Positions 1 to 55,844 of a DNA stretch of 55,844 bases are shown here, piece by piece. The notes beneath the pieces were generated by a model. It had not been told where the DNA came from and did no database searches. It was given only the letters and a program-made list of their open reading frames with translations. Position 1 is the stretch's first letter. The number at the start of each line of letters is the position of its first letter. This stretch comes from a virus (Duplodnaviria; Caudoviricetes). Position numbers and translations under genes: made by a program. The DNA is taken from IMG/VR virus record IMGVR_UViG_3300043446_000624, positions 1 through 55,844 of that record. One strand, given 5' to 3'.

Positions 1-1
1 G

Positions 2-871
2 CATGTCATCCACGCTGTCCTTGACTTGCGCTCGTTTGAACGCGCTCTCGCGCAGGTCTTCGATGTTCACACCTGCGATTGCTTGCTCCAGTTGTTGACG
101 TGCGTCCTCCAGTTCAGGGTTGTTTGTAATGTTGAAGTTCTTGAGCGTGTCGCAAATCTCTACGGCCTGCGTGAGCGTTGTCTCGTAAATCTTGCGGCGC
201 TTGGTCTTGCCATCATCCTCGTTCATCTCAGGCTCGGTGCAAGCGTTGCTTATGCGAACCGCACTCGCTACTAGACGTTCAGCCGCATCCTCCATCACTC
301 GGTCGATGATGTTCTGGGCTTGTCGCTCGTAGTGTTGCTTCAGTTGCTCGGCTGTCTCGTTGAACACAGCGTTGCGGAAGTCGCCCTCGGGGACGCGGCT
401 CACGAACTCCTCGATGTAAAACTTGTTGCGGACAATTTGTGGTTCAGGGTATGCTGAACGATCAAACATATCGCCTTGCTTGAACGCCGCATCGCTGACG
501 ATGGACTGATACCTTCCCATGAAGTTATCTAGCAGGGAACCGAATTGCACCTTGTGCTCGCTCAGTTCTTTCATGAATCGCTCGATGATGTGCGTTGGAA
601 CCAGACGTGCGTCCCCCGCCCAATCGTACGTCAGACGCTGAAGCCAGTTATAGACCGTCTGCCTGTAATTGAGCAACGCCTTATGTTCCGGGTTACCTGC
701 GAGCAGGTTCTGCGTGACCTTGGCTGAGTCTGCGCTCGCGCGCTTCGCCGTCGTGATCTCGTTGGATAGAGACTTTTCTTGGCGAGTCGCAGTCCAGACG
801 TGCGTGGTCACAGTCACAATCATCGCGCTCGATGACAGGTTGATGAGATGCTTTGGTGCGTCAAGGTTCAT
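2..871 (-). CDS. DUF3150-like conserved early phage protein (3'-truncated by window edge)
   Basis: Not in ORF track; read manually as MNLDAPKHLINLSSSAMIVTVTTHVWTATRQEK...GDMFDRSAYP...NFNITNNPELE, with AAGGAG RBS upstream of ATG at 871 and open to window start. Confidence 0.7.
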   Translation of the reverse strand, partial: MNLDAPKHLINLSSSAMIVTVTTHVWTATRQEKSLSNEITTAKRASADSAKVTQNLLAGNPEHKALLNYRQTVYNWLQRLTYDWAGDARLVPTHIIERFMKELSEHKVQFGSLLDNFMGRYQSIVSDAAFKQGDMFDRSAYPEPQIVRNKFYIEEFVSRVPEGDFRNAVFNETAEQLKQHYERQAQNIIDRVMEDAAERLVASAVRISNACTEPEMNEDDGKTKRRKIYETTLTQAVEICDTLKNFNITNNPELEDARQQLEQAIAGVNIEDLRESAFKRAQVKDSVDDM

Positions 872-881
872 GATTACTCCT

Positions 882-1094
882 TCAGAGGGTGGTGGGTTGG
901 TATTTACTGTTGATGCCGCGCAGGTCAGCGCGGTTCGTGATGAGCACATAGTTGCTCTTGTGCATCGGGGCTATGGTGTGGCGTTGCTGTCGTGCGTGAG
1001 TCTCCCCGCACAATAGACACAGCTTGTACCCCATAGCCGCGCGACGAATAGAGTACGGCTCGCCGCACTCCACGCAGGTAGCGTATTGCTTCAT
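882..1094 (-). CDS. DksA/TraR-like C4 zinc-finger protein
   Basis: MKQYATCVECGEPYSIRRAAMGYKLCLLCGE, a CxxC-x15-CxxC pattern with an RR motif; start moved to ATG 1094. Confidence 0.65.
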   Translation of the reverse strand: MKQYATCVECGEPYSIRRAAMGYKLCLLCGETHARQQRHTIAPMHKSNYVLITNRADLRGINSKYQPTTL

Positions 1095-1095
1095 G

Positions 1096-1344
1096 TCAGA
1101 CCCGATGTGTGGCGAGGTCGAGGGGGATGATGGCGTAAGTGTTGTGCTGACCAAGTTCGTACTCGTCGCCTTGGATGCAGAGGTGCATCTCGAACTCGGC
1201 GGTCTGCTTGTCAACGTAAGCCGCAACGGGCTTGCCGTTGCAGGTCATGACGTACACCTGCGGGGGCTTGATCTGAGGGGTGGGCAGGATTGCATCCTGC
1301 TGTGCTTTGAGGATTGCCTCATAGACTGATTTCATACGTCCCAT
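1096..1344 (-). CDS. hypothetical early protein
   Basis: MGRMKSVYE... with GGAG RBS upstream; abuts next gene. Confidence 0.7.
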   Translation of the reverse strand: MGRMKSVYEAILKAQQDAILPTPQIKPPQVYVMTCNGKPVAAYVDKQTAEFEMHLCIQGDEYELGQHNTYAIIPLDLATHRV

Positions 1345-1418
1345 GACTGACTCCATTTCATTGACTGGTGAATGACTAAATACAACTGTTGAGCAGGTAA
1401 TTCCCCGACTCAGATTCA

Positions 1419-1427
1419 ATTATATCA
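1419..1427 (-). promoter_or_regulatory. extended -10 sigma70-type promoter
   Basis: Minus strand TGATATAAT in intergenic gap upstream of the 1344 start. Confidence 0.55.
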
Positions 1428-1457
1428 CAACTTTACAAATAAACATAGGGGGTTACC

Positions 1458-1757
1458 CTAACTATTTTGTTCCTCCCCTGTTGCCTCGGAATGCCGTTGA
1501 TACTTGTCGTACTCGGGTCGTGCCCAAGGCACAGGTATGCCTATCTGATTGGTGGGGTACTTCTCACGGAGCGCAGTCACGACCTCGCACATCCGTTCGT
1601 GGTACTCAGCCATTGCCTCGTTGATCTTGTGCACATCATCCATCTGCACATCTGTCTTGAAGTCTTTGTGACCCATCAACTCAATCAGCTTGCGGTCTGC
1701 CTCATCGCGCTTCGCCACGATTGACCTGAACTTCTCGTATGCTTCCCTGAATGTCAC
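1458..1757 (-). CDS. hypothetical early protein
   Basis: 99-aa ORF with 4-bp overlap with upstream gene. Confidence 0.7.
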   Translation of the reverse strand: MTFREAYEKFRSIVAKRDEADRKLIELMGHKDFKTDVQMDDVHKINEAMAEYHERMCEVVTALREKYPTNQIGIPVPWARPEYDKYQRHSEATGEEQNS

Positions 1758-2092
1758 TTCAGCACCCCCTGAATCTGTACAGGTTCTTGTACAACTCTCA
1801 CCTCGTACCCCAGTTGGACAATGTTTTTTAGGGTTGCTTCGGTCAGCGTTGTCGTGCCTGCGATGGACGCAAACACCTTGGACTTGTCACACTTCGGATA
1901 GAACTTGCGCTGTCCATACACATCCCTAACAAGGATCTGGATCTCTAGGTTCATACTGTTTTTCCTTTCTGTTTTCTCACGGGTCATCTCGGTCAATGTG
2001 CGCTTCCAACCAATGCGCGACAGGAACCACCGGAACAATGGCTGAGACAAGTCTTGGTTCAGCAACTCTGGGTTGTCGCCTTTCGGGTTCAC
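1754..2092 (-). CDS. hypothetical early protein; possible internal start at 1954
   Basis: GTG start with AAGGAG RBS; second AAAGGA RBS before in-frame MNLEIQILVRDVYG...FYPKC. Confidence 0.65.
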   Translation of the reverse strand: MNPKGDNPELLNQDLSQPLFRWFLSRIGWKRTLTEMTREKTERKNSMNLEIQILVRDVYGQRKFYPKCDKSKVFASIAGTTTLTEATLKNIVQLGYEVRVVQEPVQIQGVLK

Positions 2093-2268
2093 TTGATTAA
2101 CTCCTTGTGTATGGCTTCGTGTAAGACTTTCTCCAGCCGAGTGATGTTCCGCATATACGCCCGAGACTCCTTGGTTTCGCTCAGTCCACTTGCCACAAGC
2201 GCGGACGCCTGTATGAAGCGCAGGTCAACAAGCATCTTCTTAATGCTCGACAGTTCTTCCAATGTCAT
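2089..2268 (-). CDS. hypothetical early protein
   Basis: MTLEELSSIKK...; AGGAG RBS; ATGA overlap with upstream gene. Confidence 0.65.
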   Translation of the reverse strand: MTLEELSSIKKMLVDLRFIQASALVASGLSETKESRAYMRNITRLEKVLHEAIHKELIK

Positions 2269-2642
2269 TTCAGCATCTCCTGAATCAGTAACTTCATCAA
2301 GTCCTCGTCTGTCTGCCACCCTATCGGCTCGCTGTCCGTTGAGCGTAGCCACACCTCGTATGGGCGCTCGGGGTCGCAGTGGAACAACTGCCCACTGATA
2401 GCGGTCACCTCCCGCCCGTTGGGGAACACCCACTTGGCGTAATAGTGGTTGTGCATATCCAAGGATGACTTCTCGTATGCCCCCGCATTCTTAGCCATCC
2501 CATGCAGTCCACTCGTCTCGATGTACTCAGCCAGCGGTAGACGCGGCGTTGACCGATCAGGTGGGATGATGAATGCTTCAGCCATCTTTGCAAAGGCGCT
2601 CTTTTGCGTTGGGTCGTATGTGTACGTTCTGTACGTTCTCAT
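2265..2642 (-). CDS. hypothetical early protein
   Basis: MRTYRTY...AKWVFPNGREVTAISG...PYEVW; ATGA coupling on both sides. Confidence 0.7.
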   Translation of the reverse strand: MRTYRTYTYDPTQKSAFAKMAEAFIIPPDRSTPRLPLAEYIETSGLHGMAKNAGAYEKSSLDMHNHYYAKWVFPNGREVTAISGQLFHCDPERPYEVWLRSTDSEPIGWQTDEDLMKLLIQEMLK

Positions 2643-2998
2643 AGGATGTTGTACCCTTTCAGCCAACGGCGTGTATCTTTGCCGGGGGCAACGATTGTGA
2701 GCCCTGCGTATTCATCGTCCACATCGTTGAACTCGTCCATGCAGAAGTCTGGGTCGCAAGTGTTCAGCGCCAAGTACTCGGCATCGTTCAGGGGGTCGTG
2801 AACGCTTAGCCAGTCGGACACGATGGTGTCTGTGGAAAGACTTGTTTTGTTGTTTGCTTTGGTGGTTGTGTGTTTCTTTGTGACACGCAGAGCCTTCCGT
2901 GTCACACGGGGCAGGGCTTTGTGCCACTCGGTGGCATCATGGGGGATAACAACAACATCCTGCGTCATGGCAGGTGTCCAGACAAATGCAGCTTTCAT
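2639..2998 (-). CDS. hypothetical early protein (acidic C-terminus)
   Basis: MKAAFVWT...; AGGAG RBS upstream of ATG 2998. Confidence 0.7.
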   Translation of the reverse strand: MKAAFVWTPAMTQDVVVIPHDATEWHKALPRVTRKALRVTKKHTTTKANNKTSLSTDTIVSDWLSVHDPLNDAEYLALNTCDPDFCMDEFNDVDDEYAGLTIVAPGKDTRRWLKGYNIL

Positions 2999-3114
2999 GA
3001 CCAACTCCTAACTGAATCAAACTGAATGAACTAAATTCACCACCCCGTGAACCACTAAACAGCGGAACGACAGGGCGATGGGCTTGTTGGAGAGTTCTTT
3101 CCCCAACTGTTTGT

Positions 3115-3123
3115 ATTATAACA
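3115..3123 (-). promoter_or_regulatory. extended -10 promoter for the early operon
   Basis: Minus strand TGTTATAAT about 115 nt upstream of the 2998 start. Confidence 0.55.
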
Positions 3124-3268
3124 TTCTTTGACGATTGGTGGTAGGGGTCGGGGGCAACTATTTTGGGGTGGGGGTGGTGACACCTGTGACACCTTTTGTG
3201 CAAACTCTGGGAGGGGGAACAGAGGTGATAGATGGATTTGGGCTTTGCTTAGATGAAGTATTGGGGGC

Positions 3269-3890
3269 TTATCCACAACTCCGTTGGAACGGGAAAGGGA
3301 CGAAAATGGGGTAAAAACGGGGTATTTGTAAAGTTGGCTTGGAATCTGGAATAAATCTTGGAATCACAAAAAATGGTGCTGTGTAATACTTAGTACTTCA
3401 GGGGGTGGTGAAAAGACATGGAATTTGTAATAGATATATATCTATATTTATTTATAGTAGTAGTAGTAGTATTACTCGATTCCAAAATTCCAAAATTCCA
3501 ACGATTTTGCAGAGGCTTCCGTGAAGAAGATGTTGCTTAAAAAATGAGCATTGTTAAATTTGCGGTGTGCGAAAGATGCACCGCGCGGCAAACCTTGCCG
3601 ACGAGATTAACTTCGTTTGGCCTGACCATCTCGAAAAATCTTGGAATTTTGGAATTTTCCTGTGGATAACCCCATAAAAGCCTTATAAATCAAGTACTTA
3701 CGCGGTTCCAATTTGGTTTTGCGTTTTGGAATTAAATTCCAAAATGGGGGTTTCGGTTCCAAAATGGTGGAACTTGGCGCGTTTCGCTAGAACAATGCTC
3801 ACGCGATAATCTACTCCGATTCCAAGATTCCAAAACCTTGTTCCAAAATTCCAATTTAGTCCAGCCAATTTGGAATTTTGGAATTTCACC
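3269..3890. other. putative replication origin
   Basis: DnaA boxes TTATCCACA at 3269-3277 and TGTGGATAA at 3661-3669; AT-rich tract 3427-3476; IHF consensus match 3688-3700; about 18 TTCCAA/TTGGAA repeats; non-coding. Confidence 0.6.
3284..3883. repeat. iteron-like TTCCAA(AA) repeats in both orientations
   Basis: 10 TTCCAA and 8 TTGGAA copies, many at 8-bp period (e.g. 3480/3488/3496, 3641/3649, 3870/3878). Confidence 0.9.
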
Positions 3891-3971
3891 GACCCCTGAA
3901 TCACTAAATAGCGAGCTTGCGCCCAGAGCACGCGCGAGGACTCATAACTGGTCTCAAACCCCGCTAGGGGC

Positions 3972-4014
3972 AAAAAGAAACCCCGCCCGACATCTTGCGA
4001 CATCGGGCGGGGTT
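3972..4014 (-). terminator. intrinsic terminator
   Basis: Hairpin aaccccgcccga/tcgggcggggtt with T-tract on minus strand, just past the stop of 4024-4644. Confidence 0.8.
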
Positions 4015-4023
4015 AGTGATCAC

Positions 4024-4644
4024 TTACTTGATCTTGTCGTAGAAGGCATCAATGGCCACGCGAAGTTTCACTTCGTCAACGGCCTGCTCATCATTGCGGG
4101 AGTGAGCATTTTTGCAACGCTTCTTCATGTCCGCAAAGGTATCATTAAGGTATGACATGAAACCCTTAGCCTGCACACGCTCTCGGGGTTTACCCTCGTT
4201 TTGCACCTTGCGAACTTCGCGGGTAATGTCAGCCATTTTGTTACTGACGAACTTGCTGAACTTGGTGCGGATCGGGCCAATGATGCCATGCAACACCGGT
4301 TGATCGGTCTTGAGTTGACCGAACGCTTGCTGACTGTAGGACATGCAATAGTCCAACGTCACCAAGGTGTTACCCTTTTCATTGGGCACCCATGACAGAC
4401 TGTCATAGGTCACGGCGGGATTGAGTTCTTGCCAACGAAGTGCGAACCCGGTTTTGAGTTCGTCTTTGACGGCGGCGGGAACTTCATCGAGAAACGTGGG
4501 GCATTTCTCGTTGATCCAACGGGCGACCGCGTTCAGCGACTCACCCGCGAGAACCGCCTTGTAGGCGGCATCCTTGTAGGATGAGGGAGTGGCATCGTAT
4601 GCCACGGCCACGGCCTGCGCCGTGGGGGTTTTGGTTTTGCTCAT
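4024..4644 (-). CDS. hypothetical early protein
   Basis: MSKTKTPTAQ...; GGAG RBS; has its own promoter and terminator. Confidence 0.8.
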   Translation of the reverse strand: MSKTKTPTAQAVAVAYDATPSSYKDAAYKAVLAGESLNAVARWINEKCPTFLDEVPAAVKDELKTGFALRWQELNPAVTYDSLSWVPNEKGNTLVTLDYCMSYSQQAFGQLKTDQPVLHGIIGPIRTKFSKFVSNKMADITREVRKVQNEGKPRERVQAKGFMSYLNDTFADMKKRCKNAHSRNDEQAVDEVKLRVAIDAFYDKIK

Positions 4645-4704
4645 AGTATCTCCGATAAGCAAAGGGACGACAACCCGCCGCAACCGAATTGTCACGGCAT
4701 CGTG

Positions 4705-4722
4705 TCGTCTGATTAAGTTATA
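4705..4722 (-). promoter_or_regulatory. phage early promoter motif, copy 1 (TATAAC-TTA-ATCAGACGA)
   Basis: 16/18 identical to 5612-5629; both lie about 60-75 nt upstream of a start codon. Confidence 0.6.
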
Positions 4723-4857
4723 CATGATCGGCCATGGAATTGCGCGTTTCACCGGGGCGTGAACCACTATCTCGCTCGCTTGGCCCACTCGCTCACTCGC
4801 GTGGCTGGACTCGCGCCTACGCGCGCGGCGACAAATAACTGGTATCAATGGCCAAAT

Positions 4858-4882
4858 AAAAAGGGGACCGAAGTCCCCTTTT
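4858..4882 (-). terminator. intrinsic terminator (cUUCGg loop)
   Basis: Minus strand AAAAGGGGACTTCGGTCCCCTTTTT right after a stop codon. Confidence 0.85.
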
Positions 4883-4883
4883 G

Positions 4884-5054
4884 TCAGTCCAACAGCTCCA
4901 AGAGCTTGTTGTACTCAGTGGTCATTTGCTCATCGCTCCACGTATCGACTATGCTGTAGTCGGGACGCATTCCAAACACGTCTTTATGCAGATCGCTGTA
5001 GCTTGCCCACATTTTTTCCATCGGGCTCATATCTTCCCAAGCTTTGAATTTCAT
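4884..5054 (-). CDS. small hypothetical early protein (56 aa)
   Basis: Below ORF-track cutoff: MKFKAWEDMSPMEKMWASYSDLHKDVFGMRPD...LLELLD; TAGGAG RBS; terminator follows. Confidence 0.8.
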   Translation of the reverse strand: MKFKAWEDMSPMEKMWASYSDLHKDVFGMRPDYSIVDTWSDEQMTTEYNKLLELLD

Positions 5055-5093
5055 GGTGTTCTCCTAGATGGGGGGCCAAAGCCCCCCGGTTAA

Positions 5094-5555
5094 TCAATCA
5101 CACTGGATCGCGTACTTGGGAGTCGTCACTGTTTCAGTGCCGATCACAATTTTGCGACACGTTGGACTATCGTCCTTCACGTATGCACTCAGCAACACCC
5201 TGTAACCGTCCACGATGTACGTGAAGTCACGGTTCAGGCACGATGCGTATTCTTTTTGCTCATCAAGAGTGCCGATTTCTTCGAGCAACCATAGGACTGA
5301 TTCGAGTCGCAGGGACTTAAACCCGTCCAGATGGTACAGATTGATGCTAAACACGGGCTCGTCACCACTCATCCACATGTGCAGAGAGTTGCTACGCGAG
5401 TTGGTGTCGACACACATAGACAACGTGCGAAGCAAGCGGCCGATGGCTTTGCGCTGAGTGGTAAGGACTGCCACGCTGTTACGGGCGCGCACTACGCGGT
5501 CTTTGGCCTCACGCAAAGCGTTTGCGTAGAGTTGGGTTGCAATGGACTTTGCCAT
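5094..5555 (-). CDS. hypothetical early protein
   Basis: 153-aa ORF with TAGGAG RBS; GC hairpin 5070-5087 downstream. Confidence 0.8.
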   Translation of the reverse strand: MAKSIATQLYANALREAKDRVVRARNSVAVLTTQRKAIGRLLRTLSMCVDTNSRSNSLHMWMSGDEPVFSINLYHLDGFKSLRLESVLWLLEEIGTLDEQKEYASCLNRDFTYIVDGYRVLLSAYVKDDSPTCRKIVIGTETVTTPKYAIQCD

Positions 5556-5611
5556 TTCATTCTCCTAGATAGACGACACTCTGGCTTTGCGACATGCTCT
5601 GCATCATTGCA

Positions 5612-5629
5612 TCGTCTGATAATGTTATA
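5612..5629 (-). promoter_or_regulatory. phage early promoter motif, copy 2
   Basis: Minus strand TATAACATTATCAGACGA; matches 4705-4722. Confidence 0.6.
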
Positions 5630-5930
5630 TACCAGCCCTGAGAAAAATTCTCGGTTTGGCGCTGACCCACCCTATCCCCACCCCCCAAGATCTCGCTCGG
5701 GTCCCATCGCGGCTCCATACACTAAGCGGAGCACAAACGACGCCCAACTTCTCTATAACTTAGTACGTATAAAATCATCTTTAACTCTGCACTTCGCTGC
5801 AACCCAATATCCATGCGGGTTCCAGATTAATTCCGCTAGTGCGTGCATGCTCGTTTTGGCGGAAATACCCCCTTGCTTTTTCTAAGTCCCCCCCATCGAA
5901 AAAATTTTTTATAAAAATTTTGGACTTATG

Positions 5931-5939
5931 TGCTATATT
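5931..5939 (+). promoter_or_regulatory. extended -10 promoter of late/packaging block
   Basis: TGCTATATT preceded by A/T tracts (5898-5921), upstream of terS. Confidence 0.45.
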
Positions 5940-5971
5940 CCGGCCATCTTTGGAGTGCACCCCTTTCCTCT

Positions 5972-6529
5972 ATGGATGACTTTATTCCTGAAGTGGACGA
6001 GAACGTCCCACTGCCAGCCTCCGCCCTGGAGGCTATGCCGCCGCTTTCCGCAATGGAAGAGGTCGAGATGCGAGGCAGAACCCTCAAGATGCTTTCAGAC
6101 CTGACCGGCAAGCCGATCGAACCGACACAGTTCCATCGTGGTCAAGCTGTTGAAGTTATTAAACAGGTGGTCGAGAACAAGACTGATCTGAACCTGACCA
6201 CATTCCCGAACGAAACAATGGCCTATCTGGCCGGGATGGTTGCTCAGTACGATCACATGATCGTGCGGGAGTTAGCCGACCTGAAGCTGTACGTCGTCAA
6301 TAAGTTGTTAGCTGAGACAGATAACCCAGACGGAAAGATTCGTCTACCCGCTATCAAGGCGCTGGGCGAAATTGACGGCGTTGATGCGTTCAAGCGCCGC
6401 ACCGAAGTGACACATAAGACGCAACCGATTGAAGAAGTCGAGCGGGAGCTGCTAGAAACACTGCAAAAAGCTAAGAGCCGCGCGATTGACGTAGTAGCTC
6501 GGGAAGTACCCAATGCAACTAACCCTTGA
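5972..6529 (+). CDS. putative terminase small subunit
   Basis: Directly upstream of and overlapping terL; helical motif IRLPAIKALGEIDGVDAF. Confidence 0.6.
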   Translation: MDDFIPEVDENVPLPASALEAMPPLSAMEEVEMRGRTLKMLSDLTGKPIEPTQFHRGQAVEVIKQVVENKTDLNLTTFPNETMAYLAGMVAQYDHMIVRELADLKLYVVNKLLAETDNPDGKIRLPAIKALGEIDGVDAFKRRTEVTHKTQPIEEVERELLETLQKAKSRAIDVVAREVPNATNP

Positions 6530-8024
6530 GCAAGTCAAAGAGCTGGAAGCCCTGCTTCCGACCATGGATGCGGACACCAAACGCGCCATTTTGCCCAAGA
6601 TTAAGCAGTGGTACGCCGAAAAGACCCAAGTTTTGGGCAAAGATAGCTTCCTGACGTTCATCGATCACGTCTATCCGGGCTATAAAGTGGGTCCTCACCA
6701 CCGCAAATTGGCCCGTATTTTTGAGGAAATCGCCCAAGGCAAGAAGAAACGGGTGATTGTGAACATCGCGCCCCGTCACGGCAAGTCAGAAATGATCTCG
6801 TACCTGGCTCCGGCGTGGTTCTTGGGCAAATATCCGCAGAAAAAGATCATTATGTCGTCCCACACGGCGGATTTGGCGGTCAACTTCGGTCGTCGGGTGC
6901 GAAATCTGGTGGGTTCTGAGGCGTACAAGGACATTTTTCCGCAGGTTGAGCTGCAGGCGGACTCAAAATCAGCGTCACGCTGGGGGACGAACTTCAATGG
7001 CGAATATTTTGCAATCGGTGTCGGTGGCGCTTTGGCTGGCCGAGGTGCTGATCTATTCATTATTGATGATCCTCACTCCGAACAGGAAGCCAAGACTGGG
7101 CGACCGGATGTTTTTCTTCCTGCTTGGGAGTGGTTTCAGTCTGGCCCTCTGCAACGTCTTATGCCTGGCGGTGCAATTATTATTGTGATGACGCGGTGGT
7201 CCAAGCTGGACCTGACGGGAATGATCCTGAGCCAGATGGAGCGTGAACCGGACGTGGATCAGTGGGAAATCGTCGAATTTCCAGCAATTTTGAACGACAA
7301 GCCGCTCTGGGGCGAGTTCTGGGACTTAGATGAGCTGCTATCTAAGAAAGCAGGCATGGATCCCCGGTACTGGCAGGCCCAGTACATGCAGAACCCCGTC
7401 TCGGAAGAGGGCGCTCTATTAAAAAGAGAGTGGTGGAAGATATGGGAAGACGATGATCCACCCGTCTGCGAGTACATCATCATGTCTCTGGACGCCGCCC
7501 AAGAAACCAACAACCGGGCTGACTACAACGCGCTGACCACGTGGGGCGTGTTCTATAACGAGGAAGTCAACAACTACAACATCATCCTCCTGAACGCGAT
7601 CAAGAAACGCATGGAATTCCCGGAGCTAAAGAAACTTGTGTTGGAAGAGTACAAGGAGTGGGAGCCTGACGCATTCGTGGTGGAGAAGAAATCCAACGGT
7701 TCGGCGTTGTATCAGGAGCTAAACAGGATGGGCCTTCCCGTGGGTGAAGGGTTTACTCCGGGTAAGGGACAGGACAAAATAGCGCGGGTGAACTCCGTGT
7801 CGGACCTTTTCGCTTCTGGCATAGTGTGGGCACCGGACCGCAGGTGGGCCAAAGAGGTGATGGAGGAGTGCAATGACTTCCCGTCAGGATCGAACGACGA
7901 CTTAGTTGACTCGACAACTTTAGCCCTGATGCGGTTCCGCAAAGGTGGGTTTATCAGACTTCCAAGTGATGAACCCGAAGAGATTCAATACTTCAAGAGC
8001 CGCCGACGCAAGGCGTACTATTAA
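6513..8024 (+). CDS. terL: terminase large subunit
   Basis: Walker A-like APRHGKS, GRGADLFIIDDP Walker B, MTRW coupling motif, RNase H-like nuclease SLDAA...DDLVD. Confidence 0.97.
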   Translation: MQLTLEQVKELEALLPTMDADTKRAILPKIKQWYAEKTQVLGKDSFLTFIDHVYPGYKVGPHHRKLARIFEEIAQGKKKRVIVNIAPRHGKSEMISYLAPAWFLGKYPQKKIIMSSHTADLAVNFGRRVRNLVGSEAYKDIFPQVELQADSKSASRWGTNFNGEYFAIGVGGALAGRGADLFIIDDPHSEQEAKTGRPDVFLPAWEWFQSGPLQRLMPGGAIIIVMTRWSKLDLTGMILSQMEREPDVDQWEIVEFPAILNDKPLWGEFWDLDELLSKKAGMDPRYWQAQYMQNPVSEEGALLKREWWKIWEDDDPPVCEYIIMSLDAAQETNNRADYNALTTWGVFYNEEVNNYNIILLNAIKKRMEFPELKKLVLEEYKEWEPDAFVVEKKSNGSALYQELNRMGLPVGEGFTPGKGQDKIARVNSVSDLFASGIVWAPDRRWAKEVMEECNDFPSGSNDDLVDSTTLALMRFRKGGFIRLPSDEPEEIQYFKSRRRKAYY

Positions 8025-8033
8025 GGACAGATT

Positions 8034-10691
8034 ATGGCTACAAACATGGCCCCCGCGTTGTACGCGGCTCCTATGGGACTCGCAACTCTGGACGACGAGT
8101 CTGATCCGGGCATTGAGATCGAGGTCGTAGATCCTGAGTCGATGACCATCGACATTGATGGTGTGACCATCGAGCTGGAACCGAACGGTAAAGAAGCTAG
8201 CGAGGAGTTCGACGCCAACTTGGCCGAGGGCATGGATGAGGCCGAGCTGATGAAGATCGCGGGCGAACTCATCGAGGATGTGGACGCAGACATCGCTAGT
8301 CGCAAGGACTGGACCGAAGCGTACGTCAAGGGGCTGGAAGTTCTGGGGATGAAGTACGAAGAACGTACTGAACCTTGGACTGGCGCGTGCGGCGTGTACT
8401 CCACCATCCTGACGGAAGCCGCGATCCGGTTCCAGTCAGAGTCCATCATGGAGACGTTCCCCGCAGCGGGCCCCGTGAAGACTGAGATCATCGGCGCAAT
8501 CGACAAGCTGAAAGAGCAAGCGGCCAAGCGCGTTCAGGATGATATGAACTATCGCCTGACTGAAGAGATGCCGGAGTACAGAGCCGAGCATGAGCGCATG
8601 CTGTACAACCTAGGCTTGGCTGGCAGTGCATTTAAGAAGGTGTACTTCGATCCGGGCAAGGGCCGTCAGGTTGCCATGTTCATCCCAGCCGAAGAGATCA
8701 TCATCCCTTACGGCGCGTCGGGGGTTAACTCGGCGGAGCGTGTGACGCAGGTCATGCGCAAGACGAAGAACGAGATTAAGCGCCTTCAGGTTGCAGGGTT
8801 CTATTGTGATGTGGACCTAGGCGAGCCGACACAGCAGAGCACGGACGTCGAGAAGAAAAAGGCGGACGAGCAAGGCTACAGCATCACTGATGATGACCGC
8901 TATCAGATCTATGAAGTGCACGTCACGATGGAGATGCCGGGTGACGAGGACGAGGATGGGATCGCCCGTCCGTACGTCGTGACCATCGACAAGGGCACCA
9001 CTAAGGTCTTGTCCATCTACCGCAACTGGGACGAGGACGACACTCTATATGAGAAGCGTCAGCACTTCGTACAGTATGACTACATCCGTGGCTTTGGCGC
9101 TTATGGTCTGGGTCTGATCCACATCATCGGCGGCTACGCGCGTGCGGGAACCATGCTGATCCGTCAGCTGGTTGATGCGGGTACGCTGTCCAACCTGCCC
9201 GGGGGATTGAAAGCACGCGGCTTGCGTGTGAAGGGTGACGACACTCCGATCGCTCCCGGAGAGTTCCGTGACGTGGACATCCCGTCCGGCTCTATTAAAG
9301 ACAACATCATGGCGCTCCCGTACAAGGAGCCGAGTCAGGTGTTGGCAGGTCTGCTGGATAAGATCACGGAAGAAGGCCGTCGTCTGGGCTCCATCGCTGA
9401 TATGAACGTCAGCGACATGAGCGCCCAAGCGCCGGTGGGTACGACGCTGGCTCTCTTGGAGCGTCAGTTGAAGACGATGGGCGCTGTTCAGGCGCGCGTG
9501 CACGCGGCGATGAAAGAGGAGTTCAAGCTCCTGAAGAACATTATCCGTGACCTGACCCCGGCTGAGTACGACTATGTGCCCGAGGGCGCAGACCCTGTGG
9601 CTAAGCAAGCTGACTACGACATCGTCGAGGTGATCCCGGTCAGCGACCCCAACAGCAGCACGATGGCTCAGCGGATCATGCAGTATCAAGCTGTGATCCA
9701 GTTGGCTAGCCAAGCTCCGCAGATTTATGATTTGCCGTACTTGCATCGTCAGATGATCGAGGTGCTTGGTGTTCGCAACGCGGAAAAGCTTGTCCCGATG
9801 AAGGATGACATGACGCCGCGCGATCCGATCAGTGAGAACATGGCGTTCCTGAATGGCCAGCCGACCAAGGCGTTCATCTATCAGGATCACGATGCGCACA
9901 TCGCTGCTCACACGGCAATGATGCAAGACCCGCTTCTCATGGCGCAGATGGGCCAGAACCCGATGGCTCAGCAGATGCAGGCAGCTATCATGGCTCACAT
10001 TGCTGAACACTTGGCGTTCGCGTACCGCGCGAAGATCGAGAAACAGATCGGCGTTGCGCTCCCGGCACCGGACGAGCAGATGCCCGAGGACGTTGAGGTC
10101 AACCTCTCTCGCATGGTGGCTGAGGCTTCTCAGCAAGTGCTGGCGATGTCCAAGGGACAGGCGGCACAACAGCAGGCTCAGCAGCAGATGCAGGATCCGT
10201 TGCTCCAGTTGCAGATACAAGAGCTGAAGATCAAGGAGCAGGAAGCAGCTACCAAGGCGCAGAAAGTCGAGAACGACAAGATGCTCAAGGAAGCCGAGCT
10301 GGTGCTCAAGGCGGAAGAGATTCATGCCAAGATTGGCATGGATGACCCGGCGATGATCCAGCAGCGTCACGAGATCGAGATGCAGGCGTTGATTGCTCAG
10401 CAACAGCGCGAGATGCAAGCCCATCAACAAGAGATGATGATGAAGCAACAGCAAGCTCAGCAGGCTATGGCGCAGCAACAAGGCGCAGCAGCCGGACAAG
10501 CTGACGCAGCCAAGATGCAGCAAGCGATGCAAGCTCAGCAGCACGCGCAGAAGATGGCACACGGCGGACAGGTCCACGCGCAGAAACTACACCACGCGCA
10601 TGAGGCGCACAAGCAGAACTTGGAGCATCAGAAACAAATAACGGCTGCAAAACCCAAGAGCCAAGCTAAGCCAAAAAAGGGTAATGAATGA
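8034..10691 (+). CDS. portal protein with long Gln/His-rich C-terminal extension
   Basis: Follows terL; GSAFKKVYFD and LVDAGTLSNLPGG portal-type motifs; coiled-coil tail. Confidence 0.9.
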   Translation: MATNMAPALYAAPMGLATLDDESDPGIEIEVVDPESMTIDIDGVTIELEPNGKEASEEFDANLAEGMDEAELMKIAGELIEDVDADIASRKDWTEAYVKGLEVLGMKYEERTEPWTGACGVYSTILTEAAIRFQSESIMETFPAAGPVKTEIIGAIDKLKEQAAKRVQDDMNYRLTEEMPEYRAEHERMLYNLGLAGSAFKKVYFDPGKGRQVAMFIPAEEIIIPYGASGVNSAERVTQVMRKTKNEIKRLQVAGFYCDVDLGEPTQQSTDVEKKKADEQGYSITDDDRYQIYEVHVTMEMPGDEDEDGIARPYVVTIDKGTTKVLSIYRNWDEDDTLYEKRQHFVQYDYIRGFGAYGLGLIHIIGGYARAGTMLIRQLVDAGTLSNLPGGLKARGLRVKGDDTPIAPGEFRDVDIPSGSIKDNIMALPYKEPSQVLAGLLDKITEEGRRLGSIADMNVSDMSAQAPVGTTLALLERQLKTMGAVQARVHAAMKEEFKLLKNIIRDLTPAEYDYVPEGADPVAKQADYDIVEVIPVSDPNSSTMAQRIMQYQAVIQLASQAPQIYDLPYLHRQMIEVLGVRNAEKLVPMKDDMTPRDPISENMAFLNGQPTKAFIYQDHDAHIAAHTAMMQDPLLMAQMGQNPMAQQMQAAIMAHIAEHLAFAYRAKIEKQIGVALPAPDEQMPEDVEVNLSRMVAEASQQVLAMSKGQAAQQQAQQQMQDPLLQLQIQELKIKEQEAATKAQKVENDKMLKEAELVLKAEEIHAKIGMDDPAMIQQRHEIEMQALIAQQQREMQAHQQEMMMKQQQAQQAMAQQQGAAAGQADAAKMQQAMQAQQHAQKMAHGGQVHAQKLHHAHEAHKQNLEHQKQITAAKPKSQAKPKKGNE

Positions 10692-10879
10692 CCGAATTTG
10701 ATCTATTAAGAAAGCAAAACAATGAGCTGCGGGAGCTAGCAGTTAATCAGATGGTGAGCGGAAACGTGCAAAACGTTGAAGCCTATCGTGAATTGGTCGG
10801 TTTTATCCGAGGTCTGGACCGCGCCAATTCCAACATTACAGACCTCGAGAAACGTTTGGAGCAAAACGACGATGAGTGA
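10688..10879 (+). CDS. small conserved head-module protein
   Basis: 63 aa, YRELVGFIRGL motif; translationally coupled. Confidence 0.75.
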   Translation: MTEFDLLRKQNNELRELAVNQMVSGNVQNVEAYRELVGFIRGLDRANSNITDLEKRLEQNDDE

Positions 10880-11273
10880 AATCCTAGTAAGCCAAGACGG
10901 TGCCACATCCACTGTACTTCCCGCCACGGCTGAAGAGAAAGCACGCCAAATCCCTGATCCTGCAACTTTCCACTTACTATGTGTCTTACCGGACATTGAC
11001 GAAGAGTACGAAAGTGGTATTGTCAAGGCTGGCCAGACTCTTCATTACGAAGAGATTCTTTCTCCTGTGCTGTTTGTTGTGAAGATGGGTCCTGATGCGT
11101 ACAAGGACCCAAAGAAGTTCCCCCACGGGCCTTCCTGCAAGGTGGGTGACTTTGTGTTGGTCCGACCCAACACCGGTACCCGCATCAAGATCCACGGCAA
11201 AGAGTTCCGCATCATCTATGACGACTCCGTCCAGGGCGTCGTGCAGGATCCGCGCGGTATTACCAAAGCATAA
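10872..11273 (+). CDS. groES: GroES-like co-chaperonin
   Basis: ESGIV mobile loop, VVKMGP, CKVGDFVLV, GTRIKIHGKEFRIIYDDSVQGVV. Confidence 0.88.
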   Translation: MSEILVSQDGATSTVLPATAEEKARQIPDPATFHLLCVLPDIDEEYESGIVKAGQTLHYEEILSPVLFVVKMGPDAYKDPKKFPHGPSCKVGDFVLVRPNTGTRIKIHGKEFRIIYDDSVQGVVQDPRGITKA

Positions 11274-11284
11274 GGAGTAAAACT

Positions 11285-12235
11285 ATGGCTGAGCTAGATA
11301 AAGTCGAGTTTGAATTTCCGGACGAGATCGAGGAAAAAGAGGCTAAGGCCAAGGCGAAAGAAGCGGTCGAAGAAGAGATTGAAGTCATTGCTGAAGAGCC
11401 TGACCCCAAGCTAGCCCCCGCCCCCGCCCCCGAAGAAGTCACCGAAGAAGAGCTGAATAGGTACACCGACAAGCGCCTGAAGGAGCGTCTGGCCCATCTG
11501 GGCAAGGGCTACCACGACGCCAAACGGGAGAAAGAGTCTGCTTTGCGGGACCGGGAAGAGGCGCTCCGGCTGGCGGAATCTGTTGTCGAAGAGAACAAAC
11601 GGCTCAAGGGTTCGTTGTCTCAGGGACAGTCCGCACTGCTGGAACAGGCTAAAAAAGTGGTTGCGAACGAGGTCGAAGAGGCCAAGCGCAAGTACAAATA
11701 CGCCTACGAATCAGGTGACCCAGACGCTGTTGTAGCGGCTCAGGAAGAACTTACCGCTGCCAAGATCAAGGCAGACAAGGTGAATAACTTCAAACCAGCC
11801 CCTTTACAAGAGAATAAAACTGAGGTACAACCACGACAAATCACGCGAGAACCGCAAGTTGATCCCCGCGCTCACGCTTGGCAAGCCAAGAATGAGTGGT
11901 TTGGGAAAGACCGCGAAATGACCGGCTTTGCTCTCGCGTTGCACGAGAAGCTGGTCGTAGAGGATGGTGTTGATCCGACTTCCGATGAGTACTACCGGAG
12001 GCTCAACGGACGGATTCGCCAAGTGTTCCCGGAGAAATTTGCCTCCGAGGAGCCCGCTGATGCTCCCACTTCTCAGCGCCAACCCAAAGCAAACGTAGTT
12101 GCACCAGCGACTCGCAGCACTGCACCCAAGAAAATCGTGCTGGAACCGAGACAAGTGCAATTGGCCAAGCGGCTTGGAATTCCTCTGGAACTCTATGCCA
12201 AAAAGGTCGCGGAACAAGAAAGGAAAGTGTCATGA
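11285..12235 (+). CDS. capsid scaffolding protein
   Basis: Acidic N-terminus, long coiled coil, C-terminal LAKRLGIPLELYAK; lies upstream of capsid. Confidence 0.75.
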   Translation: MAELDKVEFEFPDEIEEKEAKAKAKEAVEEEIEVIAEEPDPKLAPAPAPEEVTEEELNRYTDKRLKERLAHLGKGYHDAKREKESALRDREEALRLAESVVEENKRLKGSLSQGQSALLEQAKKVVANEVEEAKRKYKYAYESGDPDAVVAAQEELTAAKIKADKVNNFKPAPLQENKTEVQPRQITREPQVDPRAHAWQAKNEWFGKDREMTGFALALHEKLVVEDGVDPTSDEYYRRLNGRIRQVFPEKFASEEPADAPTSQRQPKANVVAPATRSTAPKKIVLEPRQVQLAKRLGIPLELYAKKVAEQERKVS

Positions 12236-12684
12236 GTGAAGGCAGACTGAATCGCGAGATGGAGTCACGGAAAGAAGAAGAGCGTGAGCCGCTAACGTGG
12301 ACACAGCCTCAGCTACTTCCCGAAATTGATCCTGAAGAGGGGTATGCGTTCCGTTGGATCCGTACCGCTATGATGGGCCAAGCCGACGCCCGTAACATTT
12401 CCATGAAATTTCGTGAGGGTTGGGTACCTGTGAAGGCATCAGATCATCCCGAAGCTCAGGCGTATATTGATCCGAATTCCCGGTACAAAGATGCGATTGA
12501 GGTCGGTGGACTGATTCTTTGCAAGACACCCATAGAGCTGACGAAGCAGCGTGATGCGTTCTATCAGAAACAAGCTGAAGACCAAATCAACTCTGTGGAC
12601 AACAGCTTCATGCGCGAAAATGATCCGAGGATGAAGAAGTTCGCAGAACGGAACTCCACGGTGACTTTCGGCAAAGGCGTCTAA
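12232..12684 (+). CDS. conserved head-module protein
   Basis: GYAFRWIR...REGWVPV...GGLILCK motif; coupled to scaffold gene. Confidence 0.75.
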   Translation: MSEGRLNREMESRKEEEREPLTWTQPQLLPEIDPEEGYAFRWIRTAMMGQADARNISMKFREGWVPVKASDHPEAQAYIDPNSRYKDAIEVGGLILCKTPIELTKQRDAFYQKQAEDQINSVDNSFMRENDPRMKKFAERNSTVTFGKGV

Positions 12685-12703
12685 CTTTTTAATGGAGTCA
12701 TAA

Positions 12704-13546
12704 ATGGCTTATCCCCAAGTCTCAGCCCCTTACGGGCTACGACCGATCAACCTGATCGGTGGGCAAGTGTTTGCGGGTTCCACTCGCAGCCTGCCTATTC
12801 AGTATGGCTACGGCACGAACATCTTCTATGGTGATTTCGTGGTTCTGTCGCGTGGTTTCATCACCCGCGCCTCCGTGTCCACCGGTACGGCTAGCAACCA
12901 AGTCACAGGCGTGTTCTTGGGCTGCTCCTATACCAACCCCCTGACCAAGCAGAAGACCTTCTCGCAATACTGGCCCGCTTCCACGCTGGCTGGCGATGCG
13001 CAAGCAGTCGTCTGTGATGATCCGGACACTGTGTTTGAAGCTGTGGTTTGCTCTTCCGGCACGACCGTCGCTTCCAGCGCTCTGGCTATGGTTGGTACCA
13101 ACCTGTCGTTGATTAACAACACCGGCAGCACCTCCACCGGCAACTCTGCTAACGCAGTTCTGGCTCCTGTCGCCACCCCCGTCACCTCGATCCTCCCGGT
13201 TCGTTGCGTCGGTGTTGTGCCTGATAGCGCCATCGCTGTGTCGGCTACCGGTAGCTCGTCTACGACCACCATTACCCTGACTGGCACGGGCTTGCCCTCC
13301 GCCATCCCCATCGGTACTGACGTCGCTTACGTTGCTTCTAACGGTCAGTTGATTGAAACCGGCTCGTTTGTTACTGCTGCAGCTGCTCTTGGCGCCACCT
13401 CGGTGACCATCAACGCTCAGCCGAACGTTCTCGGTGCCGGTACTGACATCCCGGCGTCTTCCACCATTGTGTTCACTCAGTATCCCGAGATTCTGGTCAA
13501 GTTGAACCTGTTGGTGCATGGCTACTACAGCTCTACCACCGCCTAA
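12704..13546 (+). CDS. putative capsid decoration/cement protein
   Basis: Beta-rich, S/T/G/A-rich; APYGLRP and DDPDTVFE motifs; directly upstream of MCP; strongly biased codons. Confidence 0.6.
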   Translation: MAYPQVSAPYGLRPINLIGGQVFAGSTRSLPIQYGYGTNIFYGDFVVLSRGFITRASVSTGTASNQVTGVFLGCSYTNPLTKQKTFSQYWPASTLAGDAQAVVCDDPDTVFEAVVCSSGTTVASSALAMVGTNLSLINNTGSTSTGNSANAVLAPVATPVTSILPVRCVGVVPDSAIAVSATGSSSTTTITLTGTGLPSAIPIGTDVAYVASNGQLIETGSFVTAAAALGATSVTINAQPNVLGAGTDIPASSTIVFTQYPEILVKLNLLVHGYYSSTTA

Positions 13547-13561
13547 TAGGAGTAATTCAAA

Positions 13562-14473
13562 ATGGCTATTTCTCGTGCCCAACTACTGAAAGAACTCCTC
13601 CCCGGCTTGAACGCGCTGTTTGGTCTGGAGTACGCTCGCTACGGCGAAGAACACAAAGAGATCTACGAAACCGAGACCTCTGAGCGTTCGTTTGAAGAAG
13701 AAACCAAGCTGTCTGGCTTCTCCGCCGCTCCGGTGAAGAACGAAGGTCAGGCAATTGCGTATGACAACGCGCAAGAAGCTTGGACTGCTCGCTACAACCA
13801 CGAAACCATCGCTATGGGCTTCGCCATTACGGAAGAAGCAGTGGAAGACAACCTGTATGACAGCTTGTCCAGCCGCTATACCAAAGGTCTGGCTCGTGCT
13901 ATGGCGTACACCAAGCAAGTGAAAGCAGCTGCGATTCTGAACAACGGTTTCAGCTCTGCTTATACCTACGGTGATGGCGTGTCGCTGTTCTCTACCGCTC
14001 ACCCCCTGGTGAACGGCGGAACCAACAGCAACCGTCCTTCCACCGGTGTTGACCTGAATGAAACGTCGTTGGAAAACGCCGTGATTCAGATCGCTGGTTG
14101 GACGGACGAACGCGGTCTGCTGATCGCTGCCAAGCCCAAGAAGTTGATTGTTCCGCCGAGCCTGATGTTCGTCGCTACCCGCCTGCTTGAAACCGAGCTG
14201 CGCGTTGGTACCACCGACAACGACATCAACGCTCTGAAGAACAACGGTTCGATCCCTGATGGTTACACCGTGAACCACTATCTGACCGACACCAACGCTT
14301 GGTTCCTGACCACCGACGTTCCTAACGGCCTGAAGCACTTCGTGCGTATGCCTCTGGATACGAAGATGGACGGCGACTTTGATACCGGCAACGTCCGTTA
14401 CAAGGCTCGTGAGCGTTATTCGTTCGGCGTGTCTGATCCTCTGGGCATCTACGGCTCACCGGGTTCGACCTGA
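13562..14473 (+). CDS. major capsid protein (Mu-gpT-like HK97 fold)
   Basis: MAISRAQLLKELLPGLNALFG...GDGVSLFSTAHP...RYKARERYSFG; strong RBS; terminator after. Confidence 0.92.
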   Translation: MAISRAQLLKELLPGLNALFGLEYARYGEEHKEIYETETSERSFEEETKLSGFSAAPVKNEGQAIAYDNAQEAWTARYNHETIAMGFAITEEAVEDNLYDSLSSRYTKGLARAMAYTKQVKAAAILNNGFSSAYTYGDGVSLFSTAHPLVNGGTNSNRPSTGVDLNETSLENAVIQIAGWTDERGLLIAAKPKKLIVPPSLMFVATRLLETELRVGTTDNDINALKNNGSIPDGYTVNHYLTDTNAWFLTTDVPNGLKHFVRMPLDTKMDGDFDTGNVRYKARERYSFGVSDPLGIYGSPGST

Positions 14474-14486
14474 TCGGCGAGAAAAG

Positions 14487-14509
14487 AGGGGACTTCGGTC
14501 CCCTTTTTT
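14487..14509 (+). terminator. intrinsic terminator after MCP
   Basis: AGGGGACTTCGGTCCCCTTTTTT. Confidence 0.9.
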
Positions 14510-14510
14510 G

Positions 14511-14538
14511 TTGCTTTATTTTCTTTTTGGTGTATATT
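14511..14538 (+). promoter_or_regulatory. sigma70-like promoter
   Basis: TTGCTT-16 nt-TATATT immediately after the terminator. Confidence 0.5.
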
Positions 14539-14546
14539 GCCAGCAT

Positions 14547-14615
14547 CTGGGTGACCACTTCTATCGACTGCCCCAGCAGACGATGCAACGACGATAGAGG
14601 TACTTTTGCATAGGG
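14547..14615 (+). ncRNA. structured cis-RNA with kissing hairpins; candidate Mu-gpT-DE-type motif
   Basis: CTGGG/CCCAG and ATGCAA/TTGCAT stems whose loops ACTTCTATCG and CGATAGAGGT are complementary; downstream of Mu-gpT-like MCP. Confidence 0.6.
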
Positions 14616-14622
14616 ATTTATC

Positions 14623-15300
14623 ATGAGTCGTTCAACTTTTAGCGGGCCAGTCCTCGTTGGTGATCAACGTTTTGGCGCTTTGCGTAACGTCGGCACCGCC
14701 GAACTTGTTCAAGGCATTTCACTTAGCCTTTCTAACACCACTCCCGGCACTGCTGGTTACGCTGGCAGCAGCGGTGTTTTTGCGGCTAGTAACAACATCC
14801 CCAACACCCCCGGTGTTGTTTATAACCCCGGCACTAATCCCGCCACCGTTCAGACTATCACGGCTGATACTGGCTCGGTCATCTATCGCGGCGTTGTGTT
14901 CTATTTGCCTGTTGGTTCTGATCTGCACGATCTGCTGGTTGACGTTCAAGCTAACCCAACCTTCACTTCTGGCAGCTTGTCCAACATGCAGTTCTTCTGC
15001 TCCAACAAGTTTGACGGCACCGCTGGTAGTTACTTCCAGACTGGCGCTACCGGCGGTGTTGGTCGCGTTGCTCTGTCTACGTTCACTGCAACGCAGATGG
15101 CTAACCAGCAAGCCACTTCCGCTGACGTTCTCACTGGCGGCACTCAGCCCAACGTGTCTCAAGTTGTTGTGACTTGCGTCATCAACGGCACGTCTATGTC
15201 TGGCCTGACCGGCGGTGTTTTCAACATCACTCTGCGTTACGGCACTCCTGACAACAACATCGGCACTGCCACCACGTACCCCTACGGTAACTTGGATTAA
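14623..15300 (+). CDS. virion structural protein (putative minor capsid/decoration)
   Basis: MSRSTFSGPV N-terminus; beta-rich; followed by hairpin. Confidence 0.65.
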   Translation: MSRSTFSGPVLVGDQRFGALRNVGTAELVQGISLSLSNTTPGTAGYAGSSGVFAASNNIPNTPGVVYNPGTNPATVQTITADTGSVIYRGVVFYLPVGSDLHDLLVDVQANPTFTSGSLSNMQFFCSNKFDGTAGSYFQTGATGGVGRVALSTFTATQMANQQATSADVLTGGTQPNVSQVVVTCVINGTSMSGLTGGVFNITLRYGTPDNNIGTATTYPYGNLD

Positions 15301-15307
15301 TGGCTAA

Positions 15308-15325
15308 CGGGGGCTTCGGCCCCCG
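15308..15325 (+). terminator. cUUCGg hairpin (weak terminator or stabiliser)
   Basis: CGGGGGCTTCGGCCCCCG with no clear U-tract. Confidence 0.45.
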
Positions 15326-15343
15326 CCTAACAGGAGCACAGAC

Positions 15344-15613
15344 ATGATGCAGACTGATGTCAAAGGTGTAAGCTGCCCAGCTGGCACCGCGACTACCGCC
15401 TATAGCGGGCGTACTCGTTTGAAAGGTCTGTACTACAGCGCATCCGCCGCCTCTACGGTGGCAATCGCTGACGGTACTAGAACTCTTTTCACGTTCACAA
15501 TTGCGGCTGCTGACGCCACTTACGTCATTCTTCCCGGAGAGGGCGTAACGTGTGAAACTAGCTTGGTCGTTACTGTTGGTGCTCTTTGTACTGCGGTGGC
15601 GTTCTATGGCTAA
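15344..15613 (+). CDS. small beta-rich virion protein
   Basis: MMQTDVK...ILPGEGV...FYG; AGGAG RBS. Confidence 0.75.
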   Translation: MMQTDVKGVSCPAGTATTAYSGRTRLKGLYYSASAASTVAIADGTRTLFTFTIAAADATYVILPGEGVTCETSLVVTVGALCTAVAFYG

Positions 15614-15851
15614 GTCACCAGCATGGCAACGCAAGGAAGGCAAGAATCCCAATGGCGGCTTGAACGCCAAGGGTCGCGCCTCTGCCAAAAAACAGGGCAT
15701 GAACTTGAAGCCTCCCCAGCCGGAAGGCGGCTCACGCCGCGACTCTTTCTGCGCAAGGATGAGTGGGATGAAGAAGAAGCTCACCGGCGAGAAGGCCAAG
15801 AAAGACCCGAACTCGCGGATCAATAAGAGCCTGCGGGCGTGGAACTGCTGA
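15606..15851 (+). CDS. small Lys/Arg-rich protein (DUF6321-like)
   Basis: MAKSPAWQRKEGKNPNGGLNAKGRAS...RRDSFCARM...SLRAWNC. Confidence 0.75.
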   Translation: MAKSPAWQRKEGKNPNGGLNAKGRASAKKQGMNLKPPQPEGGSRRDSFCARMSGMKKKLTGEKAKKDPNSRINKSLRAWNC

Positions 15852-15852
15852 A

Positions 15853-16056
15853 ATGAAACCCGAAAATGCAGAGTTAATGAAGCAGGTTGGCGACGGGATT
15901 TCCGTCGTTACTGCGGTTGCAACGCTTGCGGAGGTTTTGCCTTCGGTTGCGGCGTTGTTTACGATCGTCTGGACGGGCATGCGTATTGTCGAAATGATTG
16001 CGGGTAAGCCTTTCTCCGAGGTTATCCGCCGAAAGAAAGACGATGCCGAGCAGTAG
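15853..16056 (+). CDS. small membrane protein, possible holin-like
   Basis: Hydrophobic stretch ISVVTAVATLAEVLPSVAALFTIVWTGM and charged C-terminus. Confidence 0.55.
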   Translation: MKPENAELMKQVGDGISVVTAVATLAEVLPSVAALFTIVWTGMRIVEMIAGKPFSEVIRRKKDDAEQ

Positions 16057-16360
16057 TAAGAAGCAGCACAACTTCATGGAAGCCGTGGCCCATAGTCCGG
16101 CATTTGCGAAGAAAGCAGGCGTCCCGCAGTCCGTGGGACAAGAGTTCAGCAAGGCGGACAAGGGCCGCAAATTTTCAAAAGGTGGTAACGTTATGGCAAC
16201 GAAATCTGTAGACGCTGGCATGAGCAAAACCATGCAAAAAGTTAAGACGGCTGCTCCCAGCCGTGACGGTATTGCCCAAAAAGGCAAAACCAAAGGCACG
16301 CAAGTAAAAATGTCCGGCAACAAAATGACCAAGGGCATGAAGCGCGGCGGTAAGTGCTAA
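16043..16360 (+). CDS. small Lys-rich protein with xxGG motifs
   Basis: MPSSSKKQHNFM...KFSKGG...RDGIAQKGKTKG...MKRGGKC. Confidence 0.75.
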   Translation: MPSSSKKQHNFMEAVAHSPAFAKKAGVPQSVGQEFSKADKGRKFSKGGNVMATKSVDAGMSKTMQKVKTAAPSRDGIAQKGKTKGTQVKMSGNKMTKGMKRGGKC

Positions 16361-16370
16361 GGAGCAGATC

Positions 16371-16622
16371 ATGCCCATGACGCCTCCCAAACCCGCTCCC
16401 AAAATGTATGGGACGTCTGTAACCACCCCCGTGGTTACAAGCGGGCCAACTAGATCGACCCCTGTTTCTGTTGGTACGCCCACTTTTTCGGCTGCGACTA
16501 ACAAAGGCGGTATGTCCAGCGGCACCCCCGTGTTTACGAAAAAATTCGCCAAAGGCGGCTCCGCTTCCAAACGCGCCGACGGGATTGCCAAAAAAGGCAA
16601 GACTCGCGGCAAAATGTGCTGA
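16371..16622 (+). CDS. small Lys/Thr/Pro-rich protein with FAKGG-SKRADGIA motif
   Basis: AGGAG RBS; C-terminal KKFAKGGSASKRADGIAKKGKTRGKMC. Confidence 0.75.
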   Translation: MPMTPPKPAPKMYGTSVTTPVVTSGPTRSTPVSVGTPTFSAATNKGGMSSGTPVFTKKFAKGGSASKRADGIAKKGKTRGKMC

Positions 16623-16630
16623 GGAATATC

Positions 16631-16909
16631 ATGGCAACCAAAAAACAAGCTGGCGCAGGACGTGGATTTGTAAATCCCCAGCGCACCGACGAAACCGATG
16701 CCGAATACATCACGCCTAAACAGCGTTACGACATGGAAAAGCAGCTGGAAGAACAGAAAACCACTGCCCAGACCGAAAAAGCCTATAACGCGGCTGTCGG
16801 CTATAAAAAAGGCGGCATGACGGCATCCAAACGCGCTGACGGTATTGCTCAACGTGGCAAAACCCGTGGCACGATGGTGATGTGCGGCGGCGGCATGGCA
16901 AGGAAATAA
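16631..16909 (+). CDS. small protein with YKKGG-SKRADGIA motif
   Basis: GAGG RBS; GYKKGGMTASKRADGIAQRGKTRG. Confidence 0.75.
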   Translation: MATKKQAGAGRGFVNPQRTDETDAEYITPKQRYDMEKQLEEQKTTAQTEKAYNAAVGYKKGGMTASKRADGIAQRGKTRGTMVMCGGGMARK

Positions 16910-16911
16910 TC

Positions 16912-17166
16912 ATGATGGCCAGTCGCGGTATGGGGGACATCAATCCCTCCAAGATGCCCGGCGCTAAGCGTAAGGCTCGCCGAGATGACACTGACTTTAT
17001 CCAGTATGCTGAAGGTGGCAAAGTCTGGAGCAAACCGCGTCCGGCAGGATTGGGCGATCCTGTCAAACTTTCTCCCAAAAAGAAAGCTCAAGCGAAGGCT
17101 CGCGCCAAAAGCGCGGGTCGCCCGTATCCCAATCTAGTTGACAACATGAACGCAGCAAAGGGCTGA
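16912..17166 (+). CDS. small basic protein with YAEGG motif
   Basis: MMASRGMGDINPSKMP...YAEGGKV...YPNLVDNMNAA. Confidence 0.75.
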   Translation: MMASRGMGDINPSKMPGAKRKARRDDTDFIQYAEGGKVWSKPRPAGLGDPVKLSPKKKAQAKARAKSAGRPYPNLVDNMNAAKG

Positions 17167-17168
17167 AT

Positions 17169-17348
17169 ATGAACCTCGATACCGTACTGAAATGTGCGCA
17201 AATGGCCGCTACCAAGCAAGAAGCCTTCTTGGGTCGCGTGGATCAAGACATCCAAGACCTGATCGCCGAGCTGACCGCGCCTCCCGCGCCCAAGACCACG
17301 ACCAAAAAAGCCGTAGCTGAACCCGTAGCAGAACCTGCAGCGGAGTAA
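17169..17348 (+). CDS. small hypothetical protein (59 aa)
   Basis: Below cutoff: MNLDTVLKCAQMAATKQEAFLGRVDQ...AEPAAE; fills the gap between neighbours. Confidence 0.7.
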   Translation: MNLDTVLKCAQMAATKQEAFLGRVDQDIQDLIAELTAPPAPKTTTKKAVAEPVAEPAAE

Positions 17349-17351
17349 AAC

Positions 17352-18065
17352 ATGGCTGTAACCGGCACTACAACCTTCGATCTCGACTTCGCGGAACTCG
17401 CTGAAGAAGCGTGGGAGCGTGCCGGTCGCGAGATGCGTTCGGGTTATGACTTGCGTACAGCTCGTCGTTCCATGAACTTGATGACCATTGAGTGGCAAAA
17501 CCGTGGCATCAACATGTGGACGATTGACGAGGGGTATGTGAATCTTGTCCAAGGGCAAGCTGAATACGACCTTCCGGCTGACACCATCGATCTGATGGAA
17601 CATGTTGTGCGCACGGGGCAGGGGAACGTATCCACGCAGGCTGACCTGACGATCACGCGTATTAGTGTTTCTACCTACGCCACGATCCCAAATAAGCTAT
17701 CGCAAGCCCGTCCAATCCAAGTTTGGGTCCAGCGTCTTAGGGATAACCCTAAGATTACAGTGTGGCCTGTACCTGATCAGGGGACTGAAGAAGATCCGTA
17801 CTACATCTTCCGTTATTGGAGGATTCGTCGTATTGAGGACGCTGGGGCGGGCGCAGCGACTGAGGATGTGAACTTCCGCTTTTATCCCGCAATGGCTGCT
17901 GGTCTGGCGTACTACATTGCCATGAAGGTTCCCGAGCTGGCTCAGCGTTTGGACATGCTCAAGGCGGTGTATGACGAACAGTTCAACTTGGCTGCTGGCG
18001 AAGACCGCGAGAAGGCGGCGCTAAGACTTGTACCCCGACAGATGTTCGTGGGGAGCGCCACCTAA
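17352..18065 (+). CDS. head-tail adaptor / tail tubular A-like protein
   Basis: EEAWERAG, ARRSMNLMTIEWQNRG, VWPVPD, GLAYYIA motifs; position in module. Confidence 0.65.
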   Translation: MAVTGTTTFDLDFAELAEEAWERAGREMRSGYDLRTARRSMNLMTIEWQNRGINMWTIDEGYVNLVQGQAEYDLPADTIDLMEHVVRTGQGNVSTQADLTITRISVSTYATIPNKLSQARPIQVWVQRLRDNPKITVWPVPDQGTEEDPYYIFRYWRIRRIEDAGAGAATEDVNFRFYPAMAAGLAYYIAMKVPELAQRLDMLKAVYDEQFNLAAGEDREKAALRLVPRQMFVGSAT

Positions 18066-18454
18066 TGCCTAATCGTTTTGCAAATGGGATCCGCGCGATC
18101 GCCATGTGCGACCGATGCGGGCAGTACTACAAGCTCAAAAAACTGAAGACCGAGGTCATCAAGCAGCGCAAGTACGAGCTGCTGGTATGCCCGGAGTGCT
18201 GGGACCCAGACCAGCCCCAGCTGATGTTGGGTACGTTCCCGGTGGAGGATCCGCAGGCTTTGCGGAATCCTCGTAAGGACAACACGTATCTTATATCTGG
18301 GCAGTCATCGGATGGCACCCTTTCCGGTGGTTCTCGGGTTTTCCAATGGGGCTGGAACCCGGTTGGCGGCGCGAGCAGCTTTGACTCTGTTCTCACCCCG
18401 AATAATTTGATTTTGACTGTATATTTGGGTACAGTTTCGGTAGCAACGACATAA
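18065..18454 (+). CDS. zinc-ribbon protein of the structural module
   Basis: CDRC...CPECWDPDQPQ. Confidence 0.75.
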   Translation: MPNRFANGIRAIAMCDRCGQYYKLKKLKTEVIKQRKYELLVCPECWDPDQPQLMLGTFPVEDPQALRNPRKDNTYLISGQSSDGTLSGGSRVFQWGWNPVGGASSFDSVLTPNNLILTVYLGTVSVATT

Positions 18455-18464
18455 GGAGTCGAAC

Positions 18465-18650
18465 ATGGCTAAATCAGATCTGGCGCAAGACAAAGCGATG
18501 ATCAAAAAAGCGTTCAAGCAGCATGATGCTCAAGAACACAAAGGCGGAAAGGGTACGTCCCTGAAGCTGAAAAAAGGCGGACCCACGTCGATGGATCGAC
18601 GCAAAATGGGTCGCAACATGTCCCGTGCGATGAACCAACGCGGAGGTTGA
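18465..18650 (+). CDS. small Lys-rich protein with LKKGG motif
   Basis: AAGGAG RBS; HKGGKGTSLKLKKGG...QRGG. Confidence 0.75.
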   Translation: MAKSDLAQDKAMIKKAFKQHDAQEHKGGKGTSLKLKKGGPTSMDRRKMGRNMSRAMNQRGG

Positions 18651-18651
18651 T

Positions 18652-18918
18652 ATGGCCAAGTTCAGCAAAAAGATGATGGGCAAAGAAGTCGGCTCCGGCA
18701 GCTTCTATGCTCCCCCGCACCCCGAAAGCATGCAGACGCTTGCTGATCGCAAAGGCATGGTCGAGCGTCCCAACCGCAGTGTTGTGGGCAATAGCGACAT
18801 GTCTGTTGGTCAGTTCAGCCAATCTGCTGGTAACGAACCCACCAAGAAAACCGGAATCAAAATTCGCGGTACTGGCGCAGCAACCAAAGGTGTGATGGCA
18901 CGCGGGCCGATGGCTTGA
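18652..18918 (+). CDS. small basic protein
   Basis: GGAGG RBS; C-terminal GIKIRGTGAATKGVMARGPMA. Confidence 0.75.
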   Translation: MAKFSKKMMGKEVGSGSFYAPPHPESMQTLADRKGMVERPNRSVVGNSDMSVGQFSQSAGNEPTKKTGIKIRGTGAATKGVMARGPMA

Positions 18919-18925
18919 GGTCAAG

Positions 18926-19582
18926 ATGACATACGACGAGTTGGTCACCGCAATCAGCGACTACTGTGAGAATTCATTTCCCACAGTGGACATGAACACG
19001 TTCATTACGCAGGCGGAACAACGCATTTACAACACAGTGCAGTTTCCGTCATTGCGTCGTAACGTGACTGGTACGACCACAAGTGGCAACAAATATCTTG
19101 CTTGCCCGCTTGACTTTTTGGCGGTGTACTCGATTGCTGTCGTCGACGAAGATGGGGAATATCACTATTTGTTGAACAAGGATGTGAACTTCATTCGCGA
19201 AGCCTATCCAAATCCAAACAGTACCAGCTTCCCAAAGTACTATGCGCTGTTCGGTCCTCCGACGCAAGGTTCCAAAGAACTGACGTTCATTCTTGGTCCG
19301 ACGCCCAACATTCAGTACGACGTTGAATTGCATTACTTCTTCTACCCCGAATCCATCACAACGGTGGAAGGTGGCCAGACGTGGTTGGGCGATAACTTCG
19401 ATACGGTGTTGCTCTACGGTTCGCTTGTTGAAGCGTACACGTACATGAAGGGTGAACCGGACATGGTCAAGTTGTACGATACCAAGTACAAAGAAGCACT
19501 GCAGCTTGCTAAGCGTCTGGGCGATGGTATGGAACGTGGCGATGCGTATCGCGACGGTCAGTACAAAGAGAAGGTGACGTAA
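18926..19582 (+). CDS. head-tail adaptor / tail tubular A-like protein (second)
   Basis: MTYDELVTAISDY...FITQAEQRI...LGPTP...LLYGSLVEAYTYMK. Confidence 0.7.
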   Translation: MTYDELVTAISDYCENSFPTVDMNTFITQAEQRIYNTVQFPSLRRNVTGTTTSGNKYLACPLDFLAVYSIAVVDEDGEYHYLLNKDVNFIREAYPNPNSTSFPKYYALFGPPTQGSKELTFILGPTPNIQYDVELHYFFYPESITTVEGGQTWLGDNFDTVLLYGSLVEAYTYMKGEPDMVKLYDTKYKEALQLAKRLGDGMERGDAYRDGQYKEKVT

Positions 19583-20004
19583 TGGCTTTCACCGGAAACT
19601 ATTCGTGCAATACTCTTCGCGCCGGTCTCGCTAACGGCACGATCAACTTTGCCACGGATACGTTTTACATGGCGTTGTACACCAATGACGCCACGTTGAA
19701 CTCCACCACAACCGCATATGACACAGTTGGCGAAGCTACCGGCGGCGATTACACCGCTGGCGGGCAAGTTGTGACCGCAACCGTTTCTTCTGAAGTGACT
19801 TCCAGTGGAAGCATTACATACATTACGTTTTCCCAGCCGTCGTGGACAGGATCTATCACGGCAAGGGGCGCACTCATCTACACACCGGGGGACAACGGAG
19901 CCGTCTGTGTGCTAGACTTTGGAAACGACAAGGCGTCGTCTTCAACTTTTACCGTGCAGATGCCAGCAGACACTGCTACATCTGCTCTTCTCCGAATTGT
20001 TTAA
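19582..20004 (+). CDS. tail/virion structural protein
   Basis: FYMALYT, YTAGGQ, ARGALIY, VLDFG motifs. Confidence 0.65.
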   Translation: MAFTGNYSCNTLRAGLANGTINFATDTFYMALYTNDATLNSTTTAYDTVGEATGGDYTAGGQVVTATVSSEVTSSGSITYITFSQPSWTGSITARGALIYTPGDNGAVCVLDFGNDKASSSTFTVQMPADTATSALLRIV

Positions 20005-20016
20005 TGAGGTGATTTC

Positions 20017-20598
20017 ATGACAAGTGAAACTTCTAAAGCTGTAGACGCCGTTTCTAGCGACATCAAGGCTTCCCGCAACTTTGGGGAAACCCTTCAAGGC
20101 GGCGGTATCTTCAACGCTAAGTGCTTTGACAAAGACGGTAACCTGAAATGGGAAGCCGAGAACCATAACTTGGTGGTCAATACTGGCGCTCAGTTTATGA
20201 ACTCCAAAACCTTTACGGGTTCTGCTTATACCGCTGCTTGGTATCTGGGCCTTTACGGCGCTGGCGCTTCCAATACCCCCGCTGCAACGGACACGATGTC
20301 GTCCCACGCTGGTTGGACGGAAATCACGCCCTACAGCAACGCTAACCGTCCAACTTGCACGTTTGGTGTCCCTACCACGGCTTCTCCATCTGTTGCTACC
20401 AACAGCGCGTCAACCGCATCGTTTTCCATCAACGCAACTGCAACTGTTGGCGGCGCGTTTCTGACGACCGATAACACCAAGGGTGGTACGACGGGTACGT
20501 TATTTTCTGCTGCGGACTTCCAGTCCCCCGGCGACCGTAGCGTGGTGAGCGGCGATACGCTGGTCCTCACCTACACCTTCAGCTTGCTGCCCACCTAA
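20017..20598 (+). CDS. tail/virion structural protein
   Basis: NLVVNTG, WYLGLY, GTLFSA, VVSGDTL motifs. Confidence 0.65.
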   Translation: MTSETSKAVDAVSSDIKASRNFGETLQGGGIFNAKCFDKDGNLKWEAENHNLVVNTGAQFMNSKTFTGSAYTAAWYLGLYGAGASNTPAATDTMSSHAGWTEITPYSNANRPTCTFGVPTTASPSVATNSASTASFSINATATVGGAFLTTDNTKGGTTGTLFSAADFQSPGDRSVVSGDTLVLTYTFSLLPT

Positions 20599-20610
20599 TA
20601 GGAGAACATT

Positions 20611-20793
20611 ATGGCCACCGCATTCAAAAAAGGACAAGTTGTCAAAGTCAAAACCGTCGTACCCGAGGGTCCGGTGGAAGCGTTGCGCATGGACGAAAAC
20701 GGCGAGTTTTTCTATCTTGTAAAGTGGATTGACGTGGACGGCGCTCAACATGAGCGTTGGTTTGCTGAAGCTGATCTAGCCGCCGGAGCGTAA
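20611..20793 (+). CDS. small conserved protein (SH3-like beta fold possible)
   Basis: FKKGQVVKVK...YLVKW...RWFAEADL; TAGGAG RBS. Confidence 0.7.
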   Translation: MATAFKKGQVVKVKTVVPEGPVEALRMDENGEFFYLVKWIDVDGAQHERWFAEADLAAGA

Positions 20794-20795
20794 TC

Positions 20796-22415
20796 ATGGC
20801 ACTTGTTCTCGCTGATCGCGTAAAAGAAACAACGACAACTACGGGCACCGGCACAATCACGCTGGCTGGTGCAGCTACGGGTTATCGTTCTTTCTCTGTG
20901 ATTGGGAATGGGAACTCGACCTATTACGCCATCATTGACAGCACCGCAAATACTTGGGAAGTTGGTGTTGGCGTGTACACGTCTGCTGGTACTACGCTTA
21001 GTCGAACTACAGTTTTTTCCAACTCTAGCAATACAACAGCGTTGATTAACTTCGCTGCGGGAACTAAAGACGTTATTTGTACGCAGCCTGCTTGGAGCAC
21101 GCTAAACTACGACAGCGTTGCAATCGGCTATCAAGCGTTAAACGCCTCCATTGTTGGGTCAGGAACTAACAACACGGCAATCGGGTATCAGGCATTGGCA
21201 ACTTCATCTGCCGCCGCTAATAACACCGCTGTTGGTAGTTTGGCTATGTCAGCAGCTGTATCAAATAACGCTCAGGTCGCTGTCGGTCGCTATGCGTTAA
21301 ATGCGCTTACTTCAGGACTATATAACTGTGTTGTAGGCGGCGCTGCAGGGTTAGCGGTGACTGGCGGTAGCTACAACTCTCTTTTTGGGACTTACGCGGG
21401 CTTTTCTCTCGCTGGCCAAAGCAACAACACTGCTATTGGCTACAGTGCGTTGTATTACAACACCGCCGCTAGTAACACGGCAGTGGGGTATAACGCGGGT
21501 CTAAATGTAAACGGTACGGGTAATACGGCGGTTGGTTATCAAGCGCTGCAGGGCAACGCTACGATGACCGGCACATACAACACCGTAATGGGGTGGAGTG
21601 CAGCCCCTGCGGTAACGTCGGGACAGCTATCCACTATTCTTGGGTCCAGCGCAGGGACTGCTCTTACTAGCGCTTGGTTTAGTGTTTTTATTGGTAGTAG
21701 CGCGGGCAACAGTGTTACAAGCGGTGACGGCAATATTTGTATTGGTTATCAAACCCTTGGTGGTTCGGCAACTCTTACTACTGGAACATACAACACCCTT
21801 ATTGGGTACCGTGCCGGTTACGCTATGGGTAACGGTTCGCAGAACCTTGTTATCGGTCACCTTGCTGGCGCTTCTTTAACTACGGGTTCAAACAACGTCA
21901 TTATTGGCTCGTACGACGGCGCTACCGGCATCATTAGCATGCAGGCCTCGAGTAACAACGTTGTTATTGCCGATAACAACGGTGGTATTAAGCTCTACAC
22001 GACTACTTCCGGTTTGGGCGGTTTTAACGTACCGATGGCGGACAGAGGCGCTACTTCCGCTACTGCCGCTACTGGAACCGTTAACTTCGATGCTTCCACG
22101 CAGCAAGTTTGGTATTTGACAGCTAATGCAAGTGCAAACTTTACGTTGAACATCCGGGGCAATTCGACCACAACGTTGAACAATGCGTTGCCTACTGGAC
22201 AGTCATTGACACTTCAGTTGTGGAACACTAACGGGGCTTCCGCGTTTTATATGAGCGCGTTTACGATTGATGGTACTTCTGTAACACCCAAGTGGATTAA
22301 CGGAACTGCTCCTAGCGCCGGTAACGCCAACTCGATTGACGTGTACACCTTCAACATCTTTAAGACGGGCGCTAGCACGTATGTTGTTACCGCCAAGCAA
22401 GAGAAATACGCATAA
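20796..22415 (+). CDS. tail fibre/spike with NTAxG beta-roll repeats
   Basis: MALVLADRVKETTTTTGTG anchor; many NTAIGYQAL-type repeats; beta-sandwich C-terminus. Confidence 0.8.
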   Translation: MALVLADRVKETTTTTGTGTITLAGAATGYRSFSVIGNGNSTYYAIIDSTANTWEVGVGVYTSAGTTLSRTTVFSNSSNTTALINFAAGTKDVICTQPAWSTLNYDSVAIGYQALNASIVGSGTNNTAIGYQALATSSAAANNTAVGSLAMSAAVSNNAQVAVGRYALNALTSGLYNCVVGGAAGLAVTGGSYNSLFGTYAGFSLAGQSNNTAIGYSALYYNTAASNTAVGYNAGLNVNGTGNTAVGYQALQGNATMTGTYNTVMGWSAAPAVTSGQLSTILGSSAGTALTSAWFSVFIGSSAGNSVTSGDGNICIGYQTLGGSATLTTGTYNTLIGYRAGYAMGNGSQNLVIGHLAGASLTTGSNNVIIGSYDGATGIISMQASSNNVVIADNNGGIKLYTTTSGLGGFNVPMADRGATSATAATGTVNFDASTQQVWYLTANASANFTLNIRGNSTTTLNNALPTGQSLTLQLWNTNGASAFYMSAFTIDGTSVTPKWINGTAPSAGNANSIDVYTFNIFKTGASTYVVTAKQEKYA

Positions 22416-22424
22416 GGGATTGAC

Positions 22425-22754
22425 ATGAGCGCCACCATCACATGGTCAGTTACAGATATGCGTACGGTAAATGAAAATTACCCAAACATTGTTCATCTTG
22501 TGGTGGTATCACTCAAGGCCACGCAAAATGGTGTGGAAGTTGTTTCCAAAGAACCTCTTTTGCTTGAGCGTCCTACGGGCGAGTTCACTCCATACGAAAA
22601 TCTGACCGAAGCACAAGTGCTTCAGTGGGTGTTCGACGTTTTTACCCCGCAAGGTGTCGCCCAGAGGGAAAACGGCATTTTGGAAAATCTTCGAGATCAG
22701 TTGACTCCACCCGTTGCTCCTGTTCCTACTCCCCTTCCTTGGACTGCGGGGTAA
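22425..22754 (+). CDS. tail-fibre-associated protein (assembly chaperone-like)
   Basis: FTPYENLTEAQVLQWV...PLPW; follows fibre gene. Confidence 0.6.
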   Translation: MSATITWSVTDMRTVNENYPNIVHLVVVSLKATQNGVEVVSKEPLLLERPTGEFTPYENLTEAQVLQWVFDVFTPQGVAQRENGILENLRDQLTPPVAPVPTPLPWTAG

Positions 22755-22757
22755 GCC

Positions 22758-23438
22758 ATGTTTGGGGCGACCCCATTTGCCCAGCTTCCGTTTTCTAGCT
22801 TAGCTGGCTCAACAGGCACGACGTACAACTCGGCAGTATCCGAAAACGCAACAGGCTCGGACACCTATGCTGCGGTTCAGTTCTTTTCTTATCCCGCGAC
22901 AGTTTCTGAAAACGCAACCGGATCAGACACATACGATGCGCTTTTAATCTCTACGTATAACTCAGCGGTTTCAGAGAATGCCACTGGGTCAGATACATAC
23001 GCAGCATCCTTGATTGCCGCGATTGCGGCGAGCGTGGGCGAGAACGCAACAGGATCGGACATTTATGTTGCTGCAATGCAGTTTCCGTCCGCTACTAGCG
23101 AAAACGCTACCGGGTCTGAAACTGTATCGAGCGGGTTTTTATATACCCCCTTCATTGACGAAACCGCTACTGGATCGGAGACGGTATCGTCATTACTCCC
23201 GATTGTAAGGAGTGTTAGTGAGACGTCTACTGGCGCAGACACGCTCGACATAATTGGTACATACCATCCAGAGATCACAGAATCTGCAACTGGATCAGAT
23301 GAGATACAAGGCGGTAATCCGCTTGACATTATTATGTATGAGAGCGCTACTGCGTCTGCTTCTGTGAGCACTCGGTACCTGTGGACAGACATTGATGCTA
23401 CACAAAACCCAGACTGGGTGGACATTGTGGCAACGTAA
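22758..23438 (+). CDS. acidic repeat-rich virion protein
   Basis: MFGATPFAQLPFS N-terminus; 9 E(N/T/S)ATGS(D/E) repeats; W-ID-W C-terminus. Confidence 0.75.
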   Translation: MFGATPFAQLPFSSLAGSTGTTYNSAVSENATGSDTYAAVQFFSYPATVSENATGSDTYDALLISTYNSAVSENATGSDTYAASLIAAIAASVGENATGSDIYVAAMQFPSATSENATGSETVSSGFLYTPFIDETATGSETVSSLLPIVRSVSETSTGADTLDIIGTYHPEITESATGSDEIQGGNPLDIIMYESATASASVSTRYLWTDIDATQNPDWVDIVAT

Positions 23439-23452
23439 CTTGAGGACTGATC

Positions 23453-24538
23453 ATGTCAACATATTCAAACCTAAAATTTGAACTAATCACAACGGGTGAA
23501 CAGTCCGGCGCGTGGGGCGCAACTACAAACGCCAACATCGGCACCGCCGTTGAACAAGCAATTGTTGGTATGGCCACGTTGGACTCTACTGACTTTACAT
23601 CCAACGTAGCGACTCTTACGTTGACCAACACTACCGCAGCCCAAGATGCTCGCGCGTTGTGTATTGTTGTCAGTGCTGGAGCAACAAGTGCCGCTGGTAC
23701 GCTAAACGTTCCCGCGATTGAGAAGCCGTACATCATCATTAACAGCACTAGCTACGCCTTGACTGTAAAAGTGTCTGGGCTAACTGGTGTCTCAGTCCCC
23801 GCTGGCAAACGAACGGTTGTGTACAACAACGGGACCGACGTTGGTGACCAGATTAGTTATCTATCTTCTCTAACTCTTGGTACGGCGCTCCCCGTTGCTT
23901 CCGGTGGCACAGGCGGTAATACCGCAGGGGCGGGGCGCACTGGCTTGGGCGCAACAACGGTTGGCGGTAATTTGTTTACGCTGACTGACCCAAGCGCCGT
24001 TACGTATTTGCAAATCAACGCGGATAACTCCGTTTCTGCCCTGGATTCCGCAACCTTCAAGAGCAACCTTGGTATCAGCGGCGCTGGTAGCGTTACTTCT
24101 GTTGGCGGCACAGGTACTGTTAACGGCATCACGTTATCCGGTACGGTGACATCTACAGGAAACTTGACGTTGGGTGGAGCGCTGTCTGGTGTATCGTTGA
24201 CCAGTCAAGTTACCGGTACGCTGCCTATCGCCAACGGCGGTACGGGCGGGGCTACACAGCAGGCTGGTTTGAACAACTTGGCCGGGGCTGTAACTAGCGG
24301 GCAATATTTGCGTGGCAACGGAACTAACGTTGCTATGTCAGCTATCCAAGTTGGGGACGTGCCCACATTGAACCAGAACACGACTGGAAGTGCCGGAAGT
24401 TTGGCTACGACCAACTGGACTGTCGTTGAATCTGGCGGCTATCTGTACTTTAAGTTTGGCGGCGTAAACAAGATGCGCCTAGATTCGTCTGGTAATTTAG
24501 TTGTACCTGGGAACGTGACAGCCTACGGCACTATCTGA
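23453..24538 (+). CDS. tail fibre protein
   Basis: MSTYSNLKFELITTGEQSGAWG anchor; LP(V/I)AxGGTG repeats; GNLVVPGNVTAY end. Confidence 0.8.
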   Translation: MSTYSNLKFELITTGEQSGAWGATTNANIGTAVEQAIVGMATLDSTDFTSNVATLTLTNTTAAQDARALCIVVSAGATSAAGTLNVPAIEKPYIIINSTSYALTVKVSGLTGVSVPAGKRTVVYNNGTDVGDQISYLSSLTLGTALPVASGGTGGNTAGAGRTGLGATTVGGNLFTLTDPSAVTYLQINADNSVSALDSATFKSNLGISGAGSVTSVGGTGTVNGITLSGTVTSTGNLTLGGALSGVSLTSQVTGTLPIANGGTGGATQQAGLNNLAGAVTSGQYLRGNGTNVAMSAIQVGDVPTLNQNTTGSAGSLATTNWTVVESGGYLYFKFGGVNKMRLDSSGNLVVPGNVTAYGTI

Positions 24539-24545
24539 GGTTGAC

Positions 24546-25577
24546 ATGACACTACCAGTCGGAACAATCTCGCTTTCGGATGTTAATACCGAACTTGGGT
24601 ATTCATCGACCGCTCTAGTCAGCCTAAATGATTCGGCTGTTCGTTCGCTTGCAAATGTCCCATCTGGCGCGATCAGTATGAGCGACTTGCAGGGTAAAAG
24701 TGCTAATTTTGGGGCGACCTATAGTTCTAACACGACTTCAGGTCTGAATCTGCGGACTTGGGCGCTTGCTAACGGGTGGAACGGTTCTTCCGCTGCCACT
24801 ATTACGATTTCTAACGGGACTTATCTCCAGTCCAGCAGCACTTCAACTCCAGCTCTTACTATCAATGGTTCGTGGCCCGGTGGCGTTACGCTTGTCGTTG
24901 AAGGATATGTTGTTGGCGCGGGCGGCGCAGGTGGCTCAAGCAATAGCTTATCACCCACTGTTGGGAACAATGGCGGACCCGCTATTTCTCTAGGCGTTAA
25001 TTGCAGCATTCAGATTACTTCTACTGGCGCTATCTTGGGGGGCGGTGGTGGTGGCGCAAGTTATTTTGGCGGCGGCGGTGGCGGTGCTGGAGGTGGCGCA
25101 GGGGGGTCATCTTGGACTACTTATGTAGCTTCTGGCGGCTCCGGCGGTTTTGCTGGCGCCAGCGGTAACAACGGGACTAACGGTGGTAACGGCAGCGTCT
25201 TTGTTGGTACTGGCGGTGGCGGAGGCAGTGCTCTTTCCGGTCTTACTGGCGGGTCCACACTTGCGGGCGGTGCGGGCGGCGCTTTATCGTACGGCGCTGG
25301 CGCCGCATCAGGTGGTGGCGGTGGTGGCTCATCGACGTATTTAGTGAATGGCAGCGCGGGGGGCAACACAACCCCTAGTGGTGGAGGATCCGCTGGTGGA
25401 AATGCTGACAATACAAACGGTGGCGCTGGTGGCGGTGGTTTTGGTAAAGATGGCGGCTACGTAAAAGCGGGATCCACAATATACGCTGGTGGTACAGCGG
25501 GTAAGGCAATTGCCTTGAACGGCTACACAGCCACACTTAGCGGAACCACGACGAACGTTTGGGGGGCTGTTTCATGA
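24546..25577 (+). CDS. glycine-rich tail-fibre adhesin (T2/T6 gp38-like)
   Basis: N-terminal ISLSDVNTELG...ISMSDLQGKS, GYVVGAGGAGG, AILGGGGGG and multiple polyglycine runs. Confidence 0.7.
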   Translation: MTLPVGTISLSDVNTELGYSSTALVSLNDSAVRSLANVPSGAISMSDLQGKSANFGATYSSNTTSGLNLRTWALANGWNGSSAATITISNGTYLQSSSTSTPALTINGSWPGGVTLVVEGYVVGAGGAGGSSNSLSPTVGNNGGPAISLGVNCSIQITSTGAILGGGGGGASYFGGGGGGAGGGAGGSSWTTYVASGGSGGFAGASGNNGTNGGNGSVFVGTGGGGGSALSGLTGGSTLAGGAGGALSYGAGAASGGGGGGSSTYLVNGSAGGNTTPSGGGSAGGNADNTNGGAGGGGFGKDGGYVKAGSTIYAGGTAGKAIALNGYTATLSGTTTNVWGAVS

Positions 25578-25846
25578 ACTGGGCTGATGTATTAAAAGCG
25601 GTAATCCCTGTCATTGTGGCGTCCCTTGCTTGGCTTCTGGGTCAGGTGACGGACTTTTCCATGCGGCTGACCAAGATTGAGGGCAGCATGCCTGCGCTAA
25701 TCACCAAGGAAGGCGTCCCGACCGACAGCCCAATCTCCGCTGAGCGCCGTCACACTCTGAAAGAAGAGATTTACCGCGACATCCATCAGCTGCAGGTCAA
25801 GGTTCAGCTGCTTGAAGAGCGCGAAAAAATGGGGAAAAAACCATGA
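25574..25846 (+). CDS. membrane-anchored coiled-coil protein of lysis cassette
   Basis: N-terminal TM (VIPVIVASLAWLLG) then coiled coil; coupled to holin. Confidence 0.6.
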   Translation: MNWADVLKAVIPVIVASLAWLLGQVTDFSMRLTKIEGSMPALITKEGVPTDSPISAERRHTLKEEIYRDIHQLQVKVQLLEEREKMGKKP

Positions 25847-26352
25847 TTCCAGCACTTCTTGCACCGCTCCTGTCCCAAGGTCTAAGCCTGATCGGTAACG
25901 CCGTTATGGCCAAGGGTAAAGGTTGGGTGGAAGAAAAGACGGGCGTTAAGCTCGACCAGCCGCTGACCGCTGACGATACCCTGAAGCTGCGCCAGTACGA
26001 AATGGACCACGAGGAAGAACTCCTGCGGTTGCGTATTGAAGAAAAGAAGCTCGGGATTGATGAGCTGCAAGCCATGCTGACTGCCGCAGCAAACGAGGAC
26101 AACAATGTGTCTGATCGCTGGAAGGCAGACATGGCTTCTGATTCCTGGCTGTCCAAGAACGTTCGCCCCGGAACGCTGGTGTATATCTTGACGGCATACC
26201 TGATCTTTGCATTGCTGGACGGCGCCGGATACCGCATCAGCGAGTCCTATGTCCAATTGCTGGGCCAGTGGGGCATGCTGGTGATGACGGCCTACTTCGG
26301 TGGTCGCACGGTTGAAAAAGTCATGGAAATGCGCAAGGGGAGCAAAGAATGA
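25843..26352 (+). CDS. holin (3TM/GTA-type)
   Basis: DSWLSKNVRP and YFGGRTVEK motifs; hydrophobic helices; directly before endolysin. Confidence 0.75.
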   Translation: MIPALLAPLLSQGLSLIGNAVMAKGKGWVEEKTGVKLDQPLTADDTLKLRQYEMDHEEELLRLRIEEKKLGIDELQAMLTAAANEDNNVSDRWKADMASDSWLSKNVRPGTLVYILTAYLIFALLDGAGYRISESYVQLLGQWGMLVMTAYFGGRTVEKVMEMRKGSKE

Positions 26353-26714
26353 GCCTTTCTTCCGAACAAGCCGCATTCCTCTTGGACATGTGCAAGCTCG
26401 TCCAGTTTGCCACATCCCAAGGCTTTGTGGTGACTGCGGGGGAGCTTTACCGTACCCCGGAGCAGCAGGAACTCTACGTCAAAACCGGTCGCAGTCAGAC
26501 CATGAATTCATTGCATTTGACCCGTCGGGCGGTGGATTTCAACTTTTTCAAGGACGGCAAACTTGTGTACGACAAGGCTGTATTGGCCCCGCTGGGGGCT
26601 TACTGGGAGTCGTTACATCCGTTAAACTCGTGGGGCGGCAACGGCAAAAAACTTGTGGATACGCCCCACTTTAGTCGGGGTGATGGCAAGCCAGAATGGG
26701 TACGGGTGACATAA
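26349..26714 (+). CDS. endolysin, peptidase M15 family
   Basis: YRTPEQQ, SLH-x4-AVD and DTPHF zinc-binding motifs. Confidence 0.88.
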   Translation: MSLSSEQAAFLLDMCKLVQFATSQGFVVTAGELYRTPEQQELYVKTGRSQTMNSLHLTRRAVDFNFFKDGKLVYDKAVLAPLGAYWESLHPLNSWGGNGKKLVDTPHFSRGDGKPEWVRVT

Positions 26715-26715
26715 C

Positions 26716-28602
26716 ATGCCTCTGAAAAAACTGTCCCTGAAAGCAGGCGTAAACCGGGAAAACACCCGGTACACCAACGAAAACGGCTGGTACGAGTCCG
26801 ACAAGGTGCGGTTTCGTCAAGGCACGCCTGAGAAAATCGGTGGTTGGGTACGTATTTCAGCTAATACTTTTCTTGGCGTCTGCCGGTCGCTTTGGAACTG
26901 GGTCACGTTGGGCGGCGCAAACTTGCTTGGCGTTGGAACAAACATAAAGTTCTACATCGAGCAGGGCGGGCAGTACTACGATGTTACACCCCTGCGGGAG
27001 ACGGCTGTTCTTTCCAACCCGTTCACAGCTTCGTCAGGCTCCCCCACTATTACAGTAAACGACGTAAACCACGGGTGTAATGCCGGAGATTACGTTACTT
27101 TTAGCGGCGCTGTTGGCCTTGGCGGCAACATGACTGCCACGGTTTTGAACGCAGAATTTCTAGTGGCAACCGTTGTTGATGCGGATAACTACACCATCAC
27201 CGCTGGGGTTAACGCCACCCCCTCAGACACTGGACATGGCGGCGCAACGGTTACAGCAGAGTATCAAATCCACGTTGGCCTTGCCTATGCTGCGCCAATT
27301 ACAGGGTGGGGCGCTGGGCCTTGGGGCAGCGGGCCTTGGGGAATTGGTTCCACAAGCGACGTGAGTCTCCGCCTGTGGACGCAAAGCAACTTTGGTCAGA
27401 ACCTTGTGTTTGGGTATCGCGGCGGTCCTATGTATTATTGGGACGCGGACACTGGGGTAAGCACGCGCGCGGTTGAGATCAGCACGTTGCCGGGCGCAAC
27501 TGACGTACCAATCGTTCAGAATACCACTTTGGTATCTGATGCTTACCGGTTTGTGTTTGCGTTTGGCTGCAATGATTATGGTTCCACAACCCAAAACCCG
27601 ATGCTTTTGCGTTGGTCGGACCAAGAATCTGTAACCGATTGGACACCCGCTGCTACCAACCAAGCGGGCAGCTTGCTGCTATCTCGGGGTTCTGAGATTG
27701 TTACCGCTATCCAAACTCGTCAGGAAATTGTGGTGTTCACGGACGCTGCGCTGTATTCGTTCCAATACCTTGGCCCCCCAACGGTGTGGGGTTCCCAGTT
27801 GCTGGGTGACAACATTTCAATTGCCAGCCAGAACGCCGCAGCGTTGGCTTCTGGCGTGATCTACTGGATGGGTACGGATAAGTTCTATAAATACGATGGT
27901 CGCGTGCAGACGTTGGTCTGCGATCTGCGTCAGTTTGTCTATGGTGATATTAACCTTGAGCAACAGGATCAGTTCTTTGCCAGCACAAACGAAGGCTTCA
28001 ACGAAGTCTGGTTCTTCTATTGCAGCGCGGCTTCAGACACGATCGATCGCTACGTGGTTTACAACTACATCGAGAACGAAGGCAAGGGTTGTTGGTATTA
28101 CGGCAACATGGCGCGTAGCGCATGGCTGGACTCCGCGCTGCGCGATCACCCAATCGCAGCAACGCTGATCAATAACATTGTCTACCATGAAGATGGCGTG
28201 GATGACAACGCAACGGCCACGCCAACCGCTATTGAAGCAATGATCAGTTCCGCTGAATTTGACATCGATGACGGCGACAAGTTTGGGTTTGTCTGGCGTA
28301 TAGTGCCTGACATTACGTTCCGTGGGTCTACTATAGATAATCCGCAGGCTACCTTGACACTGATCCCAATGCAAAACTCGGGTTCAGGGTTTAACAACCC
28401 AACTTCGGTAGCGGGCAGTGACAACGCAACTATTACCCGAACTGCGGAAGTCCCGATTGAACAATTCACCGGTCAGGTGTATATTCGCGTGCGTGGTCGC
28501 CAGATGATTCTTCAGCTGGAATCCAACCAACTCGGGTGTACGTGGCAGCTTGGTTCGCCCCGGATTGACATTCGTCAGGATGGACGCAGAGGCAATACAT
28601 GA
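26716..28602 (+). CDS. tail tubular B / P22 gp10-like stabilisation protein
   Basis: VRFRQGTPEKIGGW, LRWSDQE, beta-propeller-like repeats, DIRQDGRR end. Confidence 0.8.
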   Translation: MPLKKLSLKAGVNRENTRYTNENGWYESDKVRFRQGTPEKIGGWVRISANTFLGVCRSLWNWVTLGGANLLGVGTNIKFYIEQGGQYYDVTPLRETAVLSNPFTASSGSPTITVNDVNHGCNAGDYVTFSGAVGLGGNMTATVLNAEFLVATVVDADNYTITAGVNATPSDTGHGGATVTAEYQIHVGLAYAAPITGWGAGPWGSGPWGIGSTSDVSLRLWTQSNFGQNLVFGYRGGPMYYWDADTGVSTRAVEISTLPGATDVPIVQNTTLVSDAYRFVFAFGCNDYGSTTQNPMLLRWSDQESVTDWTPAATNQAGSLLLSRGSEIVTAIQTRQEIVVFTDAALYSFQYLGPPTVWGSQLLGDNISIASQNAAALASGVIYWMGTDKFYKYDGRVQTLVCDLRQFVYGDINLEQQDQFFASTNEGFNEVWFFYCSAASDTIDRYVVYNYIENEGKGCWYYGNMARSAWLDSALRDHPIAATLINNIVYHEDGVDDNATATPTAIEAMISSAEFDIDDGDKFGFVWRIVPDITFRGSTIDNPQATLTLIPMQNSGSGFNNPTSVAGSDNATITRTAEVPIEQFTGQVYIRVRGRQMILQLESNQLGCTWQLGSPRIDIRQDGRRGNT

Positions 28603-29987
28603 CGCTTATTGTCACCACGGATAATGAACTCCAACGGATTGCGCCGCCTAACCTGCCTCTTGCGCCGGGTGACTACAGCTCGCAGTATCAGGAACAGTTC
28701 AACAACGTTCTGCGCCTGTACTTCAACCGCCTACAAAACATCTTGGGGCAGCTCATGGCTACTACCTCCACACTGCCGATTTCTTTCCCGCCCACGGCCC
28801 TAGATGCGTTTGGTCGTCAGCGGGTTAGCCAGCCGTATACCCTGTTTGACAGCCAAAGTCGTTACGCTGCTGACAATCAATTTAGTTCGTCTACCACCGG
28901 CACAGGCTCGACCACGTTCAATACAAACCAATCCAGCGTCAGTTTAAACGTGACTGCTGGAGGTGTGGGTTCTGTAGTCCGTCAAACGTACCGTTCATTT
29001 CCGTACCAGCCCGGCAAGGGGTTGCTGGTACTTGCCACGTTCCAGATGGACGCCAGCGAAAGCGCCAACCTTAGTCAAAAAATTGGGTACTTCAACACCC
29101 AAAACGGGGTATTTTTCTCCAAAACTGATGGAACTAATGCTTTTACCCTACGTTCTTACACGAGCGGTGTAGTAAACGACTCCAGAACAGTAAACCAAGC
29201 TGATTGGAACGGTGACCCTCTAAACGGAACAGGAGCCAGCGGTCTTACGCTAGACCTGACCCACCCACAGATTTTGTGGATGGACTTTGAGTGGCTGGGT
29301 GTCGGTTCTGTGCGTTGCGGGTTCATCATCAATGGTGAATACATTGTTTGCCACACGTTTAACACCGCCAACACCTACGGGACCACGGTGTACATGACCA
29401 CGGCTATCCTGCCAGTGCGGTATGAAATTACATCGACGTCAGCGGTGGCCGCAACTCTGACCCAGATTTGCTGTTCTGTCGTATCAGAAGGCGGGTTTGA
29501 GCAAACATCAGTTGACCATGTGGCGCGACGCACCACAGTCTTTAACACTATCAACACAGCAGCCACGTTCTATCCCATCGTGTCAATCCGTCTGGCTTCT
29601 GGCCGTACGGGCGCGGTGGTGCTGCCTAACAGGGTTCAGTTTCTTCCGACGACAAGCCAGAACTACGAGGTGGCGTTGCTTAAGAACCCAACTTTGACTG
29701 GCGCAACTTGGGCGGCTACTGTACCATCTGACAGCAATGTGGAATATGATGTTGCGGCCACGGCCATTAGTAACGTTGGGACTATTGTCCAGACAGACTA
29801 CGTTACTTCCTCCGGTAGTGCAGGAGTTAGCCAAACAAGCGCACCGACCGGATATAACTGGGACTTGCAATTGGGTGTATCCTTGGCCGGGGTGAGCGAC
29901 ATTTACACGCTGGGGGTGCGTACCGTTTCCGGTGCAACCACAGGGGATGGTCTTGGCTCCATTTCGTTCTACGACCTGACGCAGTAA
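28599..29987 (+). CDS. tail needle/spike-like protein with beta-sandwich C-terminal domain
   Basis: Helical N-terminus PNLPLAP...LRLYFNRL fused to DAFGRQRVSQPYTLFD...YQPGKG...WLGVG domain. Confidence 0.6.
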   Translation: MTLIVTTDNELQRIAPPNLPLAPGDYSSQYQEQFNNVLRLYFNRLQNILGQLMATTSTLPISFPPTALDAFGRQRVSQPYTLFDSQSRYAADNQFSSSTTGTGSTTFNTNQSSVSLNVTAGGVGSVVRQTYRSFPYQPGKGLLVLATFQMDASESANLSQKIGYFNTQNGVFFSKTDGTNAFTLRSYTSGVVNDSRTVNQADWNGDPLNGTGASGLTLDLTHPQILWMDFEWLGVGSVRCGFIINGEYIVCHTFNTANTYGTTVYMTTAILPVRYEITSTSAVAATLTQICCSVVSEGGFEQTSVDHVARRTTVFNTINTAATFYPIVSIRLASGRTGAVVLPNRVQFLPTTSQNYEVALLKNPTLTGATWAATVPSDSNVEYDVAATAISNVGTIVQTDYVTSSGSAGVSQTSAPTGYNWDLQLGVSLAGVSDIYTLGVRTVSGATTGDGLGSISFYDLTQ

Positions 29988-29996
29988 GGACTGAAC

Positions 29997-30290
29997 ATGA
30001 CGGCAGCGATTGATTTTATCGAGCTTTTTAACGGCGTGATCAAGCTGGCAAAACCAGTTACCGCTGAGCATAGCTACGCCAAGTCTTTGGACGATAAGAT
30101 TGATGACTTAGACATAGACAGTCTGGATACGATCATGATGTCCATGTACCTTGGCGAAGTCTATGGGATTGATGAAGACACGATGCGCGAAATGGACGTC
30201 GAGACGCTTGCACAACTACAAGAGTTCCTAGAGGCCAAGAAGACCCATACACCAACCAACGTTGAAGAAGAGTTGGCGAGGGTCAAATGA
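29997..30290 (+). CDS. acyl carrier protein
   Basis: 97 aa, acidic; DLDIDSLDTIMM phosphopantetheine motif with Ser codon at 30120-30122; TLAQL helix. Confidence 0.88.
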   Translation: MTAAIDFIELFNGVIKLAKPVTAEHSYAKSLDDKIDDLDIDSLDTIMMSMYLGEVYGIDEDTMREMDVETLAQLQEFLEAKKTHTPTNVEEELARVK

Positions 30291-31393
30291 TTTATCTAAC
30301 CCACCACCGAGGTGCTGGCACAAGCCAGACGGAGGTCATTGAGGACAATCCGTATCCCCAGCGGATACATTGGTTCCCCGAGACATACCAAAACGTTAAG
30401 TCAGGTCTTGTTTACCCGGCCCACGTTCTTGCCAACAAAGTCATTGACCCCGCGTTGATCGAGTACGTCCAGAACAATCCCACACCCGGAAAAACTGGAT
30501 TTATTCTTGCTGCTGGATCGCAAGGTTGGGCGGGCATTAGGGGACGTCATGACAACAAAGAAGAAGGACGACTGCACTACAAGTTGAAACTTCCTTTGGT
30601 GACGTTGACCAACATATATGCTGGGCGAGTTGCGTCAATGTTTGGACCTATGGACTATGTTTCCACGGACGCCAGCGCATGTGCCTCTAGCATTAAGGTT
30701 CTGATGGAGGTCCACAACCTGATGACCAATTTTGGTTTTACCAGAATGATCGTGCTTGGGGTGGAAGACGCTGTTAACAACTCAACGCTTGAGTTCTTTG
30801 GCCAAGCCAAGGCCAGCCTGTTGCTCAAAGATGAGCCCAACATCAAGCCATCCGCGTTTGACTCTGTGAACGCAGGGTTCAACATCGGTCAGGGCGCAGG
30901 TTTAGCTATTTTTGAAACTGAACCAGCCACTACACCCGCAGCAAAACTGCTTGGTACCTATACCGCTGCTGAAAACTTCACCAATCCGTTGGGTCAACGT
31001 CCCGACGGCCAAGGGTACATGAGGTCAATAGAGGGCGCTTTACACATGGCCAAGTTGCCTGCATCGGCTGTGCGTATTGTCAAAACACACGGTACTGGGA
31101 CGCCGACTAATAACACTGCGGAGAAGGCCGCGATCACGACAATGTTCAGTGATTTTGTGGCGACTTCATATAAACAGCGTTTGGGGCACACACTTGCTGC
31201 AAGCGGCTTGATGGAAACCAGCATGCTGCTCAGTGATCTGCAACGTGGGGTTATTCCCGGAATTCCAAACAGGACAGAAGATGATGCCGTTTTCTTGTCT
31301 ACCGATGCGCCTGCGCGAGGGGGCGTGATTGCTGTTTTAGCCGCAGGGATGGGGAATGTTTTCTCAACCGCGTTACTGACAACGGAGTTGTGA
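30287..31393 (+). CDS. beta-ketoacyl-ACP synthase (FabB/FabF-like)
   Basis: ASACASS (Cys 30680), GFNIGQGAG, KTHGTGT (His 31088), SYKQRLGHTLAASG (His 31187), AGMGN; ATGA-coupled to ACP. Confidence 0.93.
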   Translation: MIYLTHHRGAGTSQTEVIEDNPYPQRIHWFPETYQNVKSGLVYPAHVLANKVIDPALIEYVQNNPTPGKTGFILAAGSQGWAGIRGRHDNKEEGRLHYKLKLPLVTLTNIYAGRVASMFGPMDYVSTDASACASSIKVLMEVHNLMTNFGFTRMIVLGVEDAVNNSTLEFFGQAKASLLLKDEPNIKPSAFDSVNAGFNIGQGAGLAIFETEPATTPAAKLLGTYTAAENFTNPLGQRPDGQGYMRSIEGALHMAKLPASAVRIVKTHGTGTPTNNTAEKAAITTMFSDFVATSYKQRLGHTLAASGLMETSMLLSDLQRGVIPGIPNRTEDDAVFLSTDAPARGGVIAVLAAGMGNVFSTALLTTEL

Positions 31394-31394
31394 A

Positions 31395-31838
31395 ATGAAA
31401 ACAGTAGACAGCAAAAAACAAAAATTGAATATAGCTGATATTGTTATGCATGACTCAGAAACGTCTAAGTCTGATGTACCCATGCAGCAGCTTATACCTG
31501 CACTTATCCAAGAATTAAATAACCCAAATTGCGCCAGCAGGCAAATAGGTAATTCATTGTTTATTCTTCACAAAGGTGAAGACGGAAAAGGATTTTTTAG
31601 AGGGCTTAACGCAGACACTGCAGAAAACTATATTGACAATATCCGTGAATTTCTTATTTGGGCAAAAGAAGATTTAGGCATGACGTTTTTAATGACTCAG
31701 TTCAAGGGCCAAGAAATCGCACGGATCACAAAATATTTTAAAAAGCATCCGCCTATCCCCGGAATGCAGCATGTAATGTTTAACATGTCAAACGGCGAAA
31801 CCCGACTTGTTTTGCTTTTAGAGCCGATGAAAGACTGA
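31395..31838 (+). CDS. hypothetical protein, possible GNAT-like acyltransferase (T7 gp13 / P22 gp14 positional analogue)
   Basis: 147 aa alpha/beta pattern between KS and first ejection gene; function is inference only. Confidence 0.4.
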   Translation: MKTVDSKKQKLNIADIVMHDSETSKSDVPMQQLIPALIQELNNPNCASRQIGNSLFILHKGEDGKGFFRGLNADTAENYIDNIREFLIWAKEDLGMTFLMTQFKGQEIARITKYFKKHPPIPGMQHVMFNMSNGETRLVLLLEPMKD

Positions 31839-31839
31839 T

Positions 31840-34800
31840 ATGGGAAAAAGCGTAACAGATTTTACCGGCGGTCTTTACGACGACATTGCAGACACTGCGC
31901 AAGATATACGCAGTGATGTTATCAACACTGTTCAGGACACAGCTGCTAAGGTCTATGATAATGTCGTATCGCCTGTTGCTGCAACTGCGGTAAACACGAT
32001 TAAAGCCGCCGCGAAGGATCCCATCGGTACGATGGTTACTGTCGCAGTAGCATACGCTGCGCCGCAATATTTGCCGCTGGTTAACGCGGGCAGAACTTTA
32101 GCCAACGGCGGGACGCCGCAAGACGCGTTAAAAAACGCAGCAATTTCGTACGCTGCAACAAATATAGGTAATTACGTTGGAGACCAAGTCACTCCGATTG
32201 AATCGCAAACACTTCAGCAACTAGGCCCACAGTACGAAAACCTTGCGCTGGTAAAACAAGTTGTGTCCGCATCTACAGGCGCGGCTGCGGCGTCTATATT
32301 GCGCGGAGAGCCTGTAAAATTAGTTTTGACCAATGCAGTAACTGGAGCCGTTAACAGCGCGGTAAGTAGCCAGCTTGCAAAAGACTATGGTTTAGCGTCA
32401 GGGTCGTTCGCCAACCAATTAGCGTCTAATTCTATTTCTGCAGCTACTAAAGCGTTGCTGCAGGGTAAACCATTGATGGAAGCGGTAGTTCAGACCGCAA
32501 CAGCCACAGCCATCACGGCGGGTATTACTACGGGCGTAGAAAATCTTAAGGCGTTGTCAAATAAGTCTGTTTCTCTTTCGCAGGAATTTAGTGCTAAAAC
32601 AGGCGTATACAATTCAACTTTAGAAACTGCTAAAAGTCAAATTGCTAATGCTGACAGCTGGGTGACAATGGGTGTCAACACAGCAAATATGTACGCAACC
32701 GATAATGGTAAATATATTGAGGAATATAAAACAGACTACGCCAGATATACAGCGTTAATTGATAAAGTAAATTCCGGTGATTATTCCGGACGGGATAGCG
32801 ATATTGCAACTATCCATACCTTAGAGTCTCAGTTAGGTGTAAAAGCTGACCAAATTGAGTATACTAAACAACAATTTAACGATTGGTCACAAAAAGTTAA
32901 CGATTATGTAGTTCGTCGAACTGAAATTGAAAATACATATCTACCACAACTTTCGACTATGCGCAGCGAATTGGATACGCTGGCAAAAGATTATTTAAGC
33001 GCACAGGATAGTATTAAATCGGTTTCTGAGGATATTGGAACCCAGGTCAAACATTACGAAGATTTTGTCAGTACGGAATCCGCCAAATATGCGGATGAAA
33101 TTGCTGCTGAGGCGGTTAAACAAGCCCAAAGTACGCTTGAAACAAACGCCAAGAGCGTGGGGGCTGATAGTTACGCCACACTTAAACCGTATGTTGATAC
33201 AAAAGTACAAGAGATTGAGGATGTTAAACAGCAGCTTCAGGACCACATGGCTGCTGGCGACTATATTAGCGCGTGGGCAGATAAAAACAAACTAAATGAA
33301 CTTGGAACTAACCTTAATAGTATTGAACGTAAGTTTGATGATTTGGGAGTTGATCTTGGTAATGACGCTAAGGCTGCGGACACTCTTAACTATTCGATGG
33401 ATATCCAAAAAGATATCCTGCCCGGGTTGCAACAGCAACAGCTTCATAATCAGGCCGAGCGCATATATGCACCCCTCGTAGAAGTTGACCTAAAGAACGC
33501 CGCAGACGCGCAACAAAAATTTCAGGACGCAATGGCGTCAGGGGATTACCAAGCTGCAAAACAGGCCTTGTCTGTTATACAGCAATCAACAAAAAATCTA
33601 GACGTCTACGAACAGCAGTACCCAACCGCAAAATTAAGTTACGACGACAAACAAGCGCCGTTCCAAGATTTTTTAGACACTATCGACGTCAAGGCAATTG
33701 ACAAAGGGATTGCGGTACAACGGGCGCAGCCTTGGCTTGATCAATTAACGGCCCGAGCGCAAGCCGCGCAGAACCAGCTTGAACAAGCGCTGGAAAATAA
33801 TGACTTCTATGCTGCCGCATCCGCGCGTAGACAGTTAAACTCCTATATAGACCAAATAAAAAATGTAGACACCAATTATGGGCTTGATAAATACAATATA
33901 AGCACGGACGAGCAAGCGGATCCTTTTAAAAATATGTCGGGTAGTTTCACGGACCAACAAATTGGTAACACTGCCGCCGCGTATGACACTCTAAAGAACC
34001 AAGCCCGGAATGAATTAATACGGCAAGGCTACACTGAATACTACGGAAAAACCCTTCAGCCAAACGCCAGCGCTGAAATAGCGTCGGTTGCCGAGAATTA
34101 TGAAAAACAAATTCAAGACGCAATGGCGTCTGGAGATTATGCTGCTGCGCAAAAAGCCGCTGACGCTTTAAAAAAATGGACAGGTAAACTACAAACCTAT
34201 GAGGGAGTTAGCTTCCAGCAAGATAATCAGGCGGAAGAATATCAAAAATTCCTAGATACAATTGCGCCAGATATTGAAAAAGGGGTTTTAGAACAAACAG
34301 CGGAAAAAGCTACGCCGACTACGCCGACTACGCCTACGCCGCCGACTACGCCGACTACGCCTACGACGCCGACTGAACCTGCGCCTACGACGCCGACTAC
34401 GCCAACGCCAACGCCTGAAGCTACGGACGATGGCACAACTGGCGATATTCAAGACATTATTGACGTAATAAACCCACCGACGCCTGCGCCGACTACACCG
34501 ACTACGCCAACGACGCCAACTACGCCGACTACGCCGACTACACCGACTACGCCAACGACGCCAACTACGCCGACTACGCCAACTGAACCTGAGTGGGTCA
34601 AAGAATATCGAGCAACGCTTAATAACATATATAAACCCGTGCTTGACGCACGTGTGAGGGAAGCGGAAACGTCTAAAGCTAGGCTTGAACAAGCTCTTGC
34701 GGCTGGAGATCCCGCTGAGATTGAGCGCTTTAGCAAGAATCTTCAATCAGATATTGATGCGATTAAAAATGTAGACAACATGTATCGCGTCCAAGATTTT

Positions 34801-35811
34801 AATCTTGGGTGGGACGACAGAGCGACTACGTTTGAAGACTTCTTAGAAACTATTAAGTCGCCCACACCTACGCCGACTACACCAACGACGCCGGACGATA
34901 TGACGCCGGACGATACGACGCCAACTACACCGACGACGCCGACTGAACCTGCGCCAGTCGAGCCAGAACCTGTGCCGACTACACCGACTGAACCTGTGCC
35001 AGTCGAGCCAGAACCTGTGCCGACTACACCGACGACGCCGGACGATACGACGCCGGACGATACGACACCGGACGATACATCCACAGACAATGGTGGATTT
35101 ACAGGGCCGACTGGCCCAATGACTGCTGATCAGATTCAGCGGTACAACGACGAGTTCTCCCGTTATCTGGACTCTTTGACGTCTGGAAGCACGATTCCGC
35201 CCGACTACGATGTCCAAGACCTAGGGATTACCCCAGAAAACTGGGAATCGTTTGACCAAAACCTTCAGCAGATGCTGGAGGAAGGAAAGTTGCCGACTCA
35301 GTGGAAGCCTGGAGACAACGGAGCTTTTACGTATACGGACGATGACGGTAGCACGATTACGATCGATGCAGAAGGCAATATTGTGGGTTACACCGAAGCC
35401 CCCATAGGCAATCTGCCTGGAGAAACTCCGCCTGAAGAAACAACTCCTACGCCAACAATCCCGACTACGCCGGTAACTCCTAAGCCGCCGACAACGCCGA
35501 CTACCCCGACTACCCCGACGACGCCGGTAACTCCTAAGCCGCCGACGACACCGACTACCCCGACTACCCCGACGACGCCGACTACCCCCGCTGGGCCGTT
35601 GGATTTACAGTCACTTTTGGCACTTTTGGGCGCGGTGGGCGGCGGAGACCAAAGTCAGGCCCCGGCGCCCCAAGTTGTGGATATTGGTCAGCAACTGGAC
35701 CTTAGCGCCCCCCTGGAAACAAACCCGTTTGCAAGACAGCAAACTCAATCTAAAATGGCAACTGGCGGGTCTATCGACGATCTGCTGGCAATGCTTCAGC
35801 AGAGAGGTTAA
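31840..35811 (+). CDS. internal virion/ejection protein 1 (N-terminal Gly, helical repeats, Pro-Thr tracts)
   Basis: MGKSVT start; Ala/Gly-rich hydrophobic N-domain; five xxxGDY-type repeats; (TPT)n tracts; C-terminal MATGG. Confidence 0.75.
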   Translation: MGKSVTDFTGGLYDDIADTAQDIRSDVINTVQDTAAKVYDNVVSPVAATAVNTIKAAAKDPIGTMVTVAVAYAAPQYLPLVNAGRTLANGGTPQDALKNAAISYAATNIGNYVGDQVTPIESQTLQQLGPQYENLALVKQVVSASTGAAAASILRGEPVKLVLTNAVTGAVNSAVSSQLAKDYGLASGSFANQLASNSISAATKALLQGKPLMEAVVQTATATAITAGITTGVENLKALSNKSVSLSQEFSAKTGVYNSTLETAKSQIANADSWVTMGVNTANMYATDNGKYIEEYKTDYARYTALIDKVNSGDYSGRDSDIATIHTLESQLGVKADQIEYTKQQFNDWSQKVNDYVVRRTEIENTYLPQLSTMRSELDTLAKDYLSAQDSIKSVSEDIGTQVKHYEDFVSTESAKYADEIAAEAVKQAQSTLETNAKSVGADSYATLKPYVDTKVQEIEDVKQQLQDHMAAGDYISAWADKNKLNELGTNLNSIERKFDDLGVDLGNDAKAADTLNYSMDIQKDILPGLQQQQLHNQAERIYAPLVEVDLKNAADAQQKFQDAMASGDYQAAKQALSVIQQSTKNLDVYEQQYPTAKLSYDDKQAPFQDFLDTIDVKAIDKGIAVQRAQPWLDQLTARAQAAQNQLEQALENNDFYAAASARRQLNSYIDQIKNVDTNYGLDKYNISTDEQADPFKNMSGSFTDQQIGNTAAAYDTLKNQARNELIRQGYTEYYGKTLQPNASAEIASVAENYEKQIQDAMASGDYAAAQKAADALKKWTGKLQTYEGVSFQQDNQAEEYQKFLDTIAPDIEKGVLEQTAEKATPTTPTTPTPPTTPTTPTTPTEPAPTTPTTPTPTPEATDDGTTGDIQDIIDVINPPTPAPTTPTTPTTPTTPTTPTTPTTPTTPTTPTTPTEPEWVKEYRATLNNIYKPVLDARVREAETSKARLEQALAAGDPAEIERFSKNLQSDIDAIKNVDNMYRVQDFNLGWDDRATTFEDFLETIKSPTPTPTTPTTPDDMTPDDTTPTTPTTPTEPAPVEPEPVPTTPTEPVPVEPEPVPTTPTTPDDTTPDDTTPDDTSTDNGGFTGPTGPMTADQIQRYNDEFSRYLDSLTSGSTIPPDYDVQDLGITPENWESFDQNLQQMLEEGKLPTQWKPGDNGAFTYTDDDGSTITIDAEGNIVGYTEAPIGNLPGETPPEETTPTPTIPTTPVTPKPPTTPTTPTTPTTPVTPKPPTTPTTPTTPTTPTTPAGPLDLQSLLALLGAVGGGDQSQAPAPQVVDIGQQLDLSAPLETNPFARQQTQSKMATGGSIDDLLAMLQQRG
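34309..35590 (+). repeat. 9-bp coding tandem repeats (CCGACTACG variants) encoding (PTT)n
   Basis: Four tracts at about 34309-34420, 34470-34590, 34860-35080 and 35440-35590. Confidence 0.9.
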
Positions 35812-35813
35812 TT

Positions 35814-37922
35814 ATGCCGTATGACTATGTAACAGGTGAGTGGTACGATGATGGTACTGATGACACGCCTGTACCTACGCCCACTCCAACCTACAACTGG
35901 TACGATGCTGGCTCAACCGACACAACTCCAACCACGACTACGCCAACAGTTGAGCACGGGTATTACTCCGAAGATACCGGAAAGTGGGTTGCCGATCCAA
36001 ATGGGCCGCTGCAGAGGCCGCTCACCAACGAGACTTCGGGCACAGGAGCCGTCGGTAACTACACCACCGTGCAACGGTTTGATGATGGCAGTACGCTCAT
36101 CATGGACAAAGATGGCAACGTCGTTGGTTCCACTCCCGCTACGGACTTTCTTACTGGAAAAGTAGACACTTACGAGCCAAGCATCAGCGACCAGATTAAA
36201 AATCTTGGTAGCACTGCCGTAAACGCAATCAAGGGCTATTTTCAAAAGAAAGATGCCCAAGGCAACCCCATCCCCGGCCAATACGACTGGGCAAAAATTG
36301 CCGGTGCGGGCGTGGCAATGTACGGTGCGTTGGGCGGTAGCAAGCCTCAACAAGGTGGCTGGCAGGGTTCTATCCCCAACCTTACCGCATCACGCGAACG
36401 AATTAACTACAACGACCCCAACCGCCGCCCCGGCGCACAAGGCCGTCAGTACTTCACTGATGTGAATTATTCAGGAGCTTCTACAGCTCCGCAGGCTCAA
36501 GGCATTCTCGCCAATTACACCCCGGCAGCTGCTCCCGCTTCCAAATGGAACGCTACAAACGCAGTTGCCACGCCCTGGAATAAACCTACTGTTGCGGCCC
36601 CCACTGCTGCCGCTCCCGCATTTATGACCCCTGAGCAAACACTTGCGGCAGCACGCCCTAAAGAAACAGCCCCCGCGCAGCAAGAAATTGTTCAAGCCGC
36701 TATGGGAGGTATCATGCCTCTTGCCAAGGGACGCTATCTCCAAGGCGCAACCGACGGTATGGCCGACAAGATAAATACATCAATTGACGGCAAACAGCCC
36801 GCACAGCTAAGTCACGGCGAGTTTGTGATCCCTGCTGACGTGGTATCCCACCTTGGTAACGGTAATAGTGACGCCGGGGCCAAAAAGCTGTACTCTATGA
36901 TGGACAAGGTGCGACAGGCTCGCACGGGGACCAAGAAGCAAGGCAAGCAGATCAATCCAGATAAATACATGCCCGGAGGCACTGTGAACAAATACGCTAA
37001 AGGCGGCATTGCTGCGCTTCCAACTAAAAAATTTGCAACGGGTGGTACTTCCGGCCCTGCAGCCGATACCACGACTACGTCCACTCTGTCCCCTTGGGCT
37101 GGTGACTACGTTGCTAACATGCTGGGCAGAGGTCAAGCTCTAGCTACCGCTCCGTATCAAGCCTATACGGGTCCGCTGACTGCGGGCGCATCTGACTTGC
37201 AACAGCAGCAATTTGCTGGAATTTCCAACTTGGCGCAGACAGGTTTGGCCCCCACGCAATACAGCACCGGTACGTTTGGTACGCCGCAAGCTCAACAGTA
37301 CATGAACCCGTACCTGATGACCGCGTTGAATCCTCAGCTGGATGAGATGAAACGCCGTTCGCAGATCAACCTGCAACCTGACTTGGCAAAACTGACTCAA
37401 GCCGGCGGCTATGGCGGCGGGCGTCAGGCTATCATGATGAGCGAAGCTAACCGCAATTTGTTATCCGAACAAGATAAAGCTGTGGGTCAAGGCTACGCCA
37501 CCGCATATGACAAGGCTATGGGTCAGTTCAATGCAGACCAACAACGCGCCTTGCAAGCTCAACAGTTTCAGCAGGCCGCTAACGAGGCGTCGGCTAACTA
37601 CGGACTCAAGTCTCTTGACGCTTTGGGTCAGGCGGGTCAAACGCAACGTGGCATTGAGTCTGAAGGACTTGCCGCAGACAAGGCTCAGTTTGAAGAGCAG
37701 CGCGACTATCCGTACAAGATGGTCCAATACCAGCAGGGTCTACTCCAAGGCTTGCCGATCTCGACGCAGAGCAACAACACGAATATGTCCACCATTACAA
37801 ACTTGCTGGCAAGTCTGGGTTATGGGCAACAATTCACTAACTTGCTAAACGGCCTGCCCGCTGACGGTAAAACTACAACATCCCCCGGAGCGACCGCCAC
37901 TAAATCCGCTGGAGTGACCTAA
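35814..37922 (+). CDS. internal virion/ejection protein 2 (SHGEFV domain plus Gln-rich DNA-transfer-like domain)
   Basis: GATDGMAD...LSHGEFVIPADVV domain; GG-rich linker; YMNPY...AGGYGGGRQA domain. Confidence 0.75.
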   Translation: MPYDYVTGEWYDDGTDDTPVPTPTPTYNWYDAGSTDTTPTTTTPTVEHGYYSEDTGKWVADPNGPLQRPLTNETSGTGAVGNYTTVQRFDDGSTLIMDKDGNVVGSTPATDFLTGKVDTYEPSISDQIKNLGSTAVNAIKGYFQKKDAQGNPIPGQYDWAKIAGAGVAMYGALGGSKPQQGGWQGSIPNLTASRERINYNDPNRRPGAQGRQYFTDVNYSGASTAPQAQGILANYTPAAAPASKWNATNAVATPWNKPTVAAPTAAAPAFMTPEQTLAAARPKETAPAQQEIVQAAMGGIMPLAKGRYLQGATDGMADKINTSIDGKQPAQLSHGEFVIPADVVSHLGNGNSDAGAKKLYSMMDKVRQARTGTKKQGKQINPDKYMPGGTVNKYAKGGIAALPTKKFATGGTSGPAADTTTTSTLSPWAGDYVANMLGRGQALATAPYQAYTGPLTAGASDLQQQQFAGISNLAQTGLAPTQYSTGTFGTPQAQQYMNPYLMTALNPQLDEMKRRSQINLQPDLAKLTQAGGYGGGRQAIMMSEANRNLLSEQDKAVGQGYATAYDKAMGQFNADQQRALQAQQFQQAANEASANYGLKSLDALGQAGQTQRGIESEGLAADKAQFEEQRDYPYKMVQYQQGLLQGLPISTQSNNTNMSTITNLLASLGYGQQFTNLLNGLPADGKTTTSPGATATKSAGVT

Positions 37923-37923
37923 G

Positions 37924-39882
37924 ATGCAAACAAATTACGATCGTCAAGCCAAACTAGCGCAGTCAGCTGGTTTGCCCCAGCTTCAGGCGTTGTCCCAAGG
38001 GGCTAATCCTCGTCAAGTACGACCGTTTGTTGCTCTTGGTGAACTCAATGCGCGTATGGCCCAGATGCAGTCCGACAAGATGTTGCAAGGTGCAGCGCCT
38101 CCAGGGTCTATGCCGACTCTGCGGGAGAAAATTGAACAGTCTCTTCAACAGCTAAAAGCGCAAGCGGCACAACAACAAGCTGCGCAACAGGCTCAACAGC
38201 AGGCCCCCGGTATGTTTCAAGTGCCTGAAGGCACTCCTACGCCGCAGATGCAGCCCCAAGCTGAAGAGATGGCGCAGGCTCCCGCCGATGACGCAATGCA
38301 GATGTATTCTGGTGGCGTGGCTCGTTTGCCCGTAGAGGATCGGATGTTTGGTTACGCCAACGGCGGCATTATTTCGTTCTTTGACGGCAAACGTCCTGAA
38401 GACAAAAAAGATTACGAAGGGCCAACTGACGCGGACATTCAAGAGCAACTAGATCGTCTAGACCGGGAAGCCGGGGTTGTAAGGGATGAAAACGGTCGGC
38501 CCGTAAGAAGAGCCGCTCCTGCCCCTGCGCCAAAAGAAGAAGCTACATCTTTAGCTGGTGACGTTGGTCGAACCGTCGGTCAAGGGATCATGTCCGCAGC
38601 GGGAGCAGTTGGCGATTGGTGGTCAGATTTGACCCGTAAAGGCGAGTTGAACCGCGAACGCTTGCAGCAAGTCCCGGGGTTATTTGAAGAACTTACACCG
38701 TCCCAACGTGCGGCACGCATGGCCCGCATGAAAGAGCTTGGTCAGCAGATGGATAGCGTTTCATCGCCGACGCCTACTGCAGCACCTGCACCTGCCCCCG
38801 CTCCAAAACCTGTCGTTGGTGTAAGTCCAGATCAAGCTGCGGCAGCTCGGGCAAGCTTTGCGGCGACTGATCCCCGTCGAGTGGGGATTGCGACTCCTCC
38901 ACCCAGCAAAGTTGTTCCTCCCACGACAAACGCTCCCGTAAATGCTGGCGATGCAGGCGGGGCTGGTGGTGGCGCATCTACAATGGATGATCTAAGAAAG
39001 ACTTTGATTGAAACCCTTAAGCTACCAGGGTACAAGCCTTCTACACCCAAGTCCGTTGAAGAGCTGGATAGAGAAAAGCAAACCTTTGTGGATAAACAGC
39101 CAACCTCTGCGGAAGCTCAGGCGCTGATGAAGCACTACGATGCAATGGCTAAACGCTACGCCGCTAATGACGAAGCAGAAAAAGCCCAGCAAGCACGGAA
39201 CGCTAGTAACAATCTGGCAACGTTTCTAATGAACACGCGTGGCGGCAGTCTTGGAATTGCTGCTGGTAAAGCAAACGCGGCTCTTCAGCCGTTGCTTGCG
39301 GATCAAGAAACCCGACGTCAGACCTTCCAGAAATTGCGCGATGAACAAGAGATGCTTCTTGGCAAGTCTCGTTATGAGCTTGCTCAAGCGGAACGCGCAC
39401 GCAAGGAAGGCCGCTTTGACGACGCCCGCAAGCACCAGCTGGAAGTCCAAAAGGCGGAAACCGAGATTGCCAAGATTGAAGAACAGCGTCGTGGTCACGT
39501 TTTGACTGGTGGTGTTGGTCTGTTGAATGCTGAGGAGCAAAAACGGTATCACAACATTTTGGCTGGGCAAAACGCAGAAACCAAAAGAGAAAATCAGCGC
39601 CGCTTTGACCTTCAGATGGGTCAAAGACAAGACGAACTGGATGAGCGTATCCGTAATAACAAATTAAACAATCAGCGATTGCTGAGAGACCTTAACAAAA
39701 ACATCGACGCCGCAAGAGTGAAGCTGTCTAGGCTGCCCAAGGATTCCAAAGAACTCGCCCCCATGCGAGAAGAACAGGAAGCTCTGATCCGTGGCTGGCA
39801 AGAAGAAAAACAGATGCTGCTTGATGAAATTAATAGGCCAACCGGGTATGATCCATCCAAGGTCCGAAAAGTCGGGAACTAA
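37924..39882 (+). CDS. internal virion/ejection protein 3 (coiled coil)
   Basis: Gln/Pro-rich N-terminus with MYSGG and YANGG; long coiled coil. Confidence 0.72.
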   Translation: MQTNYDRQAKLAQSAGLPQLQALSQGANPRQVRPFVALGELNARMAQMQSDKMLQGAAPPGSMPTLREKIEQSLQQLKAQAAQQQAAQQAQQQAPGMFQVPEGTPTPQMQPQAEEMAQAPADDAMQMYSGGVARLPVEDRMFGYANGGIISFFDGKRPEDKKDYEGPTDADIQEQLDRLDREAGVVRDENGRPVRRAAPAPAPKEEATSLAGDVGRTVGQGIMSAAGAVGDWWSDLTRKGELNRERLQQVPGLFEELTPSQRAARMARMKELGQQMDSVSSPTPTAAPAPAPAPKPVVGVSPDQAAAARASFAATDPRRVGIATPPPSKVVPPTTNAPVNAGDAGGAGGGASTMDDLRKTLIETLKLPGYKPSTPKSVEELDREKQTFVDKQPTSAEAQALMKHYDAMAKRYAANDEAEKAQQARNASNNLATFLMNTRGGSLGIAAGKANAALQPLLADQETRRQTFQKLRDEQEMLLGKSRYELAQAERARKEGRFDDARKHQLEVQKAETEIAKIEEQRRGHVLTGGVGLLNAEEQKRYHNILAGQNAETKRENQRRFDLQMGQRQDELDERIRNNKLNNQRLLRDLNKNIDAARVKLSRLPKDSKELAPMREEQEALIRGWQEEKQMLLDEINRPTGYDPSKVRKVGN

Positions 39883-39885
39883 TCC

Positions 39886-42800
39886 ATGCCTAAGTTTGAA
39901 GTCGAGCTGCCTTCTGGCAAGTACGAGGTTGATGCCCCAAACGAAAGAAAGGCGTGGGAGTATGCGAACTATTACGCCAAGGCCGACTCAAAGCCTGCTC
40001 CCGTAGCTCAGCCTGCTCCCCCTCCCGCCGCGCCGCCACTGCCGGAACGGTCGTGGGGTGAGGCCGCTAAAGACGTCGGCGCAAGCGCCATATCAGGTAT
40101 TGGTTCACTTGTACAACTTCCTGGGCAACTGTACGGTCTAGCTACCGGCAACTTCAACAAGACTGGCGCGTTGGGTCTTGGCGAAGACATTCAAAAGTTT
40201 GGCGAAGAAATGAAGTCTCCGGGCCTGAAAGCCCGTGAAACTGCGCGTGACGTCGCCGTGCAGAACGCTGAAAAAGAAGGTCAGTGGGAAGCATTCAAGA
40301 CCGCCGTTGGGCAGACTGTTTCTGATCCCGCCCTGCTATTCTCTTTCCTATCCGAACAAGCCCCGCAGATGATCCCAGCGGTCATTACTGGCGGCGGCAC
40401 AGCCGCGCTTGCGGCGTCCAACGTCATGGCAAAAGCTGCCGCACGGGGGATTTCCAAGGAAGCCGCAGAAAAGGTTGCGCAAAAAGCCGCAATCAAGGCT
40501 GGTACGACGGCTGGTGTCCAGACGGGTGCAGTACAGCAGGGTGCAGACATTGGCGCTGGCGCGTACGACATGATCTACAAGGAGCTGACGAATCAGGGCA
40601 TGTCTCCTGAACAAGCGGCTTCTGAAACACTCAACCGTGCGCGTGCCGCTGGTGTGTCTGGCTATGCCCTGTCTTTGATAGCGCAGAAGCTGCCCGGTGG
40701 TCAAGCTATGGAACGCATTCTGGCTGGCGAGCGCATGGCTGGTCGCGGTATCCTTCCCCGCCTTGGAACTGGTCTCGCAACCGGGGCCAAAGAGATTCCC
40801 AGCGAGATGCTGGAAGAGACTGGCGGACGGTTCACCCAAAACTTGGCGCTACGCGATGTCAAACCTGACCAAAGCCTGACTGAAGGCTTGGGACAGACCG
40901 CCGCTATGGCCGCACTTGGCGGCGCTGGCATGGGTGGAGTGACGGGCGCATTGGGACGCCGTGCGGCTCCTCCTGTACCTCCCACCACTACAGAAGAAGA
41001 GAAACCGGAAACCCCAACAACGGACGCCACGGCTCCAGTAACCCCACCTTCAACGCCGCCCGCTGCGCCGCGCGTGGTCCCGGATAAATTTGAAGAAATT
41101 ACGGATCAGGAAGCTCAAGACTTAGCCAAGCAAGAAGTTAAGACTACGGCTCCCACTGGCAGTTTGGCTGAACTTAAACAGCAAATTAATGAGCTAGAGA
41201 CTAAGGTCAACAATCGTAAGATTGAAATTGCCAACATGGTTGCGGCAGGGGAACAGCCACGCCCCAAGAATAAGCTATCTAACTACATCAATGCTAATAA
41301 ACGAGACGAAGCAGACCTTGAAGCTAAGCGCGGAGCGCTTGCCAAGAGGGTTGAAGCAGGAGAAACAGATGTTGTCGAACCTAAGTCAGAAGCAGGTGGA
41401 ACAGGCGCTGAAGTACTTACACGACCCGGTACTGACGACACCGCCGCCGCAGGAGCTGGAACACTTAAACCAAGCGGAGTGGTTTCTCCTGGACAAGATG
41501 CTACAACAACTGCTAAAGGAACGGGACAGCCAGCCGCTCCAGTAACGGAAACCAAGCCTGTCGAAGAAACAAAACCCGTTGCCCCCGTAGCAGAAGCCTC
41601 GCCCGCCGCACCTGTTGCACCCGCGCGTGACGAACTATATGACCAAGTCACCAAAGGTTTGGCGGACAACACGATGCGCCCCAGCGTATCTAGCCTGAAG
41701 AAGACGCTAAAGATTGGGGATGCGCGAGCCAACAAGATTCTGGATGAACTTGAGAAAAACAATGTTGTAACCGCCAAAGATGCCAAAGGTCTGCGTTCAG
41801 TCGTGGGGCAGGAAAAACCTGCGCCTGCTGTCGCACCCGCTAAGCCCGTCGCGCCCGCCAAAGAATTGACGATGGCCGACTTCATGAGCGAAGAAGAATT
41901 AAACGACGTCTTCTCCGAGTTTGAAGATAAAGGCGACAAGCCCTTGGCGTCGCGCGGCCCGCTCAAGGCAGAGGCAGTTACTGATCCCAAGTTGCAACAG
42001 TTGTACAAAGCTGCGCAGCAAGTCGGTATTAGTCCTGTTCCGGGCGAAACGCCTCAGCAGTTGGTTGCCCGTGTGCGCCGTGAGCAGAAGTTCCGTCAGG
42101 AAAACGAAGTCGAGAAAGTGATGACTGAAGGCCCGCTCAAGGGCACAAAGTACACCCAGTTGACTACGCCGCCTTCCGCTGTCCCATTGCAAGAACTTGC
42201 AGGTCAAGGCATTCAGCCCACCAAAAAGCAAGGGCGCGCCCGAAGCGTAATCCCTCAGAACAAGCGCGAACTCTACGAAGAGATGGCGGAAGAGTTCAAT
42301 GCGCAATTGGAAGCTGACATTGCAAAACAGGGCGGCGAAAAAGAAGAGGAAGTCGAAGCGGCCCCCAAAAAGGGTGAAGTTGAAGAAGTCAAAGCAAGCA
42401 CAACGCGTGACTCAGACGAAAAATTGCCCGACTTTGACAGACTGACTGACGACGAAGTTGAAGAATACTTTGATCGCATTAAAGATAATACGTGGGCTGA
42501 GCACACTGACGCCGCACAAGAACTGTCAACGTATATTGCGGGCAAAAGAAAAAACCTAGGTTTTGCTGGGCGTCGCGCAGTTGCCGGAGCTAAAAAGCGT
42601 GGTGTTACTGACGAAGCGCAATTGGAAGCCGCTCGTGAACGCGCAAAAGAACGTGAAGCCGCAGAGCAAAAAGCCGCTCGTGAATACAACCGCCAACGCG
42701 GTCCCATGTCTGACAAGACGGGGTTGGCATATACGTTCCCGCTCTGGGGTGATCTGTCTCCCGAAGCACAAGACCTGTACATTGCCACAATTGGCGACAA

Positions 42801-45800
42801 CAGCGCCATAAATCAGTACGAGACGTTTGGGTTGCTAAAACGTCAGATCCAAGCTGAGCTGCTTGCCAAGAGCAAGAGCGAAGGGTCCCTTGCTGCAATT
42901 AACGAACAGATTCGCATTGCTTTGCAGGAAGAAGATCGTAAGCGCAAACGTGATAGCCGCGCAAAAAGTGGGCGCCTGCCAAAAAATATTCAGGACAAGA
43001 TGTTCTCTGGCGACCTTCAGGGGTTGCTTGACTATTTCAGGGACGGCGCGCAATCTTTTGCGGAACAGATTGGAAAGCCTTTCCAATGGATGACCGGCAC
43101 TGGGATTAGTTTGCCGCGTACAGCACGCGAAGGTATTTACAAGGCTGTCTACCAGAATCTGGCCACTGAGTTAGCGTCTTTGCCCGACTTTAAGGTCAAT
43201 ATTGTGTTTGACCCAAACCTCAACAAGTCTGAGGTGGCGGTATATAACTACAAAACCAACACTATTTATGTCGGGCCAAATGGGTTAACCCAAGGCGCAA
43301 TCTTGCACGAGCTGACACACGCAGCAACAGTCAAGATCATTCATGCGTACTACACCCATTTACATGAACACATCGTTAAAGAAGATATAACGCCTCGCGC
43401 TCGCCGCGCATGTAACCAACTGCTGAACATCATGCTTTTGGCTGAGCCTAAACTGAAGTCTAAAGAAGACGGCAGATACGCTCGCGCGTTTGACAACTTG
43501 TATGAGTTCGTTGCGTACGCAATGACCGATCCCGATTTCCAGCGTGAATTGGCCCAGATGCAGTCGCCAAGCATTGCTAGAGCCACAGACCGTGATGTCA
43601 ATCTTGAAAAAGCTGGCAGAACCGGTGATAAATCTGTAGGCGATAACTTGTGGGGATACTTTGTCAATACGTTGGCGCATCTGTATCGTCTGTTCCGTCC
43701 ATTGTTAGAAAACAAAAAGTACGCTGCTCCAGTTGACCGTCAAATGAAGGTCAAGTCTGGAAGATACCAAAACGTTAAGACAACCATAACTAAATACGAC
43801 CGGGACGAAGGATTCCACGGGTACAAATACGAAGACTCTAAGGAAGAAGCGCGTCGCAAGTACGACGCCTTTATGAACAAGCTTCGTGAACTGCGTAAAC
43901 CACAAGCGGAGCGTGAAGCAAAAGCGGAAGAAGTCACGGAAGAAACCACCGAAGACGACCGCATACTAGAAAAAGCAACCGAAGAAAAGAAGCTTGAGCT
44001 TACCCCCGAGTTGGAAGCGCGGATTGCGGCGTTTGAACTTGAAAAGCAACGTTTGCTAGAAGAAGACAAACAGGCTTACGACGAAAACATTTCCCAGCTG
44101 TTCAATGACATTGAAGCGGAAACCGAGCTTGCCGACATTGAAACAGAAAAACAACAAACCAAAAAAGAAAAAAGAAAAGACGACAAAAAGTTCCAGAAAG
44201 AGCTTATTGATCTGCCTGAACACGGCATCAAGAACCTTGAAGTCCTGACTCTAAGCGAGCCGGGATACCGTGGTAACTTCCTGTTGGAAGCAGCTGCTGC
44301 GTTTGAAGGTATTCTGGCTGTCCCAAATCCTGAAGGTATGCCTGAGCTTGCCGGACTCGACCGTGCCGACATTGATAGAAGCCCTCTTCTCGCTATGACC
44401 GCGCCGCAGACCAAGCAAGCTGAGAAAAAGCAAGAGGATGTGTCGTTTGACCAAGCGGTGGAAAAACAAAAAGAGCGCCTGCCCAAGAAGCCCGGCATCG
44501 GTGCGGTACGCAAACTGTTCACAACTTCGGCTGGGCGTCGGCAGTTGGCTACGGCATGGCAAAACGACCGCTATGCGATCAAGTTCTGGGAAGACTCACT
44601 TGAGCGTGCTGGCAAGATTTTCTATGCTGGCAAAGACAAGATGAACAACATCTACACCCAGATTGCTTTGTCTGCGGCGCGTGCCAAAGACATCTATCTG
44701 ACCAAGGTGGAAACTCCCGCAGCTGAACTGCGCAGCGCTATCGGCAAATTTGCTGAGGGTATGAACCTGTCTGTAGAGGACGCGCTGAGCCATTTGCAGG
44801 TATACGCTATTGGGTTGCACGAGCCTGAGCGCCGCGAAGCTAAGTTCCTGTTGAACGTGCCATTGAACGATAAAGTCAAGATCAAGTTTGACGGCAAGGC
44901 AATGACTCCCGCCGATGTGCGGCAGTACATCCTAGATGAGTTCATCTTAAACGGCACTGCTAACAAACAAGAAGCCGCGCAACTGAAAAAAGTTATGCGT
45001 TCGCTGGTGGATAAGTACAAAGACCCCGCTGGTTCTAGTCCTAGCGGTGAAAAGTCCATCGATGAATTTAGCGCAAACTACAACGTGATTGGTACGTACT
45101 CCCCCGCGTCGATCAAAGCTATCCAAGATCGGTACAAGAAGAACGAAAAGTTGCTCAAGCCCGTTTTTGATGCAATGCAGAAACTGCAAACCGTCACGGC
45201 TGAAATGAACCGCGATGCCAACTATTGGTCTAAGCCGGTCGAATCATTGGTGAACTTCTACGGATGGAATCACTACGTGCCGTTCAAGGGTAAAGCGGAA
45301 GCCGCGACTGGCAAGCTGGACTATCTGTTGGACTTTGATAGCGAACGCCTAGGCAAAGAACTGCAAGACGCGCCGCATTCGTTTGAAGGTCGTGTTAGTG
45401 AATCTGACAACTCCATCGTCCAGACAATGACTGACGCTACGCGTGCCGCAATGCGCGCTGGGCGGGCTGACCTGACGCTTGCAATCAAAAATGCTTTGGA
45501 CCAAAAACTTCTACGTGGTGCGCCGGTCAAAACTATTCCGTTCAAGGATCGCTACAACGCTGGCATTGACGAAGAAAAGAAACGCGCCACGATCTTCCAT
45601 TACAACGAAGACGGTAGTGTGGATGTTCTGTATATTCAAGATCGTTCGCAACTGGAAGCTATCCGTCGCACGTACCAGCAGTCCAATCCGATGATTGATA
45701 TGCTTAACGGCTTCACCAGCAAGATCGGACAAGTTCACACTCGGTACAACTTTGCTTTTGCTCCGATGAACTATTTCCGCGATATGTTGACCAACGCGTT

Positions 45801-47526
45801 CACAATCGGTACGGAAATGAGCGTGGCTGACGCCGCACGATATATTGGCGCAGTGACCGCAAGTGTTGTCAACGGTGGTCTTGGGCGGGCCTTCACAATA
45901 GCGCGTTTGTACAACACAGGCAACATTGCTGAGATCAAGCGTTTGGCAGGAGGAAACAAACCCCGCGCACAACTGAGCAATAAAGAGCTGAAGTATCGAG
46001 AGATGTACGAGTACATCCAGCAGGGCGGCATGGTGTCTTATCTGCAAGGTCTGTCATCTCAAGGCACGTTTGATTCTCTCCAGAAAGACATCAACAGCAG
46101 TGACGTCAAGAAAGCTGGAGCGGCTATCAATAAGGTGTTTGACGTCTACACCGATATGTTTGAATTGGCTAGTCGTACAGCGGCCTACAGTATCACCAAG
46201 CAAAGTTATATGCAGGGTGGCAGAAAGCTAAGCGAAGAAGAAGCCGCTACCAAAGCTGCTGGCTACGTCAAGGGTCTGGCTAACTTTGAACAGGTGGGCA
46301 AGTACGGCAAAGCCGCTGGCGCAGTGTTCATGTTCTTCCGACCCGCCGCCACGGGTGCAGTGCGGGCAATCGAAACCATTGGCCCCATGTTCCGTGATAC
46401 GGATCAAGCCGTTAAAGAATTTGAGGCCAACAACCCTGAAGCCGCTAAAGACAAGAAGGCTGTTGAAGAGTTCCGTCGCAACTTTGAGAAACAGAAAAAA
46501 GCTGCCACATACATGACCCTTGCGCTGAGCGGCATGGGTGCGTTGGTGTACATGATGGCTATGGCTCTGTCGGACGATGACGATATGGGGCGCGACCGTG
46601 TGGCAACGGACGACATCAACCGCTGGACTCGCTACGCTCGGTTCTATATTCCCGGGCGTGAAAAGCCAATCCAAATCCCTTGGGGCTTCGGCCTTGGCGC
46701 GTTTGCTTCCAGCGGAGCGCAGATGGCGGCTCTTGCATCGGGCAACGCATCGGTCAAGGATGTATTCAACAACATTCTTGAAGTTGGTATGGACTCCTTC
46801 ATGCCGTTGCCTCAGTCGCGGATTAATAAGTTTGAGCAGCCAGCCGCGTGGCTGATGGACTCTGCTACGCCGTCTATCCTGCGTCCGTTCTTCGAGTGGC
46901 AGATGAACATCGACGCTCTGGGCCGTGAAATCTATAACAACCGCAACACTCGCATGGGTGACGCCTATACCGGCGGGGATAGCATTCCTCACATCTGGAA
47001 GTGGGCGGCACGTACGATGGTTGAAGCAACCAACGGTGCTGTGGACGTTAGTCCTAACACACTGTATTTCTTTGCCAGCAACTACGCCGATGGCGGGGCA
47101 CGTTTGGTTCAGACGTTTGGCAATTGGGCTATGCTTGCCGCAGGTGAGAAAGAATTTGACCCCCGCCATGACACGTTGCTGTTTGACAGCTTCTTCGGCG
47201 CTCCGTCCAACTTTGACGCACGCGAGTTTTCATCTGTGGAAAAACAAATTCAAGGCATGGAGCAAAAGCTCAAGATGTTCAAGGATAACCCGCTCATGGA
47301 AGCCAAGTACATGGCGGCTAACCCGATGGCTGAGCATCTTGTTGATGTCTACAACAAGGGTGTCAACCGTGACTTGAAAGAGTTGCGTACCGAAGCCAAC
47401 GAAATCCGAGCGATGCAAATCTCTCCGAAGACTAAAGAAGCGATGCTCAAGAACATCATCCGTCTACAGAACTTGGAAAAACGCTTCTTGATCGAAGAAT
47501 TCAAAGCCTACGGCGTCAAGCCCTAA
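39886..47526 (+). CDS. giant polyvalent internal virion protein (FtsK-gamma-like wHTH, HExxH metallopeptidase, LPD38-like C-terminus)
   Basis: 2546 aa; DELYDQV...KIGDARANKILDELE; ILHELTH...YEFVAY; QIPWGFG...PSILRPFFE...GREIY. Confidence 0.8.
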   Translation: MPKFEVELPSGKYEVDAPNERKAWEYANYYAKADSKPAPVAQPAPPPAAPPLPERSWGEAAKDVGASAISGIGSLVQLPGQLYGLATGNFNKTGALGLGEDIQKFGEEMKSPGLKARETARDVAVQNAEKEGQWEAFKTAVGQTVSDPALLFSFLSEQAPQMIPAVITGGGTAALAASNVMAKAAARGISKEAAEKVAQKAAIKAGTTAGVQTGAVQQGADIGAGAYDMIYKELTNQGMSPEQAASETLNRARAAGVSGYALSLIAQKLPGGQAMERILAGERMAGRGILPRLGTGLATGAKEIPSEMLEETGGRFTQNLALRDVKPDQSLTEGLGQTAAMAALGGAGMGGVTGALGRRAAPPVPPTTTEEEKPETPTTDATAPVTPPSTPPAAPRVVPDKFEEITDQEAQDLAKQEVKTTAPTGSLAELKQQINELETKVNNRKIEIANMVAAGEQPRPKNKLSNYINANKRDEADLEAKRGALAKRVEAGETDVVEPKSEAGGTGAEVLTRPGTDDTAAAGAGTLKPSGVVSPGQDATTTAKGTGQPAAPVTETKPVEETKPVAPVAEASPAAPVAPARDELYDQVTKGLADNTMRPSVSSLKKTLKIGDARANKILDELEKNNVVTAKDAKGLRSVVGQEKPAPAVAPAKPVAPAKELTMADFMSEEELNDVFSEFEDKGDKPLASRGPLKAEAVTDPKLQQLYKAAQQVGISPVPGETPQQLVARVRREQKFRQENEVEKVMTEGPLKGTKYTQLTTPPSAVPLQELAGQGIQPTKKQGRARSVIPQNKRELYEEMAEEFNAQLEADIAKQGGEKEEEVEAAPKKGEVEEVKASTTRDSDEKLPDFDRLTDDEVEEYFDRIKDNTWAEHTDAAQELSTYIAGKRKNLGFAGRRAVAGAKKRGVTDEAQLEAARERAKEREAAEQKAAREYNRQRGPMSDKTGLAYTFPLWGDLSPEAQDLYIATIGDNSAINQYETFGLLKRQIQAELLAKSKSEGSLAAINEQIRIALQEEDRKRKRDSRAKSGRLPKNIQDKMFSGDLQGLLDYFRDGAQSFAEQIGKPFQWMTGTGISLPRTAREGIYKAVYQNLATELASLPDFKVNIVFDPNLNKSEVAVYNYKTNTIYVGPNGLTQGAILHELTHAATVKIIHAYYTHLHEHIVKEDITPRARRACNQLLNIMLLAEPKLKSKEDGRYARAFDNLYEFVAYAMTDPDFQRELAQMQSPSIARATDRDVNLEKAGRTGDKSVGDNLWGYFVNTLAHLYRLFRPLLENKKYAAPVDRQMKVKSGRYQNVKTTITKYDRDEGFHGYKYEDSKEEARRKYDAFMNKLRELRKPQAEREAKAEEVTEETTEDDRILEKATEEKKLELTPELEARIAAFELEKQRLLEEDKQAYDENISQLFNDIEAETELADIETEKQQTKKEKRKDDKKFQKELIDLPEHGIKNLEVLTLSEPGYRGNFLLEAAAAFEGILAVPNPEGMPELAGLDRADIDRSPLLAMTAPQTKQAEKKQEDVSFDQAVEKQKERLPKKPGIGAVRKLFTTSAGRRQLATAWQNDRYAIKFWEDSLERAGKIFYAGKDKMNNIYTQIALSAARAKDIYLTKVETPAAELRSAIGKFAEGMNLSVEDALSHLQVYAIGLHEPERREAKFLLNVPLNDKVKIKFDGKAMTPADVRQYILDEFILNGTANKQEAAQLKKVMRSLVDKYKDPAGSSPSGEKSIDEFSANYNVIGTYSPASIKAIQDRYKKNEKLLKPVFDAMQKLQTVTAEMNRDANYWSKPVESLVNFYGWNHYVPFKGKAEAATGKLDYLLDFDSERLGKELQDAPHSFEGRVSESDNSIVQTMTDATRAAMRAGRADLTLAIKNALDQKLLRGAPVKTIPFKDRYNAGIDEEKKRATIFHYNEDGSVDVLYIQDRSQLEAIRRTYQQSNPMIDMLNGFTSKIGQVHTRYNFAFAPMNYFRDMLTNAFTIGTEMSVADAARYIGAVTASVVNGGLGRAFTIARLYNTGNIAEIKRLAGGNKPRAQLSNKELKYREMYEYIQQGGMVSYLQGLSSQGTFDSLQKDINSSDVKKAGAAINKVFDVYTDMFELASRTAAYSITKQSYMQGGRKLSEEEAATKAAGYVKGLANFEQVGKYGKAAGAVFMFFRPAATGAVRAIETIGPMFRDTDQAVKEFEANNPEAAKDKKAVEEFRRNFEKQKKAATYMTLALSGMGALVYMMAMALSDDDDMGRDRVATDDINRWTRYARFYIPGREKPIQIPWGFGLGAFASSGAQMAALASGNASVKDVFNNILEVGMDSFMPLPQSRINKFEQPAAWLMDSATPSILRPFFEWQMNIDALGREIYNNRNTRMGDAYTGGDSIPHIWKWAARTMVEATNGAVDVSPNTLYFFASNYADGGARLVQTFGNWAMLAAGEKEFDPRHDTLLFDSFFGAPSNFDAREFSSVEKQIQGMEQKLKMFKDNPLMEAKYMAANPMAEHLVDVYNKGVNRDLKELRTEANEIRAMQISPKTKEAMLKNIIRLQNLEKRFLIEEFKAYGVKP

Positions 47527-47741
47527 GCCACGCGCCATGCCCGTACACCAAGGACACCGTCCTTGGTAGTGGGGTAGGCTTTCACTTTCACTCCAGCTTT
47601 CTTGGATGTGACGTCAATCATGTAGACCATGTACGCAGGGCGCATAGTCGGGATAAAGAAGCTATCCCCTATGCTCATCCCTGTATACGGAAAAATCCAC
47701 TCTGGCTCGTCAGGCGGCGAGTCGGGTTTCAGCGGTTTCAT
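47523..47741 (-). CDS. small conserved DNA-binding-like protein
   Basis: FPYTGMSIGDSFFIP...GVRAWRV motif. Confidence 0.7.
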   Translation of the reverse strand: MKPLKPDSPPDEPEWIFPYTGMSIGDSFFIPTMRPAYMVYMIDVTSKKAGVKVKAYPTTKDGVLGVRAWRVA

Positions 47742-50580
47742 CTGCAAAAAGGTGGCTCACGTCGAACTTGATCTCATAGGCTTGGACGTTGGTCGTGCCA
47801 AAAGCATCCTTCCAGCCAGCCGCCATCTGCTTGCGCCCCTTGCTTCTGAGGATGCCGCGCTTCTCTATCGCGTTCTCAAAGTCGCGTAGCCCAATTCGCA
47901 CGTCCTTGAAGTAGGCTTTCAGGGCTGACGTAGACACCCAAATAGTACCCTCATCCACCTCGGCGCGGACGTACAACGCTTGGCGCGGCTCGGTTGTGAC
48001 CTTGCCATCCCGGACCACCAGACAGCTCTGGATGTTCTTGTTGATGAAGTCACCCAGCACTTCCTCATAGCGGTCTTCGTCTGCCACCACGCCCTTGATA
48101 ACGCGGTCCAACTCACGGCCCACGACGTCCATGATGCGCTCAATGTCGAAATGCACCAAATTCAAGGACTTAACCACCTGGTCAGCTACACGAACTGTGG
48201 CAAGCAAGTTAATCAGGAAACGGTACTCGGCGTTGGAGGTATGCTGGAACCCCACTTCCAAGTACATCGCGCCCAGTCTGCGCTTGATTTCAGTCGTCCC
48301 AATGCGAAACAACTCCTTGATGTACATTGGCCCAGCGTGACCGTGGTGAGTCTTCAAGGCGTCGAACATCTGTAGACCGCGCTGTGACGTCAACTCGTAC
48401 CCGGGCACACTGGGTCGTGTAATCCGTGGCTCCAGAATCCGCATCTCTTCTGCGTTGGTATTATCTTTGTAGGTCGCCATCAAGTCGCGCAGACTTGTGT
48501 TGGTTGTGGTCACCGCTATCAGCTTGGTAACGTATGACGCCTCGCGCTCTTGGTTGGTAGAAGACTGCATCCTCAGCTTGGACTGACCGGATGACACGTT
48601 GTAGGCGATATGGGATACCACCTTGCCATCTGTATTGGACTGCTCGTCCAGACCAAACAGGATGTTCTTGGAAGTAATCATCCGTTGCATCAGGGCGTTT
48701 TGCGTTGCCTCAAACACCGCCAAATTTTCTGGGTGACCCCAGATGCTCAACCCACCATACAGCGCCCCGGTCTTACCAAAGCCTGACTTGCCATGCAGGG
48801 ATAGGATGACGCCGTTGACGTTGGTGAATTCGATCAGGGGCGACGCAAATCCGCATAGCATCGTGAAGGCATGCCACTCGTAGCCGGGGTCGTTGAACAT
48901 TTGCGCGGCTTTCTTCCAGCCATCCAATGTGCCGCCTTGTTTAATGTTGCGGATGACGTTCTTAGCCATTGGGGACGGTGGACAGTGCGCCGTAGTCCCG
49001 TTAGCAAAGTACTCGGTTGAGCCTAAAACGAATGACTTGTAGTCTTCTGTCCAGCCTTGTTGAACTCTCATGATGTCTGCCTTCTGTGTTTCTACTAAAT
49101 ATGCCGCCCACTTCATCAGATAGCTGGACAGCTTCGGTGCAAATCCCAATTCAAACGTCACGCCGTTGGTTGCCAGTACAGTCTTCAGGCGCTCCAAGGA
49201 TGCAACATCTTTCAGGGGAAGCAGGAACTCTCGTGTGGCGTCGAGCGGCAGGTAAAGCACCATCACCAAGCATTCGCCATCGTGAGGGCTATACACGCGC
49301 TGAGTCGGATACACGTCGTTCGGTGTGATCATTTCAGGCGGGTCTTGGATGATCGTGCCTTTTTTGTCTCGTCTGGGAGGAGGTGTGTAGTAGATACCTC
49401 CATTAATGCCTCGACTGTAGGGCTGGAGGTAGTCTGGGAAGACGACAAGTTTTTTGGTATCCGTGTCGGCCCGAACTGATTGCGCTTCATCTTTGGTTTC
49501 GGCGCTTCCAGTAGGCTCTTCAACGGGTTCGGGAGCGGGGACGGATGCAACTCGGAGAGACTTTCCAAGCTCGATAGGCCCAGTGATTTTGCCTCGGAAG
49601 GGACAGCCACTGCATCGTGCGGCATCTTCTTTGGCGAAAGCGTCACATCCGTGCGCCCAGTTTGCTTCGCTGAGTGACTGTTGGGCTTTTCGTTCAGTGG
49701 CATCTCTGTCGTATTCGGGGTGTCCCTCTGACATGAGATGTATGGACTCAGCGCCATCAGAACACCTAACGGCGACAGATATTCCAGCGTACCACAGCGG
49801 CTCTGGACAACTAGCGGGGTTCTCGATGATGAATTTAATTTGTGCACAGCCGTTTCCCTCCAGGCTTGAGACTGCGATGTTGTGGAAGATGTACTCAAAG
49901 TTACCCCTACGTTTTTCTAGGATAGCCTTCGTGTCGTCATCCAGCCCCTTCTCGACCTTGCTGATGTCGAACGGCAGTTCAACAGGCCCGAAGCAAGCGA
50001 TAAGATCATCGAAGCTATGCGCTTCTCCGTCCCTAATAATTTGCACAGGCAACGGGTTGGCTGGGTCTTTGACGTTGTTGCTTCCCGGCACGCGCAGTAC
50101 TCGGGCGGCATCTGCTGTTACTGACTCGTCAATCCGCAGACCTGAATCAAGGCACAGCTTCTTGAATGCTTCGGCGTAAGGCTTCCAACGATCAGTCTCA
50201 ACGTCTTCCGTGAAGGGCCAGTACGCATGGATGCCGTGGCCCGAGTTGACGATGATGGGGTCTGGAAGTTCTTTCTCAGCTACGAAGTTCAGGAGCGATG
50301 TGAGACCTTCGTCCCAATGCTCGTACGGTTTCTTGGGGCCACAATCAATGTCAACAAAGAACGAACGCATGAAGATACAAGCGTCGGCCTTGCGAGACAT
50401 CCCTTCAAAGGTGCCCAGTGCAAAGTACGCGTTCCAGTCCCCCTGAACGAAACCTTGCATCTGTTGGATTGCATCATCAATGTCGTCGGCAAACTTCGGG
50501 CGCACAGTCCCGTCCTTGATGCCCACCACACAAATGTTGCCCTGCGTCGGTAATACTTTCTGGAAAAATTGTTTGTTCAT
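47710..50580 (-). CDS. primase-helicase (RepB/AEP-like primase, Cys cluster, DUF927/Cch-like ATPase)
   Basis: FVDIDCG, SGHGIHAYW, ARVLRVPGSNN; C..CSGC; GKSGFGKT Walker A; LDE Walker B; start moved to MNKQFF. Confidence 0.88.
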   Translation of the reverse strand: MNKQFFQKVLPTQGNICVVGIKDGTVRPKFADDIDDAIQQMQGFVQGDWNAYFALGTFEGMSRKADACIFMRSFFVDIDCGPKKPYEHWDEGLTSLLNFVAEKELPDPIIVNSGHGIHAYWPFTEDVETDRWKPYAEAFKKLCLDSGLRIDESVTADAARVLRVPGSNNVKDPANPLPVQIIRDGEAHSFDDLIACFGPVELPFDISKVEKGLDDDTKAILEKRRGNFEYIFHNIAVSSLEGNGCAQIKFIIENPASCPEPLWYAGISVAVRCSDGAESIHLMSEGHPEYDRDATERKAQQSLSEANWAHGCDAFAKEDAARCSGCPFRGKITGPIELGKSLRVASVPAPEPVEEPTGSAETKDEAQSVRADTDTKKLVVFPDYLQPYSRGINGGIYYTPPPRRDKKGTIIQDPPEMITPNDVYPTQRVYSPHDGECLVMVLYLPLDATREFLLPLKDVASLERLKTVLATNGVTFELGFAPKLSSYLMKWAAYLVETQKADIMRVQQGWTEDYKSFVLGSTEYFANGTTAHCPPSPMAKNVIRNIKQGGTLDGWKKAAQMFNDPGYEWHAFTMLCGFASPLIEFTNVNGVILSLHGKSGFGKTGALYGGLSIWGHPENLAVFEATQNALMQRMITSKNILFGLDEQSNTDGKVVSHIAYNVSSGQSKLRMQSSTNQEREASYVTKLIAVTTTNTSLRDLMATYKDNTNAEEMRILEPRITRPSVPGYELTSQRGLQMFDALKTHHGHAGPMYIKELFRIGTTEIKRRLGAMYLEVGFQHTSNAEYRFLINLLATVRVADQVVKSLNLVHFDIERIMDVVGRELDRVIKGVVADEDRYEEVLGDFINKNIQSCLVVRDGKVTTEPRQALYVRAEVDEGTIWVSTSALKAYFKDVRIGLRDFENAIEKRGILRSKGRKQMAAGWKDAFGTTNVQAYEIKFDVSHLFADETAETRLAA

Positions 50581-50597
50581 GATCGCAGAGACAATAA

Positions 50598-50620
50598 TGG
50601 CGGGAGCAACGCCCCCGCCA
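50598..50620 (-). terminator. GC hairpin between HTH and primase genes
   Basis: tggcggg...cccgcca followed by TTATTGT on minus strand. Confidence 0.45.
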
Positions 50621-50629
50621 ACCACAAAA

Positions 50630-50965
50630 TTAGTCTGGCTTGGTGCCAGCACGCTTCATTGGGCGACCAACCATCTCCTCGCAATAGGTGCGGGCGGCGC
50701 TCAATGAAGTTGCAGGAAGTACCCCGGCCTTCAGGTCTTTCTCCATCAGGTCGATCAGTACTTCTATCATGTGTTTTTTACCGTCACGTATAACGCCGCC
50801 TCTGAACCAAGCGTGAATTGTTGGCCTAGTTGTATCAAGCATCTGCGCCACGTATGTCGCAGGGATGTTGCCCTTGATGCAGACCTTGCCAAGTTCACGC
50901 CCTAGGTTGTAGGGGCCACGGTAATCGACTGCCTCTTGCAAGGCGGCGCTATACGTTCGTGCCAT
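50630..50965 (-). CDS. Cro/XRE-like HTH regulator
   Basis: IPATYVAQMLDTTRPTIHAWFRG helix-turn-helix. Confidence 0.75.
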   Translation of the reverse strand: MARTYSAALQEAVDYRGPYNLGRELGKVCIKGNIPATYVAQMLDTTRPTIHAWFRGGVIRDGKKHMIEVLIDLMEKDLKAGVLPATSLSAARTYCEEMVGRPMKRAGTKPD

Positions 50966-51789
50966 TATTTCTTAGTCCACTTTTTGATGACTTCGCTGGC
51001 GTTCTCTGCCGCTTCCACAGTGGGCTTGGCAGTCTCACGCTTAACGGGTTCAGGTTGAGCCGGGGCTTCAGCCTCTTCGCCCTGAGAGTCAGACTTATAG
51101 ACGGTCAGCTTGATTGCGTTCTCGGCTGCCGGAGATTTGGTCTGGCGAGAGATAGCATCCTTCATCTCCGGGGGAACCGCCGCGCTCGGAGAGAACAACA
51201 GACGGGGCACAGGAGAGTTGATGTCAAACTCCATCTTGGTCACAACGCGTCCAGCACTGATGTTGTTATTAGCAAGCATCTGGATGTAGGGGCGGAAGGG
51301 CCAGCGACCGTTTTCTTCCTTGCCGAATGCGCTAGTAGCGGGAAGCACCAACTGATAGACGTCCCCATCCGGGTCGTTCGGTAGTACAACTGCGGTGCGC
51401 CAAGACAGGCGACATGCGGAACCCTGACCGCCTTGACCAGAACCCTTGACGGAGTTCGGGCACTCTTGGCAGGAAGTTGCCGGGGGGTTGGGCACATCAG
51501 CGTCCGGTCCCTTGGAGTCGCTAGACCAGCAAGCGGGAGAAATCTTCACGCCCTTCTTGTACGTGCTGTTATAGAACGTACGTGCGGGGTCATGCGCCAT
51601 CTTGACAAACACCACTTGCATGGAATTGTCGGTGTTAACGCTCTGCTCTTTGCCAGCCACAATTTTGCGGAAGACGCGACCTTCGATAGAGATACGCTTG
51701 TTGCCTTTTACGGCGTTGCCAGCTACGGCAAGGGTATCTTCATCCAAACCAAGTTCGATACCGGAAATGACTGCGAGTTCGTTGCTCAT
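50965..51789 (-). CDS. putative single-stranded DNA-binding/annealing protein
   Basis: KRISIEG, RTFY, PACWS, CQECP, ACR, LPATS motifs; acidic Pro-rich tail ending in W. Confidence 0.6.
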   Translation of the reverse strand: MSNELAVISGIELGLDEDTLAVAGNAVKGNKRISIEGRVFRKIVAGKEQSVNTDNSMQVVFVKMAHDPARTFYNSTYKKGVKISPACWSSDSKGPDADVPNPPATSCQECPNSVKGSGQGGQGSACRLSWRTAVVLPNDPDGDVYQLVLPATSAFGKEENGRWPFRPYIQMLANNNISAGRVVTKMEFDINSPVPRLLFSPSAAVPPEMKDAISRQTKSPAAENAIKLTVYKSDSQGEEAEAPAQPEPVKRETAKPTVEAAENASEVIKKWTKK

Positions 51790-51790
51790 A

Positions 51791-52210
51791 TTAAACCTCA
51801 ACTGAAAGATTACTAGATGCGCGGGGCTTGTACACGGTGATCGCGTATTCCCGCATGACATTCACACCGGGGGGCAAACCTTCACCAGCCCTGTCGGTCA
51901 TGAATTGCTTGAAGTTGGTCTGATGGATTCGACGTTCAAGAAGATCAATGCTTCCCTCGGTCTCGACAAACTTCTTGAAGTTGTCCCAATCAGAACAAGT
52001 GTACCGGTCCTTGACTTGACGCGATACAGTACCGTGAGCAGTCTTGAGACCACTCGTGTTCGTTGTGTTGCAGATGTCTAAAAGTGCGGCTTCAATTTTC
52101 TCCAAGTCTTCCTTCAACTCTCTGTCGGCTGAATCAAAATCGGCCTTGAGTGTCTCACGTTTCCGACGAATTGTTAAATAGGTTTCCACTAACTGATCAG
52201 CATTGTTCAT
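51791..52210 (-). CDS. conserved coiled-coil replication-module protein
   Basis: YLTIRRKRE, KTAHGT, DWDNF, LLERRI, LPPGV motifs; AGGAG RBS. Confidence 0.7.
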   Translation of the reverse strand: MNNADQLVETYLTIRRKRETLKADFDSADRELKEDLEKIEAALLDICNTTNTSGLKTAHGTVSRQVKDRYTCSDWDNFKKFVETEGSIDLLERRIHQTNFKQFMTDRAGEGLPPGVNVMREYAITVYKPRASSNLSVEV

Positions 52211-53771
52211 TGCTTTCTCCTTCGATTTCCTGACGATACAGGTCCACCAACTGTTCGTGCATATCGACCTTGTTTTGCAACATGCGATACATACGGCGCT
52301 CCACCTCGGACCCTTGGAGGTGGATTACAGTCATACTGTTCTTCTGTCCCACGCGGTCAATCCGCGCAATACACTGTAAGTAAGTCTCTACAGACATGAC
52401 GGGTGACCAGAACACCACCGTGTCAGCGGCAGTCAATGTCACACCATGCGATGCGGCTTGCGGTTGAATGAGTAATACCTTTGGGTCATCCTGCGTTTGG
52501 AAACGATTAAAAATTGCCGCACGTTCATTGGCTGATACGCTTCCTGCAATGATCTCGCTGGAGATGTTGCTCTTGTTCAGGAAGTTCTTGATCAAGCTAA
52601 GCGTGTGGGTGTACGGCACAAAGACGATGACTTTGTGGGAAGACTCTTCCAACACTTCGTGCAACACGTTCAACCGTGGCGATACATCGAACTCGACCAC
52701 ATTGCCTCCGTCGGTGTACACCGCCCCACCCGATAGCTGGAGCAGTTTGGTCAGCGCGGCGGCGGCATTGACGGTACTAATGGTTTCCCCTACTGCCATG
52801 ATCTGCATTTGCTTGACCAATTCCTTGTAGTAGCCCGTTGCCTGTGCAGTCAGCGGCACTTCGCGTGACTGATACGTCACCTCTGGTAAGTCAAGACACT
52901 GCGACTTCTCGTAGCGGATTGCGGGTTGCAATGCGTTGAACACTAGCGACTTGGCGTAAGGTTTGGGAACCCAACGAAAACGGGAAACCTGCGTCATGAC
53001 AGTATCTTTCCACGCTGTCTTGTACTTGGGCACACGTGACGGATTTATCAGCCGAGCAAGCCCGAACGCATCTTCAGGTGACTGCGACGCGGGTGTACCC
53101 GTCATCATCCACAGATAGGTGCTCGGTTGAATGATGCTTGCTAGAGTCTTCCAGCGCACAGTACTCGTGTTCTTGTATGCGTTGGCTTCGTCAACGATGA
53201 TCAGATCAAATCCAGCGTTGGCAATTGCTTCGCGCTCAGACGATACACCGTCATAGTTGATGATGACAAACTGATACTCGCCTTCGATGACTTTGCGGCG
53301 TTTGCTACCATGAGCAATACCGCAGGTGCGGTGCATTGCTGTTTTGAACAGATCGCCTTGCCATGCTGACTTCATGATTGACAACGGACAGATCACCAAC
53401 ACTCGCTTAATCTTGCCTTCACGCATCAGATAGTCTGCGGCCCAGATAGCGGCAGATGTCTTGCCTGTACCAGCTTCGTTAAAACAGAACGCACGTTTGT
53501 GCAGGGTTAGGAAACGTGATGTGTCGCGCTGATGCTCGAACGGCTGGAACATTCCAGGCCAGTTGTAATGCTTCTCGATGGGTGACGGAAGTTTGCTGTC
53601 TTCGAGCAGTACGGTGAGCGATTGCATTTCATCAACGCCCCAGTACACCATCATTTCCGAGTGCGAGCCTTGCGCTCCAAGCACCTCGCTCTTGTCGATG
53701 GACGCCTTGATTGTCTGCGCCACATCATGTGAGCAATGGAATTGCACTGCAATGTCTTCAACTATATTCAT
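52197..53771 (-). CDS. SNF2-family (SF2) DNA helicase
   Basis: EAGTGKT, IIVDEA, MTGTP and QCIARIDRVGQ motifs; GAGGT RBS before ATG 53771. Confidence 0.92.
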   Translation of the reverse strand: MNIVEDIAVQFHCSHDVAQTIKASIDKSEVLGAQGSHSEMMVYWGVDEMQSLTVLLEDSKLPSPIEKHYNWPGMFQPFEHQRDTSRFLTLHKRAFCFNEAGTGKTSAAIWAADYLMREGKIKRVLVICPLSIMKSAWQGDLFKTAMHRTCGIAHGSKRRKVIEGEYQFVIINYDGVSSEREAIANAGFDLIIVDEANAYKNTSTVRWKTLASIIQPSTYLWMMTGTPASQSPEDAFGLARLINPSRVPKYKTAWKDTVMTQVSRFRWVPKPYAKSLVFNALQPAIRYEKSQCLDLPEVTYQSREVPLTAQATGYYKELVKQMQIMAVGETISTVNAAAALTKLLQLSGGAVYTDGGNVVEFDVSPRLNVLHEVLEESSHKVIVFVPYTHTLSLIKNFLNKSNISSEIIAGSVSANERAAIFNRFQTQDDPKVLLIQPQAASHGVTLTAADTVVFWSPVMSVETYLQCIARIDRVGQKNSMTVIHLQGSEVERRMYRMLQNKVDMHEQLVDLYRQEIEGESNEQC

Positions 53772-53799
53772 ACTACCTCTTGACTGTTTGTTTGTTTGT

Positions 53800-53943
53800 C
53801 CCCGTCTTTCCGGGGTGTCCGTCAGTCCTGCAAAGAACAAAGTCTAGGAGAAAGCAACCCTGCCAACTGACTGATGCGGTTTAGGGAACCAGATAAAAAC
53901 CCTGTTTGACGCCTAGCGTCTGGCCCACTCACACCTTACTGCC
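53800..53943 (-). ncRNA. C4-like structured antisense RNA in helicase leader
   Basis: Own promoter; several stems; terminal GACACCCCGGAAAGACGGGG hairpin; anti-SD loop TTGCTTTCTCCTAG. Confidence 0.6.
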
Positions 53944-53949
53944 AACACA

Positions 53950-53977
53950 ATGATAGCGACGTTTTCGCTTTTGTCAA
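53950..53977 (-). promoter_or_regulatory. sigma70 promoter
   Basis: TTGACA-16 nt-TATCAT on minus strand. Confidence 0.75.
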
Positions 53978-54288
53978 GTTTTCTTTCGTTCTTTTTTGCT
54001 GACTTCGGATACGAGATTACCCTTAGAGTCGCGTCGGAACGAACGATTCTTTGCCGCGCTTTCAATGCGCAGTCCGTCCTTGTTGGAGCCGCCTTTGTCG
54101 AGCGCACGAACGTGTGCTACGTCCTTGCCTTCGCGTCGATCAGCCTTGCCATCATGGTCTGCATCTCTGCCAGTCTTATCGATAGCACGACGACCGCGCT
54201 GACGCTCCATGCGACGCTCATGCTCACCACGAGCAAGCTGTTGCTGATATTCTTTTTTATACGGTCTGGGTTTGTTGACGTAGGGCAT
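53974..54288 (-). CDS. HNH endonuclease-like protein
   Basis: KDVAHVRALDKGGSN...KNRS. Confidence 0.7.
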   Translation of the reverse strand: MPYVNKPRPYKKEYQQQLARGEHERRMERQRGRRAIDKTGRDADHDGKADRREGKDVAHVRALDKGGSNKDGLRIESAAKNRSFRRDSKGNLVSEVSKKERKKT

Positions 54289-54469
54289 CTTGTTGCTCCA
54301 GCATGTGTCGGACAGAGTTAAGCGCTATTTTTGCCTCGACCATGGCAAGTGTCAATTGGTCCATCGCTAGCACGTAGTCGCCTTCCAGCAGATAGTCATG
54401 CGCTTTCTTCATCGCCTTCTCACACATCATCATGGGATGGGCGTAATCAATTAGGGTCTCTTGGCTCAT
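54257..54469 (-). CDS. hypothetical protein
   Basis: IDYAHPMMMCEKAMK...; coupled to exonuclease gene. Confidence 0.65.
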   Translation of the reverse strand: MSQETLIDYAHPMMMCEKAMKKAHDYLLEGDYVLAMDQLTLAMVEAKIALNSVRHMLEQQDALRQQTQTV

Positions 54470-55128
54470 AGTTTTCCTCTATAAAACTCACAGGAGGTGA
54501 CTGGGCACCACCCGCACAGTGGGGTTGGGTTGGCTTGCCACTTGTCGTTGACATGACACAAGCGCAAGCGTTCTAGGTGGGGGATGAAGTCGGCCCACAT
54601 CTTGTCGATGTTTTCCCGCTTGAAGTCCCCCGTGATGAAGTTGTTGTGGGCAACAAATAACAGACCAGCCTTGATGTACTCCACCTCTGGGAAGTGCGCA
54701 AACACCATGAGTGCCATCAACTGCAACTGTTTCATGTCAGGATAGCGGTCGCTTCCTGTCTTGTAGTCCACCACGAATCCGGTGTCTCCGTCGATGACAA
54801 CCAAATCCGCGATCCCACGCACCCAATAATCAGTCCAAGTGGTCGGTTTGCGGTCGAAGTCGAGCGCCATGCGATGCTCGGGGTACTTGTCCCCATCCAT
54901 GTCCCGCAACGGGTCAAGCATAGCCTTGTAACGCTCGTAGTTCTTCAGTAGCGGCGTGCCATCCTTGACATAGTTTTCCAGCGCACTGTGCACCTCAGTG
55001 CCGTACAGCATCTGGGGTGTTGTTTTCTTCTGGAACCGCTTCAGAACCTTGACTTCGTTGTACTGCCGGGGGCAATTCTGGAAGTCCTTGAGACTGGAAT
55101 AAGACCACTTGATTTCTTGGGGATTCAT
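54466..55128 (-). CDS. Cas4/RecB-like PD-(D/E)XK exonuclease
   Basis: WSYSSL..FQNCP, ADL, VDYKTG, QLQLM, CGWCP...C. Confidence 0.9.
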   Translation of the reverse strand: MNPQEIKWSYSSLKDFQNCPRQYNEVKVLKRFQKKTTPQMLYGTEVHSALENYVKDGTPLLKNYERYKAMLDPLRDMDGDKYPEHRMALDFDRKPTTWTDYWVRGIADLVVIDGDTGFVVDYKTGSDRYPDMKQLQLMALMVFAHFPEVEYIKAGLLFVAHNNFITGDFKRENIDKMWADFIPHLERLRLCHVNDKWQANPTPLCGWCPVTSCEFYRGKL

Positions 55129-55754
55129 AGACTGGTACGTTGTTTCTTTGACCCCGTGGAGGTTACCATATTGAGCCGTTTTGGGTTGAATCCCCGGTCC
55201 CGGTCCCAGAACGTGTCGCCACGCAATATGAAGAAGATGTAGTCTTGGGTGTAGCCCCGGTTCCCCACTATCATTGTCCCGACGTTAAATCGACCTCCAA
55301 AGATGTTCAAGGCGCTCAGGGAAGATATTTTTGACCCACCGATGTAGGCACTGCTGGGCGAGACGTTTGACTGAATTGGCCCCAAAAATACGGGCAGGTT
55401 CAGCGACCGAGAGTACCCTGCGGCCTGCTCAAGATAGTCTGCCAACACCGTAGCCGCCATATCCCCCTCGTAGTGCATAGACATACGTCGCTTGCACTCA
55501 ATCCCGAACTTGATCTGTTTTCCAGAAATTAAGTCTAAGGTATCAACAACAAAGTCAATCCGGTTCCCCGCCCCGGTGTTTACTTGTTCCTGATACTCCC
55601 ATTCCTGTCCGTCAAGAAAACGCCGCACCAAATCAGATGCGGTTTTCTCAGTCTCGTAGTCGGCGGCAAACAGCTTTTGCTTGCGCTTCAGTTCTGCCTG
55701 ATGTTTTAGATATGCGGCGTTGGGGTGCACGTATGGGGTATTAAGCATCTGCAT
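55125..55754 (-). CDS. putative PD-(D/E)XK restriction-endonuclease-fold protein
   Basis: EQV...RIDFVV...GIECK...EQAAGY motifs; GGAG RBS before MQMLN. Confidence 0.55.
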   Translation of the reverse strand: MQMLNTPYVHPNAAYLKHQAELKRKQKLFAADYETEKTASDLVRRFLDGQEWEYQEQVNTGAGNRIDFVVDTLDLISGKQIKFGIECKRRMSMHYEGDMAATVLADYLEQAAGYSRSLNLPVFLGPIQSNVSPSSAYIGGSKISSLSALNIFGGRFNVGTMIVGNRGYTQDYIFFILRGDTFWDRDRGFNPKRLNMVTSTGSKKQRTSL

Positions 55755-55844
55755 AGGTCGCTCCCGCTTTAGCTTCACATGCCACGGGAAGCCCCGGAGC
55801 CCACGCTGGCGCGACAGACATGAGACCAGTTATTAGCCTCTTGG
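55741..55844 (-). CDS. family A DNA polymerase, C-terminal end (5'-truncated by window)
   Basis: ...GLMSVAPAWAPGLPVACEAKAGATYADA*, a typical phage PolA C-terminus. Confidence 0.75.
   Translation of the reverse strand, partial: KRLITGLMSVAPAWAPGLPVACEAKAGATYADA

Follow-up and report, generated by a model that had tools for sequence, protein, structure and literature searches.

A recurrent [M/F/Y]-[A/K]-x-G-G motif in small basic proteins and probable ejection proteins of a podophage-related virus: a possible processing joint

This study provides evidence that a short glycine-containing motif recurs in two gene sets of an uncultured short-tailed phage, those for five small basic proteins and for three large ones that are probably ejected, and that it is kept in diverged relatives in these two sets only. 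The window analyzed is the whole IMG/VR record IMGVR_UViG_3300043446_000624 (55,844 nucleotides, 88% complete), which is related to the Pag-Yong1/HTVC023P-type podophages, and all 60 called proteins were scanned. In the reading we favor, to which we give a rough probability of 0.4, the motif is a joint element of ejected proteins and probably a processing site. The motif-bearing genes are listed below with the motifs observed/expected in each family of relatives; their products are probably located in the virion.

16043..16360, + strand: small basic protein, 105 aa, pI 10.6; KFSKGG at 16172-16186 and C-terminal GMKRGGKC at 16337-16351; family 66/2.8
16371..16622, + strand: small basic protein, 83 aa, pI 10.9; KFAKGG at 16545-16559; family 35/1.8
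16631..16909, + strand: small basic protein, 92 aa; GYKKGG at 16802-16816; C-terminal module as in the 16371 protein; family 18/0.9 in related loci
16912..17166, + strand: small basic protein, 84 aa; QYAEGG at 17005-17019; family 17/0.5
18465..18650, + strand: small basic protein, 61 aa; KLKKGG at 18567-18581; the protein ends in GG; family 5/0.3
31840..35811, + strand: probable ejection protein, 1323 aa, acidic, Thr/Pro-rich; KMATGG at 35755-35769; family 25/5.5
35814..37922, + strand: probable ejection protein, 702 aa (gp35814); AAMGG at 36696-36710, YMPGG at 36966-36980, KYAKGG at 36993-37007 and KFATGG at 37032-37046; family 99/14.8 in related loci
37924..39882, + strand: probable ejection protein, 652 aa (gp37924); MYSGG at 38302-38316 and GYANGGIISFF at 38353-38367; family 39/2.5

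The original prediction had defined the pattern as [FYML][AKS]xGG and named enrichment over a composition-matched background as a check. The enrichment was found, since the strict pattern has 14 matches in the called proteins, against 4.76±2.14 in per-protein shuffles, and none of 500 shuffles reached 14. Narrower forms gave 12 observed versus 2.65 expected for [FYM][AKS]xGG and 6 versus 0.07 for K[FYM][AS]xGG, and GG alone was not enriched (149 versus 132.6±10.3, a count reached by 30 of 500 shuffles). Every peptide listed earlier was located at its position, although about 10 of the 15 fit the pattern and VMCGGG, AAMGG, YMPGG and MYSGG fall outside it; the off-pattern AAMGG and YMPGG coincide with GG positions that are nearly invariant across homologues. 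The scan added three matches, FKFGG (24449), LANGG (32098) and YADGG (47083), which are probably chance matches, as is the portal instance:

10554..10568, + strand: KMAHGG in the portal C-terminal tail, most likely a chance match

The motif is present in 0 of 52 distinct orthologous portals (last 110 aa; family 7/3.0). Recurrence across protein classes, as first proposed, is real in the five small basic and the three large proteins and does not extend to the portal. LANGG (32098-32112), within the 31840 protein, resembles a chance match in its own right.

An origin by chance or composition, or from a DNA-level repeat serving recombination between modules, is very improbable. The pattern was defined after the sequence had been viewed, the proteins are rich in Gly, Ala and Lys, and the four matches just named look accidental. 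Nevertheless, this reading is contradicted by the shuffles, by the related-locus counts, in which the reversed pattern was flat, by conservation across cluster representatives, and by codon use. At the motif, each of the four codons for Gly and each of the four for Ala occurs, and such free variation indicates that selection acts at the protein level; further, no DNA similarity to known phages was found across 16000-17200.

The family counts were taken over 2614 distinct ORFs from related loci, whose genes were called crudely as greedy longest ORFs and which are not independent of each other. The predicted absence from capsid and replication proteins held, with 1/2.9 for the capsid, 0/1.7 for the terminase, 0/0.3 for the scaffold and no match in the 19 minus-strand proteins. 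The idea of a tag on everything packaged inside the head proved too wide, as the motif is not kept in the portal, in the giant polyvalent protein (7/15.0) or in the C-terminal half of gp35814 where this is a separate gene (0 of 29 carry it). Distant phages with the same head genes have only a slight excess (HTVC023P, 7 versus 3.3; CRP-902, 3 versus 2.4; RW, 4 versus 1.9).

In the small proteins (pI 9.8-10.9), the motif lies between modules, in 8/8 A-Z, 4/4 C-Z and 110/126 E-Z arrangements. It stands 5-8 residues ahead of the C-terminal module, and in 281 of 292 cases GG is no more than 16 aa away; in the 16371 protein KFAKGG is followed at fixed spacing by the module SASKRADGIAKKGKTRGKMC. The 16631 family, with more than 1000 unnamed metagenomic members and an invariant GG, had 293 motifs in 240 proteins versus 16.3±3.8 expected. 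The second place before GG is Ala in 48% and Lys in 46% of the small-protein motifs. The C-terminal module contains a GxxxxGKT pattern in which D, G, G and T are invariant (D70 G71 x4 G76 K77 T78), and one Cys per module, internal or at the C-terminus (210 tail only, 25 internal only, 5 both, 44 none). A P-loop NTPase was considered and rejected, as GxxxxGK[ST] sits in a tail of about 25 residues in proteins of 60-100 aa with no surrounding domain. The N-terminal 43 aa of the 16043 protein form a module that also occurs in jumbo-phage virion proteins.

The large proteins are acidic or neutral (pI 4.3, 5.8 and 8.8), and their motifs have no basic flank, carry Ala at the second place before GG in 91%, and continue as GG-[I/L/V]-[V/I/A]-x-[F/Y]. 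In the 31840 protein, KMATGG lies 13 residues before the C-terminus, ahead of an amphipathic SIDDLLAMLQQRG tail. In gp35814 the order is AAMGG, a conserved core RYLQG..SHGEFVIPADVVSHLGNGNS..LYSMMDKVR, and then YMPGG, KYAKGG and KFATGG in a linker. This family comprises 12,811 clusters, and the motifs hold fixed positions on either side of its conserved HxGEFV core. Among 150 representatives, each from a different 50%-identity cluster, there were 251 motifs versus 35.1±5.9, placed 40-50 residues before the GEFV anchor in 80/149 and 50-70 residues after it in 134/149. Both motifs flank the HxGE[FY]V core within one polypeptide in gp35814 and in its Pag-Yong1 and Caulobacter RW homologues. The two halves of gp35814 form separate genes in 29 distinct relatives, with the boundary at the linker holding the downstream motifs, and the upstream motif keeps its fixed distance from the core in 24 of these 29. 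In gp37924, MYSGG and GYANGGIISFF form a conservation island inside a low-complexity stretch; across the family the consensus reads [MYF]AxGGI[IV]xFxxGG, and GG alone is invariant at 25% mean column identity.

A similar layout was found in siphophage tape measure proteins. The lambda gpH stretch reads FATGG-F-TGTGG-KYEPAGIVHRGEFVFTKEATSRIGVGNLYRLMRG-YATGG-YV and has matches in the tape measure genes of 1005 phage records, and the motif-GEFV-motif layout is also present in the tape measure proteins of Arthrobacter ArV2, Pseudomonas PSA-2T and Klebsiella IME268. These proteins and gp35814 share, in the same order, [F/Y]-A-x-G-G, HxGEFV..G.GN..LY..M and Y-A-x-G-G-[Y/L]-V; we found no name for this element. 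Tape measure proteins are ejected ahead of the DNA, as the podophage proteins probably are, although the latter have no ruler role, and the spacer from the first motif to GEFV is about 35-40 residues here versus about 12 in tape measure proteins. At the profile level the match is weak: hhalign aligned the gp35814 core with gpH at E 2.9e-4 over 26 columns (probability 40%), and a HMMER profile of the core scored 1.2 bits on gpH, no better than shuffles (maximum 10.7). Pfam Tape_meas_lam_C covers gpH 627-701, outside the motif/GEFV stretch.

T5 pb2 is cut into pb2* and pb2C after R1127, according to the portion of PMC10038345 on this protein, and the sequence there is VPR|AEGGMM..GEHGTEVV, so that the cut falls directly before AEGG. 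In T5 the first place of the motif is occupied by Arg, outside the strict pattern, and T5 is the only case with a cut mapped to the residue. Lambda gpH, which is processed to gpH* and gpHC, loses about 14 kDa by a cut within a Gly-rich region, as the gpH passages of PMC12617516 describe; cuts before AIGG, ASGG or ATGG would, by our calculation, remove 14.8, 14.1 or 12.5 kDa. The idea of a processing site, partly supported here, appears to have a better precedent in T5 pb2 and lambda gpH than in adenovirus, with which it had first been compared.

The recurrence, conservation, fixed placement, protein-level selection and tape-measure parallel are direct observations, as is an intact HExxH domain in the neighboring protein; the presence of these proteins in the virion, the occurrence of any cut and the identity of the cutter are what we infer. 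The motif [M/F/Y]-[A/K]-x-G-G would be the core of a joint in proteins that the virion stores and releases together with the DNA; it combines a bulky residue as anchor with a small residue and a Gly-Gly turn, and would open conserved segments after disordered linkers. In our view such an element most likely marks places where the proteins are cut while the virion assembles or afterwards, on the model of T5 pb2 with its cut before A-E-G-G. Cutting would part modules that exist as individual genes in other phages, and in the small proteins it would free short basic peptides from the C-terminus. Against a cut, some motifs lie 2-6 residues from the C-terminus (GMKRGGKC), where cutting would do little, and three lie within 30 residues of one another in the gp35814 linker.

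The protease could be the zincin-like domain of the neighboring polyvalent protein, a host enzyme, or the proteins themselves by self-cleavage. Scanning the called proteins against PHROGs and Pfam named no protease, in line with the predicted lack of a classical prohead protease. The features of the neighboring gene are as follows:

39886..47526, + strand: polyvalent protein, 2546 aa, with FtsK-gamma and LPD38 domains; the N-terminus resembles the N4 virion RNA polymerase
about 42976-43875, + strand: zincin-like domain of the 2546-aa protein; HELTH at 43306-43320

YADGG of this protein (47083-47097) is not conserved. HExxH with a downstream Glu is present on a modeled zincin-like fold (pLDDT 70.9, with the HExxH helix coming after a sheet of three strands), with H111, E112 and H115 invariant and E177 at least 90% conserved among 29 sequences. 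The best VIA-align match was the lethal-factor catalytic domain, a modest one (Z 8.3, rmsd 4.0, 151 aligned), followed by PPEP-3 (Z 6.1); Foldseek with this domain gave no match below E 0.1. Wherever a locus extended far enough (57 of 57), the gp37924 homologue was followed by a giant ORF, with HExxH present in 50 cases. To our knowledge, the lambda tape measure protein is cut without any virion zincin, and therefore the zincin as the protease of the motif is only a guess. Iyer et al. (2017; PMC5512222) proposed, as a prediction, that zincin-like domains of polyvalent proteins process proteins in the head or after injection, and the protein here resembles theirs in LPD38, an N4 vRNAP-like N-terminal part and an HExxH domain. 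Nothing ties the zincin domain here to the Gly-Gly motif, which the polyvalent protein does not retain.

A broader form of the processing reading, quite unlikely as a whole, is that motif/GEFV/motif is one ancient processing module of siphophage tape measure and podophage ejection proteins, cut by itself or by a widespread host enzyme, with the small proteins as miniature polyproteins that are cut at this joint as well. If this were true, Cys-tipped, phosphate-loop-like peptides of about 20 residues would be freed and ride on the DNA, and phages would have their own equivalent of the core maturation seen in adenovirus.

The main rival to a processing joint, possible though doubtful in our view, is an uncut docking tag. 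The bulky residue and Gly-Gly turn would begin a short helix or strand, which would attach by strand addition to a partner common to these proteins; candidates are the scaffold, the inside of the capsid, the portal and a further ejection protein. Docking would bring the proteins into the procapsid or keep the ejection complex assembled, in the manner of encapsulin targeting peptides or the T4 capsid targeting sequence. Since the residues after GG are conserved and the upstream motif keeps its distance in split genes, a bound or folded element fits as well as a cut site. The motifs are conservation islands in variable low-complexity stretches, as in the gp37924 family, some are at termini, and tandem copies would supply avidity. 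Further, the strongly conserved gp35814 core with its motifs has an AlphaFold2 pLDDT of 53.7 (motifs <50), typical of segments that fold on binding. Lambda gpH terminates in MRDGGLFSGGGR, and the gpHC passages of PMC12617516 describe its C-terminal residues as resolved bound to gpI. Encapsulin cargo likewise carries short Gly-containing targeting peptides, sometimes repeated, in disordered termini and between domains (PMC8346489, in its treatment of targeting peptides). On the other hand, the absence of the motif from the separately encoded gp35814 C-half and the polyvalent protein, which is also expected to be packaged, and the slight enrichment in HTVC023P, CRP-902 and RW argue against docking. 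The T4 capsid targeting sequence is a short N-terminal cargo motif of an HK97-fold shell that is removed by the prohead protease; the sequences of this and the encapsulin peptides are unrelated to the motif, and no prohead protease was found here.

A role as structural hinge or nucleic-acid-binding element, neither cut nor bound by a specific partner, is unlikely. In the small proteins, KK-[MFY]-A-K-GG and the S-A-S-S-R-A-D-G-x4-G-K-T-[KR]-G module would attach to DNA phosphates and help to condense the genome or escort it, and in the large proteins Gly-Gly would be a flexible turn only. The high pI, the GxxxxGKT pattern with its invariant residues, the single Cys and the fixed spacing from motif to module are consistent with DNA binding; however, the large proteins are acidic or neutral and lack a basic flank, the Walker-like pattern is in a 25-residue tail outside any NTPase domain, and a plain hinge would not hold the bulky residue and Ala so strictly.

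Returning to the processing joint, the analogy with adenovirus and ASFV in the original prediction fails on spacing. AVP sites, (M/I/L)XGG|X, need M/I/L at P4, as the site description in PMC4246237 states; here the bulky residue is at P5, and P4 is Ala or Ala/Lys. An Adenain/Ulp-type Gly-Gly site was accordingly rejected, the bulky residue standing three places before GG, not two. No Ulp1-type protease (PF02902, the one clan CE family searched) was found in the 88%-complete record, and the virus lineages are unrelated. Like adenovirus pVII, pre-mu and pVI, the phage has small basic and large, probably internal, proteins with Gly-Gly sites, and cutting would similarly release short basic peptides. 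Adenovirus pVIc contains a strictly conserved Cys (PMC4246237, in its account of this peptide), and the phage C-terminal module also carries a Cys.

Every peptide named in the original prediction was present at its position, and the pattern drawn from them, [FYML][AKS]xGG, was enriched in the window, although four of the named peptides (VMCGGG, AAMGG, YMPGG and MYSGG) fall outside it. The 60 called proteins contained 14 matches, compared with 4.76±2.14 in per-protein shuffles, and none of 500 shuffles attained this number, demonstrating enrichment over a composition-matched background. The tighter form K[FYM][AS]xGG was observed 6 times vs 0.07 in the shuffles. The dipeptide GG alone was not enriched (149 vs 132.6±10.3, with 149 attained by 30 of the 500 shuffles). 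As the pattern was formulated post hoc from the sequence, its conservation in relatives is the real test.

The window, which is an entire IMG/VR virus record of 55,844 bases with an estimated completeness of 88%, carries the following features.

6513-47526, plus strand: gene block, from the terminase to four very large proteins at its end
Within this block, plus strand: large terminase
Within this block, plus strand: portal, 885 aa, with a long C-terminal tail rich in Gln
10869-11273, between portal and scaffold: GroES-like protein (phrog_3188, 4.7e-8; Pfam Cpn10 under its cut-off)
Within this block, plus strand: coiled-coil scaffold candidate
13562-14473, plus strand: major capsid protein, Mu gpT-type
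Within this block, plus strand: two adaptors, SU10-type
Within this block, plus strand: tail genes and lysis genes
24546-25577: 343-aa protein whose long Gly runs hold 42 GG dipeptides, with a motif count of 0, probably part of the tail fibre
29997-31838: acyl-carrier-protein-like gene, beta-ketoacyl synthase and unnamed 147-aa gene, directly before the ejection genes
51791-52210, minus strand: gene matching the PHROG "minor head protein" (phrog_13900, 3.9e-23)

The capsid protein shares 74% identity with its counterparts in Planktothrix phage Pag-Yong1 and Synechococcus phage MinM2, 64% with the one in Pelagibacter phage HTVC023P, 55% with the one in Roseobacter phage CRP-902 and 40% with the one in Caulobacter phage RW, and a close relative is encoded on more than 600 IMG/VR contigs. 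A GroES-like gene is also annotated in Pag-Yong1, HTVC023P, CRP-902, RW and an Alcaligenes phage. The "minor head protein" match sits amid replication genes, distant from the head block. A tRNA scan of the window returned no tRNA.

The test in relatives drew on 160 loci, half of them surrounding a relative of the capsid and half a relative of gp35814, whose ORFs were called crudely (greedy longest ORFs) and assigned to the window proteins by BLASTP; the counts below refer to the 2614 distinct ORFs obtained in this way.

Observed/expected motifs in relatives of the window proteins, with genes named by their start
g16043, small basic protein: 66/2.8
g16371, small basic protein: 35/1.8
g16631, small basic protein: 18/0.9
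g16912, small basic protein: 17/0.5
g18465, small basic protein: 5/0.3
g31840, large probable ejection protein: 25/5.5
g35814, large probable ejection protein: 99/14.8
g37924, large probable ejection protein: 39/2.5
Terminase: 0/1.7
Portal: 7/3.0
Scaffold: 0/0.3
Capsid: 1/2.9
Adaptors: 0 observed
Tail protein 26716: 2/6.2
Polyvalent protein: 7/15.0

The motif had been described as shared across the portal, the small basic proteins and the ejection proteins. This held for two gene sets, the small basic proteins and the three large ones, but not for the portal or the giant protein: none of 52 distinct portals carries the motif in its last 110 residues, and with 7/15.0 in the polyvalent protein, the copies in both were rejected as members of the system. 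The reversed pattern was flat across all gene sets of the 2614 ORFs. More independent samples gave 293 motifs vs 16.3±3.8 in 240 database relatives of gp16631, and 251 vs 35.1±5.9 in the gp35814 core of 150 proteins, each standing for a separate cluster at 50% identity. Since all Gly and all Ala codons occur at the motif positions in relatives, selection acts at the protein level; a DNA-level repeat or recombination signal was rejected, as the motif codons vary freely, and blastn of 16000-17200 against the phage collection gave no match.

The five small proteins (pI 9.8-10.9) are composed of a few modules that are shuffled among relatives. In 155 distinct small-protein relatives, F, Y or M stands three places before GG in 217 of 339 GG dipeptides, and the logo reads K-K-[M53 F24 Y21]-[A48 K46]-[K41]-G-G-[K/S]-[V]. 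The motif lies between modules (module pairs A-Z, 8/8; C-Z, 4/4; E-Z, 110/126). The C-terminal module, S-A-S-S-R-A-D-G-[I/C]-A-x-[K/R]-G-K-T-[K/R]-G-K-x-[C/V], follows the motif at 5-8 residues; of 292 cases, 281 have GG and 250 the strict motif no more than 16 aa upstream. At E <= 0.001, the gp16631 family numbers 1034 matches, all without a name and, its longer relatives included, without an informative Pfam domain; G61, G62, D70, G71, G76 and T78 were invariant in a sample of 30.

The same module (window 16545-16619 and 16802-16906, and relatives) contains a GxxxxGKT pattern. One Cys per module was observed, either internal (ADG-C-A) or at the extreme C-terminus (tail only 210, internal only 25, both 5, none 44), and Cys is the last residue in 30/51 proteins of two families vs 58/2504 other ORFs.

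Residues 1-43 of gp16043 (MPSSSKKQHNFMEAVAHSP..) are 56-72% identical to the N-termini of jumbo-phage proteins. This module matches 115 phage records and is shared with phiKZ ORF 165.1 and with jumbo-phage proteins annotated as virion structural, such as 121Q gp51. The places concerned in the window and in two comparison loci are as follows.

16043-16171, window
1501-1677, locus L168
3001-3792, locus L167

Concerning the large proteins, Pfam, NCBIfam and PHROGs gave no name for 31840, 35814, 37924 or most small proteins, gp35814 had no match among PDB sequences, and the ESM Atlas search returned viral hypothetical clusters only. Their logo reads [Y42 M42 F14]-A(91)-x-G-G-[I42]-[V/A/I]-x-[F]-x-x-G-G. 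In the gp37924 family, the motif forms an island in a stretch with 25% mean column identity, in which both Gly alone are invariant. The proteins upstream of gp35814 commonly terminate in x-A-x-G-G plus an amphipathic tail rich in Leu. Of 59 distinct tails, 8 contain the strict pattern; with split gp35814 halves set aside, about 20 of the remaining 33 show a relaxed motif, read by eye.

At E <= 0.001, the gp35814 family comprises at least 12,811 cluster representatives, and the motif stands on both sides of its strongly conserved core (RYLxGxTDGMAD..LSHGEFVIPADVVSHLGNGNSDAGAKKLYxMMDKIRxARTG..INPDKFMPGG). Of 149 representatives, 80 have a motif 40-50 residues before the GEFV anchor within this core and 134 have one 50-70 residues after it, a layout retained in Pag-Yong1 and Caulobacter phage RW. 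The AlphaFold2 model of the core from 37 sequences was too poor for use (pLDDT 53.7, motifs <50); the core is conserved, yet it is not predicted to fold by itself. Among the relatives, 29 distinct ones encode gp35814 as two genes, and the N-terminal half ends ..K-[F/Y]-x-P-A where fused forms show P-G-G; the upstream motif is retained in 24/29 N-terminal halves, and the C-terminal half carries the motif in 0/29.

Among known systems, the motif comes closest to the Gly-rich stretch in which tape measure proteins are cut. According to a passage of a paper on phage T5, its pb2 is cut after R1127 (PMC10038345). The T5 record reads ..NSFVPR|AEGGMMYPGVSYQMGEHGTEVVTP.. at this point; therefore, the cut falls directly before A-x-G-G, with Arg in the F/Y/M place. 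In lambda gpH (locus L170), residues 733-784 read FATGG-F-TGTGG-KYEPAGIVHRGEFVFTKEATSRIGVGNLYRLMRG-YATGG-YV, an order of motif, GEFV and motif identical to that in gp35814. Tape measure genes matching this stretch occur in 1005 phage records, and both flanking motifs are retained in the diverged tape measure proteins of Arthrobacter ArV2, Pseudomonas PSA-2T and Klebsiella IME268. Pfam Tape_meas_lam_C stops before it, and residues 733-853 lie under no Pfam family. A word-index search with gpH 715-815 listed 120 proteins, all ~100% identical E. coli copies without diversity. Alignment of the gp35814 core with gpH by hhalign gave E 2.9e-4 over 26 columns at a probability of 40%, and a HMMER profile of the core gave no signal over shuffles against gpH and pb2, so that true homology between the core and gpH is weakly supported by the sequence comparison.

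Passages of the 2025 Ur-lambda paper give the exact cut site and the catalyst of gpH processing as unknown, and report that of gpHC the C-terminal residues alone were seen, bound to gpI (PMC12617516). The C-terminus, MRDGGLFSGGGR, bears a further Gly-Gly pair at this bound tip. Processing in lambda removes about 14 kDa from the Gly-rich region; the calculated fragments are 14.8, 14.1 and 12.5 kDa for cuts before AIGG, ASGG and ATGG, respectively.

As had been predicted, no prohead protease family was detected among the called proteins of the window. The proposed analogy with adenovirus and ASFV maturation sites fails on spacing, and a Ulp1-type protease was not found in the record. The 2546-aa protein combines LPD38 and FtsK-gamma domains with an N-terminal part resembling N4 vRNAP, which places it among the polyvalent proteins as defined by Iyer et al. 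2017, who, in a passage of that paper, proposed that zincin-like domains process such proteins (PMC5512222). It contains HELTH at residue 1141, with H, E and H invariant in 29 sequences and a Glu 65 residues further on conserved in at least 90% of them. The model of this zincin-like domain (pLDDT 70.9) best matched the lethal-factor catalytic domain (Z 8.3), followed by a PhiM1 ejectosome chain (Z 7.9) and Pro-Pro endopeptidases (Z 6.1); Foldseek with the model gave nothing below E 0.1. In all 57 loci with at least 7.4 kb downstream, the gp37924 homologue has a giant ORF after it, and 50 of these show HExxH. The domain is a candidate protease; no link between it and the Gly-Gly motif was seen.

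The motif-bearing proteins are probably located in the virion, given their gene position, the N4-like giant protein and the PHROG labels on the gp16043 N-terminal module. The data are consistent with a joint element that opens conserved segments in proteins accompanying the DNA; in this element, a bulky anchor and a small residue would precede a Gly-Gly turn. We tentatively place a processing site first, at a probability of about 0.4; this ranking rests on the cut in T5 and the approximate one in lambda, on the splitting of genes at the linker and on the module borders in the small proteins. Docking without cutting comes second and is somewhat less probable: the residues following GG are conserved, the spacing to the gp35814 core is fixed, split genes included, some copies are terminal, the core is predicted to fold poorly by itself, and the gpHC C-terminus is bound. 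A hinge or the binding of DNA phosphate, mainly in the small proteins, is unlikely, and an origin by chance is very improbable.

Whether by processing or docking, the motif may be a joint of ejected proteins, common to tail-borne and head-borne ones and extending to small basic proteins, which form a large family. No description of it was found in the papers searched on ejection-protein motifs and on the phages HTVC023P, Pag-Yong1 and Caulobacter RW. The site and mechanism of the gpH cut have been a question since 1974, for which the A-x-G-G joint, common to tape measure proteins and a podophage family of this size, offers a concrete site; a shared joint would connect tail-borne with head-borne ejected proteins. 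The motif also provides a handle on many unnamed small basic proteins of the virion region in abundant uncultured freshwater and marine phages.

Regarding the trio before the ejection genes, the putative acyl-carrier-protein-like gene was identified by its DSLD motif, read by eye, and the beta-ketoacyl synthase by PF02801 (3.5e-17) and PF00109 (1.7e-9). Few relatives have these genes: BLASTP matched the three in 4, 1 and 8 loci, respectively. When compared with the GNAT genes of CRP-902 and of the Alcaligenes phage, gp31395 showed no genuine similarity. The trio could serve in the acylation of virion proteins.

Follow-up and report, generated by a model that had tools for sequence, protein, structure and literature searches.

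The C4 antisense RNA of phages P1 and P7 is released from its leader by RNase P processing and, since the work of Citron and Schuster in 1990, is said to carry two loops, a' and b'. In phage T4, RegA represses about 30 early and middle mRNAs, and RegB cuts the GGAG found in early Shine-Dalgarno (SD) sequences. The RNAs RsaE and RoxS have anti-SD-like pyrimidine hairpin loops with which the SDs of several mRNAs are targeted. As described in PMC12197685, exposed loop bases of C4 pair with the mRNA around the ribosome binding site (RBS) and block translation, and this RNA is catalogued as RF01695 (PMC2864571). An extended consensus, GGAGRAYARAA, is given for the RegB sites in PMC3014915, and the cuckoo RNAs are described in PMC4615179 as having hairpin loops whose anti-SD-like pyrimidine motifs target several mRNAs at their SDs.

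The RNA studied here lies in a window of 55,844 nucleotides, which is the whole stretch of DNA that was analysed and comes from a virus of the Caudoviricetes (IMG/VR record IMGVR_UViG_3300043446_000624). It is conserved in more than 100 uncultured water phages and belongs to a previously uncatalogued family, without an Rfam entry. This folded RNA is most likely an RNA switch on early protein synthesis, and sequence comparison makes it reasonably probable that it acts as an antisense RNA repressing a group of early genes of its own phage.

It shares with C4 its phage origin, its place at the head of an operon and loop bases complementary to an RBS. C4 has only 77 nt, whereas the members of this family have 125-160 nt and a pseudoknot; C4 acts on one adjacent site, whereas the candidate targets here are many and dispersed; and C4 belongs to an immunity operon with icd/ant, whereas the present RNA is found in the replication module of apparently virulent phages. 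The likeness to RegA and RegB of T4 is found in the joint shut-off of early genes at translation-initiation regions, which is here a prediction, and in the fact that regA is also located in a replication gene cluster. RegA and RegB are, however, proteins, whereas here the agent would be an RNA loop, and the motif varies from phage to phage and co-varies with this loop. The C/U-rich anti-SD loop resembles those of the cuckoo/CcsR RNAs (CCUCCUCCC). Cuckoo/CcsR and RsaE/RoxS are nonetheless cellular sRNAs built of simple hairpins and terminators, in contrast to a pseudoknotted phage RNA without terminator, and their seeds do not reach past the SD core into phage-private flanks as the seed described here does.

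Promoter and fold of the RNA

The features of the locus, in the order in which the minus strand is read, are the following (the P4 strands are given together).

53974-54288, minus strand: gene of a 104-aa basic protein (phrog_4590), which usually adjoins the RNA on its 5' side
53950-53977, minus strand: sigma-70-like promoter TTGACA-16-TATCAT (-35 at 53977-53972, -10 at 53955-53950; 11/12 consensus positions)
53799-53947, minus strand: structured RNA, matched full-length by covariance model R1 (69.1 bits, E ~6e-17)
53941-53944, minus strand: P1, 5' strand TGGC, pairing with GCCA
53925-53940, minus strand: loop L1, AGTAAGGTGTGAGTGG, with the near-invariant core GU.AG......AGUG
53935-53930, minus strand: pseudoknot, 5' strand GGTGTG, within L1
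53921-53924, minus strand: P1, 3' strand GCCA, pairing with TGGC
53883-53920, minus strand: variable P2 region, here with the two hairpins GACGC-TAG-GCGTC and AGGG...CCCT
53920-53908, minus strand: GACGC/GCGTC hairpin, read from the sequence
53903-53883, minus strand: AGGG/CCCT hairpin, read from the sequence
53873-53878, minus strand: pseudoknot, 3' strand CGCATC, partner of GGTGTG at 53935-53930
53865-53871, minus strand: P4, 5' strand GTCAGTT, partner of GACTGAC at 53827-53821
53821-53827, minus strand: P4, 3' strand GACTGAC, located 3' of CTTTGC (P5) and of the conserved ..AGG junction
53863-53858 with 53835-53830, minus strand: P5 stem GCAGGG/CTTTGC, read from the sequence
53843-53857, minus strand: P5 seed loop, TTGCTTTCTCCTAGA, with the anti-SD core CUCC; the seed sequence of the window includes CUCCUAGA
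53800-53815, minus strand: P6 hairpin CCCCG-GAAAGA-CGGGG, without U tract
52197-53771, minus strand: SNF2-family helicase gene, with its ATG 27 nt past the end of the RNA

The original prediction was made from the sequence alone, and its elements, namely the promoter, the stems, the loop, the 12-nt match and the two 10-nt matches to RBSs, are all present in their places on the minus strand. The -35 hexamer of the promoter shares bases with the stop codon of the gene upstream. The pairing of GGTGTG with CGCATC is upheld, but not as a plain stem, since the prediction had missed the hairpin P1 (TGGC/GCCA), which encloses GGTGTG and therefore makes this pairing a pseudoknot. Within L1, the columns G9, T10, A12, G13, A19, G20, T21 and G22 are invariant in alignment A1. 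The P2 region forms a single hairpin in most relatives, as opposed to the two of the window. The final hairpin was confirmed to lack a U tract, and a promoter and terminator scan found no terminator-like site in 53600-54100. The same P6 hairpin occurs in L001, L014 and L015, and with another gene context in L162, L140 and L170. In minimum free energy (MFE), the 174-nt leader does not surpass shuffled sequence (z = 0.30), a score that has no bearing on the covariation evidence.

Conservation and covariation in the family

The family has members on 119 viral contigs, with 84 distinct sequences and a length of about 125-160 nt. The RNA occurs as a single copy each in the window and in 50 loci whose helicase was matched from residue 1, that is, in 51 of the 81 sources searched, and the model matched full-length in all 79 hits that were collected by sequence pattern. 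Alignment A1 holds 33 sequences; alignment A3 holds the 79 pattern-derived sequences, 51 of them distinct, and in its model the pseudoknot was left out.

It is clear from these alignments that the RNA is a real structured RNA, as had been predicted. In A1, 87.7% of the cells are paired, compared with 70.7% in shuffles (0/500 reach the observed value) and 31-47% with slid partners, and changes on both sides were found in 20 of 23 pairs; in A3, the paired cells amount to 91.5% versus 75.0%. Strong covariation is seen in four helices, the pseudoknot included. P1 is 86-91% paired, with changes on both sides at 5-6 of its 6 pairs, and P2 in its single-hairpin form covaries at 5/5 pairs. P4 is paired in 100% of the cells in A1 and in 97.7% in A3, and all six of its pairs covary. 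For the pseudoknot these values are 94% and 100%, with changes on both sides that include C-G to U-A and G-C to A-U, and the G-U pairs at its positions indicate that the fold is specific to the RNA's own strand.

A promoter comparable to that of the window precedes 29 of the 83 distinct members. In most of the other 54, which have no promoter consensus in the scan, the stop codon upstream lies no more than about 10 nt from the start of the RNA. A T run follows the 3' end of the model in 12/84 members. Four sequencing runs that contain part of the stretch are labelled RNA-Seq and are probably DNA.

Searches with Rfam 15 gave no family for the window as a whole at the gathering threshold, and at E up to 10 only a chance snoRNA match on the opposite strand in 53600-54100; six other members matched no family at E up to 5. 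Among cultured phages, blastn with the locus returned no match and blastn with a consensus-like member returned only chance matches (E = 6). With the model at E <= 1 nothing was found in the whole records of Acinetobacter phage HHU4, Rhizobium phage RHph_TM3_14A, Pseudomonas phage Rollin and Xanthomonas phage Xp15, and with the filters off, four cultured-phage loci and 9 of 30 helicase loci lacking the RNA all scored below 8 bits. Both the RNA pattern and the helicase are absent from 185,579 prokaryote genomes, which gives no sign of a prophage. The 16S 3' domain and the HDV-like, pistol, ZTP and other folds were dropped as possible relatives, since to our knowledge either the topology or the sequence does not fit. 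No description of this RNA family was found in the literature. In PMC10690425, 8,495 candidate structured RNAs are reported from intergenic regions of IMG/VR, the same kind of data as used here, and they may include all or part of the present motif; in the main text of that paper, the terms helicase and Shine-Dalgarno have 0 occurrences each, and no proposal of such a function was found.

Genomic neighbourhood

The genes found next to the RNA encode a PD-(D/E)XK nuclease, a small basic protein, the SNF2 helicase and a DUF927 primase-helicase. The RNA lies upstream of the helicase in all 50 helicase-derived loci, and among the 67 A3 loci with a helicase, it is located 14-55 nt before the start of this gene in most and up to 412 nt in the rest. 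Ten of the 79 pattern-derived loci carry the RNA in regions of non-coding RNA and tRNA, with neither a helicase nor another replication gene of the window's type nearby, and in some phages the RNA adjoins a tRNA-Met gene.

Pairing of the seed loop with ribosome binding sites

Each RNA has a single pyrimidine seed, located in P5. CTCC is found in 64 of 78 distinct P5 loops and GGAG in 3; at least three of the four CUCC bases are unpaired in the MFE fold of the arm in only 39 of 69 members. For the window, the candidate targets are the following.

52210-52221, minus strand: RBS of gene 51791-52210, 12/12 complementary to the loop
5560-5569, minus strand: RBS of gene 5094-5555, TCTAGGAGAA, 10/10 complementary
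5059-5068, minus strand: RBS of gene 4884-5054, TCTAGGAGAA, 10/10 complementary

The 12-mer complement reaches the first base of the start codon, ATG, of gene 51791-52210, whose product gives weak DUF7307 and Gam-Gp157-like matches below the Pfam cut-off, and the RNAduplex energy between loop and RBS is -21.8 kcal/mol. Both TCTAGGAGAA sites stand four bases upstream of their ATGs, gene 5094-5555 being the first minus-strand ORF past the strand switch, and the site of gene 4884-5054 is matched over 13 nt by the loop of the sister contig L001. The significance of the matches within the window alone is weak. With up to one mismatch, the loop 12-mer has two matches in the window where 0.44 are expected, the loop itself counting as one of the two, and 5/100 shuffles reach two; the loop 10-mer has four against 1.8 expected, and 11/100 shuffles reach four. 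At sites of at least 10 nt, the window's own loop has three matches, while foreign loops have none (15 loops) or one (3 loops). It is the evidence from related phages that makes the stems and the matches more than chance.

This evidence comes mainly from a test in which the own 16-nt loop core was compared with 18 foreign cores at all SD-bearing starts of 19 whole genomes, none of which was dropped. The longest match was 9.58 for own versus 8.43 for foreign cores (p = 0.0001-0.0002), the number of sites of at least 8 nt was 4.95 versus 2.28 (permutation p < 1e-4), and that of sites of at least 9 nt was 2.32 versus 0.78 (p = 0.0001). The controls were null, namely the parallel complement (p = 0.45), the same sense (p = 0.50) and the reversed loop (p = 0.91). 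In a blind test, complementarity to the own loop was seen in 23 of 95 top RBS 7-mers, the figure for foreign loops being 0.37 per genome (p < 5e-5). The matches of own loops are found on the strand of the RNA in 77 of 94 cases, compared with 53% of all sites (p = 3.6e-9), and they cluster in genes 3-27 kb upstream on that strand, with another site 1.7 kb downstream. The RBS motifs are private to each phage (AACAGGGAG, TGGAGATCA and AAAGGAGAAGT are examples), and the targets have good SD cores at normal spacing. The antisense character of the loop is thus borne out both by the matches in the window and by the 19 genomes, in which own loops beat foreign loops genome-wide at p ~1e-4; the absence of such covariation between loop and RBS across related phages had been named as the outcome that would speak against the original prediction.

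Orthologs of gene 5094-5555 were found at only 10 loci, and three of these are on records that hold the RNA, with one for the reading, one against it and one with an unclear start. The ortholog in G009, a distant phage, has a different RBS, TTGGAGATCA, which pairs 10/10 with the loop of G009 itself, UGAUCUCCAA, ranking first of 79 loops; in the G007 ortholog, pairing with the own loop reaches only 6 nt, at rank 31/79.

Other tests gave no such signal or at most a borderline one. In 28 representatives, the loop was compared with the RBS that follows the helicase gene, with p = 0.51 (energy), 0.12 and 0.08, and in a GGAG-anchored 6x6 genome test with whole loops the own loop had no advantage; the first two tests are kept as counter-evidence, and the redesign consisted of fixed 16-nt cores and the 19 genomes. 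With 35 representatives, the RBS after the helicase is borderline (p = 0.051 and 0.02), and p-values near 0.01-0.05 are to be discounted given that several tests were run. Against the helicase's own RBS, also in 35 representatives, the match was 1.71 for own versus 1.99 for foreign loops (p = 0.85; second match-length p = 0.80) and the energy was -10.18 versus -10.90 (p = 0.95). Judged by eye, alternative pairings in which the loop engages P6 or the helicase SD were inconsistent across clades. In about 7 of the 19 genomes, the own loop has 0-1 matches of at least 8 nt, or matches scattered on the wrong strand (G003, G008, G014, G017, G018 with the CTCC core, and G020).

Proposed mode of action

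The RNA, at the head of the replication module, would either be transcribed independently from a promoter of its own or form the final portion of the early transcript. In the fold, P1 comes first, with its conserved loop engaged in a pseudoknot with a segment past the variable P2, followed by the P4/P5 arm and the GC-rich P6. The P5 arm displays the pyrimidine-rich, anti-SD-like loop as a seed, and the co-variation suggests that this seed pairs with the SD and spacer of early genes that carry the phage-private SD extension; in some clades, the gene after the helicase would also be matched. The pairing would be expected to block 30S binding, and an RNA made in either of these ways would shut off early protein synthesis. 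The presumed role of the scaffold is to give the seed stability and hold it out for pairing, or else to bind a protein; an antisense role does not account for its strongly conserved unpaired bases.

The silencing of replication genes in general, which had also been predicted, finds no support, given that only the gene after the helicase matches, and this only in some clades, while the RBS of the helicase gives no signal (p = 0.85-0.95). Of the traits of anti-SD sRNAs, the RNA has the exposed C/U-rich loop complementary to the SD (CTCC in 64/78) and, computationally, several targets whose complementarity was kept in evolution (the 19 genomes and the G009 ortholog). An own promoter together with an intrinsic terminator is not general, since the promoter is found in 29/83 members, the window has no terminator and the T run is present in 12/84.

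Alternative explanations

The position of the RNA, mostly 14-55 nt before the helicase start and upstream of this gene in all 50 helicase-derived loci, would suit a cis-acting leader or intercistronic operator, either a riboswitch or a protein site, that controls translation or stability of the helicase and replication mRNA with the loop on the helicase RBS. The missing terminator and the RNA start within about 10 nt of the upstream stop in most of the 54/83 members without promoter consensus agree with this, and the many conserved unpaired bases, together with the GNRA-type loops of P6, suggest a tertiary fold or a binding site. Such a leader is nonetheless unlikely: the RNA is not always directly upstream of the gene, as 10/79 pattern-derived loci carry it without a helicase nearby, the loop has no own-phage signal against the helicase's own RBS (p = 0.85, 0.80 and, for the energy, 0.95), several helicase RBSs have no SD at all, and the genome-wide co-variation with upstream RBSs is left unexplained. 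The same pseudoknotted fold with highly conserved unpaired bases, at an intercistronic site and, in other phages, in arrays of tRNA and ncRNA where processing takes place, could also be read as a processing or structural element, such as a new self-cleaving ribozyme, an RNase entry site or a stability site, that parts the early and the replication cistrons and in which the loop is incidental. We consider this improbable, given that such an element does not predict loops that track private RBS motifs and that no likeness to any Rfam ribozyme family was found.

The co-variation data would also fit if the pairing were positive, with the RNA acting as a stand-in anti-SD or as a tether, perhaps bound to the 30S subunit, by which mRNAs with the private motif are translated preferentially or shielded from nucleases. 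It is conceivable, if doubtful, that the phage thereby makes a second anti-SD, anchored through its scaffold to the small ribosomal subunit or to a phage factor, whose loop reads the private SD extension found only on the early mRNAs of that phage, giving an orthogonal initiation channel. Some loops indeed resemble the 3' tail of 16S rRNA in its familiar form, as CCUCCUUUCU does in L059, the conservation of the scaffold goes well past the needs of a seed holder, the RNA adjoins a tRNA-Met gene in some phages, and a strong host-type promoter is found in 29/83 members. Positive pairing is nevertheless a poor candidate, because in most members transcription reaches the RNA only after its targets or at the 3' end of their operon, which fits shut-off better, because the targets already have good SD cores at normal spacing, and because no ribosome-binding feature was identified. 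Far less probable than any of these is membership in the family of immunity RNAs of P1/P7 C4 (or P4 CI) that silence a temperate or carrier-state phage, which was the original proposal. An RNA at the head of an operon with a loop antisense to RBSs does recall the way in which C4 works as described in PMC12197685, but neither C4, c4-2 nor any other Rfam model gave a match, for the window even at E up to 10 and for six other members at E up to 5. The two-loop layout of C4, with a' and b' pairing to adjacent sites (a2/b2) at one RBS of the same transcript, was rejected in view of the single P5 seed and of targets at RBSs dispersed over kilobases. The immunity-operon setting was likewise rejected: the neighbours are replication genes, no antirepressor was found in the window, no integrase or resolvase was found there either (no PF00589 or PF00239 match, which agrees with the predicted lack of a visible integrase), and no prophage copies were found, neither the RNA pattern nor the helicase having a relative in the 185,579 prokaryote genomes. 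Immunity or a carrier state is therefore not upheld.

Significance

Repression of a set of early genes by an antisense RNA remains the preferred reading. Antisense control of an RBS is textbook knowledge for a few temperate phages, with one RNA and one target. The present case differs in being a large non-Rfam family on 119 viral contigs that was not found in cultured phages or prokaryote genomes, in its elaborate pseudoknotted fold, and in a seed that tracks the phage-private RBS motif across a whole block of early genes. This tracking would explain the SD extensions that the early genes of one phage have in common and that the host 16S rRNA cannot read. Should the repression model prove true, the RNA would be the counterpart of the T4 proteins RegA and RegB and a general device for early-to-middle timing in virulent phages, and the family would offer a ready-made set of orthogonal seed/RBS pairs.

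The RNA locus and its matches inside the window

The RNA lies 5' of an SNF2-family helicase gene, at 53799-53947 on the minus strand. The original prediction had claimed a promoter, a set of stems, a loop and exact complements of this loop at the ribosome-binding sites (RBSs) of three phage genes, and all of these are found in the window sequence.

Features of the locus and exact loop complements (window coordinates)
53977-53972 and 53955-50, minus: sigma-70-like promoter, TTGACA, 16 nt, TATCAT (11/12 in the promoter scan)
From the promoter to a CA-rich linker, RBS AGAGG and helicase ATG (53771), minus: leader of ~150 nt
53857-53843, minus: P5 loop, TTGCTTTCTCCTAGA
52210-52221, minus: loop complement AGGAGAAAGCAA, ending on the first start-codon base (A) of gene 51791-52210
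5560-5569, minus: loop complement TCTAGGAGAA, 5' of gene 5094-5555
5059-5068, minus: loop complement TCTAGGAGAA, 5' of gene 4884-5054

In 53600-54100 the scan gave no terminator-like site. Within the window, the 12-mer match count was equalled in 5/100 shuffles and the 10-mer count in 11/100, and folding is predicted with an unremarkable energy (z = 0.30). Because the matches are only mildly unusual and the folding energy is ordinary, the window alone is undecisive.

The record is linear and estimated to be 88% complete (IMG/VR virus record). Its minus-strand early/replication block is cut by the contig ends (1-5555 and 47710-55844), so that the record looks circularly permuted or otherwise arbitrarily opened. 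Circular permutation is probable, and the distance from the RNA back upstream to the early genes 5094-5555 and 4884-5054, which share its strand, would then be ~7.4 kb. Two other phage records, G012 and G016, look opened in the same way, with target RBSs at both ends.

GC-rich hairpins stand on both sides of the small gene 4884-5054 (5069-5093 and 4857-4883, minus): GGGGGGCTTTGGCCCCCC directly 5' of its TCTAGGAGAA RBS, and GGGGACTTCGGTCCCC followed by TTTTTAT 3' of its stop, which is terminator-like yet unlisted under the stricter rule of the scan. The strand-divergence region between early (minus) and structural (plus) genes, 5570-5930, is rich in G-runs (GGGGGGTGGGGATAGGGTGGG, GGGGGGG). No sigma-70 consensus promoter was found there by the scan, which suggests that the early promoter is degenerate or other than the plain host type.

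A conserved pseudoknotted fold

Inspection of the 250 nt 5' of the helicase at the 50 loci where the helicase matches from residue 1 revealed a common architecture. Plain sequence identity to the window is low in these regions, and blastn matches only the sister contig L001 over the whole length.

Elements of the common architecture
P1: hairpin, TGGC/GCCA in the window, which the original prediction did not have
L1: P1 loop, nearly invariant GU.AG-NNNNNN-AGUG
PK: pseudoknot of the six variable L1 bases with a segment after the variable P2 region and a conserved UAACC; GGUGUG/CGCAUC in the window
P4: helix of 7 bp
P5: inner stem with a pyrimidine-rich loop
Junction: conserved ..ACAGG
P6: GC-rich hairpin, often with a GNRA-type loop; CCCCG-GAAAGA-CGGGG in the window

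When pairs of this structure were counted in 33 members aligned with MAFFT, 87.7% of the cells were paired, versus 70.7% in column shuffles (0/500 reach 87.7%) and 31-47% with slid partners, and 20 of the 23 pairs changed on both sides. In P4, all cells were paired and 6/6 pairs covaried; the pseudoknot exchanges were C-G to U-A, G-C to A-U and G-C to A-U. Across the 79 loci of a sequence-pattern scan, the pseudoknot, absent from the covariance model and so not imposed by it, was paired in 100% of the cells, with two pairs changed on both sides. G-U pairs at fixed pseudoknot positions assign the fold to the helicase-sense strand. Taken together, the alignments show that the RNA has a conserved, strand-specific, pseudoknotted fold. 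CUCC occurs in 64 and UCC in 69 of the 78 distinct P5 loops, and the reverse-complement control GGAG in only three; the exceptional loops carry CCUUUC or CACCUUA. The P5 loop is thus an anti-Shine-Dalgarno display.

Family size, distribution and genomic setting

A search for helicase relatives in viral contigs confirmed 103 stretches, and 80 of them were kept. The covariance model, built from the 33-member alignment with the pseudoknot left out, found a single copy per sequence in the window and at the 50 loci with a helicase matching from residue 1. It found none at 30 loci (0/30; nine searched again with filters off) whose helicases are 56-60% identical and match only from residue 28-72 (L050-L058, L060-L080), their similarity to the window helicase not extending to its first 27-71 residues. 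Among helicase-linked members of the family, the N-terminal segment and the RNA therefore co-occur. The pattern scan, which was independent, gave 79 viral loci, all of them full-length model matches (79/79). The pattern was absent from 185,579 prokaryote genomes, in which no close helicase relatives were found either; cultured relatives (helicase 35-40% identical) gave no model match genome-wide and have no space for the RNA 5' of the helicase. The collection comprises 119 contigs, namely 116 from the helicase-relative and pattern sets (13 common to both), the window and two found later, with 84 distinct RNA sequences in the two alignments. By these searches, the RNA belongs to a large, new family.

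The usual setting of the RNA, seen at 67 of the 79 pattern-derived loci, is between a small basic protein and the helicase; two loci stop short of the helicase with the upstream genes kept, and ten have another setting. In three of the latter (L162, L140, L170) the RNA follows an unrelated ORF and precedes 260-700 nt of non-coding DNA with more repeated structured units; in the other seven (L145, L176, L138, L111, L185, L120, L132) it is 3' of a small ORF. A same-strand tRNA-Met gene lies ~300-450 nt 3' of the RNA, before terminase-like genes, in five of the six loci scanned from this group of seven.

tRNA-Met (CAT) genes (locus coordinates)
L145: 1034-1108, minus
L176: 2414-2488, plus
L138: 3808-3882, minus
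L132: 1059-1133, plus
L111: 3129-3203, minus

Between the RNA and tRNA-Met there is an extended -10 box, TGTTAGAAT, and a long-range stem, GTTGGCGCACAG...CTGTGCCAAC. A second conserved structured unit, in one to several copies, stands just 3' of the RNA in L162 (oriented 510-760), L140, L170, L138 and L176. Its layout is CACGC-ATGGGGATTG-[variable hairpin]-CAGTCCCCA-GCCGTGTTGG, its inner stem changes on both sides (GGGGA/TCCCC vs GGTGA/TCACC), and it matched no Rfam family. L145 also carries, far from the studied RNA, an Rfam int-alpA RNA (9577-9644, minus; 37.1 bits vs a gathering score of 35.8).

The constant 5' neighbour is a very basic protein of 104 aa (phrog_4590; window 53974-54288, minus), without a Pfam match and 47-93% identical family-wide; an H-N-N-like motif is seen by eye (DVAHVRALDKGGSNKDGL...AAKN), and the protein is absent at the ten loci of other setting. 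A sigma-70-type promoter precedes 29 of 83 distinct members, and in most members without one the RNA starts ~10 nt or less from the stop codon of the upstream gene. Transcription of the RNA would usually be either separate or as the last part of the operon upstream.

Loops match the ribosome-binding sites of their own phage

Comparison of loops with the RBS of the gene after the helicase gave no own-phage signal for 28 representatives, neither in energy (own -15.82 vs foreign -15.85, p = 0.51) nor in the longest Watson-Crick run (6.36 vs 6.09, p = 0.12), and a borderline one for 35 (p = 0.051 for run length, 0.02 for energy). The RBS of the helicase itself gave none for these 35 (p = 0.85-0.95). 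With whole loops, a GGAG-anchored 6x6 comparison of genomes showed no own-loop advantage, and phage G001 was matched better by the window loop than by its own. At one site in G001 (38329, minus; clade B), the RBS TCTAGGAGAAAGCAATG is a perfect 15-nt complement of the window loop and matches its own loop, which has an extra UC, only over 9+4 nt with a 2-nt bulge; this looks like an uncompensated seed insertion.

Homologs of gene 5094-5555 occur at ten loci, three of them on RNA-carrying records (G009, G007, G008). In G009, which is 100% complete and whose helicase and early protein are 67% and 34% identical to those of the window, the homolog RBS TTGGAGATCAcATG forms a 10-nt perfect duplex with its own loop ..CUGAUCUCCAAC.., having only GGAGA in common with the window pair TCTAGGAGAA / UUCUCCUAGA. 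The homolog RBSs of G009 and G007 were ranked against 79 loops, the homolog start of G008 being ambiguous. The own loop ranks first for G009 (runners-up 8 and 7 nt), and 31 of 79 for G007, where only 6 nt are paired; for the two early RBSs of the window, the own loop is second only to that of L001 (11 and 13 nt). Covariation of loop and target, proposed as a check in the original prediction, is therefore seen in G009 as an orthologous target with a compensatory change.

The comparison was extended over 19 genomes (the window, G001-G005, G007-G009 and G011-G020), picked on size and differing loops before results, with none dropped. Sites (94-232 per genome) were ATG or GTG starts of ORFs no shorter than 45 aa, preceded at a distance of 4-17 nt by an SD-like tetramer; each loop was reduced to a fixed 16-nt core, the 19 cores were compared and the RNA locus was excluded. 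The longest match was 9.58 nt for own loops vs 8.43 for foreign ones (permutation p 0.0001-0.0002). Sites per genome numbered 4.95 vs 2.28 at 8 nt or more (p below 1e-4), 2.32 vs 0.78 at 9 nt or more (p 0.0001) and 1.16 vs 0.25 at 10 nt or more. In the window, the own loop has three sites of at least 10 nt, and the other 18 loops have none (15 loops) or one (3 loops). The own-phage effect was absent from all three same-composition controls (p = 0.45 for the parallel complement, 0.50 for same sense and 0.91 for reversed). In a blind version, which took the five commonest 7-mers per genome in the -20..-1 region of starts on the RNA's strand, the own loop was complementary to 23/95, vs a foreign-loop figure of 0.37 per genome (p below 5e-5).

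The RNA's strand carries 77 of the 94 own-loop matches of at least 8 nt (p = 3.6e-9 against its 53% share of all sites) and 71% of the foreign-loop ones. On gene maps the matches cluster on the upstream side of the RNA, at ~3-27 kb. In the window, G001 and G002 the gene after the helicase is matched as well, and past that gene there are no matches, save runs that lie upstream again if the record is circularly permuted (window, G012, G016). The RBS motifs are private to each phage.

Private RBS motifs and loops of the same phage
G011: (A)AACAGGGAG(GT), 11 sites; own loop CCUCCCUGUUU
G009: (C)TGGAGATCA, 7 sites; own loop CUGAUCUCCAA
G016: AAAGGAGAAGT-type, 11 sites; own loop ACUUCUCCUUUG
G019: CCAAGGAGAAAGCA (14 nt) and 7 more; own loop UGCUUUCUCCUUGG
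G005: GAAAGGAGGAA; own loop UUCCUCCUUUC
G018: CGAAAGG, commonest RBS 7-mer, 7 sites; CCUUUCG, other pyrimidine run of the own loop

Some phages depart from this pattern: G003, G008 and G017 have one match of at least 8 nt each (on the opposite strand in G003), G014 (67% complete, only 5.5 kb upstream of the RNA) has none, G018 has none with the CTCC core, and in G020, a phage of the tRNA context, matches are scattered and mostly on the wrong strand. Over the 19 genomes, the comparisons show an own-phage-specific antiparallel complementarity between the P5 display and the SD-plus-flank of a same-strand gene block.

Nature of the RNA and proposed mechanism

The RNA had been read as C4-like and possibly serving immunity. 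Rfam 15, which covers C4, c4-2 and every known riboswitch and ribozyme, gave no match for the whole window at gathering thresholds, for the locus at E up to 10 or for six diverse family members at E up to 5; by the single membership test available, this is not a C4-family RNA, although loop-to-RBS antisense pairing is common to both (PMC12197685). An immunity role is disfavored by the replication-type neighbours in the window (PD-(D/E)XK nuclease, the basic protein, helicase, DUF927 primase-helicase), by the lack of a tyrosine or serine recombinase in the window and by the absence of the RNA pattern and close helicases from prokaryote genomes. A further neighbour has weak DUF7307/Gam-Gp157-like matches below the Pfam cut-off. 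The position 5' of the helicase would fit a helicase leader, and the occurrence of the RNA away from the helicase argues against a pure one. What stands of the original prediction is the antisense RBS regulator.

For such a regulator, pairing of the P5 loop with the RBSs of the matched gene block is likely. The duplex would cover the SD and spacer (~-16 to -3) and should therefore exclude the 30S subunit. The RNA arises 3' of its targets, or from a promoter of its own at the head of the replication module, and for this reason its build-up would end early-gene translation; repression as the outcome of pairing is moderately probable, somewhat less so than the pairing itself.

Closest in seed logic are bacterial sRNAs with C/U-rich loops such as RsaE and RoxS. 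The cuckoo sRNAs, described with CCUCCUCCC loops (PMC4615179), are also of this type. In T4, RegA is described as repressing ~30 mRNAs from a gene in the replication cluster, and RegB as cutting GGAG in early SDs with an extended site consensus (PMC3014915); the role proposed for the phage RNA is the same as that of RegA and related to that of RegB. Phage sRNAs are presented in a 2025 review as acting on single genes (PMC12197685), and the PAK_P3 sRNAs are described without such RBS targets (PMC4933390). The main text of a study of IMG/VR candidate structured RNAs (PMC10690425) mentions neither helicase nor Shine-Dalgarno, and its supplementary lists may hold the motif. In the literature searched, neither this RNA family nor any phage RNA with a match to a private RBS motif was found described. 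The original reading is partly right, in that the RNA would be an antisense RBS regulator, a known kind of control exerted by a new family; what is new here is an RNA family with a seed matched to a phage-private RBS motif.
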